A stretch of DNA of 62,468 nt, filler included, from Chrysochromulina tobinii (Eukaryota): the NCBI GenBank assembly GCA_001275005.1. It is 3 parts of 3 records of this genome, joined end to end, with 100 filler letters (N's around TTAATTAATTAA, not from the genome) between each part and the next. Parts side by side here need not be neighbours in the genome. Positions count along the whole stretch, not along the records: positions 12,562 to 31,174 come from JWZX01001331.1; positions 31,275 to 62,468 come from JWZX01001332.1; 1 more part is not named here. One strand, 5' to 3'. Numbering within the stretch: the stretch's first letter is position 1; the number at the start of each line of letters is the position of its first letter. Under the pieces are notes generated by a model that had not been told where the DNA came from, did not search any database, and worked only from the letters and a program-made list of their open reading frames with translations. A program made the translations under genes and the position numbers. This document shows, piece after piece, positions 1 through 62,468 of the stretch.

Positions 1-662
1 CGCCGCGGCCGCGGACCGCGGCGCGGAGCCCCGCAGCCCGCACGGCACCGCCGGTCCGCCGCCACCGCGCGCCGCGTTCGCCGCCGTTGCGCTGCTGCCG
101 CGGGGCCGCGGACCTAGAGGGATCGGATCCGCATACCTATCTCCTATCAGGGGGCGGGGTTCGAGGGGCTATTTTAATAGGCCTATAGCCCTGCCACTTA
201 GAGCGACCGGCCAGCGCCCTCCTTAGACGCTTAGAATTAGTTCCAATTAGTAATTATTTGGAATCGTAGTACGTAGACGGAGAGACGATCCCACAGCGCA
301 TCCCCCCCGCGCGCGCGTGACCAACCGCGAACCGGTCCGCCATGCGGTCCGCATGCCGGCGCCGCGGTCGGCGCCAACCCAGGTGGCGCATGGGCCGCTT
401 GGGGGTGGGCTCTCGCGGCGGGCCTCGGCGCGTGCGTAAGGGGCCGTTAACGGGGGCCCCGTCGGCGCGCGCGTCAGCGTGTGGCCGAAACCCGTGAGGT
501 GACCGAATCCCCGCCTCGGCGCCCCGGCTCGGATCGCGTCCCCGTCCGCCCGTTCTGGCGAGACCGCGCGGAGACTCTAGATTGTACCACCGTAAGCGTA
601 ACGGTAAGAGACTCTAACCGCTGGCCGCTGCGCGCGTACCGTGTACCGCCGTATCTTAGTTT

Positions 663-3092
663 CTAGTTAGCCCAGGGCGACCGCTCTGACGCTCTGACGC
701 CCTCATGAATCCTCGCAACGGTTGCCGGCAACTCTTGCCAAGGATCCCACGATCCTCGTCTGATCAACGGCTCGATTGTATCTTCGAGCTCTTTCCGGGC
801 TGCCCGAACTTGCGAAAGGAAATTCTTCCTCGCCGGAGGCGACTTCTCAAGATGCATGGCCTGGACCTCTGGCTGGGTCTTTGTGGGAGTCGTCAAACGC
901 TTTCGAGTCACGCCAGTTGGCCTCGTTTCGTTCCGTGGCGTTGGACCTCGAAGCGCTGTGGCACCTGAGGGCCTTGATTGTCCCACGCCATACGCAGCAC
1001 GGGCCTGCTGGAGAAAACTAGCTTCCGTCGTCCATGGTATCGGCTTGTTCAACACCTTTCCCAAGGCACTCGAGGTCGACCACTCCGTCGAATGCGTGAC
1101 CGAACCCTTCGAGGTAGACCACGTTAGCGAGTTCCTCGGCGACCACTCGTCCGACTCCCACCTCACAGTTGCAGCCTCCCACCAGTCCGAGCTGCGCTTG
1201 GCAAGTGCCCGTTTCTGCAGCGAACTTACATCGACTCGCGAGGAAGCGGGCCTTGGACTGCCCGGAGGCGACCGCACCGCAGGCAGCCCCCCTTTGGTCT
1301 CCGCCATGGCCTCTGCCCATTTATCATACGAGTCGCCGAAGACGTTACCATGCCATGCTCTTTCCTTCTTTGTTTGTGCATCCGCCGCCTGCGCCATCTG
1401 ATCCATCACCCAGTACTGGACAAAAATGCCCTTGTCTTGCTCGCGCCGTTCTTCCTCCGACTTGCTTCTTGCCTTCAGCTGCGCTGTCGCCCTTTTTTTG
1501 GCAGCCTCGATGGCGCTCTGTGCTTGCTCGACCCAATCAATCTGTCGGACCCGCATCGCCGACGCTTCGGCCAGCTCTTCGGCTGTTTGTTTGTTGCAAC
1601 GTGCTTGTTGCCTCTTTTGCTGCGTGGCGGATTTGACTGGCAGAGACTGCGCCGTATACTTATGATGGCTATGCCCTCGCGACAGGCAATGCTCGGCGAA
1701 AAGGGCGTCGTCAAACCAGCGCTGGAGGTGCACGATAGTGATGCGCTGTAAAAAGTTTTCCCCCACAATCATCTGCATCATCCTGTCGAATGTCGCGCCT
1801 ACGACCAGCTGGACTTCGTGCACCCACAGGTTCTCCATGTGCTTGAAATTCTCGTGGGCAGCCTCCAGAGAAAAGAAACTTTCTCGCATCAGAGCCAGAA
1901 AGTCCTCGCGAGAGAGCCCTCGGCGATTCATACCTCTCCCGTTCGTGCATCGCCACAGCTGCAACAGATCGGCGGGGCTCGCACGGAACCGTTTGAACAT
2001 GTCTGCCATCAAGACGCGCAAGACTTCCACGTCCCAGACGACCTGGTCCATGCTTATTCGAGCTGGCAGCTCGAGCTCCAGCCTAATAGGCGCCTTTGCG
2101 CGAGGGTCGAGCGAATGGCGACGGCCCTTGATCCACTCGTACAGCTCATCGAAGCCGATCTCGCCTGTGCGGGCCAAGTCGAGCGAAGAGAAGATCTCTC
2201 CAAGGGTTTCCTGCTTGCCGCGGAAGCCCAGCTCGTACACCATGCATCGTCTGAAGTCGCGCTCGCTGACACGCAGGCGCAGCGGGCCACCGGTGTCCTC
2301 GTCGCTCATCCTTTGCTCGTCGAAGAGGCGGATCAGATCGGCAACGAAGCCACCGCTTCGCCGGAGCAGCGCGCGCAGCTCTTGCTGCACGCTCGCCGGC
2401 GTCGCTCCTTTGAAGCTCCAGTGCTTCGTGTTGAGGCGCTTCTTCTTCGGCTGATCCACTCGCTCACAAGCGAGTGTGCGCACGAATGCAGATATCATGA
2501 CCTTGGTCTCTGGCTCAACGGGGCTGGATGCGGCGAGTGAGTCGACGATCTCGCGGTAGTCGATGTTGCCAGTGCCGTCCCGATCGATCGCGTGGAAGAG
2601 CTCATGTGCTGCTTGCCCGCCAAACCCCATGTCCTTGCAAGCGTTTTTGAACTCGAGTGCGTCTAGCTTCCCATTACTGTCCGTGTCGTAAAGCTCAAAT
2701 GCCGACTCGAGCGCCCCGATGCCATCCTCCAAGGTAGCTGCGTTGAGCGACCAGGCGAAGTATTCGTCGATCGAGAGCTCACCATCGCCGTCCGTGTCTG
2801 CCATATCATACCAGGTCCGAATTTCAGCGACACCAAATGCATCGCGCACTCGAGTGGGTTGCAGCGCCAGAAACTCACCAAAGTCGAGACTTTTGCTGCC
2901 ATCAGTGTCGAAAACGGCAAACGCTCTGCTCAGTTCGTCCACATTGCGCGCCGGCACAACTGCGGCGGATCCTGCAGGAGGGTTATCATTTTCTGCCGTC
3001 GTCACAGCGCGATCAACTGGACCTGGTGGAAGCAGAGCAAGATAGTAGGACGCGGGTGTGTGTATGCCTAACGGATGAGCGATGAACGGCAT
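663..3092 (-). CDS. Multi-EF-hand calcium-binding protein (809 aa ORF) with low-complexity C-terminus
   Basis: Canonical EF loops DTDGSKSLDFGE, DTDGDGELSIDE, DTDSNGKLDALE, DRDGTGNIDYRE and a degenerate DLARTGEIGFDE in one long ORF; true start uncertain. Confidence 0.8.
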   Translation of the reverse strand: MPFIAHPLGIHTPASYYLALLPPGPVDRAVTTAENDNPPAGSAAVVPARNVDELSRAFAVFDTDGSKSLDFGEFLALQPTRVRDAFGVAEIRTWYDMADTDGDGELSIDEYFAWSLNAATLEDGIGALESAFELYDTDSNGKLDALEFKNACKDMGFGGQAAHELFHAIDRDGTGNIDYREIVDSLAASSPVEPETKVMISAFVRTLACERVDQPKKKRLNTKHWSFKGATPASVQQELRALLRRSGGFVADLIRLFDEQRMSDEDTGGPLRLRVSERDFRRCMVYELGFRGKQETLGEIFSSLDLARTGEIGFDELYEWIKGRRHSLDPRAKAPIRLELELPARISMDQVVWDVEVLRVLMADMFKRFRASPADLLQLWRCTNGRGMNRRGLSREDFLALMRESFFSLEAAHENFKHMENLWVHEVQLVVGATFDRMMQMIVGENFLQRITIVHLQRWFDDALFAEHCLSRGHSHHKYTAQSLPVKSATQQKRQQARCNKQTAEELAEASAMRVRQIDWVEQAQSAIEAAKKRATAQLKARSKSEEERREQDKGIFVQYWVMDQMAQAADAQTKKERAWHGNVFGDSYDKWAEAMAETKGGLPAVRSPPGSPRPASSRVDVSSLQKRALAKRSSDWWEAATVRWESDEWSPRNSLTWSTSKGSVTHSTEWSTSSALGKVLNKPIPWTTEASFLQQARAAYGVGQSRPSGATALRGPTPRNETRPTGVTRKRLTTPTKTQPEVQAMHLEKSPPARKNFLSQVRAARKELEDTIEPLIRRGSWDPWQELPATVARIHEGVRASERSPWAN

Positions 3093-3202
3093 CGGCGCTA
3101 GCTGACGCGAGAATCAGCGTGCTGCCGCTGATGCGGACGCAACTCAGGACGAGGTGAGCACACGCGAGCAAAAGGAGCGCTTCGTGAGAGGAGGAATCGT
3201 TT

Positions 3203-3410
3203 ATACAGTACGATACCGGTATATACAGTACGATACCGGTAACAAAACCGGTAAAAAGACACCGGGGGGAGCCGGGAAACACACGGGACACACAGGGGAC
3301 ACACAGGGGACACACAGGGGACACGCGGGCGCACAACCGGTATAGTACCGATACCGGTACTGTACCGACCGGTACCGGTACAATTGTACTGTACTGGTAA
3401 CCGTACAATA
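3203..3410. repeat. Intergenic repeat cluster rich in ACCGGT/GTAC palindromes and (GGGACACACAG)n; holds one copy of a dispersed GACACCGGGGGGAGC element
   Basis: ATACAGTACGATACCGGT occurs twice; 26-bp GGTAAAAAGACACCGGGGGGAGCCGG at 3250-3275 is repeated at 3515-3540, with a related reverse-strand copy at 61687-61728. Confidence 0.75.
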
Positions 3411-3426
3411 ACAAGTCAACTAGTCC

Positions 3427-3474
3427 AGTCAAGTCAAGTCAAGTCAAGTTCTGAAGACTTGACTTGACTTGACT
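3427..3474. repeat. (AGTCA)n / (GACTT)n inverted repeat
   Basis: 19-bp perfect inverted repeat AGTCAAGTCAAGTCAAGTC (3427-3445) / GACTTGACTTGACTTGACT (3456-3474) with a 10-nt spacer. Confidence 0.85.
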
Positions 3475-3648
3475 ACAATACCAAACGAGCAACTCTTTGA
3501 AGATTTTGAAATAAGGTAAAAAGACACCGGGGGGAGCCGGTACATACTTGACCGGTTCTCGTGATTACACTTTGGAAACGGCAATCACGACAACCAACAT
3601 CAGAATGGTGTGAATAGGTGAAGCACTCAGCTCTCGCGCTCGCGACCA

Positions 3649-4813
3649 TCACAGAATCGACCTTCTCCATCCGGCGATGAGCACGCCATTGCCAACAAAC
3701 CGTTTCGGCGAAGCGCCAGCAGCGTACCCCCAGCGGACAGGCAGCTCCGGCCCCTTGCACAGCTGCTTGAGCGTGTTGGCCTCGCGTCCGTACCAAAAGC
3801 GCTCCCGGAACGTCCAGTCGACGAACCGACCAAAGCCGTGCACGGCCCACTGCACGCCGCCCGTGAGCAACGAGTCATTGTAATGCGCGGGTACAAGGCC
3901 AGTCTCGTCGTGGAGGGTGGCGCCAGCAAGACGGAGGGCCCATTTGGCCACGATGGGATCTCTGTTGATGTAGTGCGGCGCAGCCTTGAGCATGAGGATG
4001 GGAGGCACATCTCCGATCACTTGGCGCACTGCATGCTCGATGTCGGCCAGTGCCACCGCCGTCGCCGCCGCATCAATCTTCGGCATGGGGCGCCAACCCC
4101 ATCCAAGAATGTCGTCGCGATCGAGCTTGATCGTGACGCTGAGGTACACGAGGCGCGGGCCGTTGGTCTCCACGACCACGCCGGTCAGGTTGCTGGCGTA
4201 CACGGCATGCTGACGGAATGCGAGATGCTCACCACCGTCCGAGGTTTTGAGGCTGCGGACACTGCGGATGCGCAACCCCATGAGCCGCGCGCAGAGCAGC
4301 AAGCTAGGCAGCACCCCGATGGGCGCCGTGGTCCCGACAGCCTGCATGCCGAAGAGCTGGACCATGCGCTCGGTGCTGGTCCAGGCACCAGGCTAGTCCG
4401 TACTCGTGAGCATGGCGAAGGAAGCCAACGGCAGATTTCCGGGCGGTGGCGGCGCAGTTTGGTGATGCAAAGCAAGCTCTTGAGCCGAGGGGCAGGTTGG
4501 ACATGATGACATAGGCAGGTGCGTGCGGGAAGGCAGCGCGTGCATTGAGCAGGTCAAGGCCACCGAACGGATAGAGCACAGGATAGAACTGTACTCGCGG
4601 AGGAAACGTGCGCGCCGTAAAGGCGGAGAGTTCGATGGTGCGATTTGTCAGCAACCCGAAGGTGTCATCATTCGTGGAGTGGTAGATCAGACGCTCTCTG
4701 CTGGGCAGCTTCGCCGTCGAGTTGATCAGCCCATCGAGCGTCGCTGCAGCCCACTCGTTGAAGACATTGTCCTCCATTACTTGCCGACACAAATCTTCAT
4801 CTTTTTCATGCAT
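3649..4813 (-). pseudogene. Frameshifted gene for an uncharacterised protein resembling a bacterial 'YPFSGPD...LKAASY...DDSGIP' hypothetical family
   Basis: Two overlapping ORFs (4304-4813, 3649-4365) join in frame if 7 nt of GCCTGG-T-GCCTGG (+ strand 4381-4393) are removed, giving ...YGLAWTSTERMVQLF...; motifs VLYPFGGLDL, GVLPSLL, LMLKAAPHY, HDETGLVP, LPVRWGY; family recalled from memory. Confidence 0.6.
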
Positions 4814-4925
4814 GCAAAGACGAAAAGATCGCCGTTCGCCGTGCAGATGCCGTGACTAAAGTCTTTTGCATGCTAAATGATGGCAAACACGCAACTGAGA
4901 ATCTGCTTTGGTTAAAAATTCTTGC

Positions 4926-6665
4926 ATGGACGACGAGGACTCGTGGGACCAGCACAACGTCGCGTCGTTGGCGTCGAATCCAATACCGCCACGAAAGCAG
5001 CAGCAGCGCTTGTCTCTTGGCCCGGCAGCCAAGGAAGAGGAAGACCTGTTTCACCTGCCTGGTCACCTGGCAGAGGCGGCCAAGAAGGGCAGCGTGGCCC
5101 TCCTCGCCGCCGCAGCGGCAGAAGTTGGCCACGACGACGACGACGACGACGACGATGGGATGACAACGATCGGTCTGACACCCTCGGCGCTGCCGGTGCC
5201 TTTGACGCCAAAGCACCGCGTTCGCAAGCTCCTCAGCGAGACGGAGAGAAGCGCAGCAGCGACTCACAAGGTGGATAAGGACGTAGATGCCGATGAGGTC
5301 GTAGATGCCACGATTGCCATTACGGTTGCCAAGGCAGTCGCCGAGGAGGCGAGAAAAGGCAAGGAGGCGCAGACGCGCGCGCTGGCCGCCCAAGGTGCGC
5401 AGGCCGCGCGGCTGCACAAGGAGAAGCTGCAGGAAGCCTTGCAAGCGCAGCATGCGGCCCTGTACGAGCAGATGCTGCAGGGCACGCTGCCCCCGCCTCG
5501 GCAAGCGACGTGGTCCGAGGCGCTTACCGACGTGCTTCCTGGAGCCAAGTCGCTCTTCGACATCTTTGGTGCCGAGACTCACAGCCAGGCCGGCAGCCAG
5601 GCCCGCAGCCAGGCCCGCAGCCATCGAGTCAACGAAGCTGCCACGGTGGTGCCCGCTGCCTCGGCGCAGTGGCAGCAGGAAAAGGCGGCGCTCGAGGCGC
5701 GCTTACGGCTAGCCGAGGAGCGCGCCAAGGTGGCGGAAGCGAAGGCGGAGAGCTCAGCCCTGGCCCTCATCGAAGCCCGAGGGCGCCAGACGGTCGCCGC
5801 TTCACGCGCCTCCGTCGCACAGTTGGCGCTCAATACAGCGCTCCGCGAAGCCCAAGGCGGCGGTAACGGCGGTGAGTCAGCCCTTCTCAGTGAGCCTCTC
5901 GCATATGCGCACACCTCATATGCGGGCAGCATCTCCTCTTCGAAGACCATAACGAAGACCACCTCGGCATCGCCGCCTCCGCCCATCTCGGCGCCCAATG
6001 CGGCGCTGCCAGGAGCTCATCGACACCTCTCTTCGGCGTTGCCTCGGCAACCCAAAGCGGCGAGACAGTATGCTGTGAGTCAGCCCTTCTCAGAGCGCCC
6101 CTCACAGCATACCTCGTCCCCACTGAAAAATACCTCGTCTTGCACCTCGTCCGGTACCTCGTCCTCGTCGATGCATTCGCAGCCTTCGCAGCAGCTCTCA
6201 ACGTATGGTATGGCAGCACTCCATACGGACTTCGTCAATGACTTCGAACACGGGAGATCGAGCTCGAGCTCGAGACCTCACGGTGCGTCGGCGGCGCCGC
6301 ACGAGGAGGAGCTTGAGTCGCCTCCTGCCGACGAACTCGATGATGAGCTGCCGGCTTCGAGCGGGCTCTCATTGGCCGACCTCCTCGCAGATATGGAAGA
6401 GAAGACGATGAAGGCAGCCGGGTTGAGCCCCCCAGCCGGTATAAAGCACCTCGTGGGCGTCGACGTGGGCGTGGCAGTGCTGCTCCCAGGCATGCGCACA
6501 CAGCTGGATGAAGCGCCCCCGCCCGTCATGGCACCCGTGGCGATGCACCTCGCGAGCGGCTCGACCACGGACGAGACCACAGACGAGCTTGCCGGCGAGG
6601 GGCGCGAGCTCACCATGGATCGGAATCTTCCCGCCGGTCGGTCGATTGCAGACATCGACTGGTGA
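4926..6665 (+). CDS. Hypothetical low-complexity coiled-coil protein (~579 aa)
   Basis: Long ORF from ATG 4926 with Ala/Glu-rich helical segments and a Ser-rich disordered tail; head-to-head with the 4813 gene. Confidence 0.6.
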   Translation: MDDEDSWDQHNVASLASNPIPPRKQQQRLSLGPAAKEEEDLFHLPGHLAEAAKKGSVALLAAAAAEVGHDDDDDDDDGMTTIGLTPSALPVPLTPKHRVRKLLSETERSAAATHKVDKDVDADEVVDATIAITVAKAVAEEARKGKEAQTRALAAQGAQAARLHKEKLQEALQAQHAALYEQMLQGTLPPPRQATWSEALTDVLPGAKSLFDIFGAETHSQAGSQARSQARSHRVNEAATVVPAASAQWQQEKAALEARLRLAEERAKVAEAKAESSALALIEARGRQTVAASRASVAQLALNTALREAQGGGNGGESALLSEPLAYAHTSYAGSISSSKTITKTTSASPPPPISAPNAALPGAHRHLSSALPRQPKAARQYAVSQPFSERPSQHTSSPLKNTSSCTSSGTSSSSMHSQPSQQLSTYGMAALHTDFVNDFEHGRSSSSSRPHGASAAPHEEELESPPADELDDELPASSGLSLADLLADMEEKTMKAAGLSPPAGIKHLVGVDVGVAVLLPGMRTQLDEAPPPVMAPVAMHLASGSTTDETTDELAGEGRELTMDRNLPAGRSIADIDW

Positions 6666-7054
6666 CGCCTCACACTCTGCAATGTCTGTGTCGTGCCCGG
6701 AACCGTGTTCTGGCGGGGTGTGAGTGAGACTGAGCGTGTCGTTTGGGGATTTGCACACACCACGATACACTCTCGTCTTAGGTCTTATCGTGATGTGCAT
6801 GTGGGGTGGGTCGGAGGGTGCACGGCAGCGGGTCGCCGTCGTGTGTCTGAGCTACATGTCGATATACACGATAAATGGGCAGTGCCCAACATGCGATGGT
6901 GCTGTTCTCCCCATCAAGCATCATCCAGCCACCAAGTTGTGTAGTTGACCAGTGGGTCCATCAACCTTCACCTTGAAGGAGTGGGGCTCTAACCTGGCTT
7001 CTCTCAGCTATAGTGCTAGATCCCAGTCTTAGACCTCGTCTTACCTCGTGTCAG

Positions 7055-7233
7055 GTCTGTCGAGCTGTCGAGAAGCTTGACAGCTTGACGCCCCGGCACA
7101 TGCAGTCAGGGGGGTCTGTCAAGGTCTGTCGAGGTCTGTCGAGTAGCTGTCGAGCTATCCTGTCGAGTAGCTGTCGAGTATCCTGTCAAGTAGCTGTCGA
7201 GTTCCTGTCGAGTTTCCTGTCGAGTTGTCGAGG
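7055..7233. repeat. CTGTC(G/A)AG degenerate tandem array
   Basis: About 12 copies of CTGTCGAG/CTGTCAAG, mostly separated by linkers of 0-5 nt; a short reverse-strand copy at about 20575-20602. Confidence 0.8.
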
Positions 7234-7634
7234 CCAGCTGGCCAGGGCTCAACGGGGTCCGACGTCCGAGGCCGAGGTCGGACCGAGGTTGGGTCGGGTC
7301 TTAAGGCGACCACAGGAATTTCACGCTGGTTTCCGGGAAAACACGTCTGCCTAACATTGCTTATTGGCACCGGGGTCTCGACGTGGAAACGACAACGTGG
7401 TCTCGTGGGTCGTGCTATTGTACATGTAGAGTCGCGTGCGTTTGATCCCAATTTTGGCGTCTGATCGTGCGCGTGCGTTTGTGCGTTGGTGGGTCGTCCA
7501 CGGTTTGGTTCTGTGCTTCGTCTGTGTGAGCCGTGTGCGTGTGTCTGTCTCGTGCGCGTGTCCCGGGTCTCGCCCTAAAATGGATTGTAATTGGCTAACT
7601 GCGCGCCTCATCGAAACCGCACGCGGAGGTCAAT

Positions 7635-9178
7635 ATGGCCGACGCCGAGCCCGGCAGCAGCGCCGAGTCAAAGTCATCGAAGGGCTCTGGAGTGCGCTTC
7701 ACAAAGGAGGCCACCACATTTGACATCGAACCAGTTGTTGACGACGATGCCATGACTTCAGATGGTGCAGTAAGAAAAGGGCGCGGTCATAAAACTCGAT
7801 TGATGAGGTCACCAGTGTGGGGTGCGGTCTGCAACTCCATAGGCTTCATGGCGGTACCACGAACCATCCCAGCCTGCTTCAAGGCGACTGGCTGGCCGCT
7901 AGGCCTCGTGTGCCTCGTCTACTCCTCGATCGTCACGTATGACACTGGCATGATCATCGGCAAGGTGACCACGCTGGTGCCGGCCGAATGTTCCTCCTAT
8001 CCGAGCATCGCCGCCGAGGCCGGCGCCGCATTCGCGGCCCAGACAGGCCGAAATCAGAAGCGCTGGCGGATAGGCTGCCTGTATTCCGCCGCGGGCATCC
8101 AGTACTGCACCTACTACCTGACCGGCGTGTCCGAACTGATCTACTTTGAGCAATATATGGCCAGATCTTCGAAGTGAGCCCGCTCTGCCAGTGGCAATGG
8201 CTGCTCGTCGTGAGCATGATCACGCTCCCGGCGCTGCAGATTCCCGGATTCCACGGCTCGCGCTTGGCGGCGGTGATGCTCGGCCTGGTGCCCCTCGTAC
8301 TCAACATAGGGGTCTTCACATACGAGATCTTTCTGGTGCAGCCATGGAATTGTAAGCCCGGCCCGACCTATTCCGCCTGGCCCAAGTCGGTGGGCGCCGC
8401 CACCCTCGGTCTCTCCGCCTTTGGGTACGCCTTCGGCGGCCACGGCATGTACCCCGAGATCATCCGGGAGATGGCGGAGCCCTCACGTTGGGGCGAGGTG
8501 ATGGCCTGGACGTACGCAGTGGTCACCCCGCTCTATGTATACTGCGGGATTCTTGGCTACGCCGCTTACGGCGACGCGTCGATGACCAACATCAACCAGA
8601 ATGCGCCGCGCAACCTGGCAAACCAACTCTCGATCATGGTGCAAGCCTTTCAGGAGATTTTTTATGTTCTCACCCCTAACCTGGTCGTGATGCTCGCACT
8701 CGAGCTGCAGCTCGGGGTCGACCCCGCCGCATGCTACGCGCCGAGCACTCCAAAGGGCCTACTCGGCCGCGTACTCGGCGTCATGCCGACGTGGGTGCCC
8801 CGGCTCGTGCTCCGAACGATGATCCTCGGCTCGCAGTGCTTTGTTGCCCAAGCTCTCCTCTGCGGCGCGGGCGACACACTGTTCGCGATGATCTCGCTCG
8901 TCGGGGCTGTGGGCATGACTGCGTTCACGTATGTGCTTCCGTATTTGTTCTACGCGGTGCTCTCGCGAGATGCACACTCGCGCGGCTGGAAGGCGTGGGC
9001 TGCGCTCAATGTTGCGGTCGGCTCCGTTGTCATCGTCACTGGCTTCACCTCGTCCATCACACAGCTCTTCGGTTGCGAGGGCGGCTTTTTCAGTGGCGAC
9101 TGCCAGCTCGACTACGCGTATGCGCCCTTGGGAGATATTGACCCTTGCAACTTGAGCGGCTCGCCTTTCTATCCATAA
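7635..9178 (+). pseudogene. AAAP (Aa_trans) amino-acid transporter, copy 1, with a 1-nt frameshift
   Basis: Near-identical to 9397-11001; at about 8160 it reads TATATGG-CCAG against TATATGGGCCAG in copy 2, splitting ORFs 7635-8177 and 8174-9178; YAFGGHGMYPE motif; could be a homopolymer sequencing error. Confidence 0.75.
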
Positions 9179-9396
9179 AGGCTGGGGGGCTCGGCTTGCC
9201 TTTTTTGATCCTAAGTTCCTACATGTACCTGCTATACAGAGCTCCGCTTAAGAGTTCAGTTAGTGTATATGTACGTTGTCCCTTAAAAAAGCGTCGTGCC
9301 GGGCGGGGGTTCTACCGAAACTTCGTGTGGGACTCACCGGACTCACCGCGAGTGAGTGCGAGGGGTGGACAGCGCGCGCGGGGAGCTTTGCAATAC

Positions 9397-11001
9397 ATGG
9401 CCGACTCCGAGCCCGGCAGCAGCGCCGAGCCCAGTTCATCCAAGGGCTCTGGAGTGTGCTTCGCAAAGGAGGCTACAACATTTGACATCGAACCAGTTGT
9501 TGACGATCGAGGATTTGTCGACGATGCCATGACTTCAGATGGTGCAGTAAGAAAAGGGCGCGGTCATAAAACTCGATTGATGAGGTCACCAGTGTGGGGT
9601 GCGGTCTGCAACTCCATAGCCTTCATGGCGGTACCACGAGCCATCCCAGCCTGCTTCAAGGCGACTGGCTGGCCGCTAGGCCTCGTGTGCCTCGTCTACT
9701 CCTCGATCGTCACGTATGACACCGGCATGATCTACGGCAAGGTGACCGCGCTGCTGCCGGCCGACTGTTTCACCTGTCCGAGCATCGCCGCTGAGGCCGG
9801 CGCCGCATTCGCGGCCCAGACAGGCCGAAATCAGAAGCGCTGGCGGATAGGCTGCCTGTATTCCGCCGCGGGCATCCAGTACTGCACCTACTACCTGACC
9901 GGCGTGTCCGAACTGATCTACTTTGAGCAATATATGGGCCAGATCTTCGAAGTGAGCCCGCTCTGCCAGTGGCAATGGCTGCTCGTCGTGAGCATGATCA
10001 CGCTCCCGGCGCTGCAGATTCCCGGATTCCACGGCACGCGCTGGGCGGCGGTGATGCTCAGCCTCGTGCCCCTCGTGTTTAACGTAGGGGTCTTCACATG
10101 GGAAATCCTTCTGGTGCAGCCATGGAATTGTAAGCCCGGCCCGACCTATTCCGCTTGGCCCAAGTCGGCGAACAACGTCGCCCTCGGTCTCTCCGCCTTT
10201 GCGTACTCCTTCGGTGGCCACGGTCTCTACCCCGAGATGCTCCGGGAGATGGCGGAGCCCTCACGTTGGGGCGAGGTGATGGCCTGGACGTACGCAGTGG
10301 TCACCCCGCTCTATATATACTGCGGGGTCCTTGGCTACGCCGCTTACGGCGACGCGTCGATGACCAACATCAACCAGAATGCGCCGCGCAACCTGGCAAA
10401 CCAACTCTCGATCATGGTTCAGTGCATTCAAGAGGTCTTCTTCATTCTCGAGGGCAACCTGATCGTGATGCTCGCACTCGAGCTGCAGCTCGGGGTCGAC
10501 CCCGCCGCATGCTACGCGCCGAGCACTCCAAAGGGCCTGCTTGGCCGCGTACTCGGCGTCATGCCGACGTGGGTGCCCCGGCTCGTGCTCCGAACGATGA
10601 TCCTCGGCTCGCAGTGCTTTGTTGCCCAAGCTCTCCTCTGCGGCGCGGGCGACGCGCTGTTCGCGATGATCTCGCTCGTCGGGGCTGTGGGCATGACTGC
10701 GTTCACGTATGTGCTTCCGTATTTGTTCTACGCGGCACTCTCGCGCAACAAGCTCTCGCGCGGCTGGAAGGCGTGGGCTGCGCTCAATGTTGCGGTCGGC
10801 TCCGTTGTCATGGTCACAGGCTTCACCTCGTCCATCACACAGCTCTTCGGTTGCGAGGGCGGCTTTTTCAGTGGCGACTGCCAGCTCGACTACGCGTATG
10901 CGCCCTTGGGAGATATTGACCCTTGTAACTTGAGCGGCTTGCCATCCTGGGTGTTCGACAGCGAGGATGGCAAGATCGACGGCCTAAGCAACATTGCTTA
11001 A
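9397..11001 (+). CDS. AAAP (Aa_trans) family amino-acid transporter, copy 2 (534 aa)
   Basis: Many hydrophobic TM segments; FAYSFGGHGLYPEMLREM and GYAAYG motifs typical of the AAAP family; ATG 9397 aligns with the copy-1 start. Confidence 0.85.
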   Translation: MADSEPGSSAEPSSSKGSGVCFAKEATTFDIEPVVDDRGFVDDAMTSDGAVRKGRGHKTRLMRSPVWGAVCNSIAFMAVPRAIPACFKATGWPLGLVCLVYSSIVTYDTGMIYGKVTALLPADCFTCPSIAAEAGAAFAAQTGRNQKRWRIGCLYSAAGIQYCTYYLTGVSELIYFEQYMGQIFEVSPLCQWQWLLVVSMITLPALQIPGFHGTRWAAVMLSLVPLVFNVGVFTWEILLVQPWNCKPGPTYSAWPKSANNVALGLSAFAYSFGGHGLYPEMLREMAEPSRWGEVMAWTYAVVTPLYIYCGVLGYAAYGDASMTNINQNAPRNLANQLSIMVQCIQEVFFILEGNLIVMLALELQLGVDPAACYAPSTPKGLLGRVLGVMPTWVPRLVLRTMILGSQCFVAQALLCGAGDALFAMISLVGAVGMTAFTYVLPYLFYAALSRNKLSRGWKAWAALNVAVGSVVMVTGFTSSITQLFGCEGGFFSGDCQLDYAYAPLGDIDPCNLSGLPSWVFDSEDGKIDGLSNIA

Positions 11002-12461
11002 GCCGGAGAAGTTAAAGGAAGAGGAGGGGCAGGAGGGGCAGGAGGGGCTGCTGCTGCTGCTGCTGCTGCAAGATGATATTCGCGGCGCATCATCAACTTG
11101 CACCTTGGGCGATCTTCCTCTTTCCACAACGATCGCCTGGGCGCCTAGCTATGGGTGCTTTTGATGAGGTAGAGTTTGGGTTGAGGCCGACAGGACTTTG
11201 GCTTTTGGCACACTGGCTCTGCTTGGATTGTGTGGGGTGTGTCCCGCTCCCCGCGCCGACGAGCGACCGTCGGCGGCACTCTGTGCCGTTTATGTGCCGT
11301 GTGCGTGTCGTCTGCGAATGTGACGGATCGAATTGTCAGAGGCGGGATGCGGAGGCGGTACTGTGTATTCTATGCGAAAGCTGCTAGCTGGGACGAGCTC
11401 CTGCATCCGATCCGAAAGACAAAACGTTATGAAAACGATGCAAGGTAACGTAAGGGAAATGAATTAATTCCATTTTTGACACGTCCGAATATGTCGCCTA
11501 CCCTGAACCCTCCGACGCCCGCCCCGCTGCCCCCCCTTAAGGCTTAAGGTTAAGCCCCCCCACCCGGCACGCTGATGATACAGACTGTAAGGCAATGAAA
11601 GAAGACGGAAGCGAAACCAAGCTCCAAGGAGATTTTCGGTTACGAAAGCAGGTTAAAACTGGGGTGGGGCTGCCATGCCAGGAGTCAGGGCGACTCATCG
11701 GCACCAGGGATGCATCACGTGTAAGGCTTCGCATCCCACCGTGCTGCCTACAGCTGAGAGGTGCCCCCACCCCTCAGGTTCCGGACACTCGATCCATGTT
11801 GCCGTTCCCACCCAATCGCCGTCTTCCCGCCGCTTCCGCCTGCCAACCTGCCGCCCGGCCGCCCGGGACCCGCCGGCCGCGGTGTGACGGTGACCGCCCT
11901 CGCCTCAGTCCCCTATTTTTTTTGAGTGTTTACATGTAAGAAGCCAGGGAGAGGGACGAGAACGATAAACGAAGTGCAAGTTGCATACAAGTGGCACTTG
12001 CGACCAATCGTAGACGCGCGACTCGGCGGAGCTCGGCGCAGACGAGAGTTTGGCGCTGACCGTGTCCGCTGGATCGTCGCACGCGCGGTCGGTCGTTTCA
12101 CGCGTGCCGAATGTTCGCTGCGCAAGTCGTCATAGTACATAGACTTCTTTGAGACCGGTAGCAATTGGAGCCCGCCGAGCGCCGCGCCGCGCGCCGCGCG
12201 CGCCGCGCCATATCCCAACTTCAAGGGTAGTCGACGGGGGTGTAACGGCGACGGGGGTGCTCTCGCGTCAGCGGGGCAACTTGCGGGGCAACTTGATTAC
12301 CATCGTTATTACGCATTATTAGCGAGATAATGCACCATAATGCAGGGTGCCAATCGACAGATCTCGGAACGTAGACCCCCGAACCGCGGAAATTCGGCTT
12401 GCATCGGTTAAGCGAAGGCCGCAAACAGCATTTCCAACTTTGTTCACGAAACATCCCGCGC

Positions 12462-12561
12462 NNNNNNNNNNNNNNNNNNNNNNNNNNNNNNNNNNNNNNN
12501 NNNNNTTAATTAATTAANNNNNNNNNNNNNNNNNNNNNNNNNNNNNNNNNNNNNNNNNNNN
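12462..12561. other. Artificial scaffold gap or linker
   Basis: N44 + TTAATTAATTAA (stops in all six frames) + N44. Confidence 0.97.
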
Positions 12562-15500
12562 GCAGCGGCGACCGATGCGCCCGAGACGGCGTCGCTTCCG
12601 AGCGGCGGCGCCGCCCCGAGCGCCACTGACGAACCCCAGACCAGCCGGGTGACGAAACCGAAGGGCGACGAAACCGACGGCGCCGAGGGAGGGCGACTGA
12701 CGAAACCCAAGGGCGGCGAAACCGACGGCGCCAAGGGAGGGCGGCTGACGAAACCGAAGCGGAGCGCCGCCGACGGAGGGGCAGTTGGCGGGATGGACAA
12801 GTCCATATTAGGCAAGTCCACCGACACGTCTTTGGGGACCGCCGATGCCGCCGCTGCCGCCGCTAGTACGGCCGCGAGCATCAGCGACGCCACCGCCGCC
12901 AGGAACGTCAGTAACGCCATCGCCAGCGCGAACAAGACGCGCCGTAGCGGCGGCAACGCCGTCGCGGGCGCCACGGGTCGCGTCGTCGCGGGCGCCACGG
13001 GCCGCGTCGTCCCCACAGGCCGCGACAGTCGCGCTCACGACGACGCTCCGCCGCCCGCGGTCGTGGCGGCGCGCCGTCGCGGGCTCCTCGGCTGGCTGCT
13101 TGGCTGCTGCTTCCCCGACGGGTCTGGCACCGAGGAGGAGGAGAGGAGCGCCGTAGCGGGCACGCTGCCGCTGCCAGCCAGTGCGTCCACCACCGGCGCC
13201 GTATCGGGCGCCACTGCCTCGGGGGCCGCGGCGCTCCGTTCACAGTGCGCTCTTCACACCCGGACCTAACTCACCCCAACAGGCCTCCCTCGCATGCAAG
13301 CGCTCACCACGACGCCCCATCTCCCCCCCTGCCCCCCTGCGTGCGCGCAGGCGCGACGCGCTGCAGGCCGAGTGCCGTGCCTTGCGTGCCGAGCTCGCCG
13401 CCGCCGCCGCCGCCCGGGACAGCGCGCAGCCCAGCACCGCTGGTGGGGGAGGTGCCCAGGACAGCGCCCGCGCCCGTGCGAGCGCCGCCGCAGCAGCCGC
13501 AGTGAGCGCCGCCCTGGAGGAGCAGGTGAGTGTCGTTAATTGCCTCTCCTGATGGCCTCTTCTGATGGCCTCTGATTGCACCTCTGATTGCGCCTCTGAT
13601 TGCGCCTCTGATTGCGCCTCTGATCGAGCATCGCCCTGGTGGAGCAGGTGGCGGCGGCCGAGGCGGCGGCGGCGGCGGCGCAGGCGGCGGCGACGGCGCA
13701 CGAGGCGCAAAGCAAGGTGAGTCTCGTCAATTGCCTCTGCAGTGCCTGTTCTGATGGCCACTGAGTAGGCGTCTCTGACGAAACTCTGCGGACGGATTGC
13801 AGGAGCTCCAGCGCGAGCTGATGGCCTCTGATTGCCTCCCTGACGAATCTCGGACGAATCCCTGACGAATCTCGGACGAATCTCGGACGAATCTCGGACG
13901 AAATGGCAGGAGCTCCAGCGCGAGCTCACGGCGGCGGCGACGGCGAGGGCGGCCGAGGCGGCGGCGACGGCGAAGGCGGCCGAGGCGGTGGCTGCGCTCG
14001 ACGATGCAGCGGCCGAGGTACGATCGCCTGCATGCACGTGCTCATCACGGCGCCGCGTCCGTCGTTCACGCCGCCTTCCTCGCTCGTTCACACCCCGTGC
14101 TCCTCGTTCACAGGTGCGCTCGCTACGTGAGCAGCTCGACGCGGCGGCGAGTGCGGCGGCGGCGGCGGCGCTCACGACGGCGCGCGAGTGGCAGGCGAAG
14201 CTCGACGCTCACGACGGCGCGAGCGCCGAGGCGGCAGCGGCGCTCGAGACGGCGCTCCAAAACAGGCAGGCGGCGCTCGAGACGGCGCTCGAGGCGGCGA
14301 CGGCTCGCGCTGGAGCGCTGGCGGAGGACGTCGACCGTTTGAGCGCCGAGTTGAGCGCTGCGAAGGCGGCCCTCGTCGCGGCGGAGCGTGCGGCCGAGGC
14401 GCAGCAGAAGGCGAGCACTCTGATGGCCTCTGATGACCTCTGAGGACCTCTGATGACCTCTGATTGCCTCGGATTGCCTCTGCTGATGACCTCTGAGGAT
14501 GGCTGATGGCCTCCCTCATCAGGCAAGCACTCTCGAGCTCGCCGCCGCTTGATGGCCTTTGATTGCCTCACTAATTAGATGGATTGCCTCCCTCATCAGG
14601 CAAGCACTCTCGAGCTCGCCGCCGCGAACGAGAGAGCCGCGATGCACGCGGCGGCAAGCGCCGAGTTGAGCGCCGACCTCGCGAGCCTCCAGGCGCGTGT
14701 GCGTGCGGCCGAGGCGGCGCAGGCGGCGGCGCAGGCGGCGGCCGAGGCGGCGTCGACGACGGCGGCGAGGGCGGCGGCCGAGGCGACGGAGGCGACGGAG
14801 GCGCTCGCGGCCGCGCATCGAGCGACGGCGCAGGCTGAAGCGACCCTTGCGACGGCCGAGGCGCAGGTGAGTGTCGTTAATTGCCTCTTCTGATGGCCTC
14901 TTCTGATTGCGTCTCTGATTGAGCGCCGCCCTGGTGGAGCAGGTGGCGGCGGCCGAGGCGGCGGCGAGTGGCGCGGCGGCGGCGCTCGCGACGGCGCTCG
15001 ACGAGCAGGCCGAGCAGCTCGATGCGAAGGATGCGGTGCTCGCTTTGTACAAGGGGCGGCTTGAGGACGTTACGGAAGCGTCGCGCCGGGCACTCGACGC
15101 TGCGGGCGCACGTGCGCGCGCGAACGGCCGCGTCGCGTTTGGGGTACGCTGATTGCCACTGATGACCGCTGATGACCTCTGATGACACCTCTGATGACAC
15201 CTCCGAGGACCTCTGATGACACCTCTGATGACACCTCTGATGACACCTCTGATGGCCGCTGATGACCGCTGATGACCGCTGATGACCTCTGATGGACGGT
15301 GATGACCTCTCTTCCCACAGGTGCTCACTCAGTCAGTGGCACTACCGGCAATGCTGTTGACACGCTCGAGCACGGGTCCGGCAGCGCCGCCGTGGGCACC
15401 CCACCCGCTGCAGGGTTGGTGGATGGCTGGTCTCCAATCGAGCGGTCTCAAGCGCCACAGGACGCGCGCAACCACGTCGGCGGCGCGCGCGGCGGTCGCG

Positions 15501-17751
15501 CTGCTGCCCCCGATGTGCGCGGCGGCGAAGGCGACTTCGTACGAGGCATGTGCGCTTCTGGTCGCGGCGGAGGCGGCGGAGGCGGAGGTGCGATCTGCGC
15601 GCGAGCTCGCGAGCTCGGCGATGAAGGCGCGGGGCGAGCGTGCGCGAGATCGAGAGGAGATCGCGAGGGTGGCGCGGCAGCTGGCGACCATGGACGCGCA
15701 GGTGAGTGCATTTTGAAGGCCTCTTGAAGGCCTCTCGATGACCTCTTGATTACCTCTCGATTGCCCATTGATTGCCCATCGAGTGTTGATGTGGCATCCA
15801 TGGATGCGCAGGTGAGTCTCGTTAATTGCCTCTTGATGACCTCTTGTTTGCCCATTGATTGCGTGTTGATGTGGCATCCATGGATGCGCAGGAGGCGGCT
15901 GTGGAACCGATGGGGCTTGCGGACGCGGGCGACGAAACTGACGAAACCACACCTCCCGCGGCTGTGGAACCGGAGGGGCTTGCGGACGCGGGCGACGAAA
16001 CTGACGAAACCAGCGGCGTGGTGGAAGCCCCAGCAACGAAACCGACGAAACTGACGGAGGAGTGCGGGGCGGGCGCGCCCGCTGCCGATGGCGCCGTGAT
16101 GGGCGCGGTCGAGGGCGCCGTGATGGCGGACGCACTCAGCGGGGAGGCGGAGGGCGCCGTGATTGCGGACGCACTCAGGGAGGAGGCGGATGCGGCGCTG
16201 TCACGTCTGTTGATGGGCGATCACGTGGCCGAGATCAGCGGCGAGATTGTGGCCGAGATCAGCGGCGACCATGTGGCCGAGATCAGCGATGATAATGTAG
16301 CCGAGGTCGCACCTGCCGACTGGGGCTTCAATGATGCTGCTCAACACGACGTCAAGGACGCTGCTCAACACGACGCCAAGGACGCTGCGTCGAGTATCAA
16401 TGAGGACGCAGCTGCCCCTGTCGACCGTGCTCAGCACGACGCTGCTCAACACGACGCCAACGACGCTGCTCAACACGACGCCAACGGTCCCGCCAGTGCG
16501 GCCGGCGATTCTGCCGGTGGCTCGTTCCAAACTAGGAGCTGGCCGCCCGCCCCTAATTTGGAACGAGCCGCCGACACGCTATCCAAGGCGGAGGCGGAGG
16601 CGCCGCCGCCACCTCCGCCGCCGCCAGCGCCGCCACCGCCCTCGCCGCCCTCTCCGCCGCCGCCCTCGCCGCACGCGGTCATGAGTGATTACGGATCGCC
16701 TTCGTTCCGGGAAGAGGCGACGAAACATTTGACGAATTCCCTCGACGCCCTGGCGCACGGCTGGGCGGCGCTCGACACGGCGCTCGCGGCCCAGCCGGCC
16801 ACGTGGCAGTTGCCGAATGCAGCCGCTGATTGCATGCGGCGCGCGAGCGAGCAGCACGCGGCTCTGCTCGCGTGCTTGGGTCGCTCGCTCCGGGTGCAGG
16901 TACGCTGATTGCATCTGATGACCCGCCCTTGCATGCATGTGCTCACCACGGCGCGATGCGGCGGGTAAGCTGATTGCATCTGATGACCTGCACTTGCATG
17001 CACGTGCTCACCACGGCGCCCGGTCTCTCCCCACGCTCCGGGTGCCCTTGCATGCATATGCTCACCACGGCGCCTCGTCTCCCCCCACGCTCCGGGTGCC
17101 CTTGCATGCATATGCTCACCACGGCGCCTCGTCTCCCCCCACGCTCCCGGTGCAGGCGGAGGCTGCGGCGGTGGCGGCGGAGGTGGAGGCGGAGGTGGCG
17201 CAGGTGGCGGCGGCGGTGGCAGGTGGTGGCGCGGGCGTGGGCGGCGCGGCGGGCAAGGGCATGGCATGGGCAGGTGCAGGCTTGCTGGTGGCGACGTGTG
17301 CTCAGGTTGCCTCGGAGGCTCTCACGCAGGTGAGTCTCGTTAATGGCCTCTTGAGTGCCTCTGATTGCTCAGGTTGCTTCGGAGGCTCTCACGCAGGTGA
17401 GTCTCGTTAATGGCCTCTTGAGTGCCTCTGATTGCCAGGCGATGCCGAGTACCACAGATGACCATTGCCAGGCGATGCCGAGTACCACTGATGACCACTG
17501 ATCATCACTGATGACCACTGATGACCACTGATGACCGCTGATGATGACTGATGATGGCTGATGATGGCTGATGTTGACTGATGACCTCTGATGACCACTG
17601 ATGATGGCTCGAGTGGCAGGCGCTGGCCCTCTGCGTGCCATCTGGAGCCGCGACTCAGTCTGTAGCAGCAGGGCCGTCGCCTCCGGCAAATGCGGCGGGT
17701 GGGGCGGGCGGCGGTCTTGGCGGACTCTTCTTCTTTCCGCCGAGACAATGA
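12562..17751 (+). CDS. 5'-truncated 11-exon gene for a large Ala/Glu-rich coiled-coil protein with a hydrophobic segment near the C-terminus
   Basis: Hand-built exons <12562-13244, 13351-13525, 13648-13716, 13910-14017, 14114-14410, 14600-14866, 14943-15143, 15321-15701, 15892-16899, 17156-17329, 17620-17751 (TGA); all junctions are GT/GC..AG and keep frame (first intron phase 2, the rest phase 0). Confidence 0.75.
13526..17619 (+). mobile_element. Cluster of repeat-filled introns, most flanked by duplications (introner-like insertions)
   Basis: Introns 13526-13647, 13717-13909, 14018-14113, 14411-14599, 14867-14942, 15144-15320, 15702-15891, 16900-17155, 17330-17619 share stereotyped ends (GTGAGT(G/C)TCGTTAAT(T/G)GCCTC, GTACGCTGATTGC, GCCTCCCTCATCAG) and CTGAT(G/T)-type fillers or the TGCATGCA..GCTCACCACGGCG cassette. 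Confidence 0.7.
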
Positions 17752-17913
17752 CCGAGATAATGAGTGGGATTGCGCGCGGGAGAGAGAGCAAGCTCATAAA
17801 GTCGTGTATCGGAACATGCGCATACTGAGGCTGTAGTCTGGGTTCGCGGGTTCATTGTTTTTTTTGACCCGCTCGCGACGGCGCTTACGCTCACGGTCGC
17901 GTGAAATATTTAA

Positions 17914-18342
17914 ATGGGGCAAGCCGCCCGGATCGAACTTGACGCCCCGCCGCCGGTGGTCACCACATGGTCCTTTTGGGCGGGCAACTTTGGCTGTGGC
18001 AGCAGCATACAGTGCACGAATTGCACCGTCGCACAGGCGCTCGTCAAGTGCGGCGCGATGCCAATCTACCTCGACACGTATGGCACCAACGTGACCTGCA
18101 ACCGCACAGAGCCAAGTCCAGGCCCGCCACAAAGCTTTCATGGCGAGTTCTCGTGCTGCTCTGAACTCCTCGGGCCAACGACATTCAATGTGAGCAACTG
18201 CTTCTTCTGCCCGGGCGACGCTGACTGCGTGGAGAGCGCGGAGGATGCGACGGACGCGTCAACGGCCGTGGCGGCCACGGCGCCACGTGGCCTATTCTTG
18301 GCCATCCCCTCTTCATTGGAGAGCGTCCCCGCCATAGCTTAG
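17914..18342 (+). CDS. Small Cys-rich hypothetical protein (142 aa)
   Basis: ATG ORF with about 10 Cys and several N-x-S/T sites, suggesting a disulfide-bonded extracellular domain; no family recognised. Confidence 0.45.
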   Translation: MGQAARIELDAPPPVVTTWSFWAGNFGCGSSIQCTNCTVAQALVKCGAMPIYLDTYGTNVTCNRTEPSPGPPQSFHGEFSCCSELLGPTTFNVSNCFFCPGDADCVESAEDATDASTAVAATAPRGLFLAIPSSLESVPAIA

Positions 18343-18688
18343 CTTTGTTTGGTCTGATCGCGGCGGTGTGCTTTTCGTAAATCTCATTTCGCTGTGACGC
18401 CGAGCGGACCGAGCAGCTCTGACTCGGGCCGCGGCCCGCGTAACAGGCCCGCGCCGCTCTAGCACTACATCTGTTCAATCTAAAATAAAATTAGCACAGT
18501 CAGCGGCTTACATACTATGGAAAAACCATGCGAGCGCTCCAATGAGCTTGCTGACTCACTCCTGGAGCCATGAAAAGTAATTTGTGTCGAGAACGAGATC
18601 CAGCCGCCCTGACCCCTGTTCGTGCACTGCGCACTGGCCCCCTGCACAGCTCTTCGTGCCCGCCTACGATGCCACCCGAGCCCTCTCC

Positions 18689-19332
18689 CTACGAGGCCGC
18701 CGCCTTCTCGACCATCTCCGCTAGCTCGCCGTTCTGGTACATCTCGATCAGCAGATCGCAACCGCCCACGAACTCGCCGTCGATGTAGCACTGCGGAATG
18801 GTCGGCCAGTTGGAATGCTTCTTGATCCCCTCACGCACCTGGCGGGCGACGAGACCGACGAAACCGGGTGATGCGCGCGCTCGAGGAGAGTATGCAGCAG
18901 GCGCACGCCGGCGCCGGGCGCTCGCGGGGGCGGGGGCGGGGAGGGGATGGCGGCGCACGTCATTGTCGGCCAGCACGTTAAATGTCTGAAAGTCGCAGCC
19001 GGCGGACTCGGTCACGGCCTTGAGGATCATCACGGCTGTGTTGGAGAAGCCACACTGCGGTTGGATCTTGTCACCTTTCATGAAGAGCAGCACCTGTGGC
19101 AAGGAGCGCGAACCGATAGTCATCGATGTCGACGAACGAGTGAGGCGGCCGTGCGGACACGCCGACTGACCTTGTTGTCAGCAATCATCTTCTCGATGCG
19201 ATCCTTGGTCATAGCCTCGTTGAGCGATGGCGGTGGGCTGCGGCGCCGCACTGACGAGGCCGGAGTCTGGGGCAGCTGCAGCGCCGCCGCCGAGGAGAGC
19301 GCAAGGACGAGCATCGACGCGACGGCCTTCAT
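18689..19332 (-). CDS. Monothiol (CGFS) glutaredoxin, probably plastid-targeted; 3 exons
   Basis: Exons 19332-19171, 19093-18959, 18838-18689 give a signal peptide MKAVASMLVLALSSAAA, then VLLFMKG..PQCGFS, SNWPTIPQ and GEFVGGCD. Confidence 0.92.
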
Positions 19333-19429
19333 TTCACAGTCACTCCCTTCTTCCCTACCGTAGAAATTAACGATCTCACTCCTCTGATCAACTCTGCTCG
19401 CACTCCGCTCGCACTCGGCACTACCATAC

Positions 19430-20580
19430 ATGTACGGCGGCCGCACGAACGACGAGGCTACGCGCTGGGCGTGCCTCGACTCCTCGCCCGAGGTGATCAT
19501 GAGTGGCTTCACGATGAAGCCGCTCAGTCACGAGGAGTTCAACCTCCTCTTCGAGGTGCGCCTGGTGCGCTCCCATACTCTCCACGAGTACACCCGCCTG
19601 TTTGAGGGTGAGCTCATTCGCCTGTGCATGCGCACGCACCACGGCGACGAGGAGCAGCAAAAGCGTTACAAGCAGCTTGACAAGGCGGTCAGAAACGCCA
19701 AGTCCAACTCCAAGAGGCGGAAAGCGCGCGACGAGGGCTACGAGGAGTCGGCGCGCGGCAAGTCCAACGTCAAGAGGCCGACAGCTGGTGCGGAGGGCTA
19801 CGAGGAGTCGGCGCGCGGCAAGATATCGGCCGCTCTGGAGGCGCAGCGCCTCCAGCGTGATCTCGAAGGCCGTGCACGGCGCGGCGCCTCATACGGCGCT
19901 ACACACGCCTTCGTTCTTGCCGAAACTTCTGTGATCATCAAGGCAGAGGAGCTGGCAAGGCGCTACAACCACACCAAACTTGCGCCAACTATGAGCAGGG
20001 CTCCAAGAGCTCCAAGTTCCATGACACGTCTCTCCGGGCCCAAGGAGGAGGAGGAGATGATCTGATGCGACTCGTGTGCACCCGGGCGGCAGCGCCCGTG
20101 ATCGAGCAGGAGGCGGTCGAGCAGGTCGAGCAGGACGAGCAGGCTGAGCAGGAGGCGGCCGACACCGAGGTGGACACCGAGGTGGACGAGGACGAGGTGG
20201 AGCAGGAGGTGGCGGCGGCCGCTGCGCCACCTGCCCCGGCACCCTACGTGACCAGCCCGTTCATGCAGGCGCTCTACGACGACATCTTCGGCGCGGACGG
20301 TGAGAGTGGGGAGTCGTGAGAGTGGGTGAGAGTGGGGAGTCGTGAGAGTGGGGTCGGAGTAGGGCGCTGCCGCGGGGGAAAGCAAGTGGTCGACCTCACT
20401 CTCAGTGACGACGCCGCTCCACCACCTCACCATCATCTCCGCCGCCCGCGCCCGCGTCCTCCTGCTCCGCAACGGAGCCTCCATCCTCACCACGAGCACG
20501 ACGAGGAAATCGTCAATGAGCCTGACAAAGAAGAGCGGGGAACCTGGCCCGGAGAAGGGGGCAGGGGAGGCTGGCCTTGA
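19430..20580 (+). other. Hypothetical gene or decayed gene: ORF 19430-20065 abutting an acidic ORF 20065-20299 that can splice (20300-20362) to 20363-20580
   Basis: TGATG stop/start overlap at 20063-20067; internal 30-nt direct repeat (EGYEESARGK twice); GT..AG intron made of GTGAGAGTGGG repeats keeps frame. Confidence 0.35.
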
Positions 20581-21719
20581 CAGTCTGACCTCGACAGACC
20601 TCTCAGAGTGCGCGGGGGCGGAAGCGGAGGAGGGGGCGGGAGGGTGTCTGAAACCATCTCGAAGTATCTGTGCATTCTGTACAACAACGAGGTTGAACGA
20701 GGTTGACTGTTGCAATGTTCATGGCTGGTTCATGGTTGAGCTTCTCGAGTGTGCATCACCAGGGTTAGGTCTGACTTACCCGCGGACTCAGCCACTCTGA
20801 AGCACTCCGCCATGCATGAGATACTCAGGGTAACTCGCACCATCCTACCAGGCGCGCGTGCATGGGCTTACGGACACTTTGCCACACAGGGAGCCAAGCC
20901 AAGTGGTGGTAAAAAACCACACCGGAAGGCGCCAGGGCTGACTGAGCCCACACTACGCACTCTACATGCGCGTGCACAGATGCTTTGAAAGGGCGACATT
21001 CAACGCGGCCATCGCGCTCCCAAATGCCAACCTGCCAGAGTCCGAATGGGACCACATCCGCTTCGAAGCGCTCATGAAGGCAGCGGAACAGCTCGACCCC
21101 CACGCGCACCACGTGGGTATGGTCATGGCATACTCAAGGACCATCCCCGCCGCCCGCGCCCGCGTCCTCCTCCGCAACGGAGCCTCCATCCTCACCACGA
21201 GCACGACGAGGAAATCGTCAATCCAATCATTCCTAATCCCGGCAATTCCTAATCCAAGGGCGAGAATGTGAGTGCGCCTGGCCACGAGTGGGGCCCATAC
21301 GTGTATGCTCGGCCGCCTCGCCCTTGGCGTGCAGCTCGCGTGCGATCAAGAGCGGAGTGGGGTGGCCGGGTGCCGGGATTAGGGCCTTGGCCGCGGAATG
21401 CTCGCGAGGCGTGCGGCGAGGGCTTCCTTCACCTACACCAACTCCGACCTGTTCCGGTGCCTCGCGAGCGTGCGCTTCTCCGCTTCACACGCTCATCGAC
21501 GCAAAACGTTCCTGGGCAGCCCGGCTACAAACCCCGCACCTACTAAGATTTCCCCCCCTTCCCCCCCCTTCCCCCCCTTCCCCCCCCTCCAAATTTGCAT
21601 GCGGCTGTGCACCAAAACACGCCCCCCGTCGACTTCCGTTCACGCGCAAATTCCCAGATGAACTCCGCGTCGCCTCCCCATCGACCCATCCCGACGAGCC
21701 GCTCGACCCGCCCACCGCG

Positions 21720-21836
21720 TGCTGCGGTCGTGAATTCCGCCTGCGCCGCGCCCTCGAAGCGCACGCGCGCAGCCACGGCGCGTGCGGCAAATCTGGGTGT
21801 ACCTTCGCCGGCAGCCGCGCCGTCCTTCGGCTGCAC
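21720..21836 (+). pseudogene. Fragment of a tandem C2H2-like zinc-finger region (NUFIP1-like spacing)
   Basis: CCGREFRLRRALEAHARSHGACGKSGCTFAGSRAVLRLH; no intact start or continuation. Confidence 0.4.
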
Positions 21837-24005
21837 GGTGCTTGGCCTCGTTCTCGCTGTCACCGCGACGCGCGCAATCCACGTCGAGGTTGATGCGGTG
21901 CAGCTGGGCGTCACCGTGCACACCGATGACCCGCCGCTGCACCGCATCAATCCGCTCTACGTGGGCTGCCACAGCGACAGCGGCTTCACGCACCAGCGCG
22001 GGCGGCGAGCCGACGTACGCGGCGCTGCACAACCGCGGGCTGGGGAACGAGGGGCTTTACTTTGAGGAAGCCAAGCCGTACGAGGGCTTCCTCTTCCGCC
22101 AAATGCAACGGCAGCGCCGCCACGCTCGTCGCGCGGCTCGAGAGCCTTGGCGGCAGGGTGCTCTGATGACGCCCTAATGGCGCCCTAATGACGCCCTAAT
22201 GACGCCCTGATGGCGGCAGTGTGCTCGCAGAGCACACCTTCGAGTTGCTCTCGACGGACTGCGGCACGTGGACGAAGCTCGACGTTCCCCGCGCGCCGTG
22301 CATGCAAGTGCTCACCACGGCGCGGAATGCGGCACGTGGACGAAGCTCGACGTTGCCCGCGCGCCGTGCATGCCAGTGCTCACCACGGCGCGGAATGCGG
22401 CACGTGGACGAAGCTCGACGTTGCCCGCGCGCCGTGCATGCCAGTGCTCACCACGGCGCCCGCCCCTCCTGCACAGGCACGTGGACGAAGCTCGACTTTG
22501 CCCTCGCGCCCAAGACGGGCCCGAGCAAGGCCACTCGTGCGTTCGGTGTGGCGGACGGTTTACCATCGGCCTGACCACTGTGGGGGGTGTGCTCCTCGAT
22601 TTCGTCGTCCTGCAGCCTGGCCCGTGGGGTAGGCTCACTTCAGTTGATGGCGCGCCCCGGCCGGTGCGCAGATGGCCTCCCTGATGGCCTCCCTGATGAC
22701 CTCCCCGATGGCCTCCCTGATGACCTCCCTGATGGCCTCCCTGATTAACGTCGATGGCACGCCCTTGCCGGAGCGCAAACCAAATCATGGTTGATGCCAT
22801 CTGATCGCCTCTGATCGCCTCTGATCGCCTCTGATCGCCTCTGATGACCTCTGATGACCCCTGATGACCTTTGATGGCCTCTGAGGATGGCCGATCGCCT
22901 CCCTCATCAGGTACGCAAGCCAGTCGCCGACGCGCTGCGTGCCATGGGTACAGCCACGCTACGCTGCGTGTGGGTGGCTCCTTCGCCTCCGTCACCGGCT
23001 GGCCGGATGGGGGCGGCTTCACACCGGATGAGGGCTTCACACCGGATGGAGGCTTCACACCGGATGGAGGCTTCACACCGGATGGAGGCTTCACACCGGA
23101 TGGAGGCTTCACACCGGATGGGGGCGGCTTCACACCGGACTCGACCGTCTCGGGTACGTACTACCAGTGGCAGCTGCGAGTGCCTCTTCCACAGCTTTGA
23201 AGCCCAAGCTTTGAACTTGAGTGCCTTGTGCGAGCGATTGAGATGATGTCGGCAAACCAAATAATAATCTATCCCACTGACGGACTGCAAAGTCTTTGTG
23301 ATAGACGAACACAGCTCGCCACTGATCACCGCTCATGGCGCCTTGATGCCCTGATGATGCCCTGATGATGCCTGATGACGCCCTAATGACGCCCTGATGA
23401 CGCCCTGATGACGCCCTGATGACGCTCTGATGACGCCCTGATGATGCCCGCTTACTCCTGTAACGCTCTGATTGCGCGCGCGCCCGTCCTCCCAAATATG
23501 GTAGCGGTGGACCGGCCCGATTTGGAAGCGTCCGAGCGTGGTGTGGAATGCGTACCCAAATATGGTGACTCGTACTCGCTCATTGGGGGCTGGGGGCCAT
23601 TTAATTTCATCGACATGTGCGCGGCCCTGGGCATCGAACCGCCTCTGATGACCTCTGATGGGCTCTGATGACCACTGATGACCTCTGATGGGCTCTGATG
23701 GGCTCTAATGGCCTCCCTCATTAGGTGGCAGCGATGGAAGCGCGTTGCCTCCCTCGATCTGAACGGCACGCTGCGCTACATCTTCCCCGACAATGGCGGA
23801 CTCAATGCAATCAGAGGCAATCAGAGGCAATCAGAGGCAATCAGAGACAATTGCGGACTCAATGCGGACGACGTGATGAAGGCCAAAGCGCTCGGCATCG
23901 ACGCTCAGATTGCGGCCGAGATTCACGTGGGAGCCGGCGGAGGGCTCGACGAGGCTGCGCACCTCTTCGCCCGCCACCCCGACTTCCACCAATCTGCGGT
24001 CAACC
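21830..24005 (+). pseudogene. Decayed GH51-like (alpha-L-arabinofuranosidase-type) glycoside hydrolase
   Basis: Colinear fragments in shifting frames: INPLYVGCHSDSGFTHQ, NRGLGNEGLYFE, FVVLQPGPWGR, LRVGGSF, YYQWQ, RWTGPIWKRPS, LIGGWGPFNFIDMCAALGIEP, IHVGAGGG; several deletions, frameshifts and repeat insertions. Confidence 0.55.
23003..23139 (+). repeat. 18-bp coding minisatellite (GGCTTCACACCGGATGGA)n
   Basis: About 7 tandem units encoding GFTPDG. Confidence 0.9.
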
Positions 24006-24417
24006 GACGGCGAGGTTGACATGTACAGGCTCCTCTTTCCGAGGGAGGTTAGAGGTAAAGCCGGGATATAATCATTGTTGAGCACGGTGATGGGATCTTC
24101 TGCCTGTACCACCAGAATTACGCCATGCTCGACTTCATTTTAATAAATAGCGCCGAGTTGGGACGAGTCGGTGAGGACGATCTGCCTTGGTCTCAGTTCG
24201 ATTCAACCTAAATCGGGTCACACAAATCACAATTCTAGGTGTTCCCTAATTGGTTAATGTGTCGGCTTGCATGCAACTGTCTCTCAGGAGACGGGTAGGC
24301 ACCGATATGGCGCTACACTTTTATTAAGGACTGGGTCCGAAAAGCGAATCCTTCCGTTCGGACATGACGCTACCATGGATCGCTCTACGCAACTCGCGCG
24401 TGCTTAGTTTGATAGTT

Positions 24418-26313
24418 TCAGAATCCGACGCCTGCACCTTGATCCGCGGCTGAATCTTGTGACGGTGGAAGGACCTCTTCAGCCGCTACCTGGCTCCGCT
24501 TGGGCGGTGGCTTCTTCTTCGGCAGGGGCGGAGCCTCGAGCGTCGTCTCGGTTGCTGAGGCGGGCTCGGCGGATGACGCTGACTCCGTCGCCGCCTCCAC
24601 CCCGAGCACTCCCACCGCCTTCGGCTTCTTAGGTGGCGGCGGCTTCTTCGTTTTTGCTGGCGCCTCGGCCTCAGGCTCGGCTGTCCGGTCGGCTCCTGGC
24701 GCGGCTACCGCTTCGTCCGTCGCCTTGGCACGCTTTGGAGGGGGCGGTTTCTTTGGTGGCGGCGCTGCCGCCGCGTCCGCTTCCGCCGCCCCGTGCGCCG
24801 CCTCCGACTTGGCTCTTTTGGGTGGAGGAGCTCGCTTCGGTGGAACAGCCTCCGCATTCACCGCGTCCACCGCGCCGGCCAGATTCGTGCGCTTTGGCGG
24901 CGGCGCCCGCTTGGGCGGCGGCACCCCCACCCCGTCACTGCGAATCTGAAGCATCTTGATTTCCTGCTGTCCAAGACCCGATGTCAGAGACTCTGGACCG
25001 GTCAGATGGGGAGATGTGATCTCCGCCGCGCCGCCCGACACCACCGACTTGGAGCGTTTGGGGGGCGGCGGAAGGCGCTTTGGGGGCGCCGCCACTGCAT
25101 TCACCGCATTCAACGCGCCCACCGTGGCCGCCGATTTCGTGCGCTTTGGCGGAGGCGGCCTTCTGGGAGGCGGAGGTGCCGAGCCATCATCCGCTGCTCT
25201 CGGCGACAACGCGCCTACCGCCCGGATCTGCCGCAGTTTCGCCTCTTCTCGACCGAGAATCTCGCTCGCAGATGCCGCAGGATGCGCCATTGGCATGTCA
25301 ACAGCAGCGCCCGAGGGCGCATACATCCACGAGAATCGCGGCGGACGACGCGTCGTCTGGGCGCCCGCGAGATCGCGTTTGAGATCGCGTTTGGGGCACG
25401 CGAGGCTCTTGCCGTCGCCGACCCTTCTCATGAGCTCATCGACGCTCGGCACGCCCACGACCTTGACGTGCTTTCGAATGTCCGTGTCGAGCTTTCGTTC
25501 ATGCCCAGCGAGGTCCATCCGGGCTCCGAGGGACCACGTTGCTGGCCGGTGGCGATACATGCAGTTGCAGAAGTAGAAGCACAGCACCAGGAACAGCACG
25601 CTAAGCACGATGGCCGCCACGGCGCCCGCGACCAAGTAGCTGGAGCCAAACCGCGACCAAGTAGCTGGTGGAAGTGAAGGCGGCGATGGAGGCGACGGCG
25701 CGGCAGGCAGCGCATACACCTCCAGCTCCGCGATCGTGAGTGGCAGGGCGCTCCGCTGCACCACGGTCACAAAGCGTCCCCACGTGCCAGCAAAGCAGTC
25801 CGCTCGCAGGACGCCACGATGCAAGGGCGGCGGCGACGGCGACGGTGCTGATGCACATGCCGTCGATGGCAGCACGCAGGGTCTGGCACTGATGGCAGTA
25901 TCGCCGTGGGCATGGCTGCTCACCCATATTTCCATGCAGCTCGCGGTGTAGAAGGCATCTGGCCGGTTGTACAGCAGCACCGATCCAATTTGTGAGCCAT
26001 CGGGCACCTCCACTGACATCCATTTACTGCTCGTGCCAGATGAGGCACCGAAACTGTCCCAGTCCGAGTCGATCGCCTTCTCAGCTGGTTGACTAGGCGT
26101 GAGCGCGCTGCTCGCAGCACTCTCACGAGTGAGCACCTGCAGCGGGAGTGGGTACAACTCCGCAGAGGCCCACACAGTCAGGTTGCCTCCGCGCCAAGGG
26201 CGGATGGAGTTGAGAAACCCCTCCATCCGACCACAGAACCGTCTACAAGAAGAGAGAGAGGCACCTTCAACCGCCGCTGATGGCGTGTGAACGTGAACTC
26301 GACGGAGGGACAA
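24418..26313 (-). CDS. Single-pass membrane protein: galactose-binding-like (F5/8 or fucolectin-type) domain, TM helix, cytosolic PPPK(R/K) repeats
   Basis: AEKAIDSD..KWMSVEV..IGSVLLYNR..GRFVTV..LTIAELEVY, then the hydrophobic LVAGAVAAIVLSVLFLVLCFYFC and many PPPK(R/K) motifs; 5' end uncertain. Confidence 0.65.
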   Translation of the reverse strand: MSLRRVHVHTPSAAVEGASLSSCRRFCGRMEGFLNSIRPWRGGNLTVWASAELYPLPLQVLTRESAASSALTPSQPAEKAIDSDWDSFGASSGTSSKWMSVEVPDGSQIGSVLLYNRPDAFYTASCMEIWVSSHAHGDTAISARPCVLPSTACASAPSPSPPPLHRGVLRADCFAGTWGRFVTVVQRSALPLTIAELEVYALPAAPSPPSPPSLPPATWSRFGSSYLVAGAVAAIVLSVLFLVLCFYFCNCMYRHRPATWSLGARMDLAGHERKLDTDIRKHVKVVGVPSVDELMRRVGDGKSLACPKRDLKRDLAGAQTTRRPPRFSWMYAPSGAAVDMPMAHPAASASEILGREEAKLRQIRAVGALSPRAADDGSAPPPPRRPPPPKRTKSAATVGALNAVNAVAAPPKRLPPPPKRSKSVVSGGAAEITSPHLTGPESLTSGLGQQEIKMLQIRSDGVGVPPPKRAPPPKRTNLAGAVDAVNAEAVPPKRAPPPKRAKSEAAHGAAEADAAAAPPPKKPPPPKRAKATDEAVAAPGADRTAEPEAEAPAKTKKPPPPKKPKAVGVLGVEAATESASSAEPASATETTLEAPPLPKKKPPPKRSQVAAEEVLPPSQDSAADQGAGVGF

Positions 26314-26589
26314 CCTACAGCTCAGTTACTGCCTGCTCAGAATACACGGGTGTGTGTGAACTGGCTGTTATACTCGGCCGCCTACTACATTCTTTGGATC
26401 TCGGAATCTATGGTACCCGGTAGGGCACGCAGGAAGGCAGGATTCTTCTCAGGAGATGAGGTTGAGGAGGGCAAGGAGTAGGGGCGTGGGCCTCCAGATA
26501 TGGGGTTCGTTGAGGAAGTCTGTGAATAGGTCCAGAGTTGACTTGACTTGACTTGAACTTGACTAGGCTTCCAAATTTGGACAGAGCGC

Positions 26590-28695
26590 ATGTCTGCACT
26601 TATACCGAATGAGCTTGAGCTTGTCGAGCAGCCTGCGTCGGGATTTGGGCTCTTAAATCGCGCGAATAATTCGGAACGCCTCGCCTTCGGATACCAGGCG
26701 CCCTCAGCGTGCTACTTTACGGATGAAACGATCGAGCTGCCTGGCGGGCTCGTGTGCCGCAAGCCACCGCCCTTTGCACAACCAAAGGCGCGACTGCCTT
26801 TGCTCACATCGGCGACCGGCGCCAAGCCGCTGCTCAGCGCAGCGCTGGCGCGGAAGCACGCGTCATCGGACAATATGCTCATCGTGACGTACGTGAATCG
26901 CGTGCGCGTCGACTTTGCACTTGCATGGGTGCGCCACCTCACGGCCTTGAAGCAGCCGCACCACCTCGTGGCCGCGCTGGACGGGGACGCGCTCGCAGCC
27001 CTCGAGGCCCACGGTGTGGCCACTTACCTTTTGAACTACTCGATGCTCGGCGGCGACGACACGGGGTGGGGAACGCAAGCGTTCCGCAAGCTTGGGCTTG
27101 TCAAGGTTCAAATGGTCCTTGACTTGGCGCGCACTGGCGTCGACACCCTCACCGTCGACGCGGACGCCATCATCCTGCGCGACCCGCTGCCATACTTTCG
27201 CCGGTACCCGCAGGCCGACGTGCTCATGAGCTCAGACCACCTCAATGCCACCAACGGCTATGATGACGACGGGCTCGAGAGCGAGGATGCCTTTGGCAGC
27301 GCGTTCAACATTGGGTTCATCTTCATTCGTAGCCGCGCGGTCGAATTCGTCCAAGCGTGGCGCGACGCATGCTTTGAGCATGCGAGCTCCTGGGACCAGC
27401 AGCTGTTCGCCGACGTGCTGCGCCGCGACGACGGCGGCGAGGCCGGCAGCGCCTCGGGGCCACGAACCGTCCGACGTACCGACCGTTTGGTACCGATGAG
27501 ATTCCGCACGAGCGTGGGCATGCCAGTCCTCGCGGGCGTATTGCCTGTGGCGCTCTTCGCTTCTGGACACACGTACTTCGTGCAGCGGATGGCGCACAGG
27601 ATGCGCACGACGCCCTACATGGTGCACGCGACCTTCCAATACGGTGGTTCGCAAGGCAAGCGCCATCGGCTCCGTGAGGCAATGATATGGGAGGATGAGC
27701 CTGAGTACTACACGACGCGGATGCTCTCCTATGAAGCGGACGTGCCATCAGAGCTCGTGTACCCGGCAGCACGGGCGACGCGCCGTCTGCACGCGCGACG
27801 CGCCGGCAGCACGCCCGATGCGCCGGTGTGCAACCAGAGCCAAGGCGAGCCCATGACCGTCGAGGATCACTTTCGGCTCGTGAACCACCAGCTGCGTCAG
27901 CTACGCAACGCGCTCGCGCTAGCTCAGGCGCTCGGCCGCGTGCTCATCTTACCGCGGCTCGTGTGTGGGCTGGACCGATGGTGGGCGCCGCACAAGGGCA
28001 ACATCCCGGGTGCGGACACGCGGCTGCCGCTGCTCGAGTGCCCTGCGGACCACGTCATTGACCTTGAGGCGATGGGCAAGCCCGAGGCTTTGCTCCGCGA
28101 GCACAGCATCCTGTGCAACCCGCGCATGCCCGCTGCCGCCCTGCGCGAGGCCGCACACGAGAGGCTCCCGGTGAGGCTCCCGGGTGTCGGCTGGACGTTT
28201 GGCTCCGGAGAGGAGGGCAACGGGGGGACGAGCGGCGGCGGCAGCAGCAACGATGGCGAGGGCATGGCGACACGCATCAGCGACCTCCTCTACCGACAGG
28301 GCACGCACGACGAGCTCTATGCCCAAGCCCAGCACCGGCGGCTCGCCGTTGCCAAGCTCCTCGGGCGCCTGGACCAGCAGTACGCGAAGACGGCCGTGCT
28401 CAAAGTCTCCGGCCCGCTGCCCGACTATCGCGATCTGCTGGGCGGCGAGGGTCGCTCTGGGGATGCGGAAGACGAGGACGCTGACACCGTCGTGCGCGCG
28501 CACGCGGGTGCGAACGCGGTCGGCCCATTTGAGAGGACGGTGGAGTCGTGGGCGTCGCTGTGGTGCTGTAAGAATCCGCCGGGCGGCAAAGGGGCCGGGC
28601 ACATATGGTATGACTTCCTTTGGGACGTGGTGCCGCACCACGATCGGCACCGGCGGATCTGGAAGGAACCGTGGAAGCCAATCATGGGTCCCTGA
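26590..28695 (+). CDS. Nucleotide-diphospho-sugar transferase (GT77), similar to arabinosyltransferase XEG113
   Basis: DxD motif (VDADAIILRDP), WDQQLF, HATFQYGGSQGKRHRLREAM, HFRLVNHQL..LILPRLVCGLDRWW, CPADHVID, WCC..GHIWYD. Confidence 0.8.
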   Translation: MSALIPNELELVEQPASGFGLLNRANNSERLAFGYQAPSACYFTDETIELPGGLVCRKPPPFAQPKARLPLLTSATGAKPLLSAALARKHASSDNMLIVTYVNRVRVDFALAWVRHLTALKQPHHLVAALDGDALAALEAHGVATYLLNYSMLGGDDTGWGTQAFRKLGLVKVQMVLDLARTGVDTLTVDADAIILRDPLPYFRRYPQADVLMSSDHLNATNGYDDDGLESEDAFGSAFNIGFIFIRSRAVEFVQAWRDACFEHASSWDQQLFADVLRRDDGGEAGSASGPRTVRRTDRLVPMRFRTSVGMPVLAGVLPVALFASGHTYFVQRMAHRMRTTPYMVHATFQYGGSQGKRHRLREAMIWEDEPEYYTTRMLSYEADVPSELVYPAARATRRLHARRAGSTPDAPVCNQSQGEPMTVEDHFRLVNHQLRQLRNALALAQALGRVLILPRLVCGLDRWWAPHKGNIPGADTRLPLLECPADHVIDLEAMGKPEALLREHSILCNPRMPAAALREAAHERLPVRLPGVGWTFGSGEEGNGGTSGGGSSNDGEGMATRISDLLYRQGTHDELYAQAQHRRLAVAKLLGRLDQQYAKTAVLKVSGPLPDYRDLLGGEGRSGDAEDEDADTVVRAHAGANAVGPFERTVESWASLWCCKNPPGGKGAGHIWYDFLWDVVPHHDRHRRIWKEPWKPIMGP

Positions 28696-29105
28696 AGGGC
28701 TCGATCATTACGGCCAGATCACGGCGCTCGAGTGGCGCAGTGCCAGTGCTCGACACGTTTCCGACGTAGCGCGCTAGCCGCCCGGCGGCGCGGCGGGGTG
28801 CGGGGACGCGACACCGCAGTCCGCGCGCCGCTGCGCGGCTCGGCGCTCGCGGGTTAGGGGTGTTCGCTCCCCACCCGGACCCTTTACGCCCCGAGCTTTA
28901 ATTTTTTTCAGGTTGACTTAGGGCCCATCCAACCTACACCTGGAGCGTTGGGAATTGAATGCGATTCACGTCATAAAAAAGCGACCTGCTCATAGGAACA
29001 GCGACGATCCCTACGGTGACGCGTGTGAGTTCCCCGTGGGAAAAGCATGCCCATCCGGGACAGGGGTGAGCCTATAGGGGTACACAGCAACACAGGGATC
29101 ACGCG

Positions 29106-30908
29106 CTAGTCGGCGAACGCGTGGAACGCGTCCTTGATCTCCTGGTTGAGCGCCTTGAAGTGCGCCACGAGCTTGGCCTCGCCGTCCCCGGGGAGCTGGA
29201 ACTTCTGCGAGACGATCTTGTAGATGGTGTCGTTCATGGTGGTCTTGATGCGATGGCACGTGATCTTGTTCTCGGCGGTCGAGTTCTCGATCGCCTTCTT
29301 GGCGAGATTATAGAACTCGACGATGTTGAGCATCATCCAGACTGACTTGTAAAAGGGGCACACTCGATCGTACTCGGAGAAGCCGTTCTGCTGCAGGTAG
29401 TCATCCTTGATGATCTTGGCGACCTCGAGGATGAGCTTGTCGCTCTCAGCGAGCGAGTCCTTGCCGACGAGCTGCACGATCTCGGTCAGGTCGTCCTCGG
29501 TCTGCAGGATCTCCTTGCACACGGTGCGCATGGGCGGGAACTGAGGGTAGTTGACCTCGTACCACGGGTCCAGAGCACGCAGGTACTTTGAGTACGAGAG
29601 CAGCCAGTGGAGCGAAGGGAAGTGCTTGCGCTGGGCGAGCTTCTTGTCAAGCCCCCAGAAGACCTGCACAATGCCCAGGGTGGCGGCGCACACGGGGTCC
29701 GAGAAGTCGCCACCGGGGGGCGAGACGGCGCCGACGATGGAGATGGAGCCGATGCGTTCCGGCGTGCCCATCAGAGTGGCCTTGCCCGAGCGTTCGTAGA
29801 AGGAGGCGAGGCGGGCGCCGAGGTAGGCGGGGTAGCCCGAATCGGCGGGCATCTCGGCCAGACGGCCAGAGATCTCACGCAGCGCCTCAGCCCAGCGCGA
29901 GGTCGAGTCGGCCATCATGGATGCGTCCATGCCCATGTCGCGCATGTACTCGGCCATCGTGATGCCCGTATAAATGGAGGCCTCGCGGGCGGCGACGGGC
30001 ATGTTCGAGGTGTTCGCAACGAGGGTGGTGCGCTTCATGATCGACTCTTGCTTGCCGTTCACCTCCATCGTCAGCTCAGGGAAGTCCTTGAGCACCTCCG
30101 CCATCTCGTTGCCACGCTCGCCGCAGCCGACGTAAATGATGCAATCAGAATTGGAGTACTTGGACAAGGCCTGCGAGATGACGGTCTTGCCGCAGCCAAA
30201 GGCGCCGGGCACGGCGCAGGTGCCGCCGAGCACCGACGGGAAGAGCGCGTCGATGACCCGCTGGCCGGTCAGCAGCGGCGCGTCGCCCGCAAGCTTCTCA
30301 GTGACGGGGCGCGGGGTGCGCACGGGCCAGAACTGCTGCATCGTGTGCTGCGTCTCTTTGCCCTCGAACATGGTCTTCATGACGCACGACTCGATGGTGT
30401 ACGAGCCCTTGGGGGCCACGTAGGTGACCTTGCCCGCCGTGCCGTGCTTGAGCATGATCTTGTGCAGGATGATGTTGTTCTCCTGGACCTCGCCGATGAT
30501 GTCGCCGCCGGACACGACGTCGCCGACCTTGACGCCGGTTGGCACAAAGAGCCAGTCCTTGTCGTTGTCGAGGGCAGCGGCGGAGATGCCGCGGGGAATG
30601 TAGATGGACTGGGTGAGCTCGGCGATCTTCTCGAGCGGGCGCTGAATACCGTCGTAGATGCGACCCATGCAGCCAGGGCCAAGCTGCAGCGAAAGCGGCT
30701 GGCCCGTGCAGGTGACGGGGTCGCCCACGGTCAGACCGGAGGTCTCCTCGTACACCTGGATGGTAGCGCGGTCCTCCTCAAGACGGATGATCTCGCCCAC
30801 AAGGCTGTTGTGGCCGACGCGCACGAGCTCGTACATCGCCGCGCCGAGCATATTATCGGCGATAACGACGGGGCCGGAGACGGAGTACACACCACCGACG
30901 CGCGCCAT
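29106..30908 (-). CDS. ATP6V1A: V-type H+-ATPase catalytic subunit A (600 aa, no intein); probable 5'-UTR intron 30920-31013
   Basis: VSGPVV, Walker [54 protein letters not shown]. Confidence 0.97.
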
Positions 30909-31174
30909 GGCTGCTTGTTCTGCGCAAGGGATGGTGTGCCAGGGAGGGTCTCAGCGAGTGTCGGAGGCAACCAGGCCACGGCACGCGCAGGCGTCGCGCA
31001 GAGACTGACTCACGAAGAGGACACTCTCGCAACAAGGTGCTGAGTGTGAATGTGATTACAAAACACCAATCCAGCTTTTCCGGCCACGGGGATGCGCTAT
31101 GTCTTCGGCGCTCGCTACTCTCCAACAGAGACGACGCTGGCTAACTCGGCAACGCCGCTGCCTGGACCTGATCC

Positions 31175-31274
31175 NNNNNNNNNNNNNNNNNNNNNNNNNN
31201 NNNNNNNNNNNNNNNNNNTTAATTAATTAANNNNNNNNNNNNNNNNNNNNNNNNNNNNNNNNNNNNNNNNNNNN
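31175..31274. other. Artificial scaffold gap or linker
   Basis: N44 + TTAATTAATTAA + N44. Confidence 0.97.
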
Positions 31275-32102
31275 GCCGCGCCCGCCGCCGCGCCCGCCGC
31301 CGCGCCCGCCGCCGCCCCCGACACCGCGCCCGCTGTCGCGCCCGCCATCGCCGCGCCCGCTGCCTCGCCCCTTGCCGGCGGCGGAGGCAGGAGCAGTCTT
31401 GGAGCCACGGGCCATCTCGAGGCCAGCGCCGCGCTCCTTGGGCGGCATCGCCTCTTCGGTCACGTCTTCACCATCATCATCGTCCGCATCCGCTGCAGGT
31501 GTCGCCGCCTCCCACGCGCTTCTCGGCCCGCTCACTCCTCGCGGAGCACGTCGGACCTCTGGAGCTTTGGAGTAGGCCGCTGCTGGCTCGGAGTCGACAT
31601 CCTCGACGACCATGCGAGGAACTGCCGATGGAGGCTTGCCCTCATCACCCTCCTCGTTCCCGTCCTCCTCGTCCTCGTCCTCTTCCTCGTCCTCGTCCTC
31701 GTCGTCCTCGTCCTCCTCGTCCTCATCGTCTGCCATGGTCGGAAGCTCTGACCGGACACCGCTAAAGATTTGCTTCATCTGCGAGCGGAGGCTGTTGTGG
31801 AAGATGTTGAAATCGGAGGGCGGGGCGTCGTCGGACGCATCCGCAGGATCTGCGGCGTCCGCGAAGCTAGCGCATGCGAGCAGGTCGAGCTCTGCCCAGC
31901 GCTGGCGGCACGCGGCAGCATCGCAGTGCTGAAGAGCCGGATGCCGCAGACGAAGCTCGTTTGACGCGGCAGCGAAATCGAATAGATGTCGCCGAACGGC
32001 GAGCGCCAGCACCTCGTCGAGCTCAGCCGTCCAGGTGCTCGTCTGCGAGGGCAGCCGTCCGCCAAGCGCAGGGTGTAAGAGCAGGGAGTGGCTCTCCATC
32101 AT
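31275..32102 (-). CDS. 3'-truncated protein with an N-terminal Myb/SANT-like domain, acidic tract and RGG repeats
   Basis: WTAELDEVL...FDF...CRQRW spacing resembles a Myb repeat; poly-D/E tract; GGGRGG run reaching the gap. Confidence 0.55.
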
Positions 32103-32275
32103 GTCCTCGGACTTCTCGGTCGTTAGGTTCGCTGGAGAAGGAGCCGCAAACGGTTTCGCGGACGCTACATGTATCTTGCAAATGGACCGTTGGTTAAGGG
32201 CGCCCCCGTTTTTCGCGACTCCCGCTACATGTTCAAAGTCACGCCCGGAACAGCGCCAGGCCGTTCGCAAAAGAA

Positions 32276-32926
32276 ATGGTGGCCATTTCTTCTCCGATTG
32301 CTCCAGACTGCCTTTTCTGACGGCTCACTCGCGAGTGGCCCAACTCTTGCATGCGCAGGCGGCTCGCGGGAAGCTGATGCTCAGCGAGCAGCAGCGCAGC
32401 GAAATCCGACAGGCCTTTGATCTCTTCGACGCAGAGGGGCAGGGTGTGATCGATGCAACTGCACTTAAAGTGGTGCTCCGTGCGCTCGGCTTCGAGCCGC
32501 GCAAGGAAGAGGTGAGGGCTATGATCGCGTCGGTGGATAAAAGCGAGAATAAGGAGGGGTTCATTGATTTCAACGAATTCCTGGAGCTGCTGCAGCAAAA
32601 GATGTGCGAAAAGGACACCAAGGAGGTGTGCCCCCGCGAGCCCACGCTCGTGGACCAGACCAGACGATTGCGCGACCGAGGACGTGCGCGAACGACCGTC
32701 CCCATCCCATGCTGGTGCGCAGGACGCGATGCGTGCCTTCAGGCAGTTCGACCTCGACCATCAGGGCCGCATCTCGTGCGCCAACCTGCAGGTCGTGGCT
32801 CGAGAGCTCGGTGAGACCATGACTGACGAGGAGATCGAGGAGATGATCATCGCGGCCGACCTCGACAAGGACGGCTTCATCAATGAGGCTGAGTTTATGA
32901 GGATACTCAAAAAGGGCGTCTCATAG
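32276..32926 (+). CDS. Centrin (caltractin)-like EF-hand protein
   Basis: [31 protein letters not shown]; intron 32626-32722 joins KDTKE to [37 protein letters not shown]; start either ATG 32276 with intron 32279-32358 or ATG 32377. Confidence 0.9.
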
Positions 32927-33819
32927 ACCTCGCCGCAACATGTACACAAGCGGCGCTGCGACCTTGGGTGATTCGGTTTCGCCCCTCAGATCTCTAGCGA
33001 TACGCCTTCGAGTTACGCCGGGGAGGGCAGTTCCGAGACGGCGGACGTTCGTGACGGCGTGCGACACTGCGCATTACTCCAGTACCGCTACAACGCGTAA
33101 TTCAAACGTTATTTCCAGCGCTCCCGGCGCACGAGTCGAAGACCGGGGCGGAGGTGCGCAGGTGGGTCCCGCGGCGCGGCCGCGCGGCGAGCGCCCGCGG
33201 CCGCGCGAGGCCGAGCCTTCGGACGATCGGACCGCGTACCGTAGTCTAGCCGCGGTACGCGCAAAGTACCGCACATCCACAGTTAAGTGGCTCCGTGGAT
33301 ACCGCCAGTAATAAGTTTGCCTTTGAGAGTTTGCCTCGGCGTTCGTTACATGATTTTCGATGTGTATGGTCTATGGACGCCAACCGCAGGCGCAGCGTTT
33401 TGCGTATATGACGAGCTATCGCGCGGCGGGGGACGCCAACCGCAGACCGCCGGCGCCGCGCCGCCCGGCGGGAACATACAATCTGTGCGCCGCGGGCGCC
33501 ACGGCCGGGCCACCCAAGCATGCAAGTACAAATATCTGAGTCTGCGTCTTCGACTGCGTCTGTCCGGACTGTCCCGGCTCGTCATCAGCGGTGTCCGCAT
33601 CGCGCGGGCATGGCCATAGGCATTCGATCCCTCTCCCGGTGCCAACACACAGACCTGCAGTAACCTGCCCCGTCGCCACTTGTGATACGAAGTCTCGCTG
33701 GCCGCCAATAGGCCACCCTCCTCCCCCATTGACTCCCCCATGGGCTCCCCGCATGGAACTCCGCCATCACGCCCTTCCACTGCGCGCCTCCCTCACGCCA
33801 CCCTCATGCTGTGCGCCTC

Positions 33820-35598
33820 TCATTTGGAAGCCGGCGGCGGCGGTGGCGGGCTGGTGCTGCTCAGCTTGATGCCGCGTGGCAGCCACTGGTTGGCTGACAC
33901 GCTGCCGCCGCCGCGGCTGCTGCTGCTGCCGATGCCGATGCTCTGCTTGGCCTCGCCCACCGTCTTGGGCAACTCGGGTGAAGAAGGCGGCGCCTGTCGG
34001 ACGGCGGCAGGCACAGCAGGCGGCGGTACAGCGGGAGGCGGGGCAGGCGGCGGCGCGACGGCGGCGGCGGGCGGCGACGAGAGGCCGCGCGGCGGCGGCG
34101 AGCTCGGCACCGCGGGCGCGGGCGCCGCGGGCGATGGGGCCGCCGCGCCGCTGTCTGGTCGTCCGCTGTCTGGTCGTCGCATTCGGTCGGCAAGGCTCAC
34201 ATCGTGGCGACCGCTCGGCAGAGGGCGCACCGATGTTGGCGCCGCCTTGGTCCCCACAGCCCCCACATTCGTCTTGGTCCCCACCTTGGCAGCGGCGGCC
34301 GCGGCCGCGAGCGAATTCGGCCGTGGCAGGGTCGCCGCACGGAGCGACGATGGCGCCGGAGGCGGCGGGGGTACGCGACCAGCCTTGGGGGGTGCGCGAT
34401 TGCCCGGTCGGAAGGTGAAGTAGGACGACGGCGGGGCGGCGTCGGTGGCGTTGGGGCGAAGGGCAGCTTTGAGGTCCGGTGACAGGCTGCTCGGGCTGCG
34501 GTTGGCGAGGGGGCGCGTGCTCACGGGGGCGCCCGAGGCGGCGCTCAGCACACGCGCTTTGAGCGCCGTACTGAGCGGCTGCGACGCGGCCGCCGACGAG
34601 GAGCGAGCATTGCCTATCTGATCCTTGCGCTTGTCCTCGAAGACCTTCCGGAGTGCCTCCTCCTGGCGCGCCTGGAGCATCTCCGACTTGGCCTGCTCCA
34701 CCTTCCTGGAGGCGGCCGCCGCTGCCGACGAGCGCTTAAGCATCTGCTCCACCGCCAGCTGCCGCCCCACCTCACGAGGATCCATCTCCTCCTCGGGCGC
34801 GAGCGCTACCGCCGGCGAAGGCGCGGCGGCGGCGGCGGATACTCCGCGGCCGCCAAAGTTGTACGCGAAGCGGGGAGAGGCGGGCGCGGGCGCGGGCGGC
34901 GCGTACGCGGGCGTTGGCTCGGGCGCCTCGTATGGAGGTGGCAGATAGCGTGGTGACGCGCCTTCCGCCACGGGCTTCAGACGCGAAGTGAGCTCGGCCA
35001 CCAAGAGGAGCGACTCGCCGAGTCGCGTGAGCAGCCACACCAGCAGGGACACCTGCGCTCGCATCGGGGCACATCGGGGCTCACTGCTCGGTTCGCGGCG
35101 CGCTGCGGGAAAGCGGCAAGAGGCGGCTCGCCACTTACCAGCGAGGCGACGGCGTAGGCGACGGCGATCCCGACGGTGATGGCACAGCGCACAGTGAGCC
35201 GCGCGGTGCTCACCGCCGTGCTTTTGGCGGTGTCGACCACCTTTTTGCGGTCGACGCCGCGACGGCTGAGCTCCTTGGTTAACTTGAATGCAAAAAGGCC
35301 CGCCACGCTCGACGAGAGGGTCGCGATGAGCCCCGTCATTGAGAGGAGGTTGGCGCTCGCCATGATCGTCACGAGCAGCCCAAAGGCACTGAGGCCAAGT
35401 GCGCCCGGGCCTGACAGCAGCGCAAGCGCAGGGAGCACGGGTCAGCAACGTGACTTGTGCACAGTCATCGTGGGGCGCCATCGCAATGACAGACATGGCG
35501 CGCATACACACAAACGCACCTGCTCGCGGTCCGTTGGGATAGTCACCGGCCACGGGCGCATCATACGAACCACTCTGCTGCGCTCTCACGGGAGCCAC
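33820..35598 (-). CDS. Spliced hypothetical membrane protein with a long Pro/Ala-rich C-terminus
   Basis: A hydrophobic exon (GLSAFGLLVTIMASANLL..VGIAVAYAVASL) can splice at GTAAGT..CAG to VSLLVWLLTRL.. in the 592-aa ORF; start not determined. Confidence 0.5.
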   Translation of the reverse strand: MAPVRAQQSGSYDAPVAGDYPNGPRAGAFVCMRAMSVIAMAPHDDCAQVTLLTRAPCACAAVRPGRTWPQCLWAARDDHGERQPPLNDGAHRDPLVERGGPFCIQVNQGAQPSRRRPQKGGRHRQKHGGEHRAAHCALCHHRRDRRRLRRRLAGKWRAASCRFPAARREPSSEPRCAPMRAQVSLLVWLLTRLGESLLLVAELTSRLKPVAEGASPRYLPPPYEAPEPTPAYAPPAPAPASPRFAYNFGGRGVSAAAAAPSPAVALAPEEEMDPREVGRQLAVEQMLKRSSAAAAASRKVEQAKSEMLQARQEEALRKVFEDKRKDQIGNARSSSAAASQPLSTALKARVLSAASGAPVSTRPLANRSPSSLSPDLKAALRPNATDAAPPSSYFTFRPGNRAPPKAGRVPPPPPAPSSLRAATLPRPNSLAAAAAAAKVGTKTNVGAVGTKAAPTSVRPLPSGRHDVSLADRMRRPDSGRPDSGAAAPSPAAPAPAVPSSPPPRGLSSPPAAAVAPPPAPPPAVPPPAVPAAVRQAPPSSPELPKTVGEAKQSIGIGSSSSRGGGSVSANQWLPRGIKLSSTSPPPPPPASK

Positions 35599-35970
35599 GC
35601 GTTGCGAGAGTCCCGGCCGAATCGCGCTGTACGAGAGTGGCGAGGCAGGACGGAGCAGTAATTGCGTCCTCAGGTAGCCTGCTCAGCACACGAACGAGAG
35701 CGTGCGTTGATCAAGGCGATGTTGGTGCGCACTAGCGGGCACACGGCGACCGTTTGAGAGCTCCGGCGCACCATGTACGGGAGCCGAGGCGATCGCAATC
35801 CAAGCCACCGTTTGCATGTTCCACTGCCACCGAGGCGCCACTTCATCTGCAGGTGAGCTGCGGACTTTGCCAGGGCACTGTTTTTCTCATTGAGGATCAT
35901 TGGCGTGCCGTGCAATCTTTGATGATGACGTTTTCCATTGACGGCGAAGCACATCTTCGCATCTTCCGCA

Positions 35971-37869
35971 ATGGAACACGTTGCGGCTACTCGCCAAGCG
36001 GCCGGTCGGTGCGCCGCCGCGCGCGCGCCGTCCGAGACGCATCCTGCTGCCGACACAAATCAGAGCAGCAAGGAGCCGCCAGAGTCGCTAGAGATGGCGC
36101 AGATCGCCGCCCTACACACGTATCGCCGAAGGTTGGAAGATCAATTGAGACTCCTGCAACACAAACGCCAGGAAGAGGCGCGCAGCGCTGGCGAAGAGTT
36201 GGCGTCGCTGGAGCAGGCGCGCCTGAGCGACCAGAAGGAGTACGAGGAGCAGATTGCCGCCCTTCGCGCCGACAACGCGCTGCTCACCGCGGCAACGGTG
36301 CGAATGCATGAGCAGTGGTCACGCGATGCTGTTGAGCTGGAGGCGCTGCGTGAAGAGATGCGGGCGATGGACGCGGAGATGGTCGCGACGCGCGCTGAAT
36401 CGCATCGCTTGCTCCAGTCGGGCGTGGGTTTGGCCGAGGGCCGCTACCGGCTGGCAGAGCGGCGGCACGCCGTGGACGAGCACCTGCTCGCATGTGAGCT
36501 GGCGGCCCTGGAGGAGGCTGGCACGACGCAGCGAGTGGAGGGTCAGTTGCAGCACCTGCGCCTGCTTGCGGACGCGCACTGCGTCGGCCGCGAGGTTGAG
36601 CAGATGGAGATGCACGCGCAGAGCTCCGCGGCCGCGGCGTCGCGGCGCGAGGACGAGGAACGCTGCGTTCGAGAGGCGGCAGCGAGCAGTAGCGCGGCTG
36701 CCCTCGCGACCCTCGCGGCGACGGTGGCGGAGCAAAGCGCGGCGCTTGAGCAGGTGCTGGACGCGCTGCGCACGTGGGAGGCGTGCGACGCGGCCGAGCG
36801 CGCACATGCCCTCCTGTCCGCCGACCGCCTCGACGCCACGTCGCGCACGCTCGATGCGGCGCTCTCTGAGCTGTCTCTCGTTGCTGAGCAGCCAAGCCCT
36901 GAGGTGCGACTGCCCACGAGCGCCACAAAGCGCCTCGTGCGCTCGCGCTCCTTTAGTGGCCTCGACTACCCCGTGCCCGAGCAGTCCTGGGCACGCTCGC
37001 CCTCCGTGGCGAGCAGCGCACTCGGCGGCATGTGGAGCCCATGGCACCCAGGTGCATCGGGGTTGCCCCTTCTCGACACCGACGCGCCGGGCTCGCTGTT
37101 CGGCGCCTCCGAGCAGGACGGCGAGGGCGGCTTCTTGACCGGCGTCGAGGGCGACATCGAAGACCTCGGCCCGCGCCAAGACCTCAGGGCCCAAGACCTC
37201 GGTGTACCTCTCGGCACGGGAGGTGGTCGGCAGCCCTCTGTGGAAGAGGATGGCGTCGCGGCGGCCATCTCGGCGAGCGTTGATCGCTCTGTGCGCCGGC
37301 AGGCGGCAGAGCGCGATAGGCTTGATTGGCTCTCCTCGCCACGCTCGACACAGCGCTCGACACCTCCCGGGGGTGGGCGCAGCCGCCCGACCATCTCGCC
37401 GGCCGACTCGGCGAACCATCTCGCATCGCCCGTGCTCGCAAAGCCGGCCGGCGCCGCGAGTGTGAATGTGAATGCGAGTGCCGCCACGGCCGTCGCTCCC
37501 GCTACCAGCGGCGACGAGCACTCAGCCACCACCTGCGCGATCGGGGTGCTCGAGACGCCGGCAGTAGCCGCTGACCTATCGACGTGGCGGCGTGGCGGCG
37601 TCACCCGATTCCCATGCCTGAGCGGCATGCCCTCGCCCGGGATGCCCTCGACTAGGCCCGTCATGCCCTCGAGCGCCGCGCGATCCGCGGCGGCCAGACG
37701 CGAGCGCGACGAGCGCCGGCTGTCCGATCCCCCGCTGCAATGTATGCGATCAGCATCCACATGCATAGGATCGCTCGCCTGTCGCCCGCGTGCTATCTGT
37801 CACCCTCCCCTGCCACCCCCTTCCAACCCTTCCAAGGCCGAGCATGCCCGTGCGTCGTCCCCGCACTGA
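35971..37869 (+). CDS. Hypothetical coiled-coil protein
   Basis: Long ORF with a heptad-like E/A/R/L-rich N-terminal half and a disordered C-terminus. Confidence 0.55.
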   Translation: MEHVAATRQAAGRCAAARAPSETHPAADTNQSSKEPPESLEMAQIAALHTYRRRLEDQLRLLQHKRQEEARSAGEELASLEQARLSDQKEYEEQIAALRADNALLTAATVRMHEQWSRDAVELEALREEMRAMDAEMVATRAESHRLLQSGVGLAEGRYRLAERRHAVDEHLLACELAALEEAGTTQRVEGQLQHLRLLADAHCVGREVEQMEMHAQSSAAAASRREDEERCVREAAASSSAAALATLAATVAEQSAALEQVLDALRTWEACDAAERAHALLSADRLDATSRTLDAALSELSLVAEQPSPEVRLPTSATKRLVRSRSFSGLDYPVPEQSWARSPSVASSALGGMWSPWHPGASGLPLLDTDAPGSLFGASEQDGEGGFLTGVEGDIEDLGPRQDLRAQDLGVPLGTGGGRQPSVEEDGVAAAISASVDRSVRRQAAERDRLDWLSSPRSTQRSTPPGGGRSRPTISPADSANHLASPVLAKPAGAASVNVNASAATAVAPATSGDEHSATTCAIGVLETPAVAADLSTWRRGGVTRFPCLSGMPSPGMPSTRPVMPSSAARSAAARRERDERRLSDPPLQCMRSASTCIGSLACRPRAICHPPLPPPSNPSKAEHARASSPH

Positions 37870-38863
37870 CGCCCCTTGGCCACACTCGAGTCTCACATTC
37901 ACATTCACACTCGAGTCTCGCTCGTGGGCAGTGCACCGCTGCGCTGGTCCGCCCGAGGTGCTCGCCGGTGCGGGCGCCGTTGTCGTAATAAAGCCGTCGC
38001 AGCGGTCTACCGCCGTGAACATCGCCGCCGCCGCCGCCGCCGCCGTCATCACCACCGCCACCGCCGCCGCCGCTGCCACTGAGGCGCCCATGCTGCAAGT
38101 GCCACAGTGCATACTGGCTCCTGTCGCCTGGTCACCCGGCGCGTATCCGATGGGGCTGCCCGTGAGCTCCTTGGCAAGTGCCTCCATCCCGTGAGACTTC
38201 CGAGAGACTTTCGAGAGACTCAAGAACGATCGGTGCTCGCTGGAGCTGTGTGCTGCCGCCTGGCTGCCCCGTGCCGACGTGGGCGACGCCCATACTGGCT
38301 CAAGCCATTTTCGATTTCGTTGCAGCTACGCACATCGCTCTCGAGCGGGCAAGCACGAACGGGAAACTACGAAAGCGCTCGCTCGCGCGGGCTGGCACGA
38401 AGCATGCTTCAAGGCGCATCCTTCTAGATCATCCTCTGGGCTCAGGATAGGGACGAGTGGCAAGACTTTGGTGTGGAGCGCTGTCGCCGCCGGCGTACTT
38501 CTACACACTCCACCTCAGCTGTTTACAGTCGAGTCAATCAATTGCTCTTAGGTGGTCAACAGAGATCAGACTTCAGAGTCCCTAATATCCCAGCCCACTC
38601 CCTATCACTCACAGCTTGCACTCGCCACTCGGCACTCTAGTACTGCACACCCGGATCGACTTTTTCCGAGTGTAATCTGTAAAAGACCGAACGGCCGAAG
38701 TACGGCCCAGTTTACCGGATATTAATTATTATAGTTCACGCCGGAGCGCTCCGCAAGAGACGCGTTTGTCACTCTCTATTCGCGGCCCTGCTCCAAACGA
38801 GAAGCTGTCTGTACCCGACTCTCGTGCACAATGCTCAATGGTATCCTAATGGTATCCGTGATT

Positions 38864-40390
38864 TCAACTCGTACTCGGCGTCCGCCCCTGAGTCTGCCCC
38901 CGCTCGCCCGCCAAGGCTGAAGCTCTGTCGCCTAGAGCTCGTGGTGGCCACGCCGTGTCGCTCACGTTGCATATGCCATGTGCCTGATAATCGGCGAGCG
39001 CGGCCTTAGAGTAGCACGTTCGCAGCATCTCGTTGAGCAAATTGCTACCGACACGGCTATTAGGCACGTCGTAAAGCACATCGGCGCGGTGGCGCTCGAG
39101 GGCGCTCTGGTACCGCTTGATCTCCGTCGCGTTGATGCGCCGTAGCCGCTGGAGAAGTGTGGTTGCGTCATCCCACTCGGCAGCGCTCAACGATATCCAA
39201 AATTGATCATAGCGGAGTAGGTGCTCAAAGGCGACGGGGTGTGGCGCGCCTCTACACGCCACGACGGGGATGCAGCCGGCTGCGACAGCGCTATAAAAGC
39301 GCCCGGCGACGCACGTGTCTCCGGCGGGCGTGAAGCAGAAGACCGAGGAGGCCATGATGCGCGCGTCTGTGCGGATGGCCTCCTGGCCCACGGCGGCTTC
39401 GCGCCACGATTCTCCAAGTCGCCGGCCATGGGAGCTCGCATCGTCACCTTCCTTGTCGCCATCATCTCCCGCGGCGGATATAAGAGCTGCTTCGGCGGGG
39501 GCTGTCAATCGTGGACGCGATGAAAGGTACGCGATGGCGAGTTGCCGATGCAGAGCTCGCGATGTTTCGGCACCCTCCTCAGAAGGTTCTGCCCCCGTTG
39601 GTGCCGATGCTGCCCGACGGCGTGCGAGCTCTTCGCCAAGCCGTTGCAGCGCCTTTTCGGTGCACGCACCCGACATCGTCCTTGTTGCGTTGGCAGGTAG
39701 CGACGGGCGAATCAGCACGTCGGGCTGATTTAAACCAGCCATGACGTAGTCGCCGAGCCGACATCGTATGGCTGTGCCCGTGCAGCAAACGTCAAATGAG
39801 CCGGAGAATGAGACGAGCAGTGGCCGACGCGTGCGCCGCCTGGCTTGCGTGATGGTGTGTGGATTGATGGCATAGGGTGCATGGACTGTGCACGACGCGA
39901 GCGCCGAGCTGCGTCGCGTGCATGCGTGGGCGCAAAACTGCTTGTAACGCCCTGCGACACCGCACGCGAGTGGCGCCGCCAGCTCGAAAAGCTGCGAACG
40001 GAAGGATGTTTTCGCGGTGCTCCAAGTGGTGCTCACGAAAAAGTGATCACGCCCACGAAAGCGCTGCCACTGTGGCGAGGTGCTGAGTGTCGCGGCCGCG
40101 GCTGCCATTCGCTGCCGGTGGCCCGTGCTGTTCCTGCATGGCGATGAGACCCACTTGCTCACGTACGTGAACACGGGCACGAAGAACAGCAAAGCCTGCT
40201 GCGGATCCAGGACCCGGAGTGGATGCCGCCTGAACACTTTTGCGGCACCCACCTCTGCGGTGTTTTGCATACGCACGCCACTGCGCACCTCGTGAAACCC
40301 ACGGCACGCAGAGAGCCACGAGTGATCCAGCGAAGGGTCCTCGTACATGAAGAACGGCACTCCACCCGCATCGGCATTTGCCATGTTCAT
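38864..40390 (-). CDS. Exostosin-family glycosyltransferase (GT47)
   Basis: DPQQALLFFVPV, WQRFRGRDHFFV, MASSVFCFTPAGD, RFYSAVAAGCIPVV; may have an upstream exon. Confidence 0.88.
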   Translation of the reverse strand: MNMANADAGGVPFFMYEDPSLDHSWLSACRGFHEVRSGVRMQNTAEVGAAKVFRRHPLRVLDPQQALLFFVPVFTYVSKWVSSPCRNSTGHRQRMAAAAATLSTSPQWQRFRGRDHFFVSTTWSTAKTSFRSQLFELAAPLACGVAGRYKQFCAHACTRRSSALASCTVHAPYAINPHTITQARRRTRRPLLVSFSGSFDVCCTGTAIRCRLGDYVMAGLNQPDVLIRPSLPANATRTMSGACTEKALQRLGEELARRRAASAPTGAEPSEEGAETSRALHRQLAIAYLSSRPRLTAPAEAALISAAGDDGDKEGDDASSHGRRLGESWREAAVGQEAIRTDARIMASSVFCFTPAGDTCVAGRFYSAVAAGCIPVVACRGAPHPVAFEHLLRYDQFWISLSAAEWDDATTLLQRLRRINATEIKRYQSALERHRADVLYDVPNSRVGSNLLNEMLRTCYSKAALADYQAHGICNVSDTAWPPRALGDRASALAGERGQTQGRTPSTS

Positions 40391-41039
40391 CGTCACGCGT
40401 GAAGACAGTACCGGGTACAGGACTACTGTAGAGGGTACTCGGATTGCGGCTGATCGCGCTGTGCGTCCGTATGAAAGTTTTCATTTGAAATACTGCGACA
40501 ATTGACAAGTTCTGAAAGGCACGTGTTCATGTGAAAGACTTCGTCAGATTTAGATCCGTCCTGCAGGTGCGGATCGAGCTCGGGGTGGCCCAGGCAGGCG
40601 CGCGTGTTTTTCTCGTAAATGTACAAGTACACGGCGATCATACGGCGCCAGCCGGGCGGGTACGGGCTAAAGTGTGCCAAACGCACAGGCGGCTCGCTCT
40701 TTATGACCGACACCTGCGCCTCTAACGTCGCCACCTTCATTGAGAAGCGCTGGCCACGGCATGTGCGTGAGGCCCTGCTGTGTGCGCGATGGCCTCGGGA
40801 GCCGTGCCATGCCTCGTTGCGCGTTCACCCCCGTCCGCCATGCTCGCACCCGCCTGCCCCGCCGCTGACGCGCGTCGCGCTCGCACTCGCTCGCTTTCAC
40901 GTGATATGCTCGGTGGCCCTCGCCGTGTCCCCATCGTGCTCGCGCCCACCTGCCCCGTCGCTGACGCGTGTCGCGCTCGCGCTCTTACGTGCTGTGCTCA
41001 CAGTTCACATCCTTCCTGTGCTTCGGCCGCTCGCTGCGC

Positions 41040-43232
41040 ATGGAAAGGGCTGCGAATTCGGCGATTCTGGCCGTTCCGCACCGGCGCTCATCGCAGCTTG
41101 CCTTCCGTGGCATCCCATCCAAGGGCGCCACCGGCAACGCCGAGGCCACGCTCCGACTCTACGGTGGCGGCACCGCCCGTGACACATTGCTCTCTCAGCA
41201 GCCGGCGCCCAAGCCGTTCTCGCCAGAGGAGCCAGCGCCAGCGCCGTATGGCGCGCCCGCCGTGGCCGGGCCTGCGCCTGCCGCGCCCAAGTTCAACCTG
41301 CACCAGCTACGCCTCAAGCACGCGCGCGAGCAACCGATCAGCATGGTGACCGCCTATGACTACCCGAGCGCGCGCATCGCCGACGGCGCGGGCGTGGACA
41401 TGCTGCTCGTGGGGGACTCGGTGGGCATGGTGGTGCTCGGGCGCAAGGACACGACCGAGGTAACTATGGACGAGATGGTGCACCACTGCCGCGCCGCGGC
41501 CACGGGCACGAGCCGCGCGCTGCTCGTAGGCGACCTCCCCTTTGGCTCGTACCTCACGGCGGAGGATGCGGCGCGCAACGGCGTGCGGCTTGTCAAGGAG
41601 GGGCGAGCGGACGCGGTCAAGCTCGAGGGAGGTGGGCGTGTGGTGCCGCAGGTTCGCTCGCTCGTCGATGCGGGAGTCGCCGTCATGGGCCATATCGGCC
41701 TCACGCCACAGTCGTACGCGGCCCTCGGCGGCTACCGCGTGCAAGGGCGCACGGGCGCCGAGGCGGCGCGCCTGTTCGAGGACGCACTCGCGCTGCAGGC
41801 GGCGGGGTGCTTCGCGATCGTGCTCGAGATGGTGCCCGCCGAAGTCGCCCAGCGCATCACGAGTCTGCTCGCCATCCCCACGATCGGCATCGGCGCGGGC
41901 GGCGGTACCTCGGGCCAGGTGCAAGTCTTCCACGACCTCCTCGGGCTGTACGACCAAAAGGTGCCAAAGTTCGTGCGCCAGTTCAGCAAGCTCGAGCAGC
42001 CGATGCGTGACGCCCTCGCCCAGTATGTGCACGCTGTCGACGCGCGCGCCTTCCCACAGCCACGCCACACCTTCCCCATCAGCCACGAGCACCTCGGCGA
42101 CTTTTGCCGCCGCGTCGGCCTGCCGCCGCCGCAGACGCCACCGCCGCCGCCGCCGGTGGCCAACAATGTCGTCGCCGATGGCCTTCGGGACGGCGCCCGG
42201 GATGGCGCCGCCCCCATCGTCGACGCACATGCCGTCTCGATCAGCACCAATGGCCTCACCCCAACCAACACCGCTGCGGCGGCGTCTACCCCGGGTCGCG
42301 CGGCGGTTGCGCTCGCGGGCGTGGGCGCGGACGGGCGCACGGCGCCCCAAGTCGTGAGCACGATCGCCGAGTGGCGCGCACTGCAAGCGCGCGGCGTCGT
42401 GCCACGCGGCGCTCTGGGCTTCGTACCCACGATGGGGGCATTGCATGAGGGACACCTGAGCCTTGTGAGACTTGCGCGCGAGCGGCACGAGCGCGTGGCC
42501 GTCTCCATCTTCGTCAACCCGAAGCAGTTCGCGGCACATGAGGACCTGGGCAAGTACCCACGCACCTTCGAGGCGGACCTCGAGGCGCTCTCGCGCGCCG
42601 GCGGCGTCGACTTCGTCTTCGCGCCGCGCGCCGAAGAAATGTACCCTCGCGGGCCGCGAGGCGCACGCCTCGCGCCGTTTGTCGACCTCGAGGGCGCGGA
42701 CGTGGTCGGCGAGGGGGCGGCGCGCCCGGGCTTCTTCCGCGGCGTGGCGACGGTCGTGACCAAGCTGCTGAACATCACGCAGCCCCGGGCCATGTACCTC
42801 GGCCAGAAGGACGGCATGCAGTGCATCGTGCTCCAGCGCCTCGTGCGCGACCTCGACTTCGACGTGGAGGTCGTGGTGGGACCGACTGTACGTGCGCCCG
42901 ACGGCCTCGCCCTCTCGAGCCGCAATGTGTACCTGTCCGCCGAGGAGCGCGCGGCGGCGCCCGCCGTGTACGCCGCCCTGACTGCCGTCGCCGACGCGTA
43001 TGCCCAAGGCGAGCGCTCGGCAGCTAGGCTGCGCGCGCGCGCCGCGGCCGTCATCGGGGCGCAGCCTCTGATGGCCCTCGACTACCTGAGCCTCGCGAGC
43101 ATGCAAGATGGCCAAGAGCTCGAGGGACTGCTGGGCGGCAGCACGGGCGGCGAAGACGCCGCCGGCGTGCTCGCGGCGATCGCGGTGCGCCTTGGCAACA
43201 CGCGCCTCATCGACAACGTGGTGCTCGCGTGA
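41040..43232 (+). CDS. panB-panC: Fused ketopantoate hydroxymethyltransferase (PanB) and pantoate-beta-alanine ligase (PanC)
   Basis: PanB: MVTAYDYPSA, LLVGDSVGM, GDLPFGSY, VKLEGG, GHIGLTPQ, PTIGIGAG; Pro/Ala linker; PanC: GFVPTMGALHEGH, SIFVNPKQF, RPGFFRGVATVVTKL, GQKD, DGLALSSRN, TRLIDN; uninterrupted ORF, exact start uncertain. Confidence 0.92.
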   Translation: MERAANSAILAVPHRRSSQLAFRGIPSKGATGNAEATLRLYGGGTARDTLLSQQPAPKPFSPEEPAPAPYGAPAVAGPAPAAPKFNLHQLRLKHAREQPISMVTAYDYPSARIADGAGVDMLLVGDSVGMVVLGRKDTTEVTMDEMVHHCRAAATGTSRALLVGDLPFGSYLTAEDAARNGVRLVKEGRADAVKLEGGGRVVPQVRSLVDAGVAVMGHIGLTPQSYAALGGYRVQGRTGAEAARLFEDALALQAAGCFAIVLEMVPAEVAQRITSLLAIPTIGIGAGGGTSGQVQVFHDLLGLYDQKVPKFVRQFSKLEQPMRDALAQYVHAVDARAFPQPRHTFPISHEHLGDFCRRVGLPPPQTPPPPPPVANNVVADGLRDGARDGAAPIVDAHAVSISTNGLTPTNTAAAASTPGRAAVALAGVGADGRTAPQVVSTIAEWRALQARGVVPRGALGFVPTMGALHEGHLSLVRLARERHERVAVSIFVNPKQFAAHEDLGKYPRTFEADLEALSRAGGVDFVFAPRAEEMYPRGPRGARLAPFVDLEGADVVGEGAARPGFFRGVATVVTKLLNITQPRAMYLGQKDGMQCIVLQRLVRDLDFDVEVVVGPTVRAPDGLALSSRNVYLSAEERAAAPAVYAALTAVADAYAQGERSAARLRARAAAVIGAQPLMALDYLSLASMQDGQELEGLLGGSTGGEDAAGVLAAIAVRLGNTRLIDNVVLA

Positions 43233-44160
43233 GGTGGGCGAGGCAAGGCAGCACCCCCTCGGCAGCACCCCCTCGGCAGAATGGCGACATTAAGGCGACA
43301 CGCATGGCCGAAGTCAGCCGAGAGCATCGAGCATGGGCAGGTGCAGTGGAGGTGAAGCGCGGGTCGGCGCCCGGCGGGTCAGGAAGACGACCTGCCAGCG
43401 GCGACTGGAAAAAAAGGGACCGTCGTGGTACCAAATGTTACCAAATGTATCCCCATCGACCGGAAAAGCGGATTGGTGATAACGTTAGTGATAACGTTTT
43501 AACGATCGTACTTCGTTAGCGGGCGATCCGCGTGTCCGATCTCGCATCTCCGCGGATGAACTCCCCGATCCCGCTACTGCGCACACGAAACCGGTTGACG
43601 GACGACGAACCGGCTGCTATCGACCGCGGGTAATACCGAAGTTGAGGAAACTGTACCGCGCACAGGCGTGGGGCTGTCGAACGACGTGCCGATGGGGCTG
43701 CGCGACGCCGACGGCCGTGGCCGCGGCGGCGGCGTGACACGTACAGCATCATCGAGCGTCATCAAGGGGACTCCAAGTCCAACTCGGAGGTCGACCCCGC
43801 ACATATTGCCTAATCAGCTGTACGCCTGGACCGTCACGCGCATCACAGGAACCACAATGTCATCTCGCATGGAGCCGCGTCCCAATTCCCTCGGTGCACC
43901 CGGCTGTACTCCTGGCGCTCCCCACCACCACAGGCCTTCTGAGAGGTCATCGGCTTGATCGCACCGGCGCGAATACTCCACCACAGCCGCTCGAGCCCGC
44001 TTTCAAATAGAGTTAAAAGCGGCGCCTGAGATGGGCGTGCACATGGCGCAGAGCCTCCGAGGCTGCTGCCGCTGCTGGGACAAGTCGGCATCGGACAAGT
44101 CGGCAACTCCTTGCCCCCCATGCCTCGCCCCGCATGCCTTGCCACCAATCGGGCGGGACG

Positions 44161-45768
44161 TCACTGCTGCTCGCAGTACCGTCCCTCGGACCCGCTCAGC
44201 CGCGCGCTCTCGTCGCACTGGGCGTTGTAATGAGGGTCGTACTGGGCGTGGCCGCCGCCAAAGGCAGCCGCCATCCAGTCTACGGCCCCCAAAGGTCTCG
44301 CACACGCGGCAAGCGGCGGTGGCGGCTCAACTGTCTCGGCCCGCGAGCCGACCGGCGAGGTGCTGCGCGAGGTACCGTGCGAGGTGGTGCCACGTGGCGC
44401 GCCGCCCCGTGGCGGGAGGGGCGGCACATTGACGGCGAGGCCCAGCGAGGCAAACCAAGGGTGCTGTAACGCGACGTGCGCGGGGCTGCGGTTGGCGACA
44501 TCGACGACAACGAGCTCCTTGACGAGCTGGCGGGCGGCGGGTGGCGAGGCGGACGTGAAGGCCTCGTGGCTTGCACGCACGATCCGGATGTTGAGCTGCT
44601 CCATCGACGATCCGCGGAATGCCGGCTTTCCCTCGAGCATCTCGAAGACGACACAACCAAACGCCCACATGTCGACCAGCCACGCGAGGTAAGGTTCTCG
44701 ACGCGATAGCTCAGGCGCCATGTACTGTGGCGAGCCGCAGACGGTCTTGACGCGCCGAGTACCGCAGTCGACTGCGAACCCGAAGTCGCAAAGCTTGATC
44801 GCCGCGTGCCCGGCATCCTCGAAGAGGATGTTCTCGGGCTTGATGTCACGGTGCGCGATGCCGTGGCTGTGCAGGTGACAGAGCGCGGAGCCGACCTGAG
44901 CGGCGATCTGGCCCGCCTCGCGCTCGCCCAGGCCGGTCGCATGCGGCCGCCCCGCCAGCTTACGCTGCAGCGAACCGCCCGAGCAGTACTCGAGGATGGC
45001 ATGCAGCGACGACTTCGTGTCGAGCAGCTCGATGATGTTGGCGACGTGCGCATGCGCTGTCGGCTGCAACGCGCGCAGCACATCGAGCTCGTTCTTCATC
45101 GCCTGCACGAGGTGGGGCTCCTTGGCGATCTTCTGCTTGTTGAACGTCTTGACCGCCACCTCGCGCTTCGTCGACAGGTGCCGCGCCCGCGCCACCTGCG
45201 AGAATGCACCCTGTGCGATTGGGCTCATGGTCTGGTAGCCAAAGGGCGCGAGCGGGTCGGTGCCGCCCACGGACATGCGCCTATTCTGCGATGAGGACAT
45301 CGACGGACGTGCGGACAGTGCGCGTCGCGGCGTCTGCGCCGCATAGGCCGCCGCCGCTGCTGCGATGCCTGGAGGACGATTGTTGATCTCCTTTGGCAAC
45401 GGGCGGCGCGTCTCGTTGCGGCTGGTGAGCGGCGCGCGAGGCGTTCGGTGTGAGAGGTTACCCGGCAGGCCGACATCCGACGCTGCCCGGACCTGCATCA
45501 CTCCAGTGCACGTGTGCCGCTCGTCGCAAGATCGGCCCAGTCCACCGCAGTTGAGCGATCGTTTGGTTGCTTCGCGGAAAAGGGAAATGACGAACGTCAT
45601 CAGTACCGTAGCCGAGCGCGGGATGGTCACTCTGCACCGATGGACACTCAGCGGCGAGCTGCCGCCCAAAGAATCTAAAGGATTGAGCGGCTCACTACTA
45701 CTGCTCAACGACTGCCCCGACGTCCCTCGCGATCTCAGTGCCCGCGCACCAGCTCGTCGCCCAGGCAT
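44161..45768 (-). CDS. Ser/Thr protein kinase (CAMK/SNF1-MARK-like)
   Basis: IAQGAFSQV, VAVK, HRDIKPEN, DFG, CGSPQYMAPE, DMWAFG; true start probably downstream of 45698. Confidence 0.88.
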   Translation of the reverse strand: MPGRRAGARALRSRGTSGQSLSSSSEPLNPLDSLGGSSPLSVHRCRVTIPRSATVLMTFVISLFREATKRSLNCGGLGRSCDERHTCTGVMQVRAASDVGLPGNLSHRTPRAPLTSRNETRRPLPKEINNRPPGIAAAAAAYAAQTPRRALSARPSMSSSQNRRMSVGGTDPLAPFGYQTMSPIAQGAFSQVARARHLSTKREVAVKTFNKQKIAKEPHLVQAMKNELDVLRALQPTAHAHVANIIELLDTKSSLHAILEYCSGGSLQRKLAGRPHATGLGEREAGQIAAQVGSALCHLHSHGIAHRDIKPENILFEDAGHAAIKLCDFGFAVDCGTRRVKTVCGSPQYMAPELSRREPYLAWLVDMWAFGCVVFEMLEGKPAFRGSSMEQLNIRIVRASHEAFTSASPPAARQLVKELVVVDVANRSPAHVALQHPWFASLGLAVNVPPLPPRGGAPRGTTSHGTSRSTSPVGSRAETVEPPPPLAACARPLGAVDWMAAAFGGGHAQYDPHYNAQCDESARLSGSEGRYCEQQ

Positions 45769-47317
45769 TCAAGAAATTGTAGCCGCCGGTGATGCCATCG
45801 ACATCGAGCACCTCGCCGGCGAGGAAGAGGCCAGGTGGCTCCTTGCACTCGAACGAGTGCGCGTGCAGCTGTGAGAGGTCGGCGCCGCCCGCGGTGACAA
45901 ACTCGTCCTTGTTGGTCGACTTGCCGACGCCGCGCAGCTTGCTGGCTACGATCGCCTGCGCCACGCGCCGCAGCTCCACCTTGGGCAGCTGCGCCCAGGT
46001 CTTGGCGGGATCGACTCCCGCGCTAGTGACCAGGTTTGCCCACAGACGCTTCGGCAGCCCGACTGGACAGTATGAGCCAAGCGCCTTGTTGGGCGCCCGC
46101 GCGCCGAACCCGCGCAGCTCCTCAACAGCCTGCTCCTCGTTCAGGTGCGGCGCCCAGCTCACGCTCACCTCGGCGCGATACTGATGCTCCGCGAGCTCGC
46201 GCGCCGCAAATGCCGAGAGTCGGAGGCACGCGGGGCCCGAGAGGCCCTTGTGTGTGATCAAGACTGGACCGGTAGCCTCGAAGGCGGCGCCCGCGCCGCC
46301 GCCCTTGCGCCGACCGCCGCCGTGCTTGCGCCCGCCGCTGCTAGCGGCTGTGGTGGTGGTCGTGGTGGTGGCTGCGGTCGTCTCGCCGCCGCCGCTGCCG
46401 CTGCTACCGCTGCCGCTGCTACCGCTGCCGCTGCCTCTCGCGTCGGCGGCGAGGGCGTCGCTGTGGACACCTGCTTCCGCCTCAGCCTTGGCCTCCACCT
46501 CCGCCTCCACCCCGCCCTCCGCCCCGGCCGGCTCGTTGGGCAGCCAGCGCAGCCGCACAGCTGCCTCGGGCACGGAGATGCCCGCGAGGCCGCTAGTCAC
46601 GTGGTTGGGCGCGAGGTCGAGGGTGAAGAGCGAAGGCACCGGAGGCACGATGCGTACGCCGAGGTCGGAAAGGAGCCGGTGGCCCTCGCGTGAGCCGCCC
46701 GTGGCAAAGAGCAGCGAGCGGCAGCGCACCACCTCAGAGCCGCCATCGGCCGTGTAGCACACCTCAAAGCGCTCCGCGGTGCCGCCTCCGCCGTCCTCGC
46801 CGTCGCCGTCGTCGTCGTCGCCGTCACCGAGCCGATGCACCTTGGTGACCTTGCAACGCGTGAGTACCTCCACCCCTGCCTTCCGCGCTGCGTCAGACAG
46901 GGCGTTCACGATAGTCGCACTATCGTCCGTCGTTGGGAACATTCGGCCATCGGCCTCCGTCTTAAGCTCCACGCCGCGGGCGCGAAACCAAGCGGCCGCG
47001 TCCTTCGCGCCAAAACGCTTGGTGAAGGTACCGAGCATTGCGCGCTCGCCGCGTGGATAGCCACTTGCAAGCTGTCGCACCTCCTTGGTCTCGTCGTGGC
47101 ACACGTTGCACCGACCACCGCCGCTGATGCTCACCTTGGTCAGGCAGCGCGGCGAGGCCTCGAGCAGCAGCACGCGGAGTGAAGGCGCGAGCGACGCGGC
47201 TCGAATGGCGCCGAAGAAGCCCGCGGCGCCGCCGCCGATGACTACGAGATTCGCGGGTCGAATAGCAGGGCGCGTGGTGACGCCAGCGGCGAGACTAATC
47301 AGAACGAGGCTGTTCAT
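45698..47317 (-). CDS. HI0933/BaiN-family flavoprotein with an N-terminal signal-like peptide
   Basis: VIGGGAAG, KVSISGGGRCN, GRMFP, VPPVPSLF, GPVLITHKGLSGPA, EFVTAGG, GLFLAGEVLDVDGITGGYNF. Confidence 0.92.
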   Translation of the reverse strand: MNSLVLISLAAGVTTRPAIRPANLVVIGGGAAGFFGAIRAASLAPSLRVLLLEASPRCLTKVSISGGGRCNVCHDETKEVRQLASGYPRGERAMLGTFTKRFGAKDAAAWFRARGVELKTEADGRMFPTTDDSATIVNALSDAARKAGVEVLTRCKVTKVHRLGDGDDDDGDGEDGGGGTAERFEVCYTADGGSEVVRCRSLLFATGGSREGHRLLSDLGVRIVPPVPSLFTLDLAPNHVTSGLAGISVPEAAVRLRWLPNEPAGAEGGVEAEVEAKAEAEAGVHSDALAADARGSGSGSSGSGSSGSGGGETTAATTTTTTTAASSGGRKHGGGRRKGGGAGAAFEATGPVLITHKGLSGPACLRLSAFAARELAEHQYRAEVSVSWAPHLNEEQAVEELRGFGARAPNKALGSYCPVGLPKRLWANLVTSAGVDPAKTWAQLPKVELRRVAQAIVASKLRGVGKSTNKDEFVTAGGADLSQLHAHSFECKEPPGLFLAGEVLDVDGITGGYNFLNAWATSWCAGTEIARDVGAVVEQ

Positions 47318-47994
47318 GAACGTGCAATCAAGTCCAAGTCATGTCAAGTCAAGCTGTCAAGGCAAAGGCAGCGGTAGTGCGGTACCGTTGCATACACCTC
47401 AATTCCTTATACTCGAGCCGCATGATGCGAGTGCGCAGAGAGTGAGGGCGCAGAGCGACCGAGGGCCGGCAGCCGTGGTGCCGTGCGGGCGCAGCAAGTG
47501 GCTCCAGACGGTGGGCCACAAGCCCCGCGACCAAGCGATGCAAGTCCCGCCCAAGTCAGAGCTAAATTAGCTAAAGTACAGCTGCATACGCTATTACTGA
47601 TTACAGTATAGATATCACACCCGGTACCTCACACCATGATGGGTCCTCCCAGGGGCAGGGGGTGCGCCAGGGGAGAGCACAGTCAGCAGAGGCGACGAGG
47701 GCGGCGCGAGCGGGTGCCGGTTTGGGCGCCTTAACTCATATAACTTGTGTCGCGCAGGCTTACTGTTAGACCTTCACCTTCGTAAGTTGCACATCATAAC
47801 AAAATCAAACAATGGCGGAACCGGAAGGGAGCAAGGGACCTACGGGGGGATGGGAATGCAATGAAGGCTGACCCCCGCGCGACTCGCGTAGTGAGGACCT
47901 GTTCTGACGGCGCGGTTCCTCGTCCCATTCGCATTCCATACATGTATTATCGATAACATCGTATTCCATACATGATATTATCGGATCCATGAAA

Positions 47995-48663
47995 TTATCG
48001 TGCTCCGCTGGCAGACTTATCGCGCATGCCCAGAACGCCCACTATGCAGCCATCTGACGCTCTGCCACCGTAAACAACGATGCTCTGGTCGGCACCGATT
48101 ACAAGTTCAAAGTGCTCCTCAAGTTCATCGGCGAGCACCTCGGTTGCATCGAGGATGGGTTGCATGCCGTCAGGTGGAGCTCGAAAGCCGGCGACACGCG
48201 CGCCATTTATCAGCTTCAGAGAGCCCTCTGCTAAGTCAGCATCAGGGCTACAGCAAAAGCCGACGAGCCGGTGTTCGTCGAAGTTTCGGGTGTATAACGA
48301 AGCGACATCGGGGCAGCCGAGAGCACTTAGACAGGCCTCGCCCACTTCCATATCTTCTGCTTCCGAAATGACGATCGTCTGCGCAATCGATCCGCCACCG
48401 AGAGAAGCCGAATCGAGTGCTCCGTCGAGTGCAAGGGCTATTGAGTGAGCGAGCTTGGGCGCCTCGTCGAATGAGGCTGCAGGTTCGCAACGCCGCTTGT
48501 CGAGATACGCGGAGAGCGCGGTCGATGAGTATGGGTCATATACGTGGAGTCGCGATGCCATCGTAATGGTTGACACGCTCACGTGTCGCACAGGGGAGTG
48601 GCCGATGTGAAGTGCTGCTGTCGCCGAGGCCGTGGTCAGCAGAACCGAGCGCGAAGCCAACAT
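47995..48663 (-). CDS. Hypothetical protein, possibly plastid-targeted
   Basis: 222-aa ATG ORF with a signal-like start followed by a Ser/Thr-rich transit-like segment. Confidence 0.5.
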   Translation of the reverse strand: MLASRSVLLTTASATAALHIGHSPVRHVSVSTITMASRLHVYDPYSSTALSAYLDKRRCEPAASFDEAPKLAHSIALALDGALDSASLGGGSIAQTIVISEAEDMEVGEACLSALGCPDVASLYTRNFDEHRLVGFCCSPDADLAEGSLKLINGARVAGFRAPPDGMQPILDATEVLADELEEHFELVIGADQSIVVYGGRASDGCIVGVLGMRDKSASGAR

Positions 48664-48865
48664 CGAAAATTCGTGCTCGCGTTCATGTTAATACACACAA
48701 CACGTAACGAGCACAGCCAATGGTTGAAATCGAAAACCCAACACCGGACCGGCGTACGAACGGATGCGGTTAGCACTTGCTCGGGGACTTTTGGACCCCC
48801 CTTGTCATCTGTGAACAGCAGCAACAGCCTTCTCGATCTCATGCCGGAAAGTGCTCGGAACACAC

Positions 48866-50095
48866 ATGCCGACGACGGTGGCACCCACCCTGCTTCGTGC
48901 CATCCTTCGCAGTGCTCAACGATTTGACAAAAAGCCGGCCTACCGCGTACTGCTGTCTGCCCCGCGTGATCGTGATTACGATCTGTGCATAGGCTCTTGG
49001 ACGCCCATCGAGGCTGCAGTGGGGTCAGAGTCCTCGACTGCTGAAGCGGCGGCGGCCAGAGTCCTCGACGAGGCCGTGCGACACGTGTGCAGCGGCTCGC
49101 GTCTGTATCCGGGTGTCCCGCCATCTCACCCACCGTCCACCATGCTTCATGCAATCAAATCTGCCATTCGCGGCGCACTCAGCGATGGGAACGCGGCGCG
49201 GCACGTCGATGCTGGCTTCGCGTTGCTACGGCGGCTCGAGGCCAAGATGGCCATGGGCGACAAGATCCTGGCACCAGACGAAGACCGAGCCGTTGGAAGC
49301 GATGGTGCCTCGTCCTGGTGCAAGGAGTACGAGGCGCCATGCCCACGAAGCCGCTCCCACCTCAACATCCCGGCGCCAGGCGACGTGCTCGTTTCGCACC
49401 CGCTGCTGCGCCGCGACGTCGTCCTCGTCCTCGCAGCTGACGGCCCCGACGGCTTCGCCATGGGCCTCGTGATCAGTGCGTGCCATGTCAGCAGCGTGCA
49501 GCGCACAAGCATGCGATCTCTGCGCGCTGATGCCTTTCTCGTCGACTCGCGTGCGTGTGTGTGCCAGACGCGCCAACGCCATTGCGGCTGGGCTCGTCGC
49601 CATCGACATCGAGCCGCGGCTGGTCGGTAGGCCCGCCGCCCAGGCCGAGGGGCGCCGCTATCTCCGGCCCGGCAGTCCGAGAGGTGCCAACATCGCAGCA
49701 GTGGACCACCGGGCGGCGCCAGCTGACGGACGAGCTCGCAGCCCAGCGTCGTGTGAGGGACGACGACCTCGGCGTCTTTGCGTCGCACGTGATCCATTCG
49801 GGCGGCCACGACGGCGCGGGCAACCTCACGATGCTCCACCCGTACGCGCAGGTGCGTGGCTGCGCGCGCGTGCAAGAGGGCCTGTACTATGGTGGTGATC
49901 TCGCCCATGCAGCTTCGCTCGTGCGCGAAGGGCGTGCGCACGAGGGCGACTTTCTGTTCGTCAAGGGGCGATATGACTGGCGGCCCGCCGAGCTGCGAGG
50001 CGAGCTCGAGCTTGGCGAATGGGCACACGCTCCCCGGCACGCCCCGGCAGCCGCCGCTGCTCTTGCGGCGATACGTCGCCCGCCGCCGACGCCGC

Positions 50096-50146
<51 letters not shown>

Positions 50147-50475
50147 TGGGTGTTGTGGCGCTGGCCGCACGCGATCCGCCCGGCGACGAGCTTGCGCGCC
50201 AAAGGTACGCTCAGAGGCACGAGTGCTGGGCGGGCGTGGTCGCCGCGCTCGCGGCGGACGAGGGCCATATGGCGGACAGCGAGGGAAACGGTGGCGCGCT
50301 GGCGGCCCGATGGCGCGAAGGGCTGCGTGCGTGGCTACGCGTGCGGCCCTTGCACCAGGAGGAGGCTGCGGAGCTCGAGGCCATCCGTGCGCGAGGCCGG
50401 GCGGTGCGCGCATTGCAGGCGGCTGAGCCACCGCCCTGGCGCACGCGCGAGGATTGGAAGGCGGATCTTTGGTAA
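48866..50475 (+). CDS. YqgE/AlgH (DUF179) domain protein, one intron
   Basis: Intron 49476-49567 (GT..AG) yields GLVINAPT; also PGDVLVSHP, HSGG, GLYYGGD and FVKGRYDWRPAELRGELELGEW. Confidence 0.75.
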
Positions 50476-50754
50476 CTTTCGGTAGCCGCGGACGGCCGGG
50501 CATGCGCCACTAGCTCGGGGGGGTCACAATTAGGATTCCTAGTCCTTTTTAGTCGACACACTTTCGAGGCAGCGTACTTTTCGAGCTTTCACTGCTCGTC
50601 TCGTCTCTTGACATCTACAGATCTACTACAGTTGCGCGGTAAGACTTCACAAACCCGCACGTCTACCTGTGCACTTTACAATGTACAAAGGACGCCGTGT
50701 GACGGGCTGACGCGTCCCGACTCCGGTTAACTCCGGTTAGCTCCACCACATGAC

Positions 50755-52052
50755 TCACCTCATCTCCCACGGCGGTGTCGCTTCCCACGCCCACCACCCG
50801 CCGCCACCGACACCACCTTCCAACGCGTGCACCGTGGCGCCTCCGACCGCCGCCGAGAGATCCTCAGCGCTCGAACCACACACGGGCTTTGAGCAGCAGA
50901 CGCGGAGGGCGCCCTGCAGCACGACGCGGCGAGGAGCGCTGCCAGAGCGACCAGGTGCCCACCCATCGCCATCCGTCGGGGTCGCCTCCTTGATCTCGGC
51001 CTCGATCTCGGCCTTGATCTCGGCCCAGCGCAGCCGCCCAGCGCGCCATCGCATGGACACGCGCCAACCGCCGCGCGCCCGCAGCCCGCTGACGTCGCCG
51101 TCCGTCCAGGCGGGCGGCAGCGCAGGGAGCAGCCTCAGATCGCACATGGCGGCGGGAGCGGCCGCAGCGGCGGGCGTGTTGGGTGTGAGCGGGCGCGAGT
51201 GGAGGAGCATCTCGGCGACGCCCGAGACGACGCCGCCGTTGGCGTCGAGCTGGAAGACCCCGCTGCCTGGCGTGGCCGACGTCGCGCGCGTTGCGCACGG
51301 CGCGCATTTGCCACCACCTACCGCTCGCTTGCCGACGAGCTTTGGGTGTAGCCCCAGGAGCGCATCGGAGGCGAACTCGTGCAGCGTGTACCGTAGCGCC
51401 GCGTGCGCCCTCCCGCCATCAAAGAGACGCGCCCACAGGCTCACGGCCCACGCGGCCGACCAGCCCACATGCGCACCGCCCGCGCGCAGCCGGCGCTCAA
51501 TCGAGCGCCTCGCCGCCCGCGCGTGTGTCGGATGCTCGAGCCCATCGAGCGTGTGGCCCGGGTGCAGCGCGTACAGGTGTGAAAAGTGGCGATGCCCTTC
51601 GTCCGCTGCTGGCTGTGCGTCACCCGTGCCCCACTCAGCGAGCTCGCCTAGTGAGGGAAGCAGTCGCAGCTCATCAGAGGCAATCAGAAAAGTCATCAGC
51701 GGCACTCCCCATTCAGCGAGCTCGCCTGCCCACGAGAGCTGCGGCAGGCCACGGTTAGGGTTCGGGTTCGGGTTCGGGTTAGGGTTAGCTCGCCTGCCGA
51801 CGAGAGCTGCGGTAGGCCGCCACCGGGCAGCCGCGGCAGCAGCGCCGCCATGCGTGCACCTAGAGCTCGGTCTACCGGCCCGAGGCTCCCAAGGGCCTCG
51901 AGAAAGTGAACTGCCACCACCACGGCGCGTATGAGGTGGGCAATCACGCCCAGGTCGATCGCCACGTCGTACGCGAGGATGCGCGTCGCGCTCCCGTTGT
52001 GCCCATCGAGGTACGCGTTCTCGGGCGAGTGCGACGGGCCCCAGCGCAACCG

Positions 52053-52085
<33 letters not shown>

Positions 52086-54494
52086 CTCGCCGCCGCCCTC
52101 GCCGCCCCCGTCGCTCTCCGAGGCGAGTCGCAGCCCTTCCTCGGCAAAGAGGGCGGCGCCGCGCAGCAGTGGCCACGCCTCGAGCAGATGCGACGCCTCC
52201 GCCGTGTACTCAAAGCGCTCAAACAACTGCAAAGAGGCCCACGCGCCGCAGCTGGTGCACAGTGACCAAAGGGGCGGCGCGAGCGGTGCGGCGGAGGCCC
52301 AGCCGTCGGTGAAACCGTGCGCCATCCACGCGCCCGCCACGGCGCTGCCGTAGAGCTGCCGTGCTACCGCCTCGCCCGAGGCCGCCACTCGCGCGAGAAA
52401 GGGGGCCAGCGGCAAGGCGCAGCGCGCCAATCCCGTTGGACCCGTCCCCCAGTACGCCTGCTGCAGGTTGATGTTCAGATGGTAGTCGGCGCCCCACGGC
52501 GGGCGCGTGCCCTCGGCCCACAGCCCTTGGAGATTGGGCGGGAGCGTGGCGCGCGAACCTGACGAGGCAAGGAGGAGGTATCGACCCAGCTGCACAAACG
52601 TCTCGACCAGCCCCACGTCCTCAAGCGGCGCCCCCGACGACGCGGTTGTGGAGCCCGACGCGGCTGTTGAGCCCGGGGCGTCGGCCGAGGAGGCGGAGGC
52701 GTCGGTGGCGGGCGTGGAGGCGTCGGTGGCCGAGGTGGGTGCGGCGGCGGCCGCGGCGGCGGCGGCGGCGGCGGCGGCGACGCGGGAGGCGGCGAGGCGC
52801 TGGTCAGTGGGCATATGGGGTTGTCGAGTGCCATGGTGCAGGCGGAGGCGGAAGGTGCCGAAGCTCGCCGCGTGATGCGCCGTGTGCCGCGCCACAAGCG
52901 ATGCCCACGTGCGGCGGCCCGCCGCGCTCAGTGTCTCAAAGCAGCGAGCGATGAGCGCCGGGCTGCTCTGCTTTCGGAACTGCAGTCGCTCCTGGAAGTC
53001 GGTAGCCGCGCTTAATAGAAGTTGAACCGAGCGAACTCTGCGTACGCTGATCGTCGCGCCGCCGTCCTCGTCCTCGCCGCCCTTATCCTCCATCGGCGTG
53101 TCCGACTGGGACGCCACCAGCGCCAAGACGGCGCCAAAGGCGACCCCATCGCGACTTGTGCTGCCGACAATGCTGATGGCCCGCCCCAGGAGGTGCGGCA
53201 GCGAGGTGCTCGACGGCGTGTTGGCCGCCGTGCCGCGCACGAGCCCGCCCACCGAGCTTTGGCCGTCGCGTCGTGAGAGACTGAAGACCGCGTCGAAGGC
53301 ACACGAGCTGTTGAGGTGCAGGGCGAGCACCTGATCTGGCGACGAGACGAAGACCGAGCGCTCATACATGCATGCACCGCTCTGAAAGCGGACGGTGGCG
53401 ATGGCGGACTCGAGATTGAGTTCTCGACGGTACTCGACGACGTCGGACGTCACGACGCTTGCGCCCCTCGCGCCAAGGTCGGCGCCGCTGGCGGAGAGGC
53501 GCAGCCCGAGTGTGCCCAGAAATTCGTACGAGTGCACCTTTCCAAGCGGGAGCTTTGCTGCCGCAGCCTCGGCGCCATGCACGTCGCCCTCGGCCATGCG
53601 TCGACGCATGGCACGGCCGGCGTCGGCACGCTCCTCGAGGCCGCGCGTGAACTCGTCGTGTGCGGCGCGGCTCGGGGGCGGGCCGGCGAAGAGCGACTCC
53701 TCGTTTAGGCTTAAGGCGTCCTTCCACGGACGGCCGTAGACGAGAGCCCCCAACCGCCCATTGCCTATCGGAAAGCTGTCCTCCACGCGCGTGGCCGGCT
53801 GCGCAAGCCACAGCGATTCCGCGCGAGGCAGCTCGTCGGCCGCCGCGCCTTTGGCGAGCTCTTCGTCCACGGCAGCGGCCGCGAGCACGGGCGCGCTCAG
53901 CAGCAAGGCGCTCGACGAGGCGCGAGGCATGGCGGCCGACGAGGCGCTCGACGACGAGGTGGCCACCTTGGTGGCTGATGCCTGAGCGAGCCTTGCCGTA
54001 CGGCCTCCTTTGACGCAGCGCGAGCCGCCAGGGTAGCCGCCGCCGCTGCGTATTGCGTCGGAGCACGGCCATGGCGTCCCCTTCACGTACCCGCGGCAAC
54101 CGGCCAGCGAGGAGCACCACACGCACCGCACGCCTGAATCAATAGGCTGCTTGCGTGCGCGGATGCGCAAGCACGCCGAGCAGGAATGCGAACCGGAGGC
54201 AGCGCAATTGACGCTGTCCACAGCTACGAGGTCGGCGGGCTCAGCATGTGCCTGAATGGCAATCACCTCGTGGTCGTGGGGCTCAGCGTGTTCCTGAATC
54301 GCCGCTGGTGGTGGAGTTGGTGCGCCTGTGGCGGGTGCGTGTAGCACCACGCTCAACGGCGCTCGATTGAGGTATGCATAGAGGAGGAAGTGTGCGTAGA
54401 GGAGGGCGCCCACAGAGCCGATGGCGACGCGCCGCCGGCCCGCCCGCCCGACCGCCGCCAGGGACGCACCGCAACCTTTGTGTAGTCCATCCAT
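50755..54494 (-). CDS. GH95 alpha-L-fucosidase with an N-terminal TM anchor and Cys-rich (PSI-like) module; compound intron 51648-51793
   Basis: FPIGNGRLGA, LNEESL, YRRELNL, QLGRYLLLASS, PPNLQGLW, PPWGADYHLNINLQQAYW, SPEN; after splicing GELAEWG..HRHFSHLYALHPG, GWSAAW, FQLDANGG, LLPALP..W..G..GLRARGG. Confidence 0.92.
51755..51788 (+). repeat. Interstitial telomere-type repeat inside an intron
   Basis: TTAGGG TTCGGG TTCGGG TTCGGG TTAGGG TTAG, flanked by a 32-nt direct duplication of host sequence. Confidence 0.85.
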
Positions 54495-54637
54495 TCACAA
54501 CATTCGCATTCGAGAATTCCTCGAAATGGCACCTGTCCCTAAAGGATCCGCTCAGGTGTGCGCTGGGGATCCTTGCGGCGCTAGTGAGAGATTTAATCAT
54601 ATGGGATCGAAACATTTCCGAGAATTCCGCAAATTAC

Positions 54638-55510
54638 ATGCAACTCACTCATCTCGCGTCGCCGCACAGGGCTGTGATGACCTCCCAAAGGGTGGTTGCT
54701 ATGTCAAATTTAGATGGCGGGCGGCGTCAGATGCTCCATGTGCTCAGCTTGATGGCACTGTCGCAAGCGTCGCTGCGCCCTGCGGTAGCATTGGATGGAG
54801 TGGCATTGGATGGAGTGGCACCGGGATACAATCCGGGCCAGTTGCCCAGTGAGCTCGGTGACGTTGCTTTGGGTGGACTCAAACCGGGCACTGGCAGACC
54901 GCTCAATGCACTCATCAAGATGCGGGCGGAGACGGGCATCGAGCGGGTGTCGCCGGGGCAGAGCCCACTCTTCAAGGCGGGACAGATTTTCGATGAGCTG
55001 AAGACTGCCCAAGGTGGGATAGCCTCGGTGGTTTTTGCCTACCCAGAAGAGTGGACACTCGCTGGTGGTCCCAATCTCGACGTGCGAAATGTCAAGGAGA
55101 GCGACTCCGCCTTCGTCCTCGCTGCACCGCTCCCGCTCGGAAAGACGATTGAGATTCTCGACGAAGAGTTCTTCCTGAACGTCATCTTCGATCCGCAGGG
55201 CAAGTACGGGCAGTATGGCGCTGTGGACGACCGCAAGGTGGTGAGCTTCGAGCACGTCTCAGTCACACTGCCCACCGGCGGCCAGCAAGCCTATGCAAGG
55301 ATCGATCTCAAATTTGCCCCGCTCTCGTACAATCAGAATACCGTGCAGCGACGGGCCCTGATCTCGGCGACGGCAGTTGGTGGCACAGTCTTCATCTGCG
55401 TGGCTGGCTCGCTCGCGAATCGCTACAAGACGTTGCAGCCCGAGCTGGCATCCATCCAGCAGTCCTTTCGCGCCCTCGGAAATGCAGCACGTGCCTCTAG
55501 TCCTTCTTGA
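54638..55510 (+). CDS. PsbP-domain thylakoid lumen protein
   Basis: Twin-arginine lumen signal RRQMLHVLSLMALSQASLRPAVA; FAYPEEW, RRALISATAVGG and LASIQQSFR resemble the PsbP fold; start uncertain. Confidence 0.65.
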   Translation: MQLTHLASPHRAVMTSQRVVAMSNLDGGRRQMLHVLSLMALSQASLRPAVALDGVALDGVAPGYNPGQLPSELGDVALGGLKPGTGRPLNALIKMRAETGIERVSPGQSPLFKAGQIFDELKTAQGGIASVVFAYPEEWTLAGGPNLDVRNVKESDSAFVLAAPLPLGKTIEILDEEFFLNVIFDPQGKYGQYGAVDDRKVVSFEHVSVTLPTGGQQAYARIDLKFAPLSYNQNTVQRRALISATAVGGTVFICVAGSLANRYKTLQPELASIQQSFRALGNAARASSPS

Positions 55511-55649
55511 GTGACGCATTATTTGAGCAATTGCATACTAGACTTTAAGTAGTAAAGCACACCGTAGTACACGCGAACGGCAGCGCATAGTTAGCGCATA
55601 GTCACGTGGAGGCATGTCACCGCGGAGGCATGTCACGAGGAGGTATACT

Positions 55650-55973
55650 AGTCTATACAAGCTGCAGCTTTACCAAAGCTATTACGCAATTACGGCAAGC
55701 TATAATCGAGTCGAAACGACTTCGACTACAGTGTCGATAAACAAGCGCACCCGAATACTCCCGAAGTCCCGATAGCCTGCCCGGTCGGGTTGGAAAGAGT
55801 GGGCGGAGAGGATGAGATGTGTATGCCCAGACCGCAACTTGTACTACTCTCCATCCGAGTCCGACGCAACCACGATCCTCCATCGACCATGTTCGTCCAT
55901 GTGGCGGACGATGAAATCCATCGACAACAGACAACCTAAAGGAAGCCTGTCGAATGACTTGACTTGACTTGAC
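55650..55973 (+). mobile_element. Putative dispersed non-coding element ending in a (GACTT)n tail
   Basis: Starts AGTCTATAC and ends ACAACAGACAACC..GGAAGCCTGTCGAATGACTTGACTTGACTTGAC; the same two ends occur close together at 59649-59718. Confidence 0.5.
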
Positions 55974-56145
55974 GACACGATCCGCCCCTCAAAGACCGCT
56001 GTGAAGGTGCTTTCGTGAGTGTGAACTTAGTGTCGCGAGCATGAGAATGAAGCGGCTGTGACGTGTGCGAGGTGTTCGACCTTCACGCTTGTTTGAGTTT
56101 GGTCTGTGCGTGTTGGTGTGTTGTGAATGAACTTAGTGACTCAGA

Positions 56146-57183
56146 ATGGACGCGCTCCGTGCAATGTTCCCTGGTTTCGACCAGGGCTCGCTACAGGCCG
56201 TGCTCGACGTGTGTGGCGCAGATGTAGCCGCAGCCGCCGACTTCCTCCTCGGAGACGGTGGCCAGGCGCTGGCCGCTGCCGCCGCTGCCGTGGCAGCGGG
56301 TGGCGGCGGCGAGGTGGAAGAAGAGGAGGTTGAAGCTGAGGTGGAGGGCGAGGAGGAGGGGGAAGAAGAGGACGAGGACAACGAGGACGACGAGGACGAG
56401 GAGGAAGGCCATGTGGAGATCGAGGAGGACGATGATGCTGACGAGAGCCCCGCGGAGGTGCAATCCTCGGCCAAACGGCTGCGCACGGTCGAGCCCACAG
56501 ACCCTGCGAAGCTCATTGCAGCCGGCAAGTCTAACTTCGCGAGATTCGACGCGCGGCTCATGCGGAAGACACCCCTCGACCTGATCAACCTGATGCCCTC
56601 AAAGCTCTCTCACACATCGGTCACGCTCTGGAGCGACGATGTGACCGACAGCGCGGCGGCGCTGGGCATGGTCTCCTCGGCCGAGAGCGGCTGGTGGGTG
56701 CATCATTTCCCCACGGCGGAAGTGGACCATGTGTGGCGCGTGCTGGTGAACTCGCACATGCAGAGCAAGGCGCTCGGCCAGGTGGTTCACGTGCAGGTGG
56801 CGCACTCATTCGCACACCAGAGCGAAGCGGTCGAGGTGGAGGTGCGCGTGCTCGTGAGCACGCGACAGCAAGCAGAGCCAACGGCGGCGCTGAGGAAGGC
56901 GGGCGCCGCCCTCCTGTCCATCGCACCCTCGTCGCACAGCCGGCCACACATCTTCTTTGTGCGTGGCGCGCTCGGGCTTCTCGAGACGCGCGCAGAGCTC
57001 GAGGGGCGCTCCGAGTACAAGCTCTCTCGCGAGAGGCCGAGCCCCAAGGAGCGGGAATCGAGCGCGGCAGCCTCCAAGCTGCCGGGTCGACCCTTTCAGC
57101 TCATCGAACCCGACCGCGCCCATCACCAGTTGTACAAGGCCGACAAGGCAAGTGGGCAAGGGTGGACCAAGGTCGACGGCTAG
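56146..57183 (+). CDS. CUE/UBA-like domain, acidic tract and Bles03/DUF1917 (eIF4E-like fold) candidate domain
   Basis: LRAMFPGFDQGSLQAVLDVCGADVAAAADFLL (CUE-type MFP..LL); SGWWVHHFPTAEVDHVWRVL resembles the DUF1917 GKW..VD..W motif. Confidence 0.6.
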   Translation: MDALRAMFPGFDQGSLQAVLDVCGADVAAAADFLLGDGGQALAAAAAAVAAGGGGEVEEEEVEAEVEGEEEGEEEDEDNEDDEDEEEGHVEIEEDDDADESPAEVQSSAKRLRTVEPTDPAKLIAAGKSNFARFDARLMRKTPLDLINLMPSKLSHTSVTLWSDDVTDSAAALGMVSSAESGWWVHHFPTAEVDHVWRVLVNSHMQSKALGQVVHVQVAHSFAHQSEAVEVEVRVLVSTRQQAEPTAALRKAGAALLSIAPSSHSRPHIFFVRGALGLLETRAELEGRSEYKLSRERPSPKERESSAAASKLPGRPFQLIEPDRAHHQLYKADKASGQGWTKVDG

Positions 57184-57374
57184 CTCCCCGCAGGTCTCAC
57201 AGCTCGGTCCTCTGCAGCTGTGCAGCTGTCATCTACAGTACTGGAGTATAAGAGTGTAGGAGAGACGGAGAGGAGAGTAAGATGCGAAAATGAATGTGGA
57301 ATTGATAAGGCGTATTGCGTCTTTTCGTCGTCGGTTTTTTTTGCCTTTTTTGGACTGCGAATACAACTTCTGTG

Positions 57375-59514
57375 ATGAGACGGGTCGGGGCGGCGGAAAC
57401 AGCTCGTCTGTCGATGACTGAGAAACTGCGCCCGGACAGCGCACCGCAGCGGCGGGCCCAAGAGGCCTCGGACATCGGCGCCGGGCGGCCTGGCTCCGCG
57501 CCGAATACAACCCACCGCAGCTTGAGGTCTAGGTGGCAAAGGGCCCGGTTGATCTTGCGGCTCTCAAACAGCGCGGTGCTTCGATTGAGAGCTGAACATG
57601 GGTGCATCGCGCATGAACAGTACTTGGAAAAGCTCCGTCGTGGTGTCAAGGCGGTCCAATTGGGTGATGAACTGGGCTTCCGGCGCAGCTTAGCAGCCGA
57701 GACAAGGCGGCAAACAGACGTGCTGTCAAAGGGCACGACCATCTTGGAGGTGGCCTCGGCCAACGAGTTGGCGAGTACGCCAATGTGGCTGCAGGGGGAC
57801 GTCAGTTGGTCGACTGAAGAGAATACACGCAAGCGTCAGCAACTCCGACAGGATGGCCCTGTTCGCGAATTACTTCAGAAGTTTTGGGAAGCGGCCCAGC
57901 GCAGCTTACAGCAAGCTTCTGGTTGCGATCACTCCGACAGCCTGCACTACGAGGGCTACGCACAACTCTTCCGACGTGTGTACCGACTCGTGATCGAGGA
58001 GTACGACGATGCAGACGTCGAAGCGAGTATCTCCGAGGACTGGCTCGACGACACACGCGGTCTGAGCTCGCTTCATCGAGAGTCGTTCTGCGACGCTGTA
58101 TTCCAGGTTGCAGACATGTGCGAGACCGCTTCGCGATCGATTCCCTCATGCCTTGCGCTGACGGCGACCGCGTATCGCATCGCTGCGCGCACTACTTGGC
58201 AGGTGGACAGACGGAATCTCCTCGATGGAGTACTGCGAGTTCCTGTCACGCCTCTTTGACAAGGTCACTATTGTAGTCGAGGAGCGCGGAACTGATGGCG
58301 CGATGCACACAGTCCACTACATATGGAAAGACCTCAAGCAGGTGAGTTTTGACGGGTCTTTCAGCGCCTCCTCCAATGGTAGGTCGCAGACAAGTGCTGA
58401 CGAGGACCATGGCGACTCTGGATTGGCATCCGCTCGAAGGGAGGTCGCAACCTCTGGATGGCTATCGGCTGGAAGCGAGGCGTCGTCCTCTGAATTGGCA
58501 TCGGCTCGAAGCAAAGCGGGGTCAAACGGGCCCCAGCGATACCTGAAAACCAAGCTCTCGAAGCAAGAGGCGAGGAGAGACTCAGCGGTGCGGATTCAGG
58601 CAGCAATCCGCGGCAAGCAATCGCGCAACACCGCGAAGAAAAGAAAACGAGCCGCACGGACGATCACGAAGCATGCTGCTGCAATGGTATCCAAGAAGCT
58701 TGCGAGGGTATCTGACTTGTGCTCAACTCGCACAGAAAGTGGACCGTCTGGTCAGGCGAAGAATGGCAGAGGCAGTCCGTTGATCAAGCGGCAGTCCGTT
58801 GTTTGGACGGACCCTGTCCGTCTCCACAAACTCTGGTTCGAGCTGGAGCATCGCCAGACTGCTGAGCGTGAGTCGCGTGCATTCCTATGCCACACAGTGA
58901 TTTTCCGAGCACCACTGTGTTCAAGTGCAGCTCTTCTCAACACTTCCGGCGCCACTGTTCGCGATCGCGCGTACCCACTCGTTGAGCGCCGACCTTGGGG
59001 CACACGCTCTCACGCTTCTCATGCAGTCACACCCTGGAATCCGCCGCCCTACCAGCTAGCGTCAGCTCGTGTCACAGCGGCCACCAGGGTTTTCGTTCAT
59101 CAATATGGCCTATCACCTCGCGTGGGCTCTCACAGATGTGCGCCCGCGAGGCCAGCATCACACTCGACGCAGAGATGGGCCGATCGCGGGACGGGTGCTG
59201 CACCATCAGGAAATGAAGCACGTTTGCAGGGGGGGCATGGCGTGCGCACACAGCAGCCCGCTCAGCGACGTTCTCAGATTCACGAGTCGAACGGGCACGC
59301 TGTCGCCCAACCTGATCGCCCAGCGCCGAACGCGCAGTCACCCCGAAAACGTTGGATTGTGGCAGCACTTTCGAAAGCGGACTTTGAGACGCTTCATGCG
59401 ACGGCCGCGCGCCTTGATGACGTGCTTGGTTTGCAGGCGGATCGTGCATACGGCGAGGCTGTATGCCACCTGGGTGGCTTCAATCGCTCTCGTGAGGCGA
59501 GGGATGACGAGTAG
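57375..59514 (+). CDS. Hypothetical protein with a degenerate EF-hand-like region and IQ motif, one intron
   Basis: Intron 58118-58202 joins FQVADM to WTDGISSMEYCEFLSRLF; IQ motif AVRIQAAIRGKQSR. Confidence 0.65.
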
Positions 59515-59636
59515 ATCTGAGTGATGTTCGGTTTTGAAGACCCAAGAAACCACCCTCCGCGAACCGCGCACGGAAAGCGTTCCTCCACCTGTGCGCTGTG
59601 CGCTGCGCGTGAGATTCGATCTGAGCTGACCATTGC

Positions 59637-59718
59637 CAAGTCAAGTCAAGTCTATACATAAACAACAGACAACCATACGGAAGCCTATCGAATGTGACTT
59701 GACTTGACTTGACTTGAC
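59637..59718. repeat. Short element bounded by inverted (CAAGT)n/(GACTT)n arrays
   Basis: CAAGTCAAGTCAAGTC (59637-59652), a 43-nt core, then GACTT repeats (59696-59718); core shared with 55924-55955. Confidence 0.75.
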
Positions 59719-59916
59719 AAGTGATCTTTGTGAATTTCTCAGCTCTCCGTCTGCATGTGTCTCAGTTGAGGCCTGGCCTGTATTGTATTTTTTTGTCTTC
59801 ACGGCTGTGCTGCTTACGTGTTGTGTGTATTAACACTGAATTTCACGCCGGTTTATGATGACTCGCGGGATCACTCGCGTCACGCACACGGGCAGCGTCT
59901 GCGCGCGCGCTCGAGG

Positions 59917-61383
59917 ATGCTGCTAGCAAAATGCCTTTGTTACATGTGTGCAATTCCGGCTCGCAGTTTGTCCGTGTACATGCTCTCCCGACCTGGCGAG
60001 GTGGTTGGCATAGACCTGGGCACCACGAGCTCGGCAGTCGCCGTCGTGCTTGGCGGCGAGCCGGAGATGGTTCCAGATGAGGCCGGCCGCACGACAATGC
60101 CGTCGCTAGTCGACATTGAGCTTGGCCTGACCGGCCACATGGCCGTCGGTACATCGGCGGTCGGCTCGACGAAGCGGCTCATCGGACGGTCGTACGCAGA
60201 CGTCAAGGAGTCGGCGGCAGTGCGGGCACTCTTTGGCAAGGCGCTCGCGCCGGCTGAGGATGGCAGCGCCGTCGTGGGTGCGTGCTCGCCTGTGGCCGCG
60301 GCCAGCGCGCTGTTGGAACGCCTGTTGGACGTGTCCGAGGCGGCATGCGGCGTGCGCGCATCCAAGGCAGTGCTTACCGTGCCCGCGCACTTTACGGAGC
60401 CACAGCGCGCGGCGATGCGTCTGGCCGCCGAGCGGGCAGGGCTCGCTAAGTGCCGACTGCTCGAGGAGCCTGTCGCGGCCGCGCTCGCGTACGGCGTGCG
60501 CCTCAAGGACGAGGACGAGCTCGTGATGGTCTTCGACCTCGGCGGCGGCACGCTCGATGTGTCTCTGCTGCGGGTCGGGCGTGGCACCGCCGAGGTGCTC
60601 TCGAGCGCTGGCGAGCCTTGGCTGGGCGGAGATGATTTTGACCTCGCGATCGCGAAGCACATTTCGAGCGTGCACGTGCTCGTCGAGCAGGTGGGCGGCG
60701 GCCTCGCGCGTCGCGTGGATGAGCGCTCGCCTTTGGTGCGTCAGTTGGCGCGCCTCCTCAAGGAGCGCTGTACAGTCGTCAAGGTGGCCGAGGAGCCGCT
60801 GCCCATGGGGCTGAGTTTTGGGGAGACGGGGGCGAGCGAGGGAGGGCGCGAGGGAGGAGAGGCGGTGGCAACGCCCACGCACGTCTCGCTCAGCCGTGCG
60901 GCGCTCGAGGCGGCGTGCGCGGATCTTCTGGGTGCGATGCGCCGGCCCGTCATCGAAGCATGCACGCAGGCGCAGGTCGCTCTCCCAGGGGCGGCCCGCG
61001 GAGCGGCCTCGAGGGCGAGCACCACAAGCCTCGCGGGGAAGCTCGCGCGCGCGCCGTCGCTGCGCGGGCTGCGCATCAACACAGTGCTACGCGTGGGCGC
61101 AGCCAGCCGGATGCCTGCCGTCGGTCGGCTTCTCGAAGCTCTGGTCGGCGTGCCGTGCCCCATCGGCGAGCTGCCGCCGGAACATGCTGTGGCGCTCGGC
61201 GCGGCAGTGCAGGCGGGCGTGCTCGAGGGTTCGATCGAGCAGCTCGACGTCTTCAATCCGCTCGAGGCGGCGCTCATCCGTGGCATCGGCAGCGGCGCGG
61301 GGCAGCGCACGCAGCGTGAACGCACCGGTGTTCCCTCGGGCTCAAGAAAGAATGGACGGAAGCAGCGGAGGAGCTCGTTGTAA
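59917..61383 (+). CDS. Hsp70-like protein, nucleotide-binding domain only
   Basis: VGIDLGTT, TVPAHF, EEPVAAALAYG, VFDLGGGTLDVSLL, LGGDDFD, GAASRMP, PEHAVALGAAVQAG; stop shortly after the interdomain linker. Confidence 0.85.
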   Translation: MLLAKCLCYMCAIPARSLSVYMLSRPGEVVGIDLGTTSSAVAVVLGGEPEMVPDEAGRTTMPSLVDIELGLTGHMAVGTSAVGSTKRLIGRSYADVKESAAVRALFGKALAPAEDGSAVVGACSPVAAASALLERLLDVSEAACGVRASKAVLTVPAHFTEPQRAAMRLAAERAGLAKCRLLEEPVAAALAYGVRLKDEDELVMVFDLGGGTLDVSLLRVGRGTAEVLSSAGEPWLGGDDFDLAIAKHISSVHVLVEQVGGGLARRVDERSPLVRQLARLLKERCTVVKVAEEPLPMGLSFGETGASEGGREGGEAVATPTHVSLSRAALEAACADLLGAMRRPVIEACTQAQVALPGAARGAASRASTTSLAGKLARAPSLRGLRINTVLRVGAASRMPAVGRLLEALVGVPCPIGELPPEHAVALGAAVQAGVLEGSIEQLDVFNPLEAALIRGIGSGAGQRTQRERTGVPSGSRKNGRKQRRSSL

Positions 61384-61686
61384 ATGTGTTATTGTTTCGC
61401 AGTGAGCGGTGAGCGGTGACAAATCAGCAGACCGATGCGCCCCGGAGAGTGTGCTGAAAAGCCCCGCGCCGCGCCCGGGGGCGCGGCCGCGCCGACCGCG
61501 GGGCACGCGGGAACCTGGGCGTCGCCTCCGTCAGCCCGAGTCCCAGACGCCAGAGAAATCCCGACCCCAGCGCCCAGGTACCGGTAGCACTCTAAAACAT
61601 AAGAATGAAGTAGGGAGTTCGAGTTACCGGTCAAACCTGTGTGATCCGTGTGCCCGTGTTAGAAGTCACACACACACACATACACA

Positions 61687-61728
61687 TGTCCCCGTGTGTC
61701 CCGTGTGTGCCCCGCTCCCCCCGGTGTC
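61687..61728 (-). repeat. Dispersed GACACCGGGGGGAGC..GGGACACAC element
   Basis: Reverse complement GACACCGGGGGGAGCGGGGCACACACGGGACACACGGGGACA closely matches 3258-3300. Confidence 0.7.
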
Positions 61729-62468
61729 AAACCCCGTGTTCCGCCCTGAGACCTCTGATGCTTTGTTGGTTGTGTGTGTGAATGTGAATGTGTGTCTGTG
61801 TGACTTCTATCATACTTTGCCGTAGCCAGCGTGTCCCCAGACGCTCATCTTCGGCCGACCGAAGGCCACACACCGACCCAAGGCAACGCACGTGTGAGCG
61901 CGTCCACGTACTCCCCCACCCCTATCCAAGCTATTTGTACTTGAGCACCGGTTGTCGCGTCTGTCGTGTTAACGTTCACACTTTCTCTGAGCGGGCAGTC
62001 ACATGATGGCGATGCTACAACGCGACGCCGAACGAGCAGATTCTGGCGCTCCAGTGCCCATGCTCCCCCGAAGGGCCGCCACCGTCCCCGCTCCACGGGA
62101 AGCCACGATCAGCCCACCGGCTCTGCGGCGGTTGCGCTCCGAACCGGCGCATTCATCGCGGCGTATGCCCCCAGAGTCCATGGTGGCTCATCGCAGTACA
62201 ATCGTCTGCGAGCAAGTCCCGTGGCGAGTTGCTGAGGAGGCTCTTCGAGCAGCGCCCGACGACGCACAGCTGCATCTTCCCAGCCTCCTCCACTATCCGA
62301 GCTCGGCGCCCCTCATGCCCCTGGTGCTGTGCGAGCGCATCGACGACGTCTCCATCGACCGCCTGCACACGCTAGGGTTACTTCCGCACATGGCACGGCT
62401 CTGCGCGGTCGCCCGCCATCCGGTGGACCAAAAGAGCGCATTGTTCTTCGGGTGGCCGGAACTTGGCA

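What the first reader, a model, noticed from the sequence alone, without database searches (positions are those of the whole stretch)
13504..51818. Candidate intron-generating system: local duplication of a proto-splice site plus a stereotyped repeat filler
Seen: in three unrelated genes (coiled-coil gene, GH51-like pseudogene, GH95), insertions are bracketed by direct repeats of host sequence, and for the introns the offset equals the intron length. Examples: 13504-13528 vs 13626-13650 (22/25, offset 122); 14409-14421 vs 14521-14533 (12/13, offset 112); 15682-15702 vs 15792-15812 (18/21, offset 110); 16886-16900 vs 17142-17156 (14/15, offset 256); 22148-22163 vs 22211-22226 (15/16); 51629-51649 vs 51707-51727 (20/21); 51719-51750 vs 51787-51818 (30/32). 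The duplicated piece usually spans AG|G(T/C), so one copy supplies the donor and the other the acceptor. The interior is not a fixed-length element with TIRs but a variable number of short repeats. Established: introner elements of algae such as Micromonas and Aureococcus are transposon-derived with short TSDs, and intron gain by double-strand-break repair with short flanking repeats has been proposed. Inference: staggered breaks filled by a repeat-synthesising (telomerase- or RT-like) activity would give exactly this structure. I cannot exclude that this has already been described for haptophytes.
Basis: partly seen in the sequence, partly recalled or inferred. Interest (0 to 1): 0.9.

Follow-up and report, generated by a model that had tools for sequence, protein, structure and literature searches.

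The report
Introns copied from neighbouring introns
In this haptophyte alga many short introns are bracketed by fresh 11-50-base copies of the host gene's own sequence and filled with repeats that often match another intron of the same gene, and some are absent from near-identical alleles, which likely means that DNA repair copying existing introns, rather than a transposon, is making new introns here.

Summary
All 7 repeat pairs are real. The alga belongs to the Chrysochromulina tobinii/parva group. The pattern is genome-wide: in public contigs, 46 of 91 acceptors of one filler family have an upstream copy of the next exon's start (0.5-1.4% in controls), median 21.5 nt, 96% identical. Removing the offset length restores reading frames and protein alignments. 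Two of 15 allele pairs show empty sites with one copy. Unit number varies later between alleles. Best reading: microhomology-primed templated insertion that copies an existing intron, filtered by splicing. Splicing was not shown in RNA, the enzyme is unknown, and most fillers have no local source. It works like Daphnia break-repair introns, with longer repeats and an identified template; it fails MITE-introner tests. The scan noted the same footprint earlier in this genome and in two others.

The parts
13504..13650 (+). Predicted intron 13526-13647 (122 nt, GT..AG) in a coiled-coil gene; its 3' end copies the upstream exon end (22/25); donor GTGAGT(G/C)TCGT(T/C)AAT shared by 6 introns of this gene
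13717..13909 (+). Two back-to-back units (13717-13802, 13803-13909) with no exon between; the second starts GA and carries a 17-nt copy of the next exon start
14409..14625 (+). Two back-to-back GC..AG units (14411-14522, 14523-14599) with 11-nt and 26-nt copies of the next exon start, both ending in the fixed acceptor CCTCCCTCATCAG
14867..14942 (+). Paralogue of the 13526 intron; its 3' end matches the exon end at 13504-13525, not its own upstream exon (carried by an internal gene duplication)
15682..15892 (+). Two back-to-back units (15702-15811, 15812-15891); the second duplicates 29 nt of the end of the first, so it arose later at the same junction
   Evidence: DNA contig across 15266-15835
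16886..17156 (+). Predicted intron 16900-17155 (256 nt), 14/15 copy of the upstream exon end, 54-nt internal tandem repeat of the GTGCTCACCACGGCG filler type
17299..17619 (+). 67-nt tandem duplication across a donor (17330-17396) followed by intron 17397-17619
22148..22226 (+). 63-nt insertion with a 15/16 repeat, no AG in register; filler matches the tract at 23344-23449 of the same frameshifted gene
22255..22500 (+). Three 68-nt units plus acceptor, with four copies of the exon start
23789..23865 (+). 57-nt in-frame insertion with a 19/20 repeat and the filler in ANTISENSE orientation, not spliceable in register: likely an unselected raw event
51648..51725 (-). GH95 gene, 78-nt GC..AG unit: copy of the next exon start (20/21) plus CTGAT-type filler
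51726..51793 (-). GH95 gene, 68-nt GC..AG unit: 30/32 repeat across AG|GC, telomere-like filler with variant units; abuts the 78-nt unit
50755..54494 (-). GH95 glycoside hydrolase host gene; removing 146 nt gives a protein that aligns across the site without an insertion to 8 homologues shown

Best explanation
These are young, likely spliced introns flanked by 11-50-nt copies of host sequence, likely made when a DNA end in an exon anneals through a few matching bases to an existing intron (often one 0.2-0.9 kb away in the same gene), copies 35-100 nt of it and rejoins so that a stretch of the target is duplicated. Shown: duplications, empty alleles, frame restoration, local filler matches, junction microhomology. 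Inferred: (1) a staggered break or stalled fork gives a 3' end; (2) a Pol-theta-like or template-switching polymerase copies the source; (3) because the annealing words are often the source's own junction (AG|GT...), the duplication tends to begin or end at a proto-splice site, so the copy brings one splice site and the duplication supplies the other; (4) selection keeps products that reach about 60-70 nt, carry branch-like words in sense and splice; (5) each new intron becomes a template, and slippage or exchange between the direct repeats later changes unit number and builds back-to-back arrays. The template could be DNA or unspliced pre-mRNA.
For: Duplication: 46 of 91 vs 0.5% and 1.4% nulls; 11-45 nt, 1018/1062 identical, 40 of 46 start GT/GC; 34 of 120 filler blocks not selected by the search pattern also carry one. 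Intron function: frame continuity 39 of 47 testable, 25 of 33 non-3n, p=7.5e-7; open frame of 1164 codons vs 349 unspliced; gap-free alignment of GH95 and of a PPR protein to 6 relatives including an MMETSP transcript. Gain: L023 and the C. tobinii protein lack the 79-nt unit of L010; L097 lacks the 197-nt array of L055. Local template: best match in own locus 20 of 198 vs 2.8; top 5% rank 14 of 50 vs 2.5, 7 of 31 loci vs 1.6, 10 of 36 with non-paralogous flanks; the new L010 filler's 15-mer occurs only in that gene and shares L010's own variant base. Microhomology 3.5 vs 0.96 nt (22 of 46 testable). In L030 the copy runs 2 nt plus a 5-nt match into the source's exon. Duplication and filler lengths anticorrelate (rho -0.65, n=69). 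An antisense unspliceable event exists.
Against: No RNA joint across a flagged interval was seen (shallow contigs, table cut). 36 of 50 fillers had no top-ranked local source, and none was seen in the window for the GH95 fillers. Exon starts behind the fixed acceptor are no more alike within genes than between (2.20 vs 2.09 nt), so the priming-at-junction step has only case support. Exon capture rests on one case. Polarity is unproven: deletion between the direct repeats also gives an empty allele, and the shared base in L010 may be ancestral. 8 of 47 frame tests failed. Loci were chosen by one 20-nt pattern. No polymerase gene was examined.
Confidence: 0.58

Rival explanations
2. Remodelling, not gain: old introns are rewritten by tandem duplications across a splice junction, then the old unit is lost; empty alleles are reversions.
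For: Junction-spanning duplications and arrays do occur (17299-17439, 22255-22459, L055 vs L036 and L098); 8 of 46 have several copies.
Against: 38 of 46 have a single upstream copy; relatives' GH95 and PPR proteins come from long contigs and run across the sites (that they were called as unspliced ORFs is inferred); fillers match other introns of the gene.
Confidence: 0.1
3. Telomerase or another reiterating polymerase writes the repeats de novo at staggered breaks.
For: One telomere-like filler in the window with 30/32 flanks and one in L109; short-period repeats.
Against: Heterogeneous 10-12-nt units, long gene-specific matches to neighbouring introns (up to 55 nt), variant units in the telomere-like tract. 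May still hold for the telomere-like minority.
Confidence: 0.07
4. Assembly artefact or chance.
For: Short-read assemblies of repeats; L036 and L055 differ by one unit while otherwise identical.
Against: Copies differ by substitutions, recur at the same sites in independent assemblies and alleles, restore frames, and exceed controls about tenfold or more.
Confidence: 0.03

Closest known systems
Daphnia pulex neointrons from repair of staggered double-strand breaks (PMC4202315, passages read)
   Same: Recent, polymorphic introns with a direct repeat of adjacent exon at the opposite intron end; repeated events at one site.
   Different: Daphnia exon-intron repeats are 4-12 bp (33 cases); here 11-50 nt, median about 22-26, and the fill is a recognisable family often copied from a neighbouring intron.
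Introners with target-site duplications: Chrysochromulina sp. family 5 (4-bp TSD, no TIR; PMC9860276, passages and supplement rows); Symbiodinium and Polarella classes (TSD 3-8 nt; 10.1101/2020.10.14.339549, parts 1-2 of 4)
   Same: One or both splice sites recruited from the duplication; all three geometries occur.
   Different: Those have a short fixed TSD per family; here the length varies fourfold, interiors are mosaic and sources are often local. The 2025 survey lists 0 families for C. tobinii, and one 5-copy E. huxleyi family of unknown class noted as '10bp terminal direct repeats' (PMC12130899 supplements).
Tandem genomic duplication across AGGT (review PMC3443670, passages)
   Same: A duplicated proto-splice site gives donor and acceptor; coding sequence unchanged.
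   Different: Here only 11-50 nt are duplicated; foreign filler supplies length and branch-like words.
Templated insertions of alternative end joining / SD-MMEJ; rice non-tandem duplications with locally templated fill (review PMC7407515, passages)
   Same: Microhomology junctions, nearby templates, duplication at staggered nicks.
   Different: Not described as an intron-making cycle in the passages read; sources here lie 0.2-0.9 kb away where found.
10-11-bp tandem repeats in Emiliania huxleyi introns (Read et al. 2013; recalled, not found)
   Same: Short-period repeats concentrated in haptophyte introns.
   Different: As recalled, no link to junction duplications or intron birth was made.

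Membership tests
MITE/TIR-type introner | Terminal inverted repeats | tested here: not met
   0 of 66 fillers with 8/10 terminal complementarity
MITE/TIR-type introner | Short family-specific TSD (3-9 nt) | tested here: not met
   11-45 nt; 14-53 nt in 69 cases selected at score >=14
Introner, broad sense | Dispersed related introns at unrelated sites that co-opt splice sites from the duplication | tested here: met
Introner, broad sense | End-to-end similar copies of a discrete element | tested here: not met
   Fillers of 37-116 nt with mosaic units; only ends or local pairs match
Non-LTR (TPRT) insertion | Variable long TSD, fixed 3' end, 5' microhomology | tested here: met
   Met for the downstream-copy class only
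Non-LTR (TPRT) insertion | Copy ends at an RNA terminus | tested here: inconclusive
   Often ends at or 1 nt before the acceptor AG but runs into source exon in L030
Non-LTR (TPRT) insertion | Partner RT/endonuclease element in the genome | not testable with these tools
   No genome held
Telomerase-mediated insertion | Fill made of telomeric repeats | tested here: not met
   2 telomere-like tracts in all sequence examined, both impure; the TTAGGG unit is recalled
Break-repair intron gain (Daphnia type) | Junction direct repeats above background | tested here: met
Break-repair intron gain (Daphnia type) | Presence/absence among alleles with outgroup-proven gain | tested here: inconclusive
   2 clean cases in 15 pairs; outgroup DNA not seen, only proteins
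Pol-theta templated insertion | Microhomology junctions and nearby template | tested here: met
Pol-theta templated insertion | Dependence on POLQ | not testable with these tools
   needs genetics
Spliceosomal intron | Excised from RNA at these junctions | tested here: inconclusive
   one search shows no listed joint; indirect support

The most novel reading that the evidence does not exclude
A self-feeding, transposase-free route of genome-wide intron gain: existing introns serve as repair templates, their junction sequences steer the copy to proto-splice sites by microhomology, and every new intron seeds more in its own gene, which would also explain why haptophyte introns are full of 10-12-nt repeats and why zero-length exons pile up at junctions.
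Probability: 0.45. Interest if true: 0.88.

Novelty: new variant of a known kind. Interest (0 to 1): 0.75.

Why it matters
The source sequence of new introns is the open part of the break-repair model of intron gain. Here the duplication, the template and empty alleles can be seen together in a cultured, sequenced alga group, so the model becomes testable by population genomics and repair mutants. Introner screens appear to miss it (0 families listed for C. tobinii), so this route may be undercounted. Back-to-back units predict recursive or site-skipping splicing, and they mislead annotation (the C. tobinii PPR model skips exons here).

Tried and rejected
RNA confirmation: laid 3 RNA runs and 1 DNA run on 12562-31174; the 15 joints shown of 841 were repeat noise. 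One RNA contig stops at 15695, the last base that separates copy 1 from later copies, but the record orientation is ambiguous, so it is not counted. No RNA was laid on the GH95 gene. No genome or record was held. No long homologue of the coiled-coil protein. The C. tobinii PPR model skips the exons around one test intron, so it does not test it. No special folding of acceptor ends or introns (z -1.1 to 0.3 in 4 folds); hairpin, hammerhead and Helitron ideas dropped. Within-gene similarity of exon starts: no effect. The splice-agnostic scan gave 77 of 155 locus repeats out of register; many are filler-filler matches or later insertions at existing junctions and were not counted as evidence. One search opened an irrelevant paper. 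Searches that found no paper describing this architecture in haptophytes; the library lacks most subscription papers, bioRxiv supplements are closed, one supplement was cut and two files were not searched.

Full report
Observation. All seven repeat pairs are present with the stated identities and offsets. Six match GT/GC..AG intervals in register; the 22148/22211 pair does not. The window's PanB-PanC protein lies in a 90% cluster with Chrysochromulina tobinii and C. parva proteins. The window is three pieces joined at N spacers; no whole genome was held.

Scale. Summed DNA-contig depth reaches 259,650 at a filler position against about 47-57 on unique sequence (no copy number, but a sign of a large family). 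A scan for a 20-nt acceptor motif returned 125 loci and estimated about 830 stored stretches. From 160 matches I kept 136 distinct, 98 terminal with flanks and 91 non-redundant sites. In 46 of 91 the start of the downstream exon recurs upstream at score 10 or more, against 0.5% of 1820 swapped and 1.4% of 1365 same-gene controls; two of the 46 (L027, L096) look spurious. The copies are 11-45 nt, 96% identical, 19 perfect, and 40 begin GT or GC. After dropping 26 duplicate or orthologous loci, a splice-anchored scan of 99 loci found 96 cases on the filler-sense strand (44 downstream-copy, 33 straddling, 19 upstream-copy) against 10 antisense and 7-11 with shuffled flanks. Among filler blocks not selected by the pattern, 34 of 120 carry such a repeat. 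Not all introns do: several in the coiled-coil gene show none.

Are they introns? Direct RNA proof is missing. Indirect evidence agrees. A codon model trained on 4 window ORFs gave frame continuity in 39 of the 47 testable cases, 25 of 33 where the length is not a multiple of three (p=7.5e-7). Removing 14 intervals from the coiled-coil gene opens 1164 codons against 349; retaining any of the six flagged or abutting units shortens it, while retaining 14018-14113 or 17330-17396 does not. In GH95, removing 146 nt aligns without insertion to the homologues shown; removing only 68 nt scores slightly lower and leaves 26 extra residues (that script's cut was shifted by one base within the repeat, which gives the same product; exact ends). 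In L010, removing two duplication-flanked units and one plain intron gives a 761-aa PPR protein that aligns without gaps at the sites to six relatives, one an MMETSP transcript.

Are they new? Of 15 locus pairs aligned, two show a clean empty site with one copy of the duplicated segment: L023 lacks the 79-nt unit of L010, and L097 lacks the 197-nt three-unit array of L055, while both keep neighbouring introns. The empty L023 exon reads through and is identical to the C. tobinii protein. Four pairs differ by whole extra units and six by 10-11-nt filler steps. Polarity lacks outgroup DNA: deletion between the repeats would look the same.

Where does the filler come from? Filler blocks find their best match in their own locus in 20 of 198 cases against 2.8 expected. 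With duplications and the selected end removed, the own locus ranks in the top 5% for 14 of 50 (2.5 expected); 7 of 31 counting one per locus; 10 of 36 without paralogous flanks. The L010 unit shares a 15-mer found only in that gene, including the base that distinguishes L010's older intron from those of L001 and L023. In the window, one donor word occurs six times in the coiled-coil gene and once in all 125 loci. The duplication-filler junction shows 3.5 nt of microhomology against 0.96 (22 of 46 testable). In several local pairs the match continues 5-7 nt into the source's exon, and in L030 two source-exon bases absent from the target were carried in, which an excised intron cannot supply. 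Against this: 36 of 50 have no top local source, and exon starts are not more alike within genes.

Selection. Branch-like YTRAY words (recalled consensus) number 182 sense against 19 antisense in 69 fillers. Intron length has a floor near 57-68 nt, and duplication and filler lengths trade off. A 57-nt antisense, in-frame, unspliceable insertion with a 19/20 repeat sits in the frameshifted gene at 23789-23865. That suggests, from one case, that the raw event ignores strand and splice sites.

Mechanism. I favour microhomology-primed templated insertion at a staggered break or stalled fork (0.58); these two cannot be told apart from sequence. TPRT on intron or pre-mRNA (0.22), remodelling of old introns (0.10), de novo telomerase-like synthesis (0.07) and artefact (0.03) follow. 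The enzyme is not identified.

Relation to known systems. It works like the Daphnia staggered-break introns (4-12-bp repeats; PMC4202315 passages) and recruits splice sites as introners do (PMC9860276 passages; 10.1101/2020.10.14.339549 parts 1-2). It fails the TIR, fixed-TSD and discrete-element tests. The 2025 survey lists no family for C. tobinii and one small unclassified E. huxleyi family with 10-bp terminal direct repeats (PMC12130899 supplement rows). The C. tobin genome paper has one passage on introns, none on this (PMC4580454 passages). Ten searches found no description of this architecture; repeat-rich E. huxleyi introns are recalled from Read et al. 2013. Earlier scan notes saw the same footprint in this genome and similar cases in two others; they are unchecked notes, not evidence.

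Verdict. Real, genome-wide and recent; a new variant of break-repair intron gain with a visible template. Interest 0.75.

Noticed in passing
window 13717-13909, 14411-14599, 15702-15891, 17330-17619, 51648-51793; L011, L014, L024, L032, L071: Back-to-back intron-like units with zero-length exons (up to five tandem units); they predict recursive splicing or skipped internal sites. One unit starts GA.
   Followed up: partly
window 21840-24020 (+): Fragmented glycosidase-like gene with apparent frameshifts, several filler tracts and an 18-nt coding repeat (23015-23139); probable pseudogene; family not confirmed by Pfam.
   Followed up: partly
window 12462-12561 and 31175-31274: N spacers with a TTAATTAATTAA core: the window is a concatenation of contigs.
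   Followed up: yes
window 7636-9177 and 9398-11000 (+): Tandem near-identical paralogues of a membrane-transporter-like gene; the first copy seems frameshifted near 8155-8180.
   Followed up: no
window 41040-43229 (+): Single ORF fusing PanB and PanC (pantothenate synthesis), shared with C. tobinii and C. parva.
   Followed up: partly
window 3423-3475, 26536-26565, 47325-47355, 55960-55975, 59635-59720: Recurrent intergenic (AAGTC)n / (GACTT)n words, often as inverted pairs.
   Followed up: no
window 50755-54494 (-): GH95 gene whose closest 4 relatives are 43-46% identical and whose next hits are at about 30%, the named ones bacterial; possible old horizontal transfer.
   Followed up: partly
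window 20430-20530 and 21145-21222: Duplicated ~80-nt segment in an intergenic region; DNA contigs show variants there.
   Followed up: no
P0182 versus L010/L023: The public C. tobinii PPR protein model omits about 185 residues encoded by the exons around a filler intron.
   Followed up: partly

Follow-up and report, generated by a model that had tools for sequence, protein, structure and literature searches.

Back-to-back splice junctions in introns of Chrysochromulina tobinii: likely copies of exon boundaries made by short tandem duplication

Four intervening sequences in the Chrysochromulina tobinii genome contain an acceptor AG that is immediately followed by a second donor, and every one of these internal AG/GY junctions (the slash marks the splice point) is a 26-72 nt copy of the host gene's own exon end or exon start. 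Because they copy the gene's own exon boundaries, the internal junctions are not independently evolved ratchet points. Short tandem duplication is their likely origin, and excision in a single step is likely as well; on balance it is probable that the AG/GY copies were born by duplication and that the doubled intron is removed at once, its outer donor being joined to its outer acceptor. The stacked-intron architecture itself is real and lineage-wide. The original prediction placed all four AG/GY junctions correctly, as a check of the sequence established, and overlooked that each of them copies a junction of the gene in which it lies.

Four junctions and their exon copies

The window, the whole 62,468-nucleotide stretch that was analysed, is made up of three contigs and N spacers (1-12461, 12562-about 31175 and 31275-62468). 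Its introns are of the GT-AG and GC-AG types and are packed with 10-12 nt repeats; 10-11 bp repeats in introns were reportedly described in the Emiliania genome paper. The G+C content of the window is 57-71%, compared to 63.4% given for C. tobin in its genome paper, which mentions introns once and, in its main text, does not bring up these repeats (PMC4580454). Sites A, B and C lie on the plus strand in a gene for an Ala/Glu-rich, low-complexity, coiled-coil-like protein (12562-17751, with the 5' end off the contig edge), and site D lies on the minus strand in a gene for a GH95 alpha-L-fucosidase-like protein (50755-54494; PF14498, PF22124, PF21307). The junctions read CTCCCTCATCAG/GCAAGC at 14522/14523 (A), ATGGATGCGCAG/GTGAGT at 15811/15812 (B), GCTCTCACGCAG/GTGAGT at 17396/17397 (C) and TCTCGTGGGCAG/GCGAGC at 51726/51725 (D); at all four, an acceptor AG and then a donor stand inside the intervening sequence, in the layout of a zero-length exon. 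With both strands of the window counted, the motif CAG/GYRAG has 15 occurrences; as nine of them fall at the four sites or in two sibling introns, the four junctions are not due to chance. The predicted range of unit sizes, 67-223 nt, was confirmed by measurement (112 and 77 nt at A, 110 and 80 nt at B, 67 and 223 nt at C, 68 and 78 nt at D).

At site A, the first unit (A1, 14411-14522) has a GC donor, CTGATG filler and the family acceptor GCCTCCCTCATCAG; the first 11 nt, at the donor, copy the beginning of the downstream exon (12/13 including the AG). The second unit (A2, 14523-14599) consists of a 26-nt copy of the downstream exon start, filler of a length unlike that in A1, and a second acceptor copy; the acceptor and exon start are present twice over 40 nt, 14509-14548 being the same as 14586-14625 (40/40). 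Unit B1 (15702-15811) closes with a copy of the end of the upstream exon that has diverged (23/26 identical, the donor hexamer included), and the final 29 nt of B2 (15812-15891) are the same as those of B1 (29/29). Unit C1 (17330-17396), in which 36 nt from the start of the intron are joined to 31 nt copied from the end of the upstream exon, is one period of a 67-nt tandem repeat at 17299-17439 whose copies are 69/72 identical; it is followed by C2 (17397-17619), with a donor copy, a 33-nt duplicate, (ACCACTGATG)n filler and an acceptor. Independent hits at A, B and C were therefore rejected, in view of tandem duplications that match at 40/40, 29/29 and 69/72 positions.

Site D is built differently. 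Its first unit (D1, 51726-51793, minus strand) runs from GCGAGCT through a 34-nt telomere-like spacer of AACCCT/AACCCG to a 27-nt copy of the upstream exon end; the duplicated stretch, which flanks the spacer on either side, comprises these 27 nt and GCGAGCT (31/34). The second unit (D2, 51648-51725, minus strand) has a 19-nt copy of the downstream exon start (20/21 including the AG), CTGATG filler and a family-like acceptor. Telomere-like filler was absent from all 137 metagenome loci described below, and that of D1 is the only one in the window; since it is unique among the loci, site D requires a second, different event, and the spacer suggests a separate event of a repair type. The earlier proposal of two independent hits in GH95 is thus plausible in so far as the fillers differ; D1 itself, however, duplicates 34 nt (the exon end and 7 nt more), and its AG is the exon's own and not that of a second inserted intron.

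Introns nearby carry related copies. In the gene of sites A-C, the control intron 13717-13909 (plus strand) contains a 21/21 duplicate of acceptor and exon start, with the internal acceptor copy at 13802 followed by GA, which is no donor; use of this internal AG would leave 107 nt behind and shift the frame. The single intron 13526-13647 (plus strand), which has a paralogous intron at 14867-14942, ends in a copy of its own upstream exon end (22/25), and the control intron 22264-22476 (plus strand) in a neighbouring gene begins with a 20/20 copy of its own downstream exon start and contains a 68-nt tandem, present three times, that repeats the donor without a preceding AG. These last two single introns bear the same exon-copy footprint as the stacks.

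Origin and frequency of the stacks

Where the first stretch of an intron copies the beginning of the downstream exon, the intron is bracketed by direct repeats. Many introns of this lineage have, around filler of 10-12 nt repeats, such a copy of 10-45 nt at their start, or at their end a copy of the upstream exon end. Slippage or unequal exchange at such direct repeats could copy the intron, or the acceptor together with the exon start, in exact register; introns flanked by exon repeats would then expand in the manner of minisatellites, and duplications would survive inside introns and be lost from exons. As 38/51 true acceptors are followed by GT or GC, the copies mostly read AG/GY without selection. 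Upstream-side duplications (B, C, D1 and loci L028 and L056) represent the mirror image, as CAG is a frequent exon ending ahead of the donor. Splice junctions as hot spots of re-insertion, as originally proposed, are not needed to account for the stacks; duplications that survive within introns would suffice. The branch-site consensus is YTRAY, and the filler words CTGAT and CTAAC both fit it, which may be the reason that both kinds of filler are tolerated.

The frequency of stacks was estimated from a scan for the family acceptor followed by GY in a metagenome collection, of which 2/64 parts were read. The scan gave 137 loci, none of them overlapping the window; they come from a number of assemblies, of one organism or of relatives, apart from chance matches that were excluded by demanding filler, and about 5000 stretches are estimated in all. 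Dropping eight duplicates left 129 of the 137 loci, with 172 family introns that have the acceptor motif and filler words in common and vary at their 5' ends. Internal family acceptors were found in at least 41/172 introns, a lower bound, as at least three stacks seen by eye (L088, L114 and L128) escaped the count; outside the pattern matches, 12/51 introns had internal acceptors. Boundary duplications that include splice signals, of the type known as mirages, thus occur at the four sites and in 41/172 introns. The internal AG is followed by GT/GC in 27 of the 41 stacks, a number inflated by a scan pattern that required GY, and by a non-donor in 18, with both in four.

Single introns carry the same copies: an upstream copy of the exon start (score of at least 10) was found in 38/125 single introns with enough flank, and 20 shuffled pairings yielded 0-2 each. 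These copies are 10-45 nt long, and the 38 introns that bear them measure 50-178 nt. Stacks of five or more units occur in L076 and L107, and one of seven units in L030; within most stacks the units show little or no divergence from one another (68/67 nt in L076, 68 nt in L107, 44 nt in L030, 69 nt in L105). Differences in unit number were absent from the four pairs of overlapping loci compared, among which the filler length differed by 80 nt between L005 and L007, from two strains, and the four sites of the window yielded no allele or strain with a smaller number of units.

Removal of the stacked units

Run X1 supplies a DNA contig that crosses site D (51150-52042) without differences or gaps, as the one DNA path through this site, and another X1 contig (15266-15835, no differences) covers B1 and extends 24 nt beyond junction B. 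In a contig of RNA run X13, position 51794 is joined to 51647 and all 146 nt are skipped; regular splicing in spite of a boundary duplication is seen here, at site D, and for sites A-C a mature RNA without both units is presumed from the reading frame. RNA matches across sites A-C, in an alignment of the runs to 12562-24400 at 88% identity in which filler repeats dominated, were fragmentary and in part unspliced and carry no information about splicing there. The fully spliced GH95 product does not discriminate between modes of removal, because recursive splicing yields the same product. A second X13 contig spans D2 and the internal junction; it represents unspliced RNA or DNA, since it carries the D1-specific base at 51731. 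The fit of one X16 contig stops at 51794, with 28 letters unplaced, and the marine run X15 gave no coverage of site D. Recursive intermediates at GH95 were not found among five X13 and two X16 contigs, although at an RNA depth of about 2-3, and with contigs only, they would be missed.

Once both units are out, the reading frame of the gene with sites A-C is unbroken across each site, and GH95 is a protein of 1197 aa that aligns without insertion to all ten homologues aligned (56 were found). Retention of D1 would shift the GH95 frame; D2, at 78 nt, is in frame and free of stops, and kept alone it would add 26 residues, an insertion present in 0/10 aligned homologues. The earlier statement that both units must be removed agrees with the frame at A-C and with the homologues at D, with the amendment that retained D2 is an insertion that leaves the frame intact. 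Gene callers can be misled by such stacks, as D2 reads as 26 extra residues in GH95.

Between recursive splicing and the skipping of stacked units as one block, the two alternatives of the original prediction, the evidence leans towards block skipping and gives recursion no support. A full internal acceptor has no donor behind it in 18/41 stacks, although the scan favoured GY. The 340-nt intron of L030, in a WS/DGAT acyltransferase gene (PF03007), is composed of 76 + 6 x 44 nt and has six perfect internal acceptors that are followed by GG; its outer donor and acceptor join in frame. Frameshifting pseudo-exons of 31, 20 and 20 nt lie between internal acceptor and donor in L056, L127 and L054, and the prolyl-tRNA synthetase gene of L009 has two 38-nt units that are shorter than every measured single intron (50-178 nt, n = 38) and of which one, if kept, would introduce a stop. 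Judged by their sequences, the GG acceptors of L030, the pseudo-exons and the 38-nt units of L009 indicate that splicing can pass over internal sites, given that the genes at these five control loci are assumed to be functional since their frames are intact. Donors are not enriched behind internal acceptors in a comparison of 12 internal with 51 terminal introns (GT/GC in 7/12 vs. 38/51; Fisher p = 0.30, a small sample), and unit lengths show no bias to multiples of three (11/30 hand-listed units, p = 0.70). In C1 and D1, the junction AG is preceded by a CAG that comes after the last branch-like motif, 24 nt upstream of the junction in C1 and 13 nt upstream in D1; the CAG in D1 is 16 nt from the branch-like motif, a spacing as at A1. 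A CTAAC lies 29 nt ahead of 51726, and the motif of A1 lies 16 nt ahead of 14522.

A rather unlikely alternative accepts the origin by duplication and has each unit that possesses a full set of donor, branch site and acceptor excised singly, the 5' or the 3' unit first; as the units are not separated by an exon, the missing site is restored in either order. The sizes of A1, A2, B1, B2 and D2 fall within those of single introns, and A1 (112 nt) and B1 (110 nt) have a donor and a branch-like motif and are free of a competing YAG; the B1 acceptor is, moreover, identical to the acceptor that must be used. By appearance, A1 and B1 look spliceable alone, and stepwise removal is possible at sites A and B. 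The 27/41 stacks with GT/GC after the internal AG point the same way, as does a zero-length exon that is used within a 336-nt intron of S. pombe (10.1101/226894). Against this stand the GY-demanding pattern that inflates the 27, the toleration of donor-less stacks and the lack of donor enrichment, the earlier CAG in C1 and D1, and the GH95 contigs at their depth of about 2-3, in which no intermediate appeared. Slightly less likely still is the wider proposal that short introns are self-amplifying tandem units, up to seven in number, whose AG/GY stacks are excised unit by unit in either order; if it were true, each genome would hold many natural zero-length-exon sites beside donor-less stacks that are jumped in one step.

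The acceptor motif and filler common to the introns of many genes, the target-like copies in 38/125 introns, the unlike fillers of D1 and D2 and filler lengths of A1 and A2, and the introners with 4-bp duplications known from Chrysochromulina (10.1101/2022.06.06.494994) would also suit a mobile, introner-like intron that re-inserts at an AG/GY target, each unit being independent and having its own target-site duplication. Such an origin is improbable, as most stacks consist of identical or near-identical units (L076, L107, L030, L105), the upstream exon copies in the units of B and C are not expected of a free element, and the copies vary over 10-45 nt in place of a short target-site duplication fixed at 4 bp. 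That the stacks are artefacts of short-read assembly could be suspected from a window of three contigs joined by N spacers, from the highly repetitive fillers, and from the possibility that run X1 is the window's own source; yet a single X1 contig crosses site D without a difference, the internal junction recurs in a contig of an RNA run, substitutions distinguish the copies at B, C and D, and two separate assemblies (L019 and L092) contain the same stack at 100% identity over 704 nt, so that an artefact is highly improbable. Duplication followed by one-step removal remains the preferred reading of the stacks.

Significance and known systems

Zero-length-exon structures can arise without selection for recursive splicing, when an intron flanked by exon copies duplicates in register. 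The stacks provide matched natural pairs, AG/GY vs. AG/GG, AG/GA or pseudo-exon stacks of two to seven units of 38-121 nt, which allow the choice of nearest vs. farthest acceptor by a short-intron spliceosome to be tested; the 10-45 nt exon copies around repeat filler are a candidate footprint of intron birth. No description of stacked introns in haptophytes was found in the literature searched, the scope of which left most subscription journals outside.

Recursive splicing at Drosophila ratchet points (PMC8605326) and in S. pombe SPNCRNA.445 (10.1101/226894) has the same order of acceptor and then donor, in a stretch that is absent from the mRNA. In these accounts, use of the recursive sites is backed by biochemical or genetic evidence (PMC8605326; 10.1101/226894), and the S. 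pombe site is described as conserved across species (10.1101/226894), whereas the sites here are recent copies with unenriched donors. Ratchet points, originally said to be known mainly from very long animal introns, are thus also on record from an S. pombe intron of 336 nt (10.1101/226894). Fungal stwintrons resemble the stacks in being short, complex introns that hold at least two sets of splice signals; there, as described, a signal of the outer intron is broken up by the inner one, which forces two steps (PMC8469720; PMC9024468). The stacks are not stwintrons, since their units lie end to end and leave the donor and acceptor on the outside uninterrupted.

Introners of Chrysochromulina sp. 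are like the intron family described here in having sequence common across genes and one splice site derived from the duplicated target (10.1101/2022.06.06.494994). According to the main text of that preprint, their duplications measure 4 bp, the 5' site is carried by the element and the 3' site is co-opted (10.1101/2022.06.06.494994); the present family, in contrast, mostly carries the 3' site, and its GT/GC donor comes from a 10-45 nt copy. Replitrons were considered as a source of variable duplications and set aside, as for C. tobinii there is a report of a single locus (PMC10288648) and nothing ties them to these introns.

Closer counterparts are found among duplications of splice sites. 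In intron gain by tandem duplication of an AGGT segment (PMC3265369), the duplicated AG/GY supplies donor and acceptor in separate copies, as it does here, and the dual-specific splice sites of UBC (PMC10809524) likewise serve as donor in one copy and as acceptor in the other; unlike both, the copies here enclose filler, often with an acceptor of its own, and the duplicated exon part measures 7-45 nt (PMC3265369; PMC10809524). Amphioxus mirages are like the stacks in that the intron receives head-to-tail copies of an exon edge with its splice signal, that AG/GT is retained in many of these copies and that normal splicing persists, as seen here at site D; mirage copy number is reported to be unstable (PMC3087553). 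The systems differ in that the intron here is short and starts out between direct repeats of exon origin, as a consequence of which the copy is often a whole intron in register with a zero-length exon; in that about a quarter of the sampled family introns are affected; and in that the spacer is 10-12 nt CTGATG-type or telomere-like filler (comparison with PMC3087553). By analogy with these accounts, the stacks of C. tobinii would work in the manner of amphioxus mirages and of intron gain by AGGT duplication (PMC3087553; PMC3265369).

Window composition and transcript evidence

The window consists of three contigs put together, with N runs at positions 12462-12561 and 31176-31274, each carrying TTAATTAATTAA at its centre, as artificial spacers; the back-to-back intron junctions of the Ala/Glu-rich gene (sites A-C) are therefore without physical linkage to the one in the GH95 gene (site D). 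Spliced RNA contigs from runs X12 and X13 were found at the glutaredoxin-like gene (18512-19331), which demonstrates that both runs contain true transcripts of the organism.

Introns of the Ala/Glu-rich gene region

The introns at 13526-13647 and 14867-14942 are paralogous within a single gene. Since the 3' end of the latter duplicates the end of the exon lying before intron 13526-13647, the intron and its downstream exon were copied to a new place in the gene. The intron at 16901-17157 carries a second filler type, TGCATGCANGTGCTCACCACGGCGC (a 54-nt tandem present three times), and has two donor-like starts (GTACGC/GTAAGC); its motif recurs at 14019-14114, at 22264-22476 and at several loci.

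Other genes and repeats in the window

The glycosidase-like gene at 21800-24000, with numerous filler introns, is possibly in decay. An 18-nt tandem array occupies 23015-23139 within this gene, and several apparent frame breaks were noted. Two intronless transporter-like genes form a tandem pair (7636-9179 and 9398-11001); the first copy has an apparent frameshift near 8160. A stretch of ~70 nt occurs twice (20450-20520 and 21150-21220), and across 20560-20930 run X1 has a second DNA contig, mismatched at many positions; the duplicated stretch and the divergent region are a repeat or mobile element. Arrays of (AAGTC)n / (GACTT)n at 3421-3475, 26540-26565, 47330-47352, 55955-55975 and 59636-59720 were found repeatedly near gene ends.

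Stacked introns in metagenome loci

In metagenome locus L030, a WS/DGAT intron (1662-2001) contains seven complete acceptors arranged in tandem; GG follows six of these. In locus L009, a prolyl-tRNA synthetase intron (3003-3078, minus strand) comprises two identical 38-nt units and is suited to testing minimal intron length.

Follow-up and report, generated by a model that had tools for sequence, protein, structure and literature searches.

The stretch of DNA analysed here, referred to as the window, comprises 62,468 nt from Chrysochromulina tobinii. It consists of three contigs, their joins being marked by N blocks at 12462-12561 and 31175-31274 and by a short AT spacer, and gene order across these joins is meaningless. 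The contigs carry several genes. An intron-less gene for subunit A of the V-type ATPase lies at 29106-30908 on the minus strand; its 600-residue product is 92% identical to the representative of a cluster with a Chrysochromulina rotalis protein among its members, and the identity to the representative for Phaeocystis cordata is 83%, which marks the source as a Chrysochromulina-like haptophyte. An open frame at 59970-61385 on the plus strand has, by eye, the look of an Hsp70/DnaK-type ATPase domain.

The insert described here lies in a gene for a GH95 glycosidase (alpha-1,2-fucosidase family), on the minus strand, with matches to Pfam PF22124, PF14498 and PF21307. By eye, the N-terminal part of this gene (53800-54494, minus strand) encodes a predicted stretch resembling a membrane anchor and a segment rich in cysteine, which are common to the closest relatives and absent from bacterial GH95 proteins. 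The features of the locus, all on the minus strand, are as follows.

51794..54494, minus strand: GH95 exon 1, an open reading frame matching PF14498 (E 3.9e-40) and PF22124 (E 1.6e-53); the predicted start is the first ATG, at 54494
51648..51793, minus strand: phase-1 GC-AG intron of 146 nt, a stretch absent from contigs of the RNA runs X12 and X15
51787..51820, minus strand: duplication 1, upstream copy, made up of the last 27 nt of exon 1 and the 7-nt GC donor
51753..51786, minus strand: telomere-type tract of 34 nt, C-rich on the sense strand, with two TTAGGG-type and three TTCGGG-type full units
51719..51752, minus strand: duplication 1, intronic copy, with 3 mismatches in 34 nt
51707..51725, minus strand: duplication 2, copy within the intron, repeating with 1 mismatch the 19 nt that open exon 2
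51648..51706, minus strand: piece of 59 nt containing three CTGAT motifs and, at its TAG end, the acceptor in use
51629..51647, minus strand: duplication 2, exonic copy, which is the start of exon 2
50755..51647, minus strand: GH95 exon 2, through the stop codon, matching PF22124 (E 6.9e-29) and PF21307 (E 2.9e-15)

Read along the sense strand, the insert region therefore has the exon end (A), the donor (B), the tract, a copy of A, a copy of the start of the next exon (B and C), the CTGAT piece with its AG, and the true exon start. A first-pass annotation of the window had described part of this region, 51726-51793, as a 68-nt GC-AG intron consisting only of a 32-nt host duplication and telomeric repeats. 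The letters, coordinates, tract, duplication and GC..AG ends that it gave are all found. The 68-nt unit (51793-51726, minus strand) starts with GC and ends with AG, and is made up of 7 nt of host copy, the 34-nt tract, and a 27-nt copy of the upstream exon end. As a description of the intron this is nevertheless too short, since the second, 19-nt duplication and the CTGAT piece also belong to the 146 nt removed.

The tract (51786-51753) has five full AACCCT or AACCCG units followed by AACC. Its outer units correspond to the TTAGGG hexamer, and three consecutive units to TTCGGG. It is the sole run of at least two such hexamers in the 62-kb window, where the number of five-unit tracts expected from base composition is about 5e-12. 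Where it meets the donor-side host copy, the two overlap by 2 nt that fall in the register of the repeat. Duplication 1 can be counted either as 32 nt with 2 mismatches or as 34 nt with 3. In duplication 2, the 19 nt at 51725-51707 recur at 51647-51629. Of the four differences between duplicated copies, three leave the encoded amino acid unchanged.

Splicing of the GH95 insert

The stretch is contained in six RNA runs. Junctions were compared in the contigs (not the reads) of four of these, X12, X15, X16 and X17, at a depth of 2.5-3; X12 and X15 may belong to one campaign. Contigs in two of the four runs, one of 145 nt in X12 and one of 51 nt in X15, join 51794 to 51647, with 146 nt removed. 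Judged by their 3 mismatches, by a remaining length of 92 and by their loose ends, they fit only the 146-nt junction when this is compared with the 68-only, 78-only and unspliced forms. Contigs of X12 and X15 also end at 51649 and 51787, where a 146-nt intron is expected to make contigs branch, and both the 51-nt length of the X15 junction contig and these contig branch points were predicted from such ends and then observed. A contig of X14 has 28 unaligned letters at 51794, a placement compatible with the 146-nt junction. The insert is best read as a GC-AG spliceosomal intron that is removed as 146 nt, as seen in the contig junction. The donor proposed by the first-pass annotation is thus the one in use, whereas the acceptor is not: the AG used lies 78 nt further on.

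Unspliced contigs are present in X12, X13, X15 and X16, one from X15 being unbroken over 51620-51816, and they may represent DNA or retained intron. X16 has an unspliced contig alone, and X17 has no contig from the GH95 locus. RNA missing only 51726-51793, or only the other 78 nt, was found in none of the four runs at this low depth.

The protein sequence agrees with removal of 146 nt. The resulting frame is stop-free across the translated stretch 50950-54494, and the EW and HRH motifs are then 12 residues apart, compared with a distance of 10-22 residues in all but one of 120 relatives. Removal of 68 nt also leaves the frame open, but with 26 extra residues and a spacing of 38. A protein search with the frame reading through the tract gave no match at E 10 among 1777 candidates.

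The inner AG (51727-51726) abuts a second GC donor, giving an AG|GC site at 51726/51725, inside the intronic copy of duplication 1. This site is a trap for annotation, because a 68-nt intron call keeps the frame open while adding 26 spurious residues. It also means that removal in one step, removal of 68 nt followed by 78 nt, and removal of 78 nt followed by 68 nt all give an identical mRNA, so that the RNA contigs settle the mRNA and not the route. No splicing intermediates at the inner site were seen among the low-depth contigs.

The branch-point consensus of other eukaryotes is CTRAY, and that of haptophytes may differ. The tract contributes to three CTAAC motifs, a sequence that the first-pass annotation had given as the branch-point consensus. 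They lie 111-141 nt from the acceptor in use, with one CTAAC 33 nt before the inner AG. The branch-like motifs of the CTGAT piece are nearer, 30-52 nt from its AG, and judging from these positions the branch point is likely in the CTGAT motifs and not in the tract.

The intron site in relatives and in a wild strain

The six closest GH95 proteins (49-61% identical) are all single open frames through the intron site. Two further loci, L003 and L006, are also continuous across it, although L006 falls in the P0005 cluster and is hence not independent. The contigs of the relatives are up to 35 kb long and appear to be genomic. Since all of these sequences are uninterrupted at the site, the comparison suggests that the intron was likely gained in this lineage, and the expectation that relatives would be found without it is borne out. 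A relative carrying the 68-nt unit alone was not found among 80 loci, of which three are identical to the window.

Over 51560-51860, three metagenome assemblies match the window exactly. The wild strain X13 differs from it by 13 letters in about 1820 (about 0.7%). The insert is present in X13 over the part covered, 51648-51744, where the acceptor is CAG in place of the TAG of the window. Both copies and the 3' piece must therefore be older than the split from that strain. It may be added that in X13 a 12-nt repeat of the GH95 C-terminus is shorter by 24 nt (50988-51011), and that a 2-nt insertion at 51271 would shift the frame; both come from single low-depth contigs and are possibly errors.

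Copied junctions in other introns of the window

For comparison, nine GT/GC-AG introns were picked by hand at 13350-17760 on the plus strand; these are predicted introns rather than RNA-checked ones, and their excision gives a single frame of 936 residues. In six of the nine, a copy of at least 12 nt of the adjoining exon is found at an AG, as against 25 of 19322 random AG|GY pairs. Two have an inner AG with a copy of the downstream exon start, and in two others the end of the upstream exon recurs inside the intron together with a donor; each layout has its counterpart in one half of the GH95 intron. Three (13526, 15702 and 16900) end in upstream-exon sequence copied into the intron, and two (13717 and 14411) show later additions at the exon start. 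CTRAY motifs within the nine are strongly oriented, 54 being sense and 3 antisense, and the window as a whole holds 13 clusters of at least three such motifs. Reportedly, the Emiliania genome has strand-biased intron repeats of 10-11 nt and many GC donors.

The 59-nt piece of the GH95 intron has its own resemblances, to acceptors in the window at 14522, 14599, 22910 and 23725. Other contigs, present in all four RNA runs at depths of up to about 25, fit 51652-51687 with 4-5 differences in 35-36 nt, and their loose ends repeat the acceptor and exon start. To judge from the predicted introns, this genome habitually copies splice junctions and adds repeats as filler, and the telomere-type tract would be just one filler among several.

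Several further features of this kind were observed. The gene at 13350-17760 is low-complexity and alanine-rich, and most of its nine predicted introns are filled by CTGAT-type repeats of 10-12 nt. Junction copies are nested twice at 14411-14599, 15702-15891 and 17330-17619. Further repeat-filled candidate introns occur at 22156-23730 on the plus strand; three 68-nt tandem copies precede an acceptor at about 22477, each repeating the start of the next exon, and arrays of 11-mers containing CCCTAA are found at 22163-22211 and 23351-23442.

Database scans were also conducted. In viral_contigs, the scans for the acceptor family and for CTGAT arrays returned nothing; in genome_contigs, one of the two returned nothing and the other two prokaryote records. 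A pattern of donor plus telomere repeat was matched by five viral_contigs loci, none of them resembling the GH95 intron. The plain telomere pattern was found at 126 or more loci, 125 of which were examined (127 tracts); five had a flanking match of at least 12 nt, all of these being low-complexity or telomere-like, and the loci thus provide no evidence either way on strand bias.

Origin of the intron

Direct repeats of host sequence, of 34 nt and 19 nt, flank the insert, as is expected for intron gain at staggered breaks. The first-pass annotation had proposed that a break gave rise to the duplication-flanked insert, and the combination of duplication and filler does fit staggered-break repair, which we take to be the probable cause of the insertions. 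We lean towards a model in which the 146-nt intron was gained at a CAG|GC site by two rounds of such repair, with the CTGAT piece inserted first and the tract probably a passenger. In the first round, a CTGAT-repeat piece with its own branch-like motifs and AG would have inserted 19 nt past the CAG|GC site, the 19-nt copy providing a GC donor and so creating a 78-nt intron. A second break would then have spanned the new donor, and its repair would have left telomere-type DNA of 34 nt along with a duplication of equal length. The tract would have arrived 7 nt inside an existing intron and would have needed no splice signals of its own, the spliceosome taking the outer donor and the outer acceptor with a branch likely in the CTGAT motifs. 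The tract could stem from telomerase, or from telomeric DNA or RNA introduced through end joining.

Two considerations point to this order of events. If the CTGAT piece came first, the tract lies just within a ready intron and can be free of signals; and the acceptor in use is at a shorter distance from the CTGAT motifs than from CTAAC. Both orders have look-alikes in the window. The divergence of the two duplications is similar (3/34 and 1/19 mismatches, Fisher P = 1.0), and with such similar divergence and four copy differences, which are too few, the two events can be neither dated nor ordered in this way. The divergence thus speaks neither for nor against the proposal that the telomeric insertion came first and created the intron.

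It is possible that the telomere-type insertion came first, although we regard this as the less probable order. A staggered break in an intact exon would have given the tract and the 34-nt copy, which together would form a working 68-nt intron, and the CTGAT piece would have been added later. The 68-nt unit does have a donor, a branch-like motif and an AG at sensible spacing; the three predicted introns that end in an upstream-exon copy are like it in this respect, and the two with exon-start additions provide a parallel for the later step. A corollary is that the 68-nt and 78-nt units may be removed in succession through the inner AG|GC, and since the two-step routes give the same mRNA, the 146-nt junction contigs are compatible with it. 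Against this, intermediates with only one unit removed are missing from all four RNA runs, which is weak evidence at low depth, the unspliced X15 contig is intact over both units, and the 80 loci include no relative with the 68-nt unit alone. Insertion into an existing intron also takes fewer coincidences. The complete version, in which the telomere-type insertion made a 68-nt intron by providing the branch point, a 78-nt intron was added directly behind it without an intervening exon, and removal is stepwise through AG|GC, seems to us unlikely. If true, it would mean that an intron born of telomere repeats and recursive splicing are combined within 146 nt, in a genome whose introns grow by copying their own splice junctions again and again.

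The tract itself is of interest for its source. The first-pass annotation described TTAGGG as a widespread eukaryotic telomere repeat, and it is the one reported for other haptophytes, namely Pavlova lutheri (PMC3622300), Phaeocystis globosa (PMC11347835) and Calcidiscus leptoporus, in which interstitial tracts are described as frequent (PMC13518057); two of the five full units of the tract are exact. It further attributed the insertion to telomerase healing a break. The geometry permits this, since a 3' overhang could have primed synthesis of the G-rich strand. However, at the 3' end that telomerase would have extended there are zero in-register bases, the G-rich strand departing from the host copy after C, and three of the five units are TTCGGG. 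If telomerase made the tract, these three consecutive units would have to be explained by a degenerate template, or else by mutation and slippage at a later time. In the horse insertions reported in PMC7215372, at least one in-register base is present in 31 of 40 and none in 9 of 40, so the missing register bases weaken the case for telomerase but do not refute it. A telomerase origin of the tract is unproven, and an end-joining copy of telomeric or subtelomeric DNA would fit equally well.

The same features could be read to mean that the tract is not telomeric at all, being a microsatellite that arose by slippage from a CTAAC-like seed at the junction and was kept, as the genome's CTGAT and CTAAT arrays would be, because branch-like arrays on the sense strand of introns are tolerated or favoured. 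The variant units and the lack of register, compared with the majority of horse loci (PMC7215372), would suit such an origin, as would the neighbouring introns full of sense-strand CTRAY arrays and the CCCTAA-containing 11-mer array at 22163-22211. We consider it improbable: the tract sits exactly between two 34-nt host copies, as an inserted sequence would; its outermost units match the telomere hexamer of haptophytes without a difference; its donor-side junction overlaps in the repeat register; and the minority of horse loci (PMC7215372) lack an in-register base likewise. Finally, it is very doubtful that the junction contigs represent DNA of an insert-free allele or strain in the RNA libraries, with the insert-bearing allele unspliced or broken: a pre-insertion sequence would equal the spliced form, and DNA carry-over is possible in libraries that contain unspliced and some intergenic contigs, but the three metagenome assemblies agree with the window letter for letter over the insert, eleven DNA runs (which may be the source of the window) contain 0.99 of its words, the insert has GC..AG ends with a donor resembling that at 14411, and the diverged strain X13 retains the covered insert with a CAG acceptor and both exons intact.

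Each part of the favoured two-round model has a precedent, in intron gain by break repair, in interstitial telomeric insertions, and in Chrysochromulina introners. The origin of intron sequences in general is described as open, break repair having been proposed but seldom traced (PMC3443670). A close parallel is with the neointrons of Daphnia pulex, which include a class termed 'staggered-then-staggered' (PMC4202315). As there, the GH95 intron is new relative to its relatives, is bordered by directly repeated sequence of the neighbouring exon, and has an internal direct repeat that points to a second event (PMC4202315, PMC3443670). It differs in that the Daphnia duplications are 4-12 nt, whereas the GH95 copies are 19 and 34 nt, both spanning a splice junction, and the donor is GC (PMC4202315). 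The filler is also different, being telomere-type; the string 'telomer' is absent from the main text of both papers (PMC4202315, PMC3443670). In tandem genomic duplication, duplicated AG|GY copies can similarly act as donor and acceptor with the coding sequence unchanged, but the GH95 intron has non-host filler between the copies and two events at one site (PMC3443670).

Breaks in the human and horse genomes have received short interstitial telomeric sequences (PMC7215372). None of the human ones is exonic, whereas the GH95 tract sits at an intron donor. The tract also departs from most interstitial telomeric insertions in that source by having no in-register priming bases and variant units at three of five positions (PMC7215372). 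In the literature searched, which leaves subscription journals mostly outside, no report of introns made from telomere repeats was found, and a word search of the main texts of the Chrysochromulina tobin and Phaeocystales genome papers found nothing on intron repeats.

The 3' piece resembles introners in being repeated and in carrying one splice site while the target duplication gives the other (PMC9860276); its 19-nt target duplication begins with the GC donor, as an introner would need. In the Chrysochromulina introner family described in PMC9860276 the duplications measure 4 bp and the element brings the 5' site, compared with 19 nt and the 3' site here, and the GH95 piece differs further in having a body of variable microsatellite repeats. 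Ratchet points of Drosophila are comparable to the inner AG|GC site, in that an acceptor abuts a donor and stepwise removal without an exon is possible in principle (PMC8605326). Recursive splicing in Drosophila concerns long introns, whereas the GH95 intron has 146 nt and its stepwise use is hypothetical (PMC8605326).

At the GH95 locus, two fillers and both junction copies are legible and supported by RNA, and most of the repeat-filled introns of the neighbouring gene share this footprint. The genome is therefore a practical one for counting how often break repair creates or enlarges introns, by filler type and by strand, and for testing telomere repeats as branch points. With regard to strand, the cluster at 23810-23844 (minus strand) is the sole CTGAT cluster opposite in orientation to its neighbours; either it breaks the sense bias or it may be part of a different gene.
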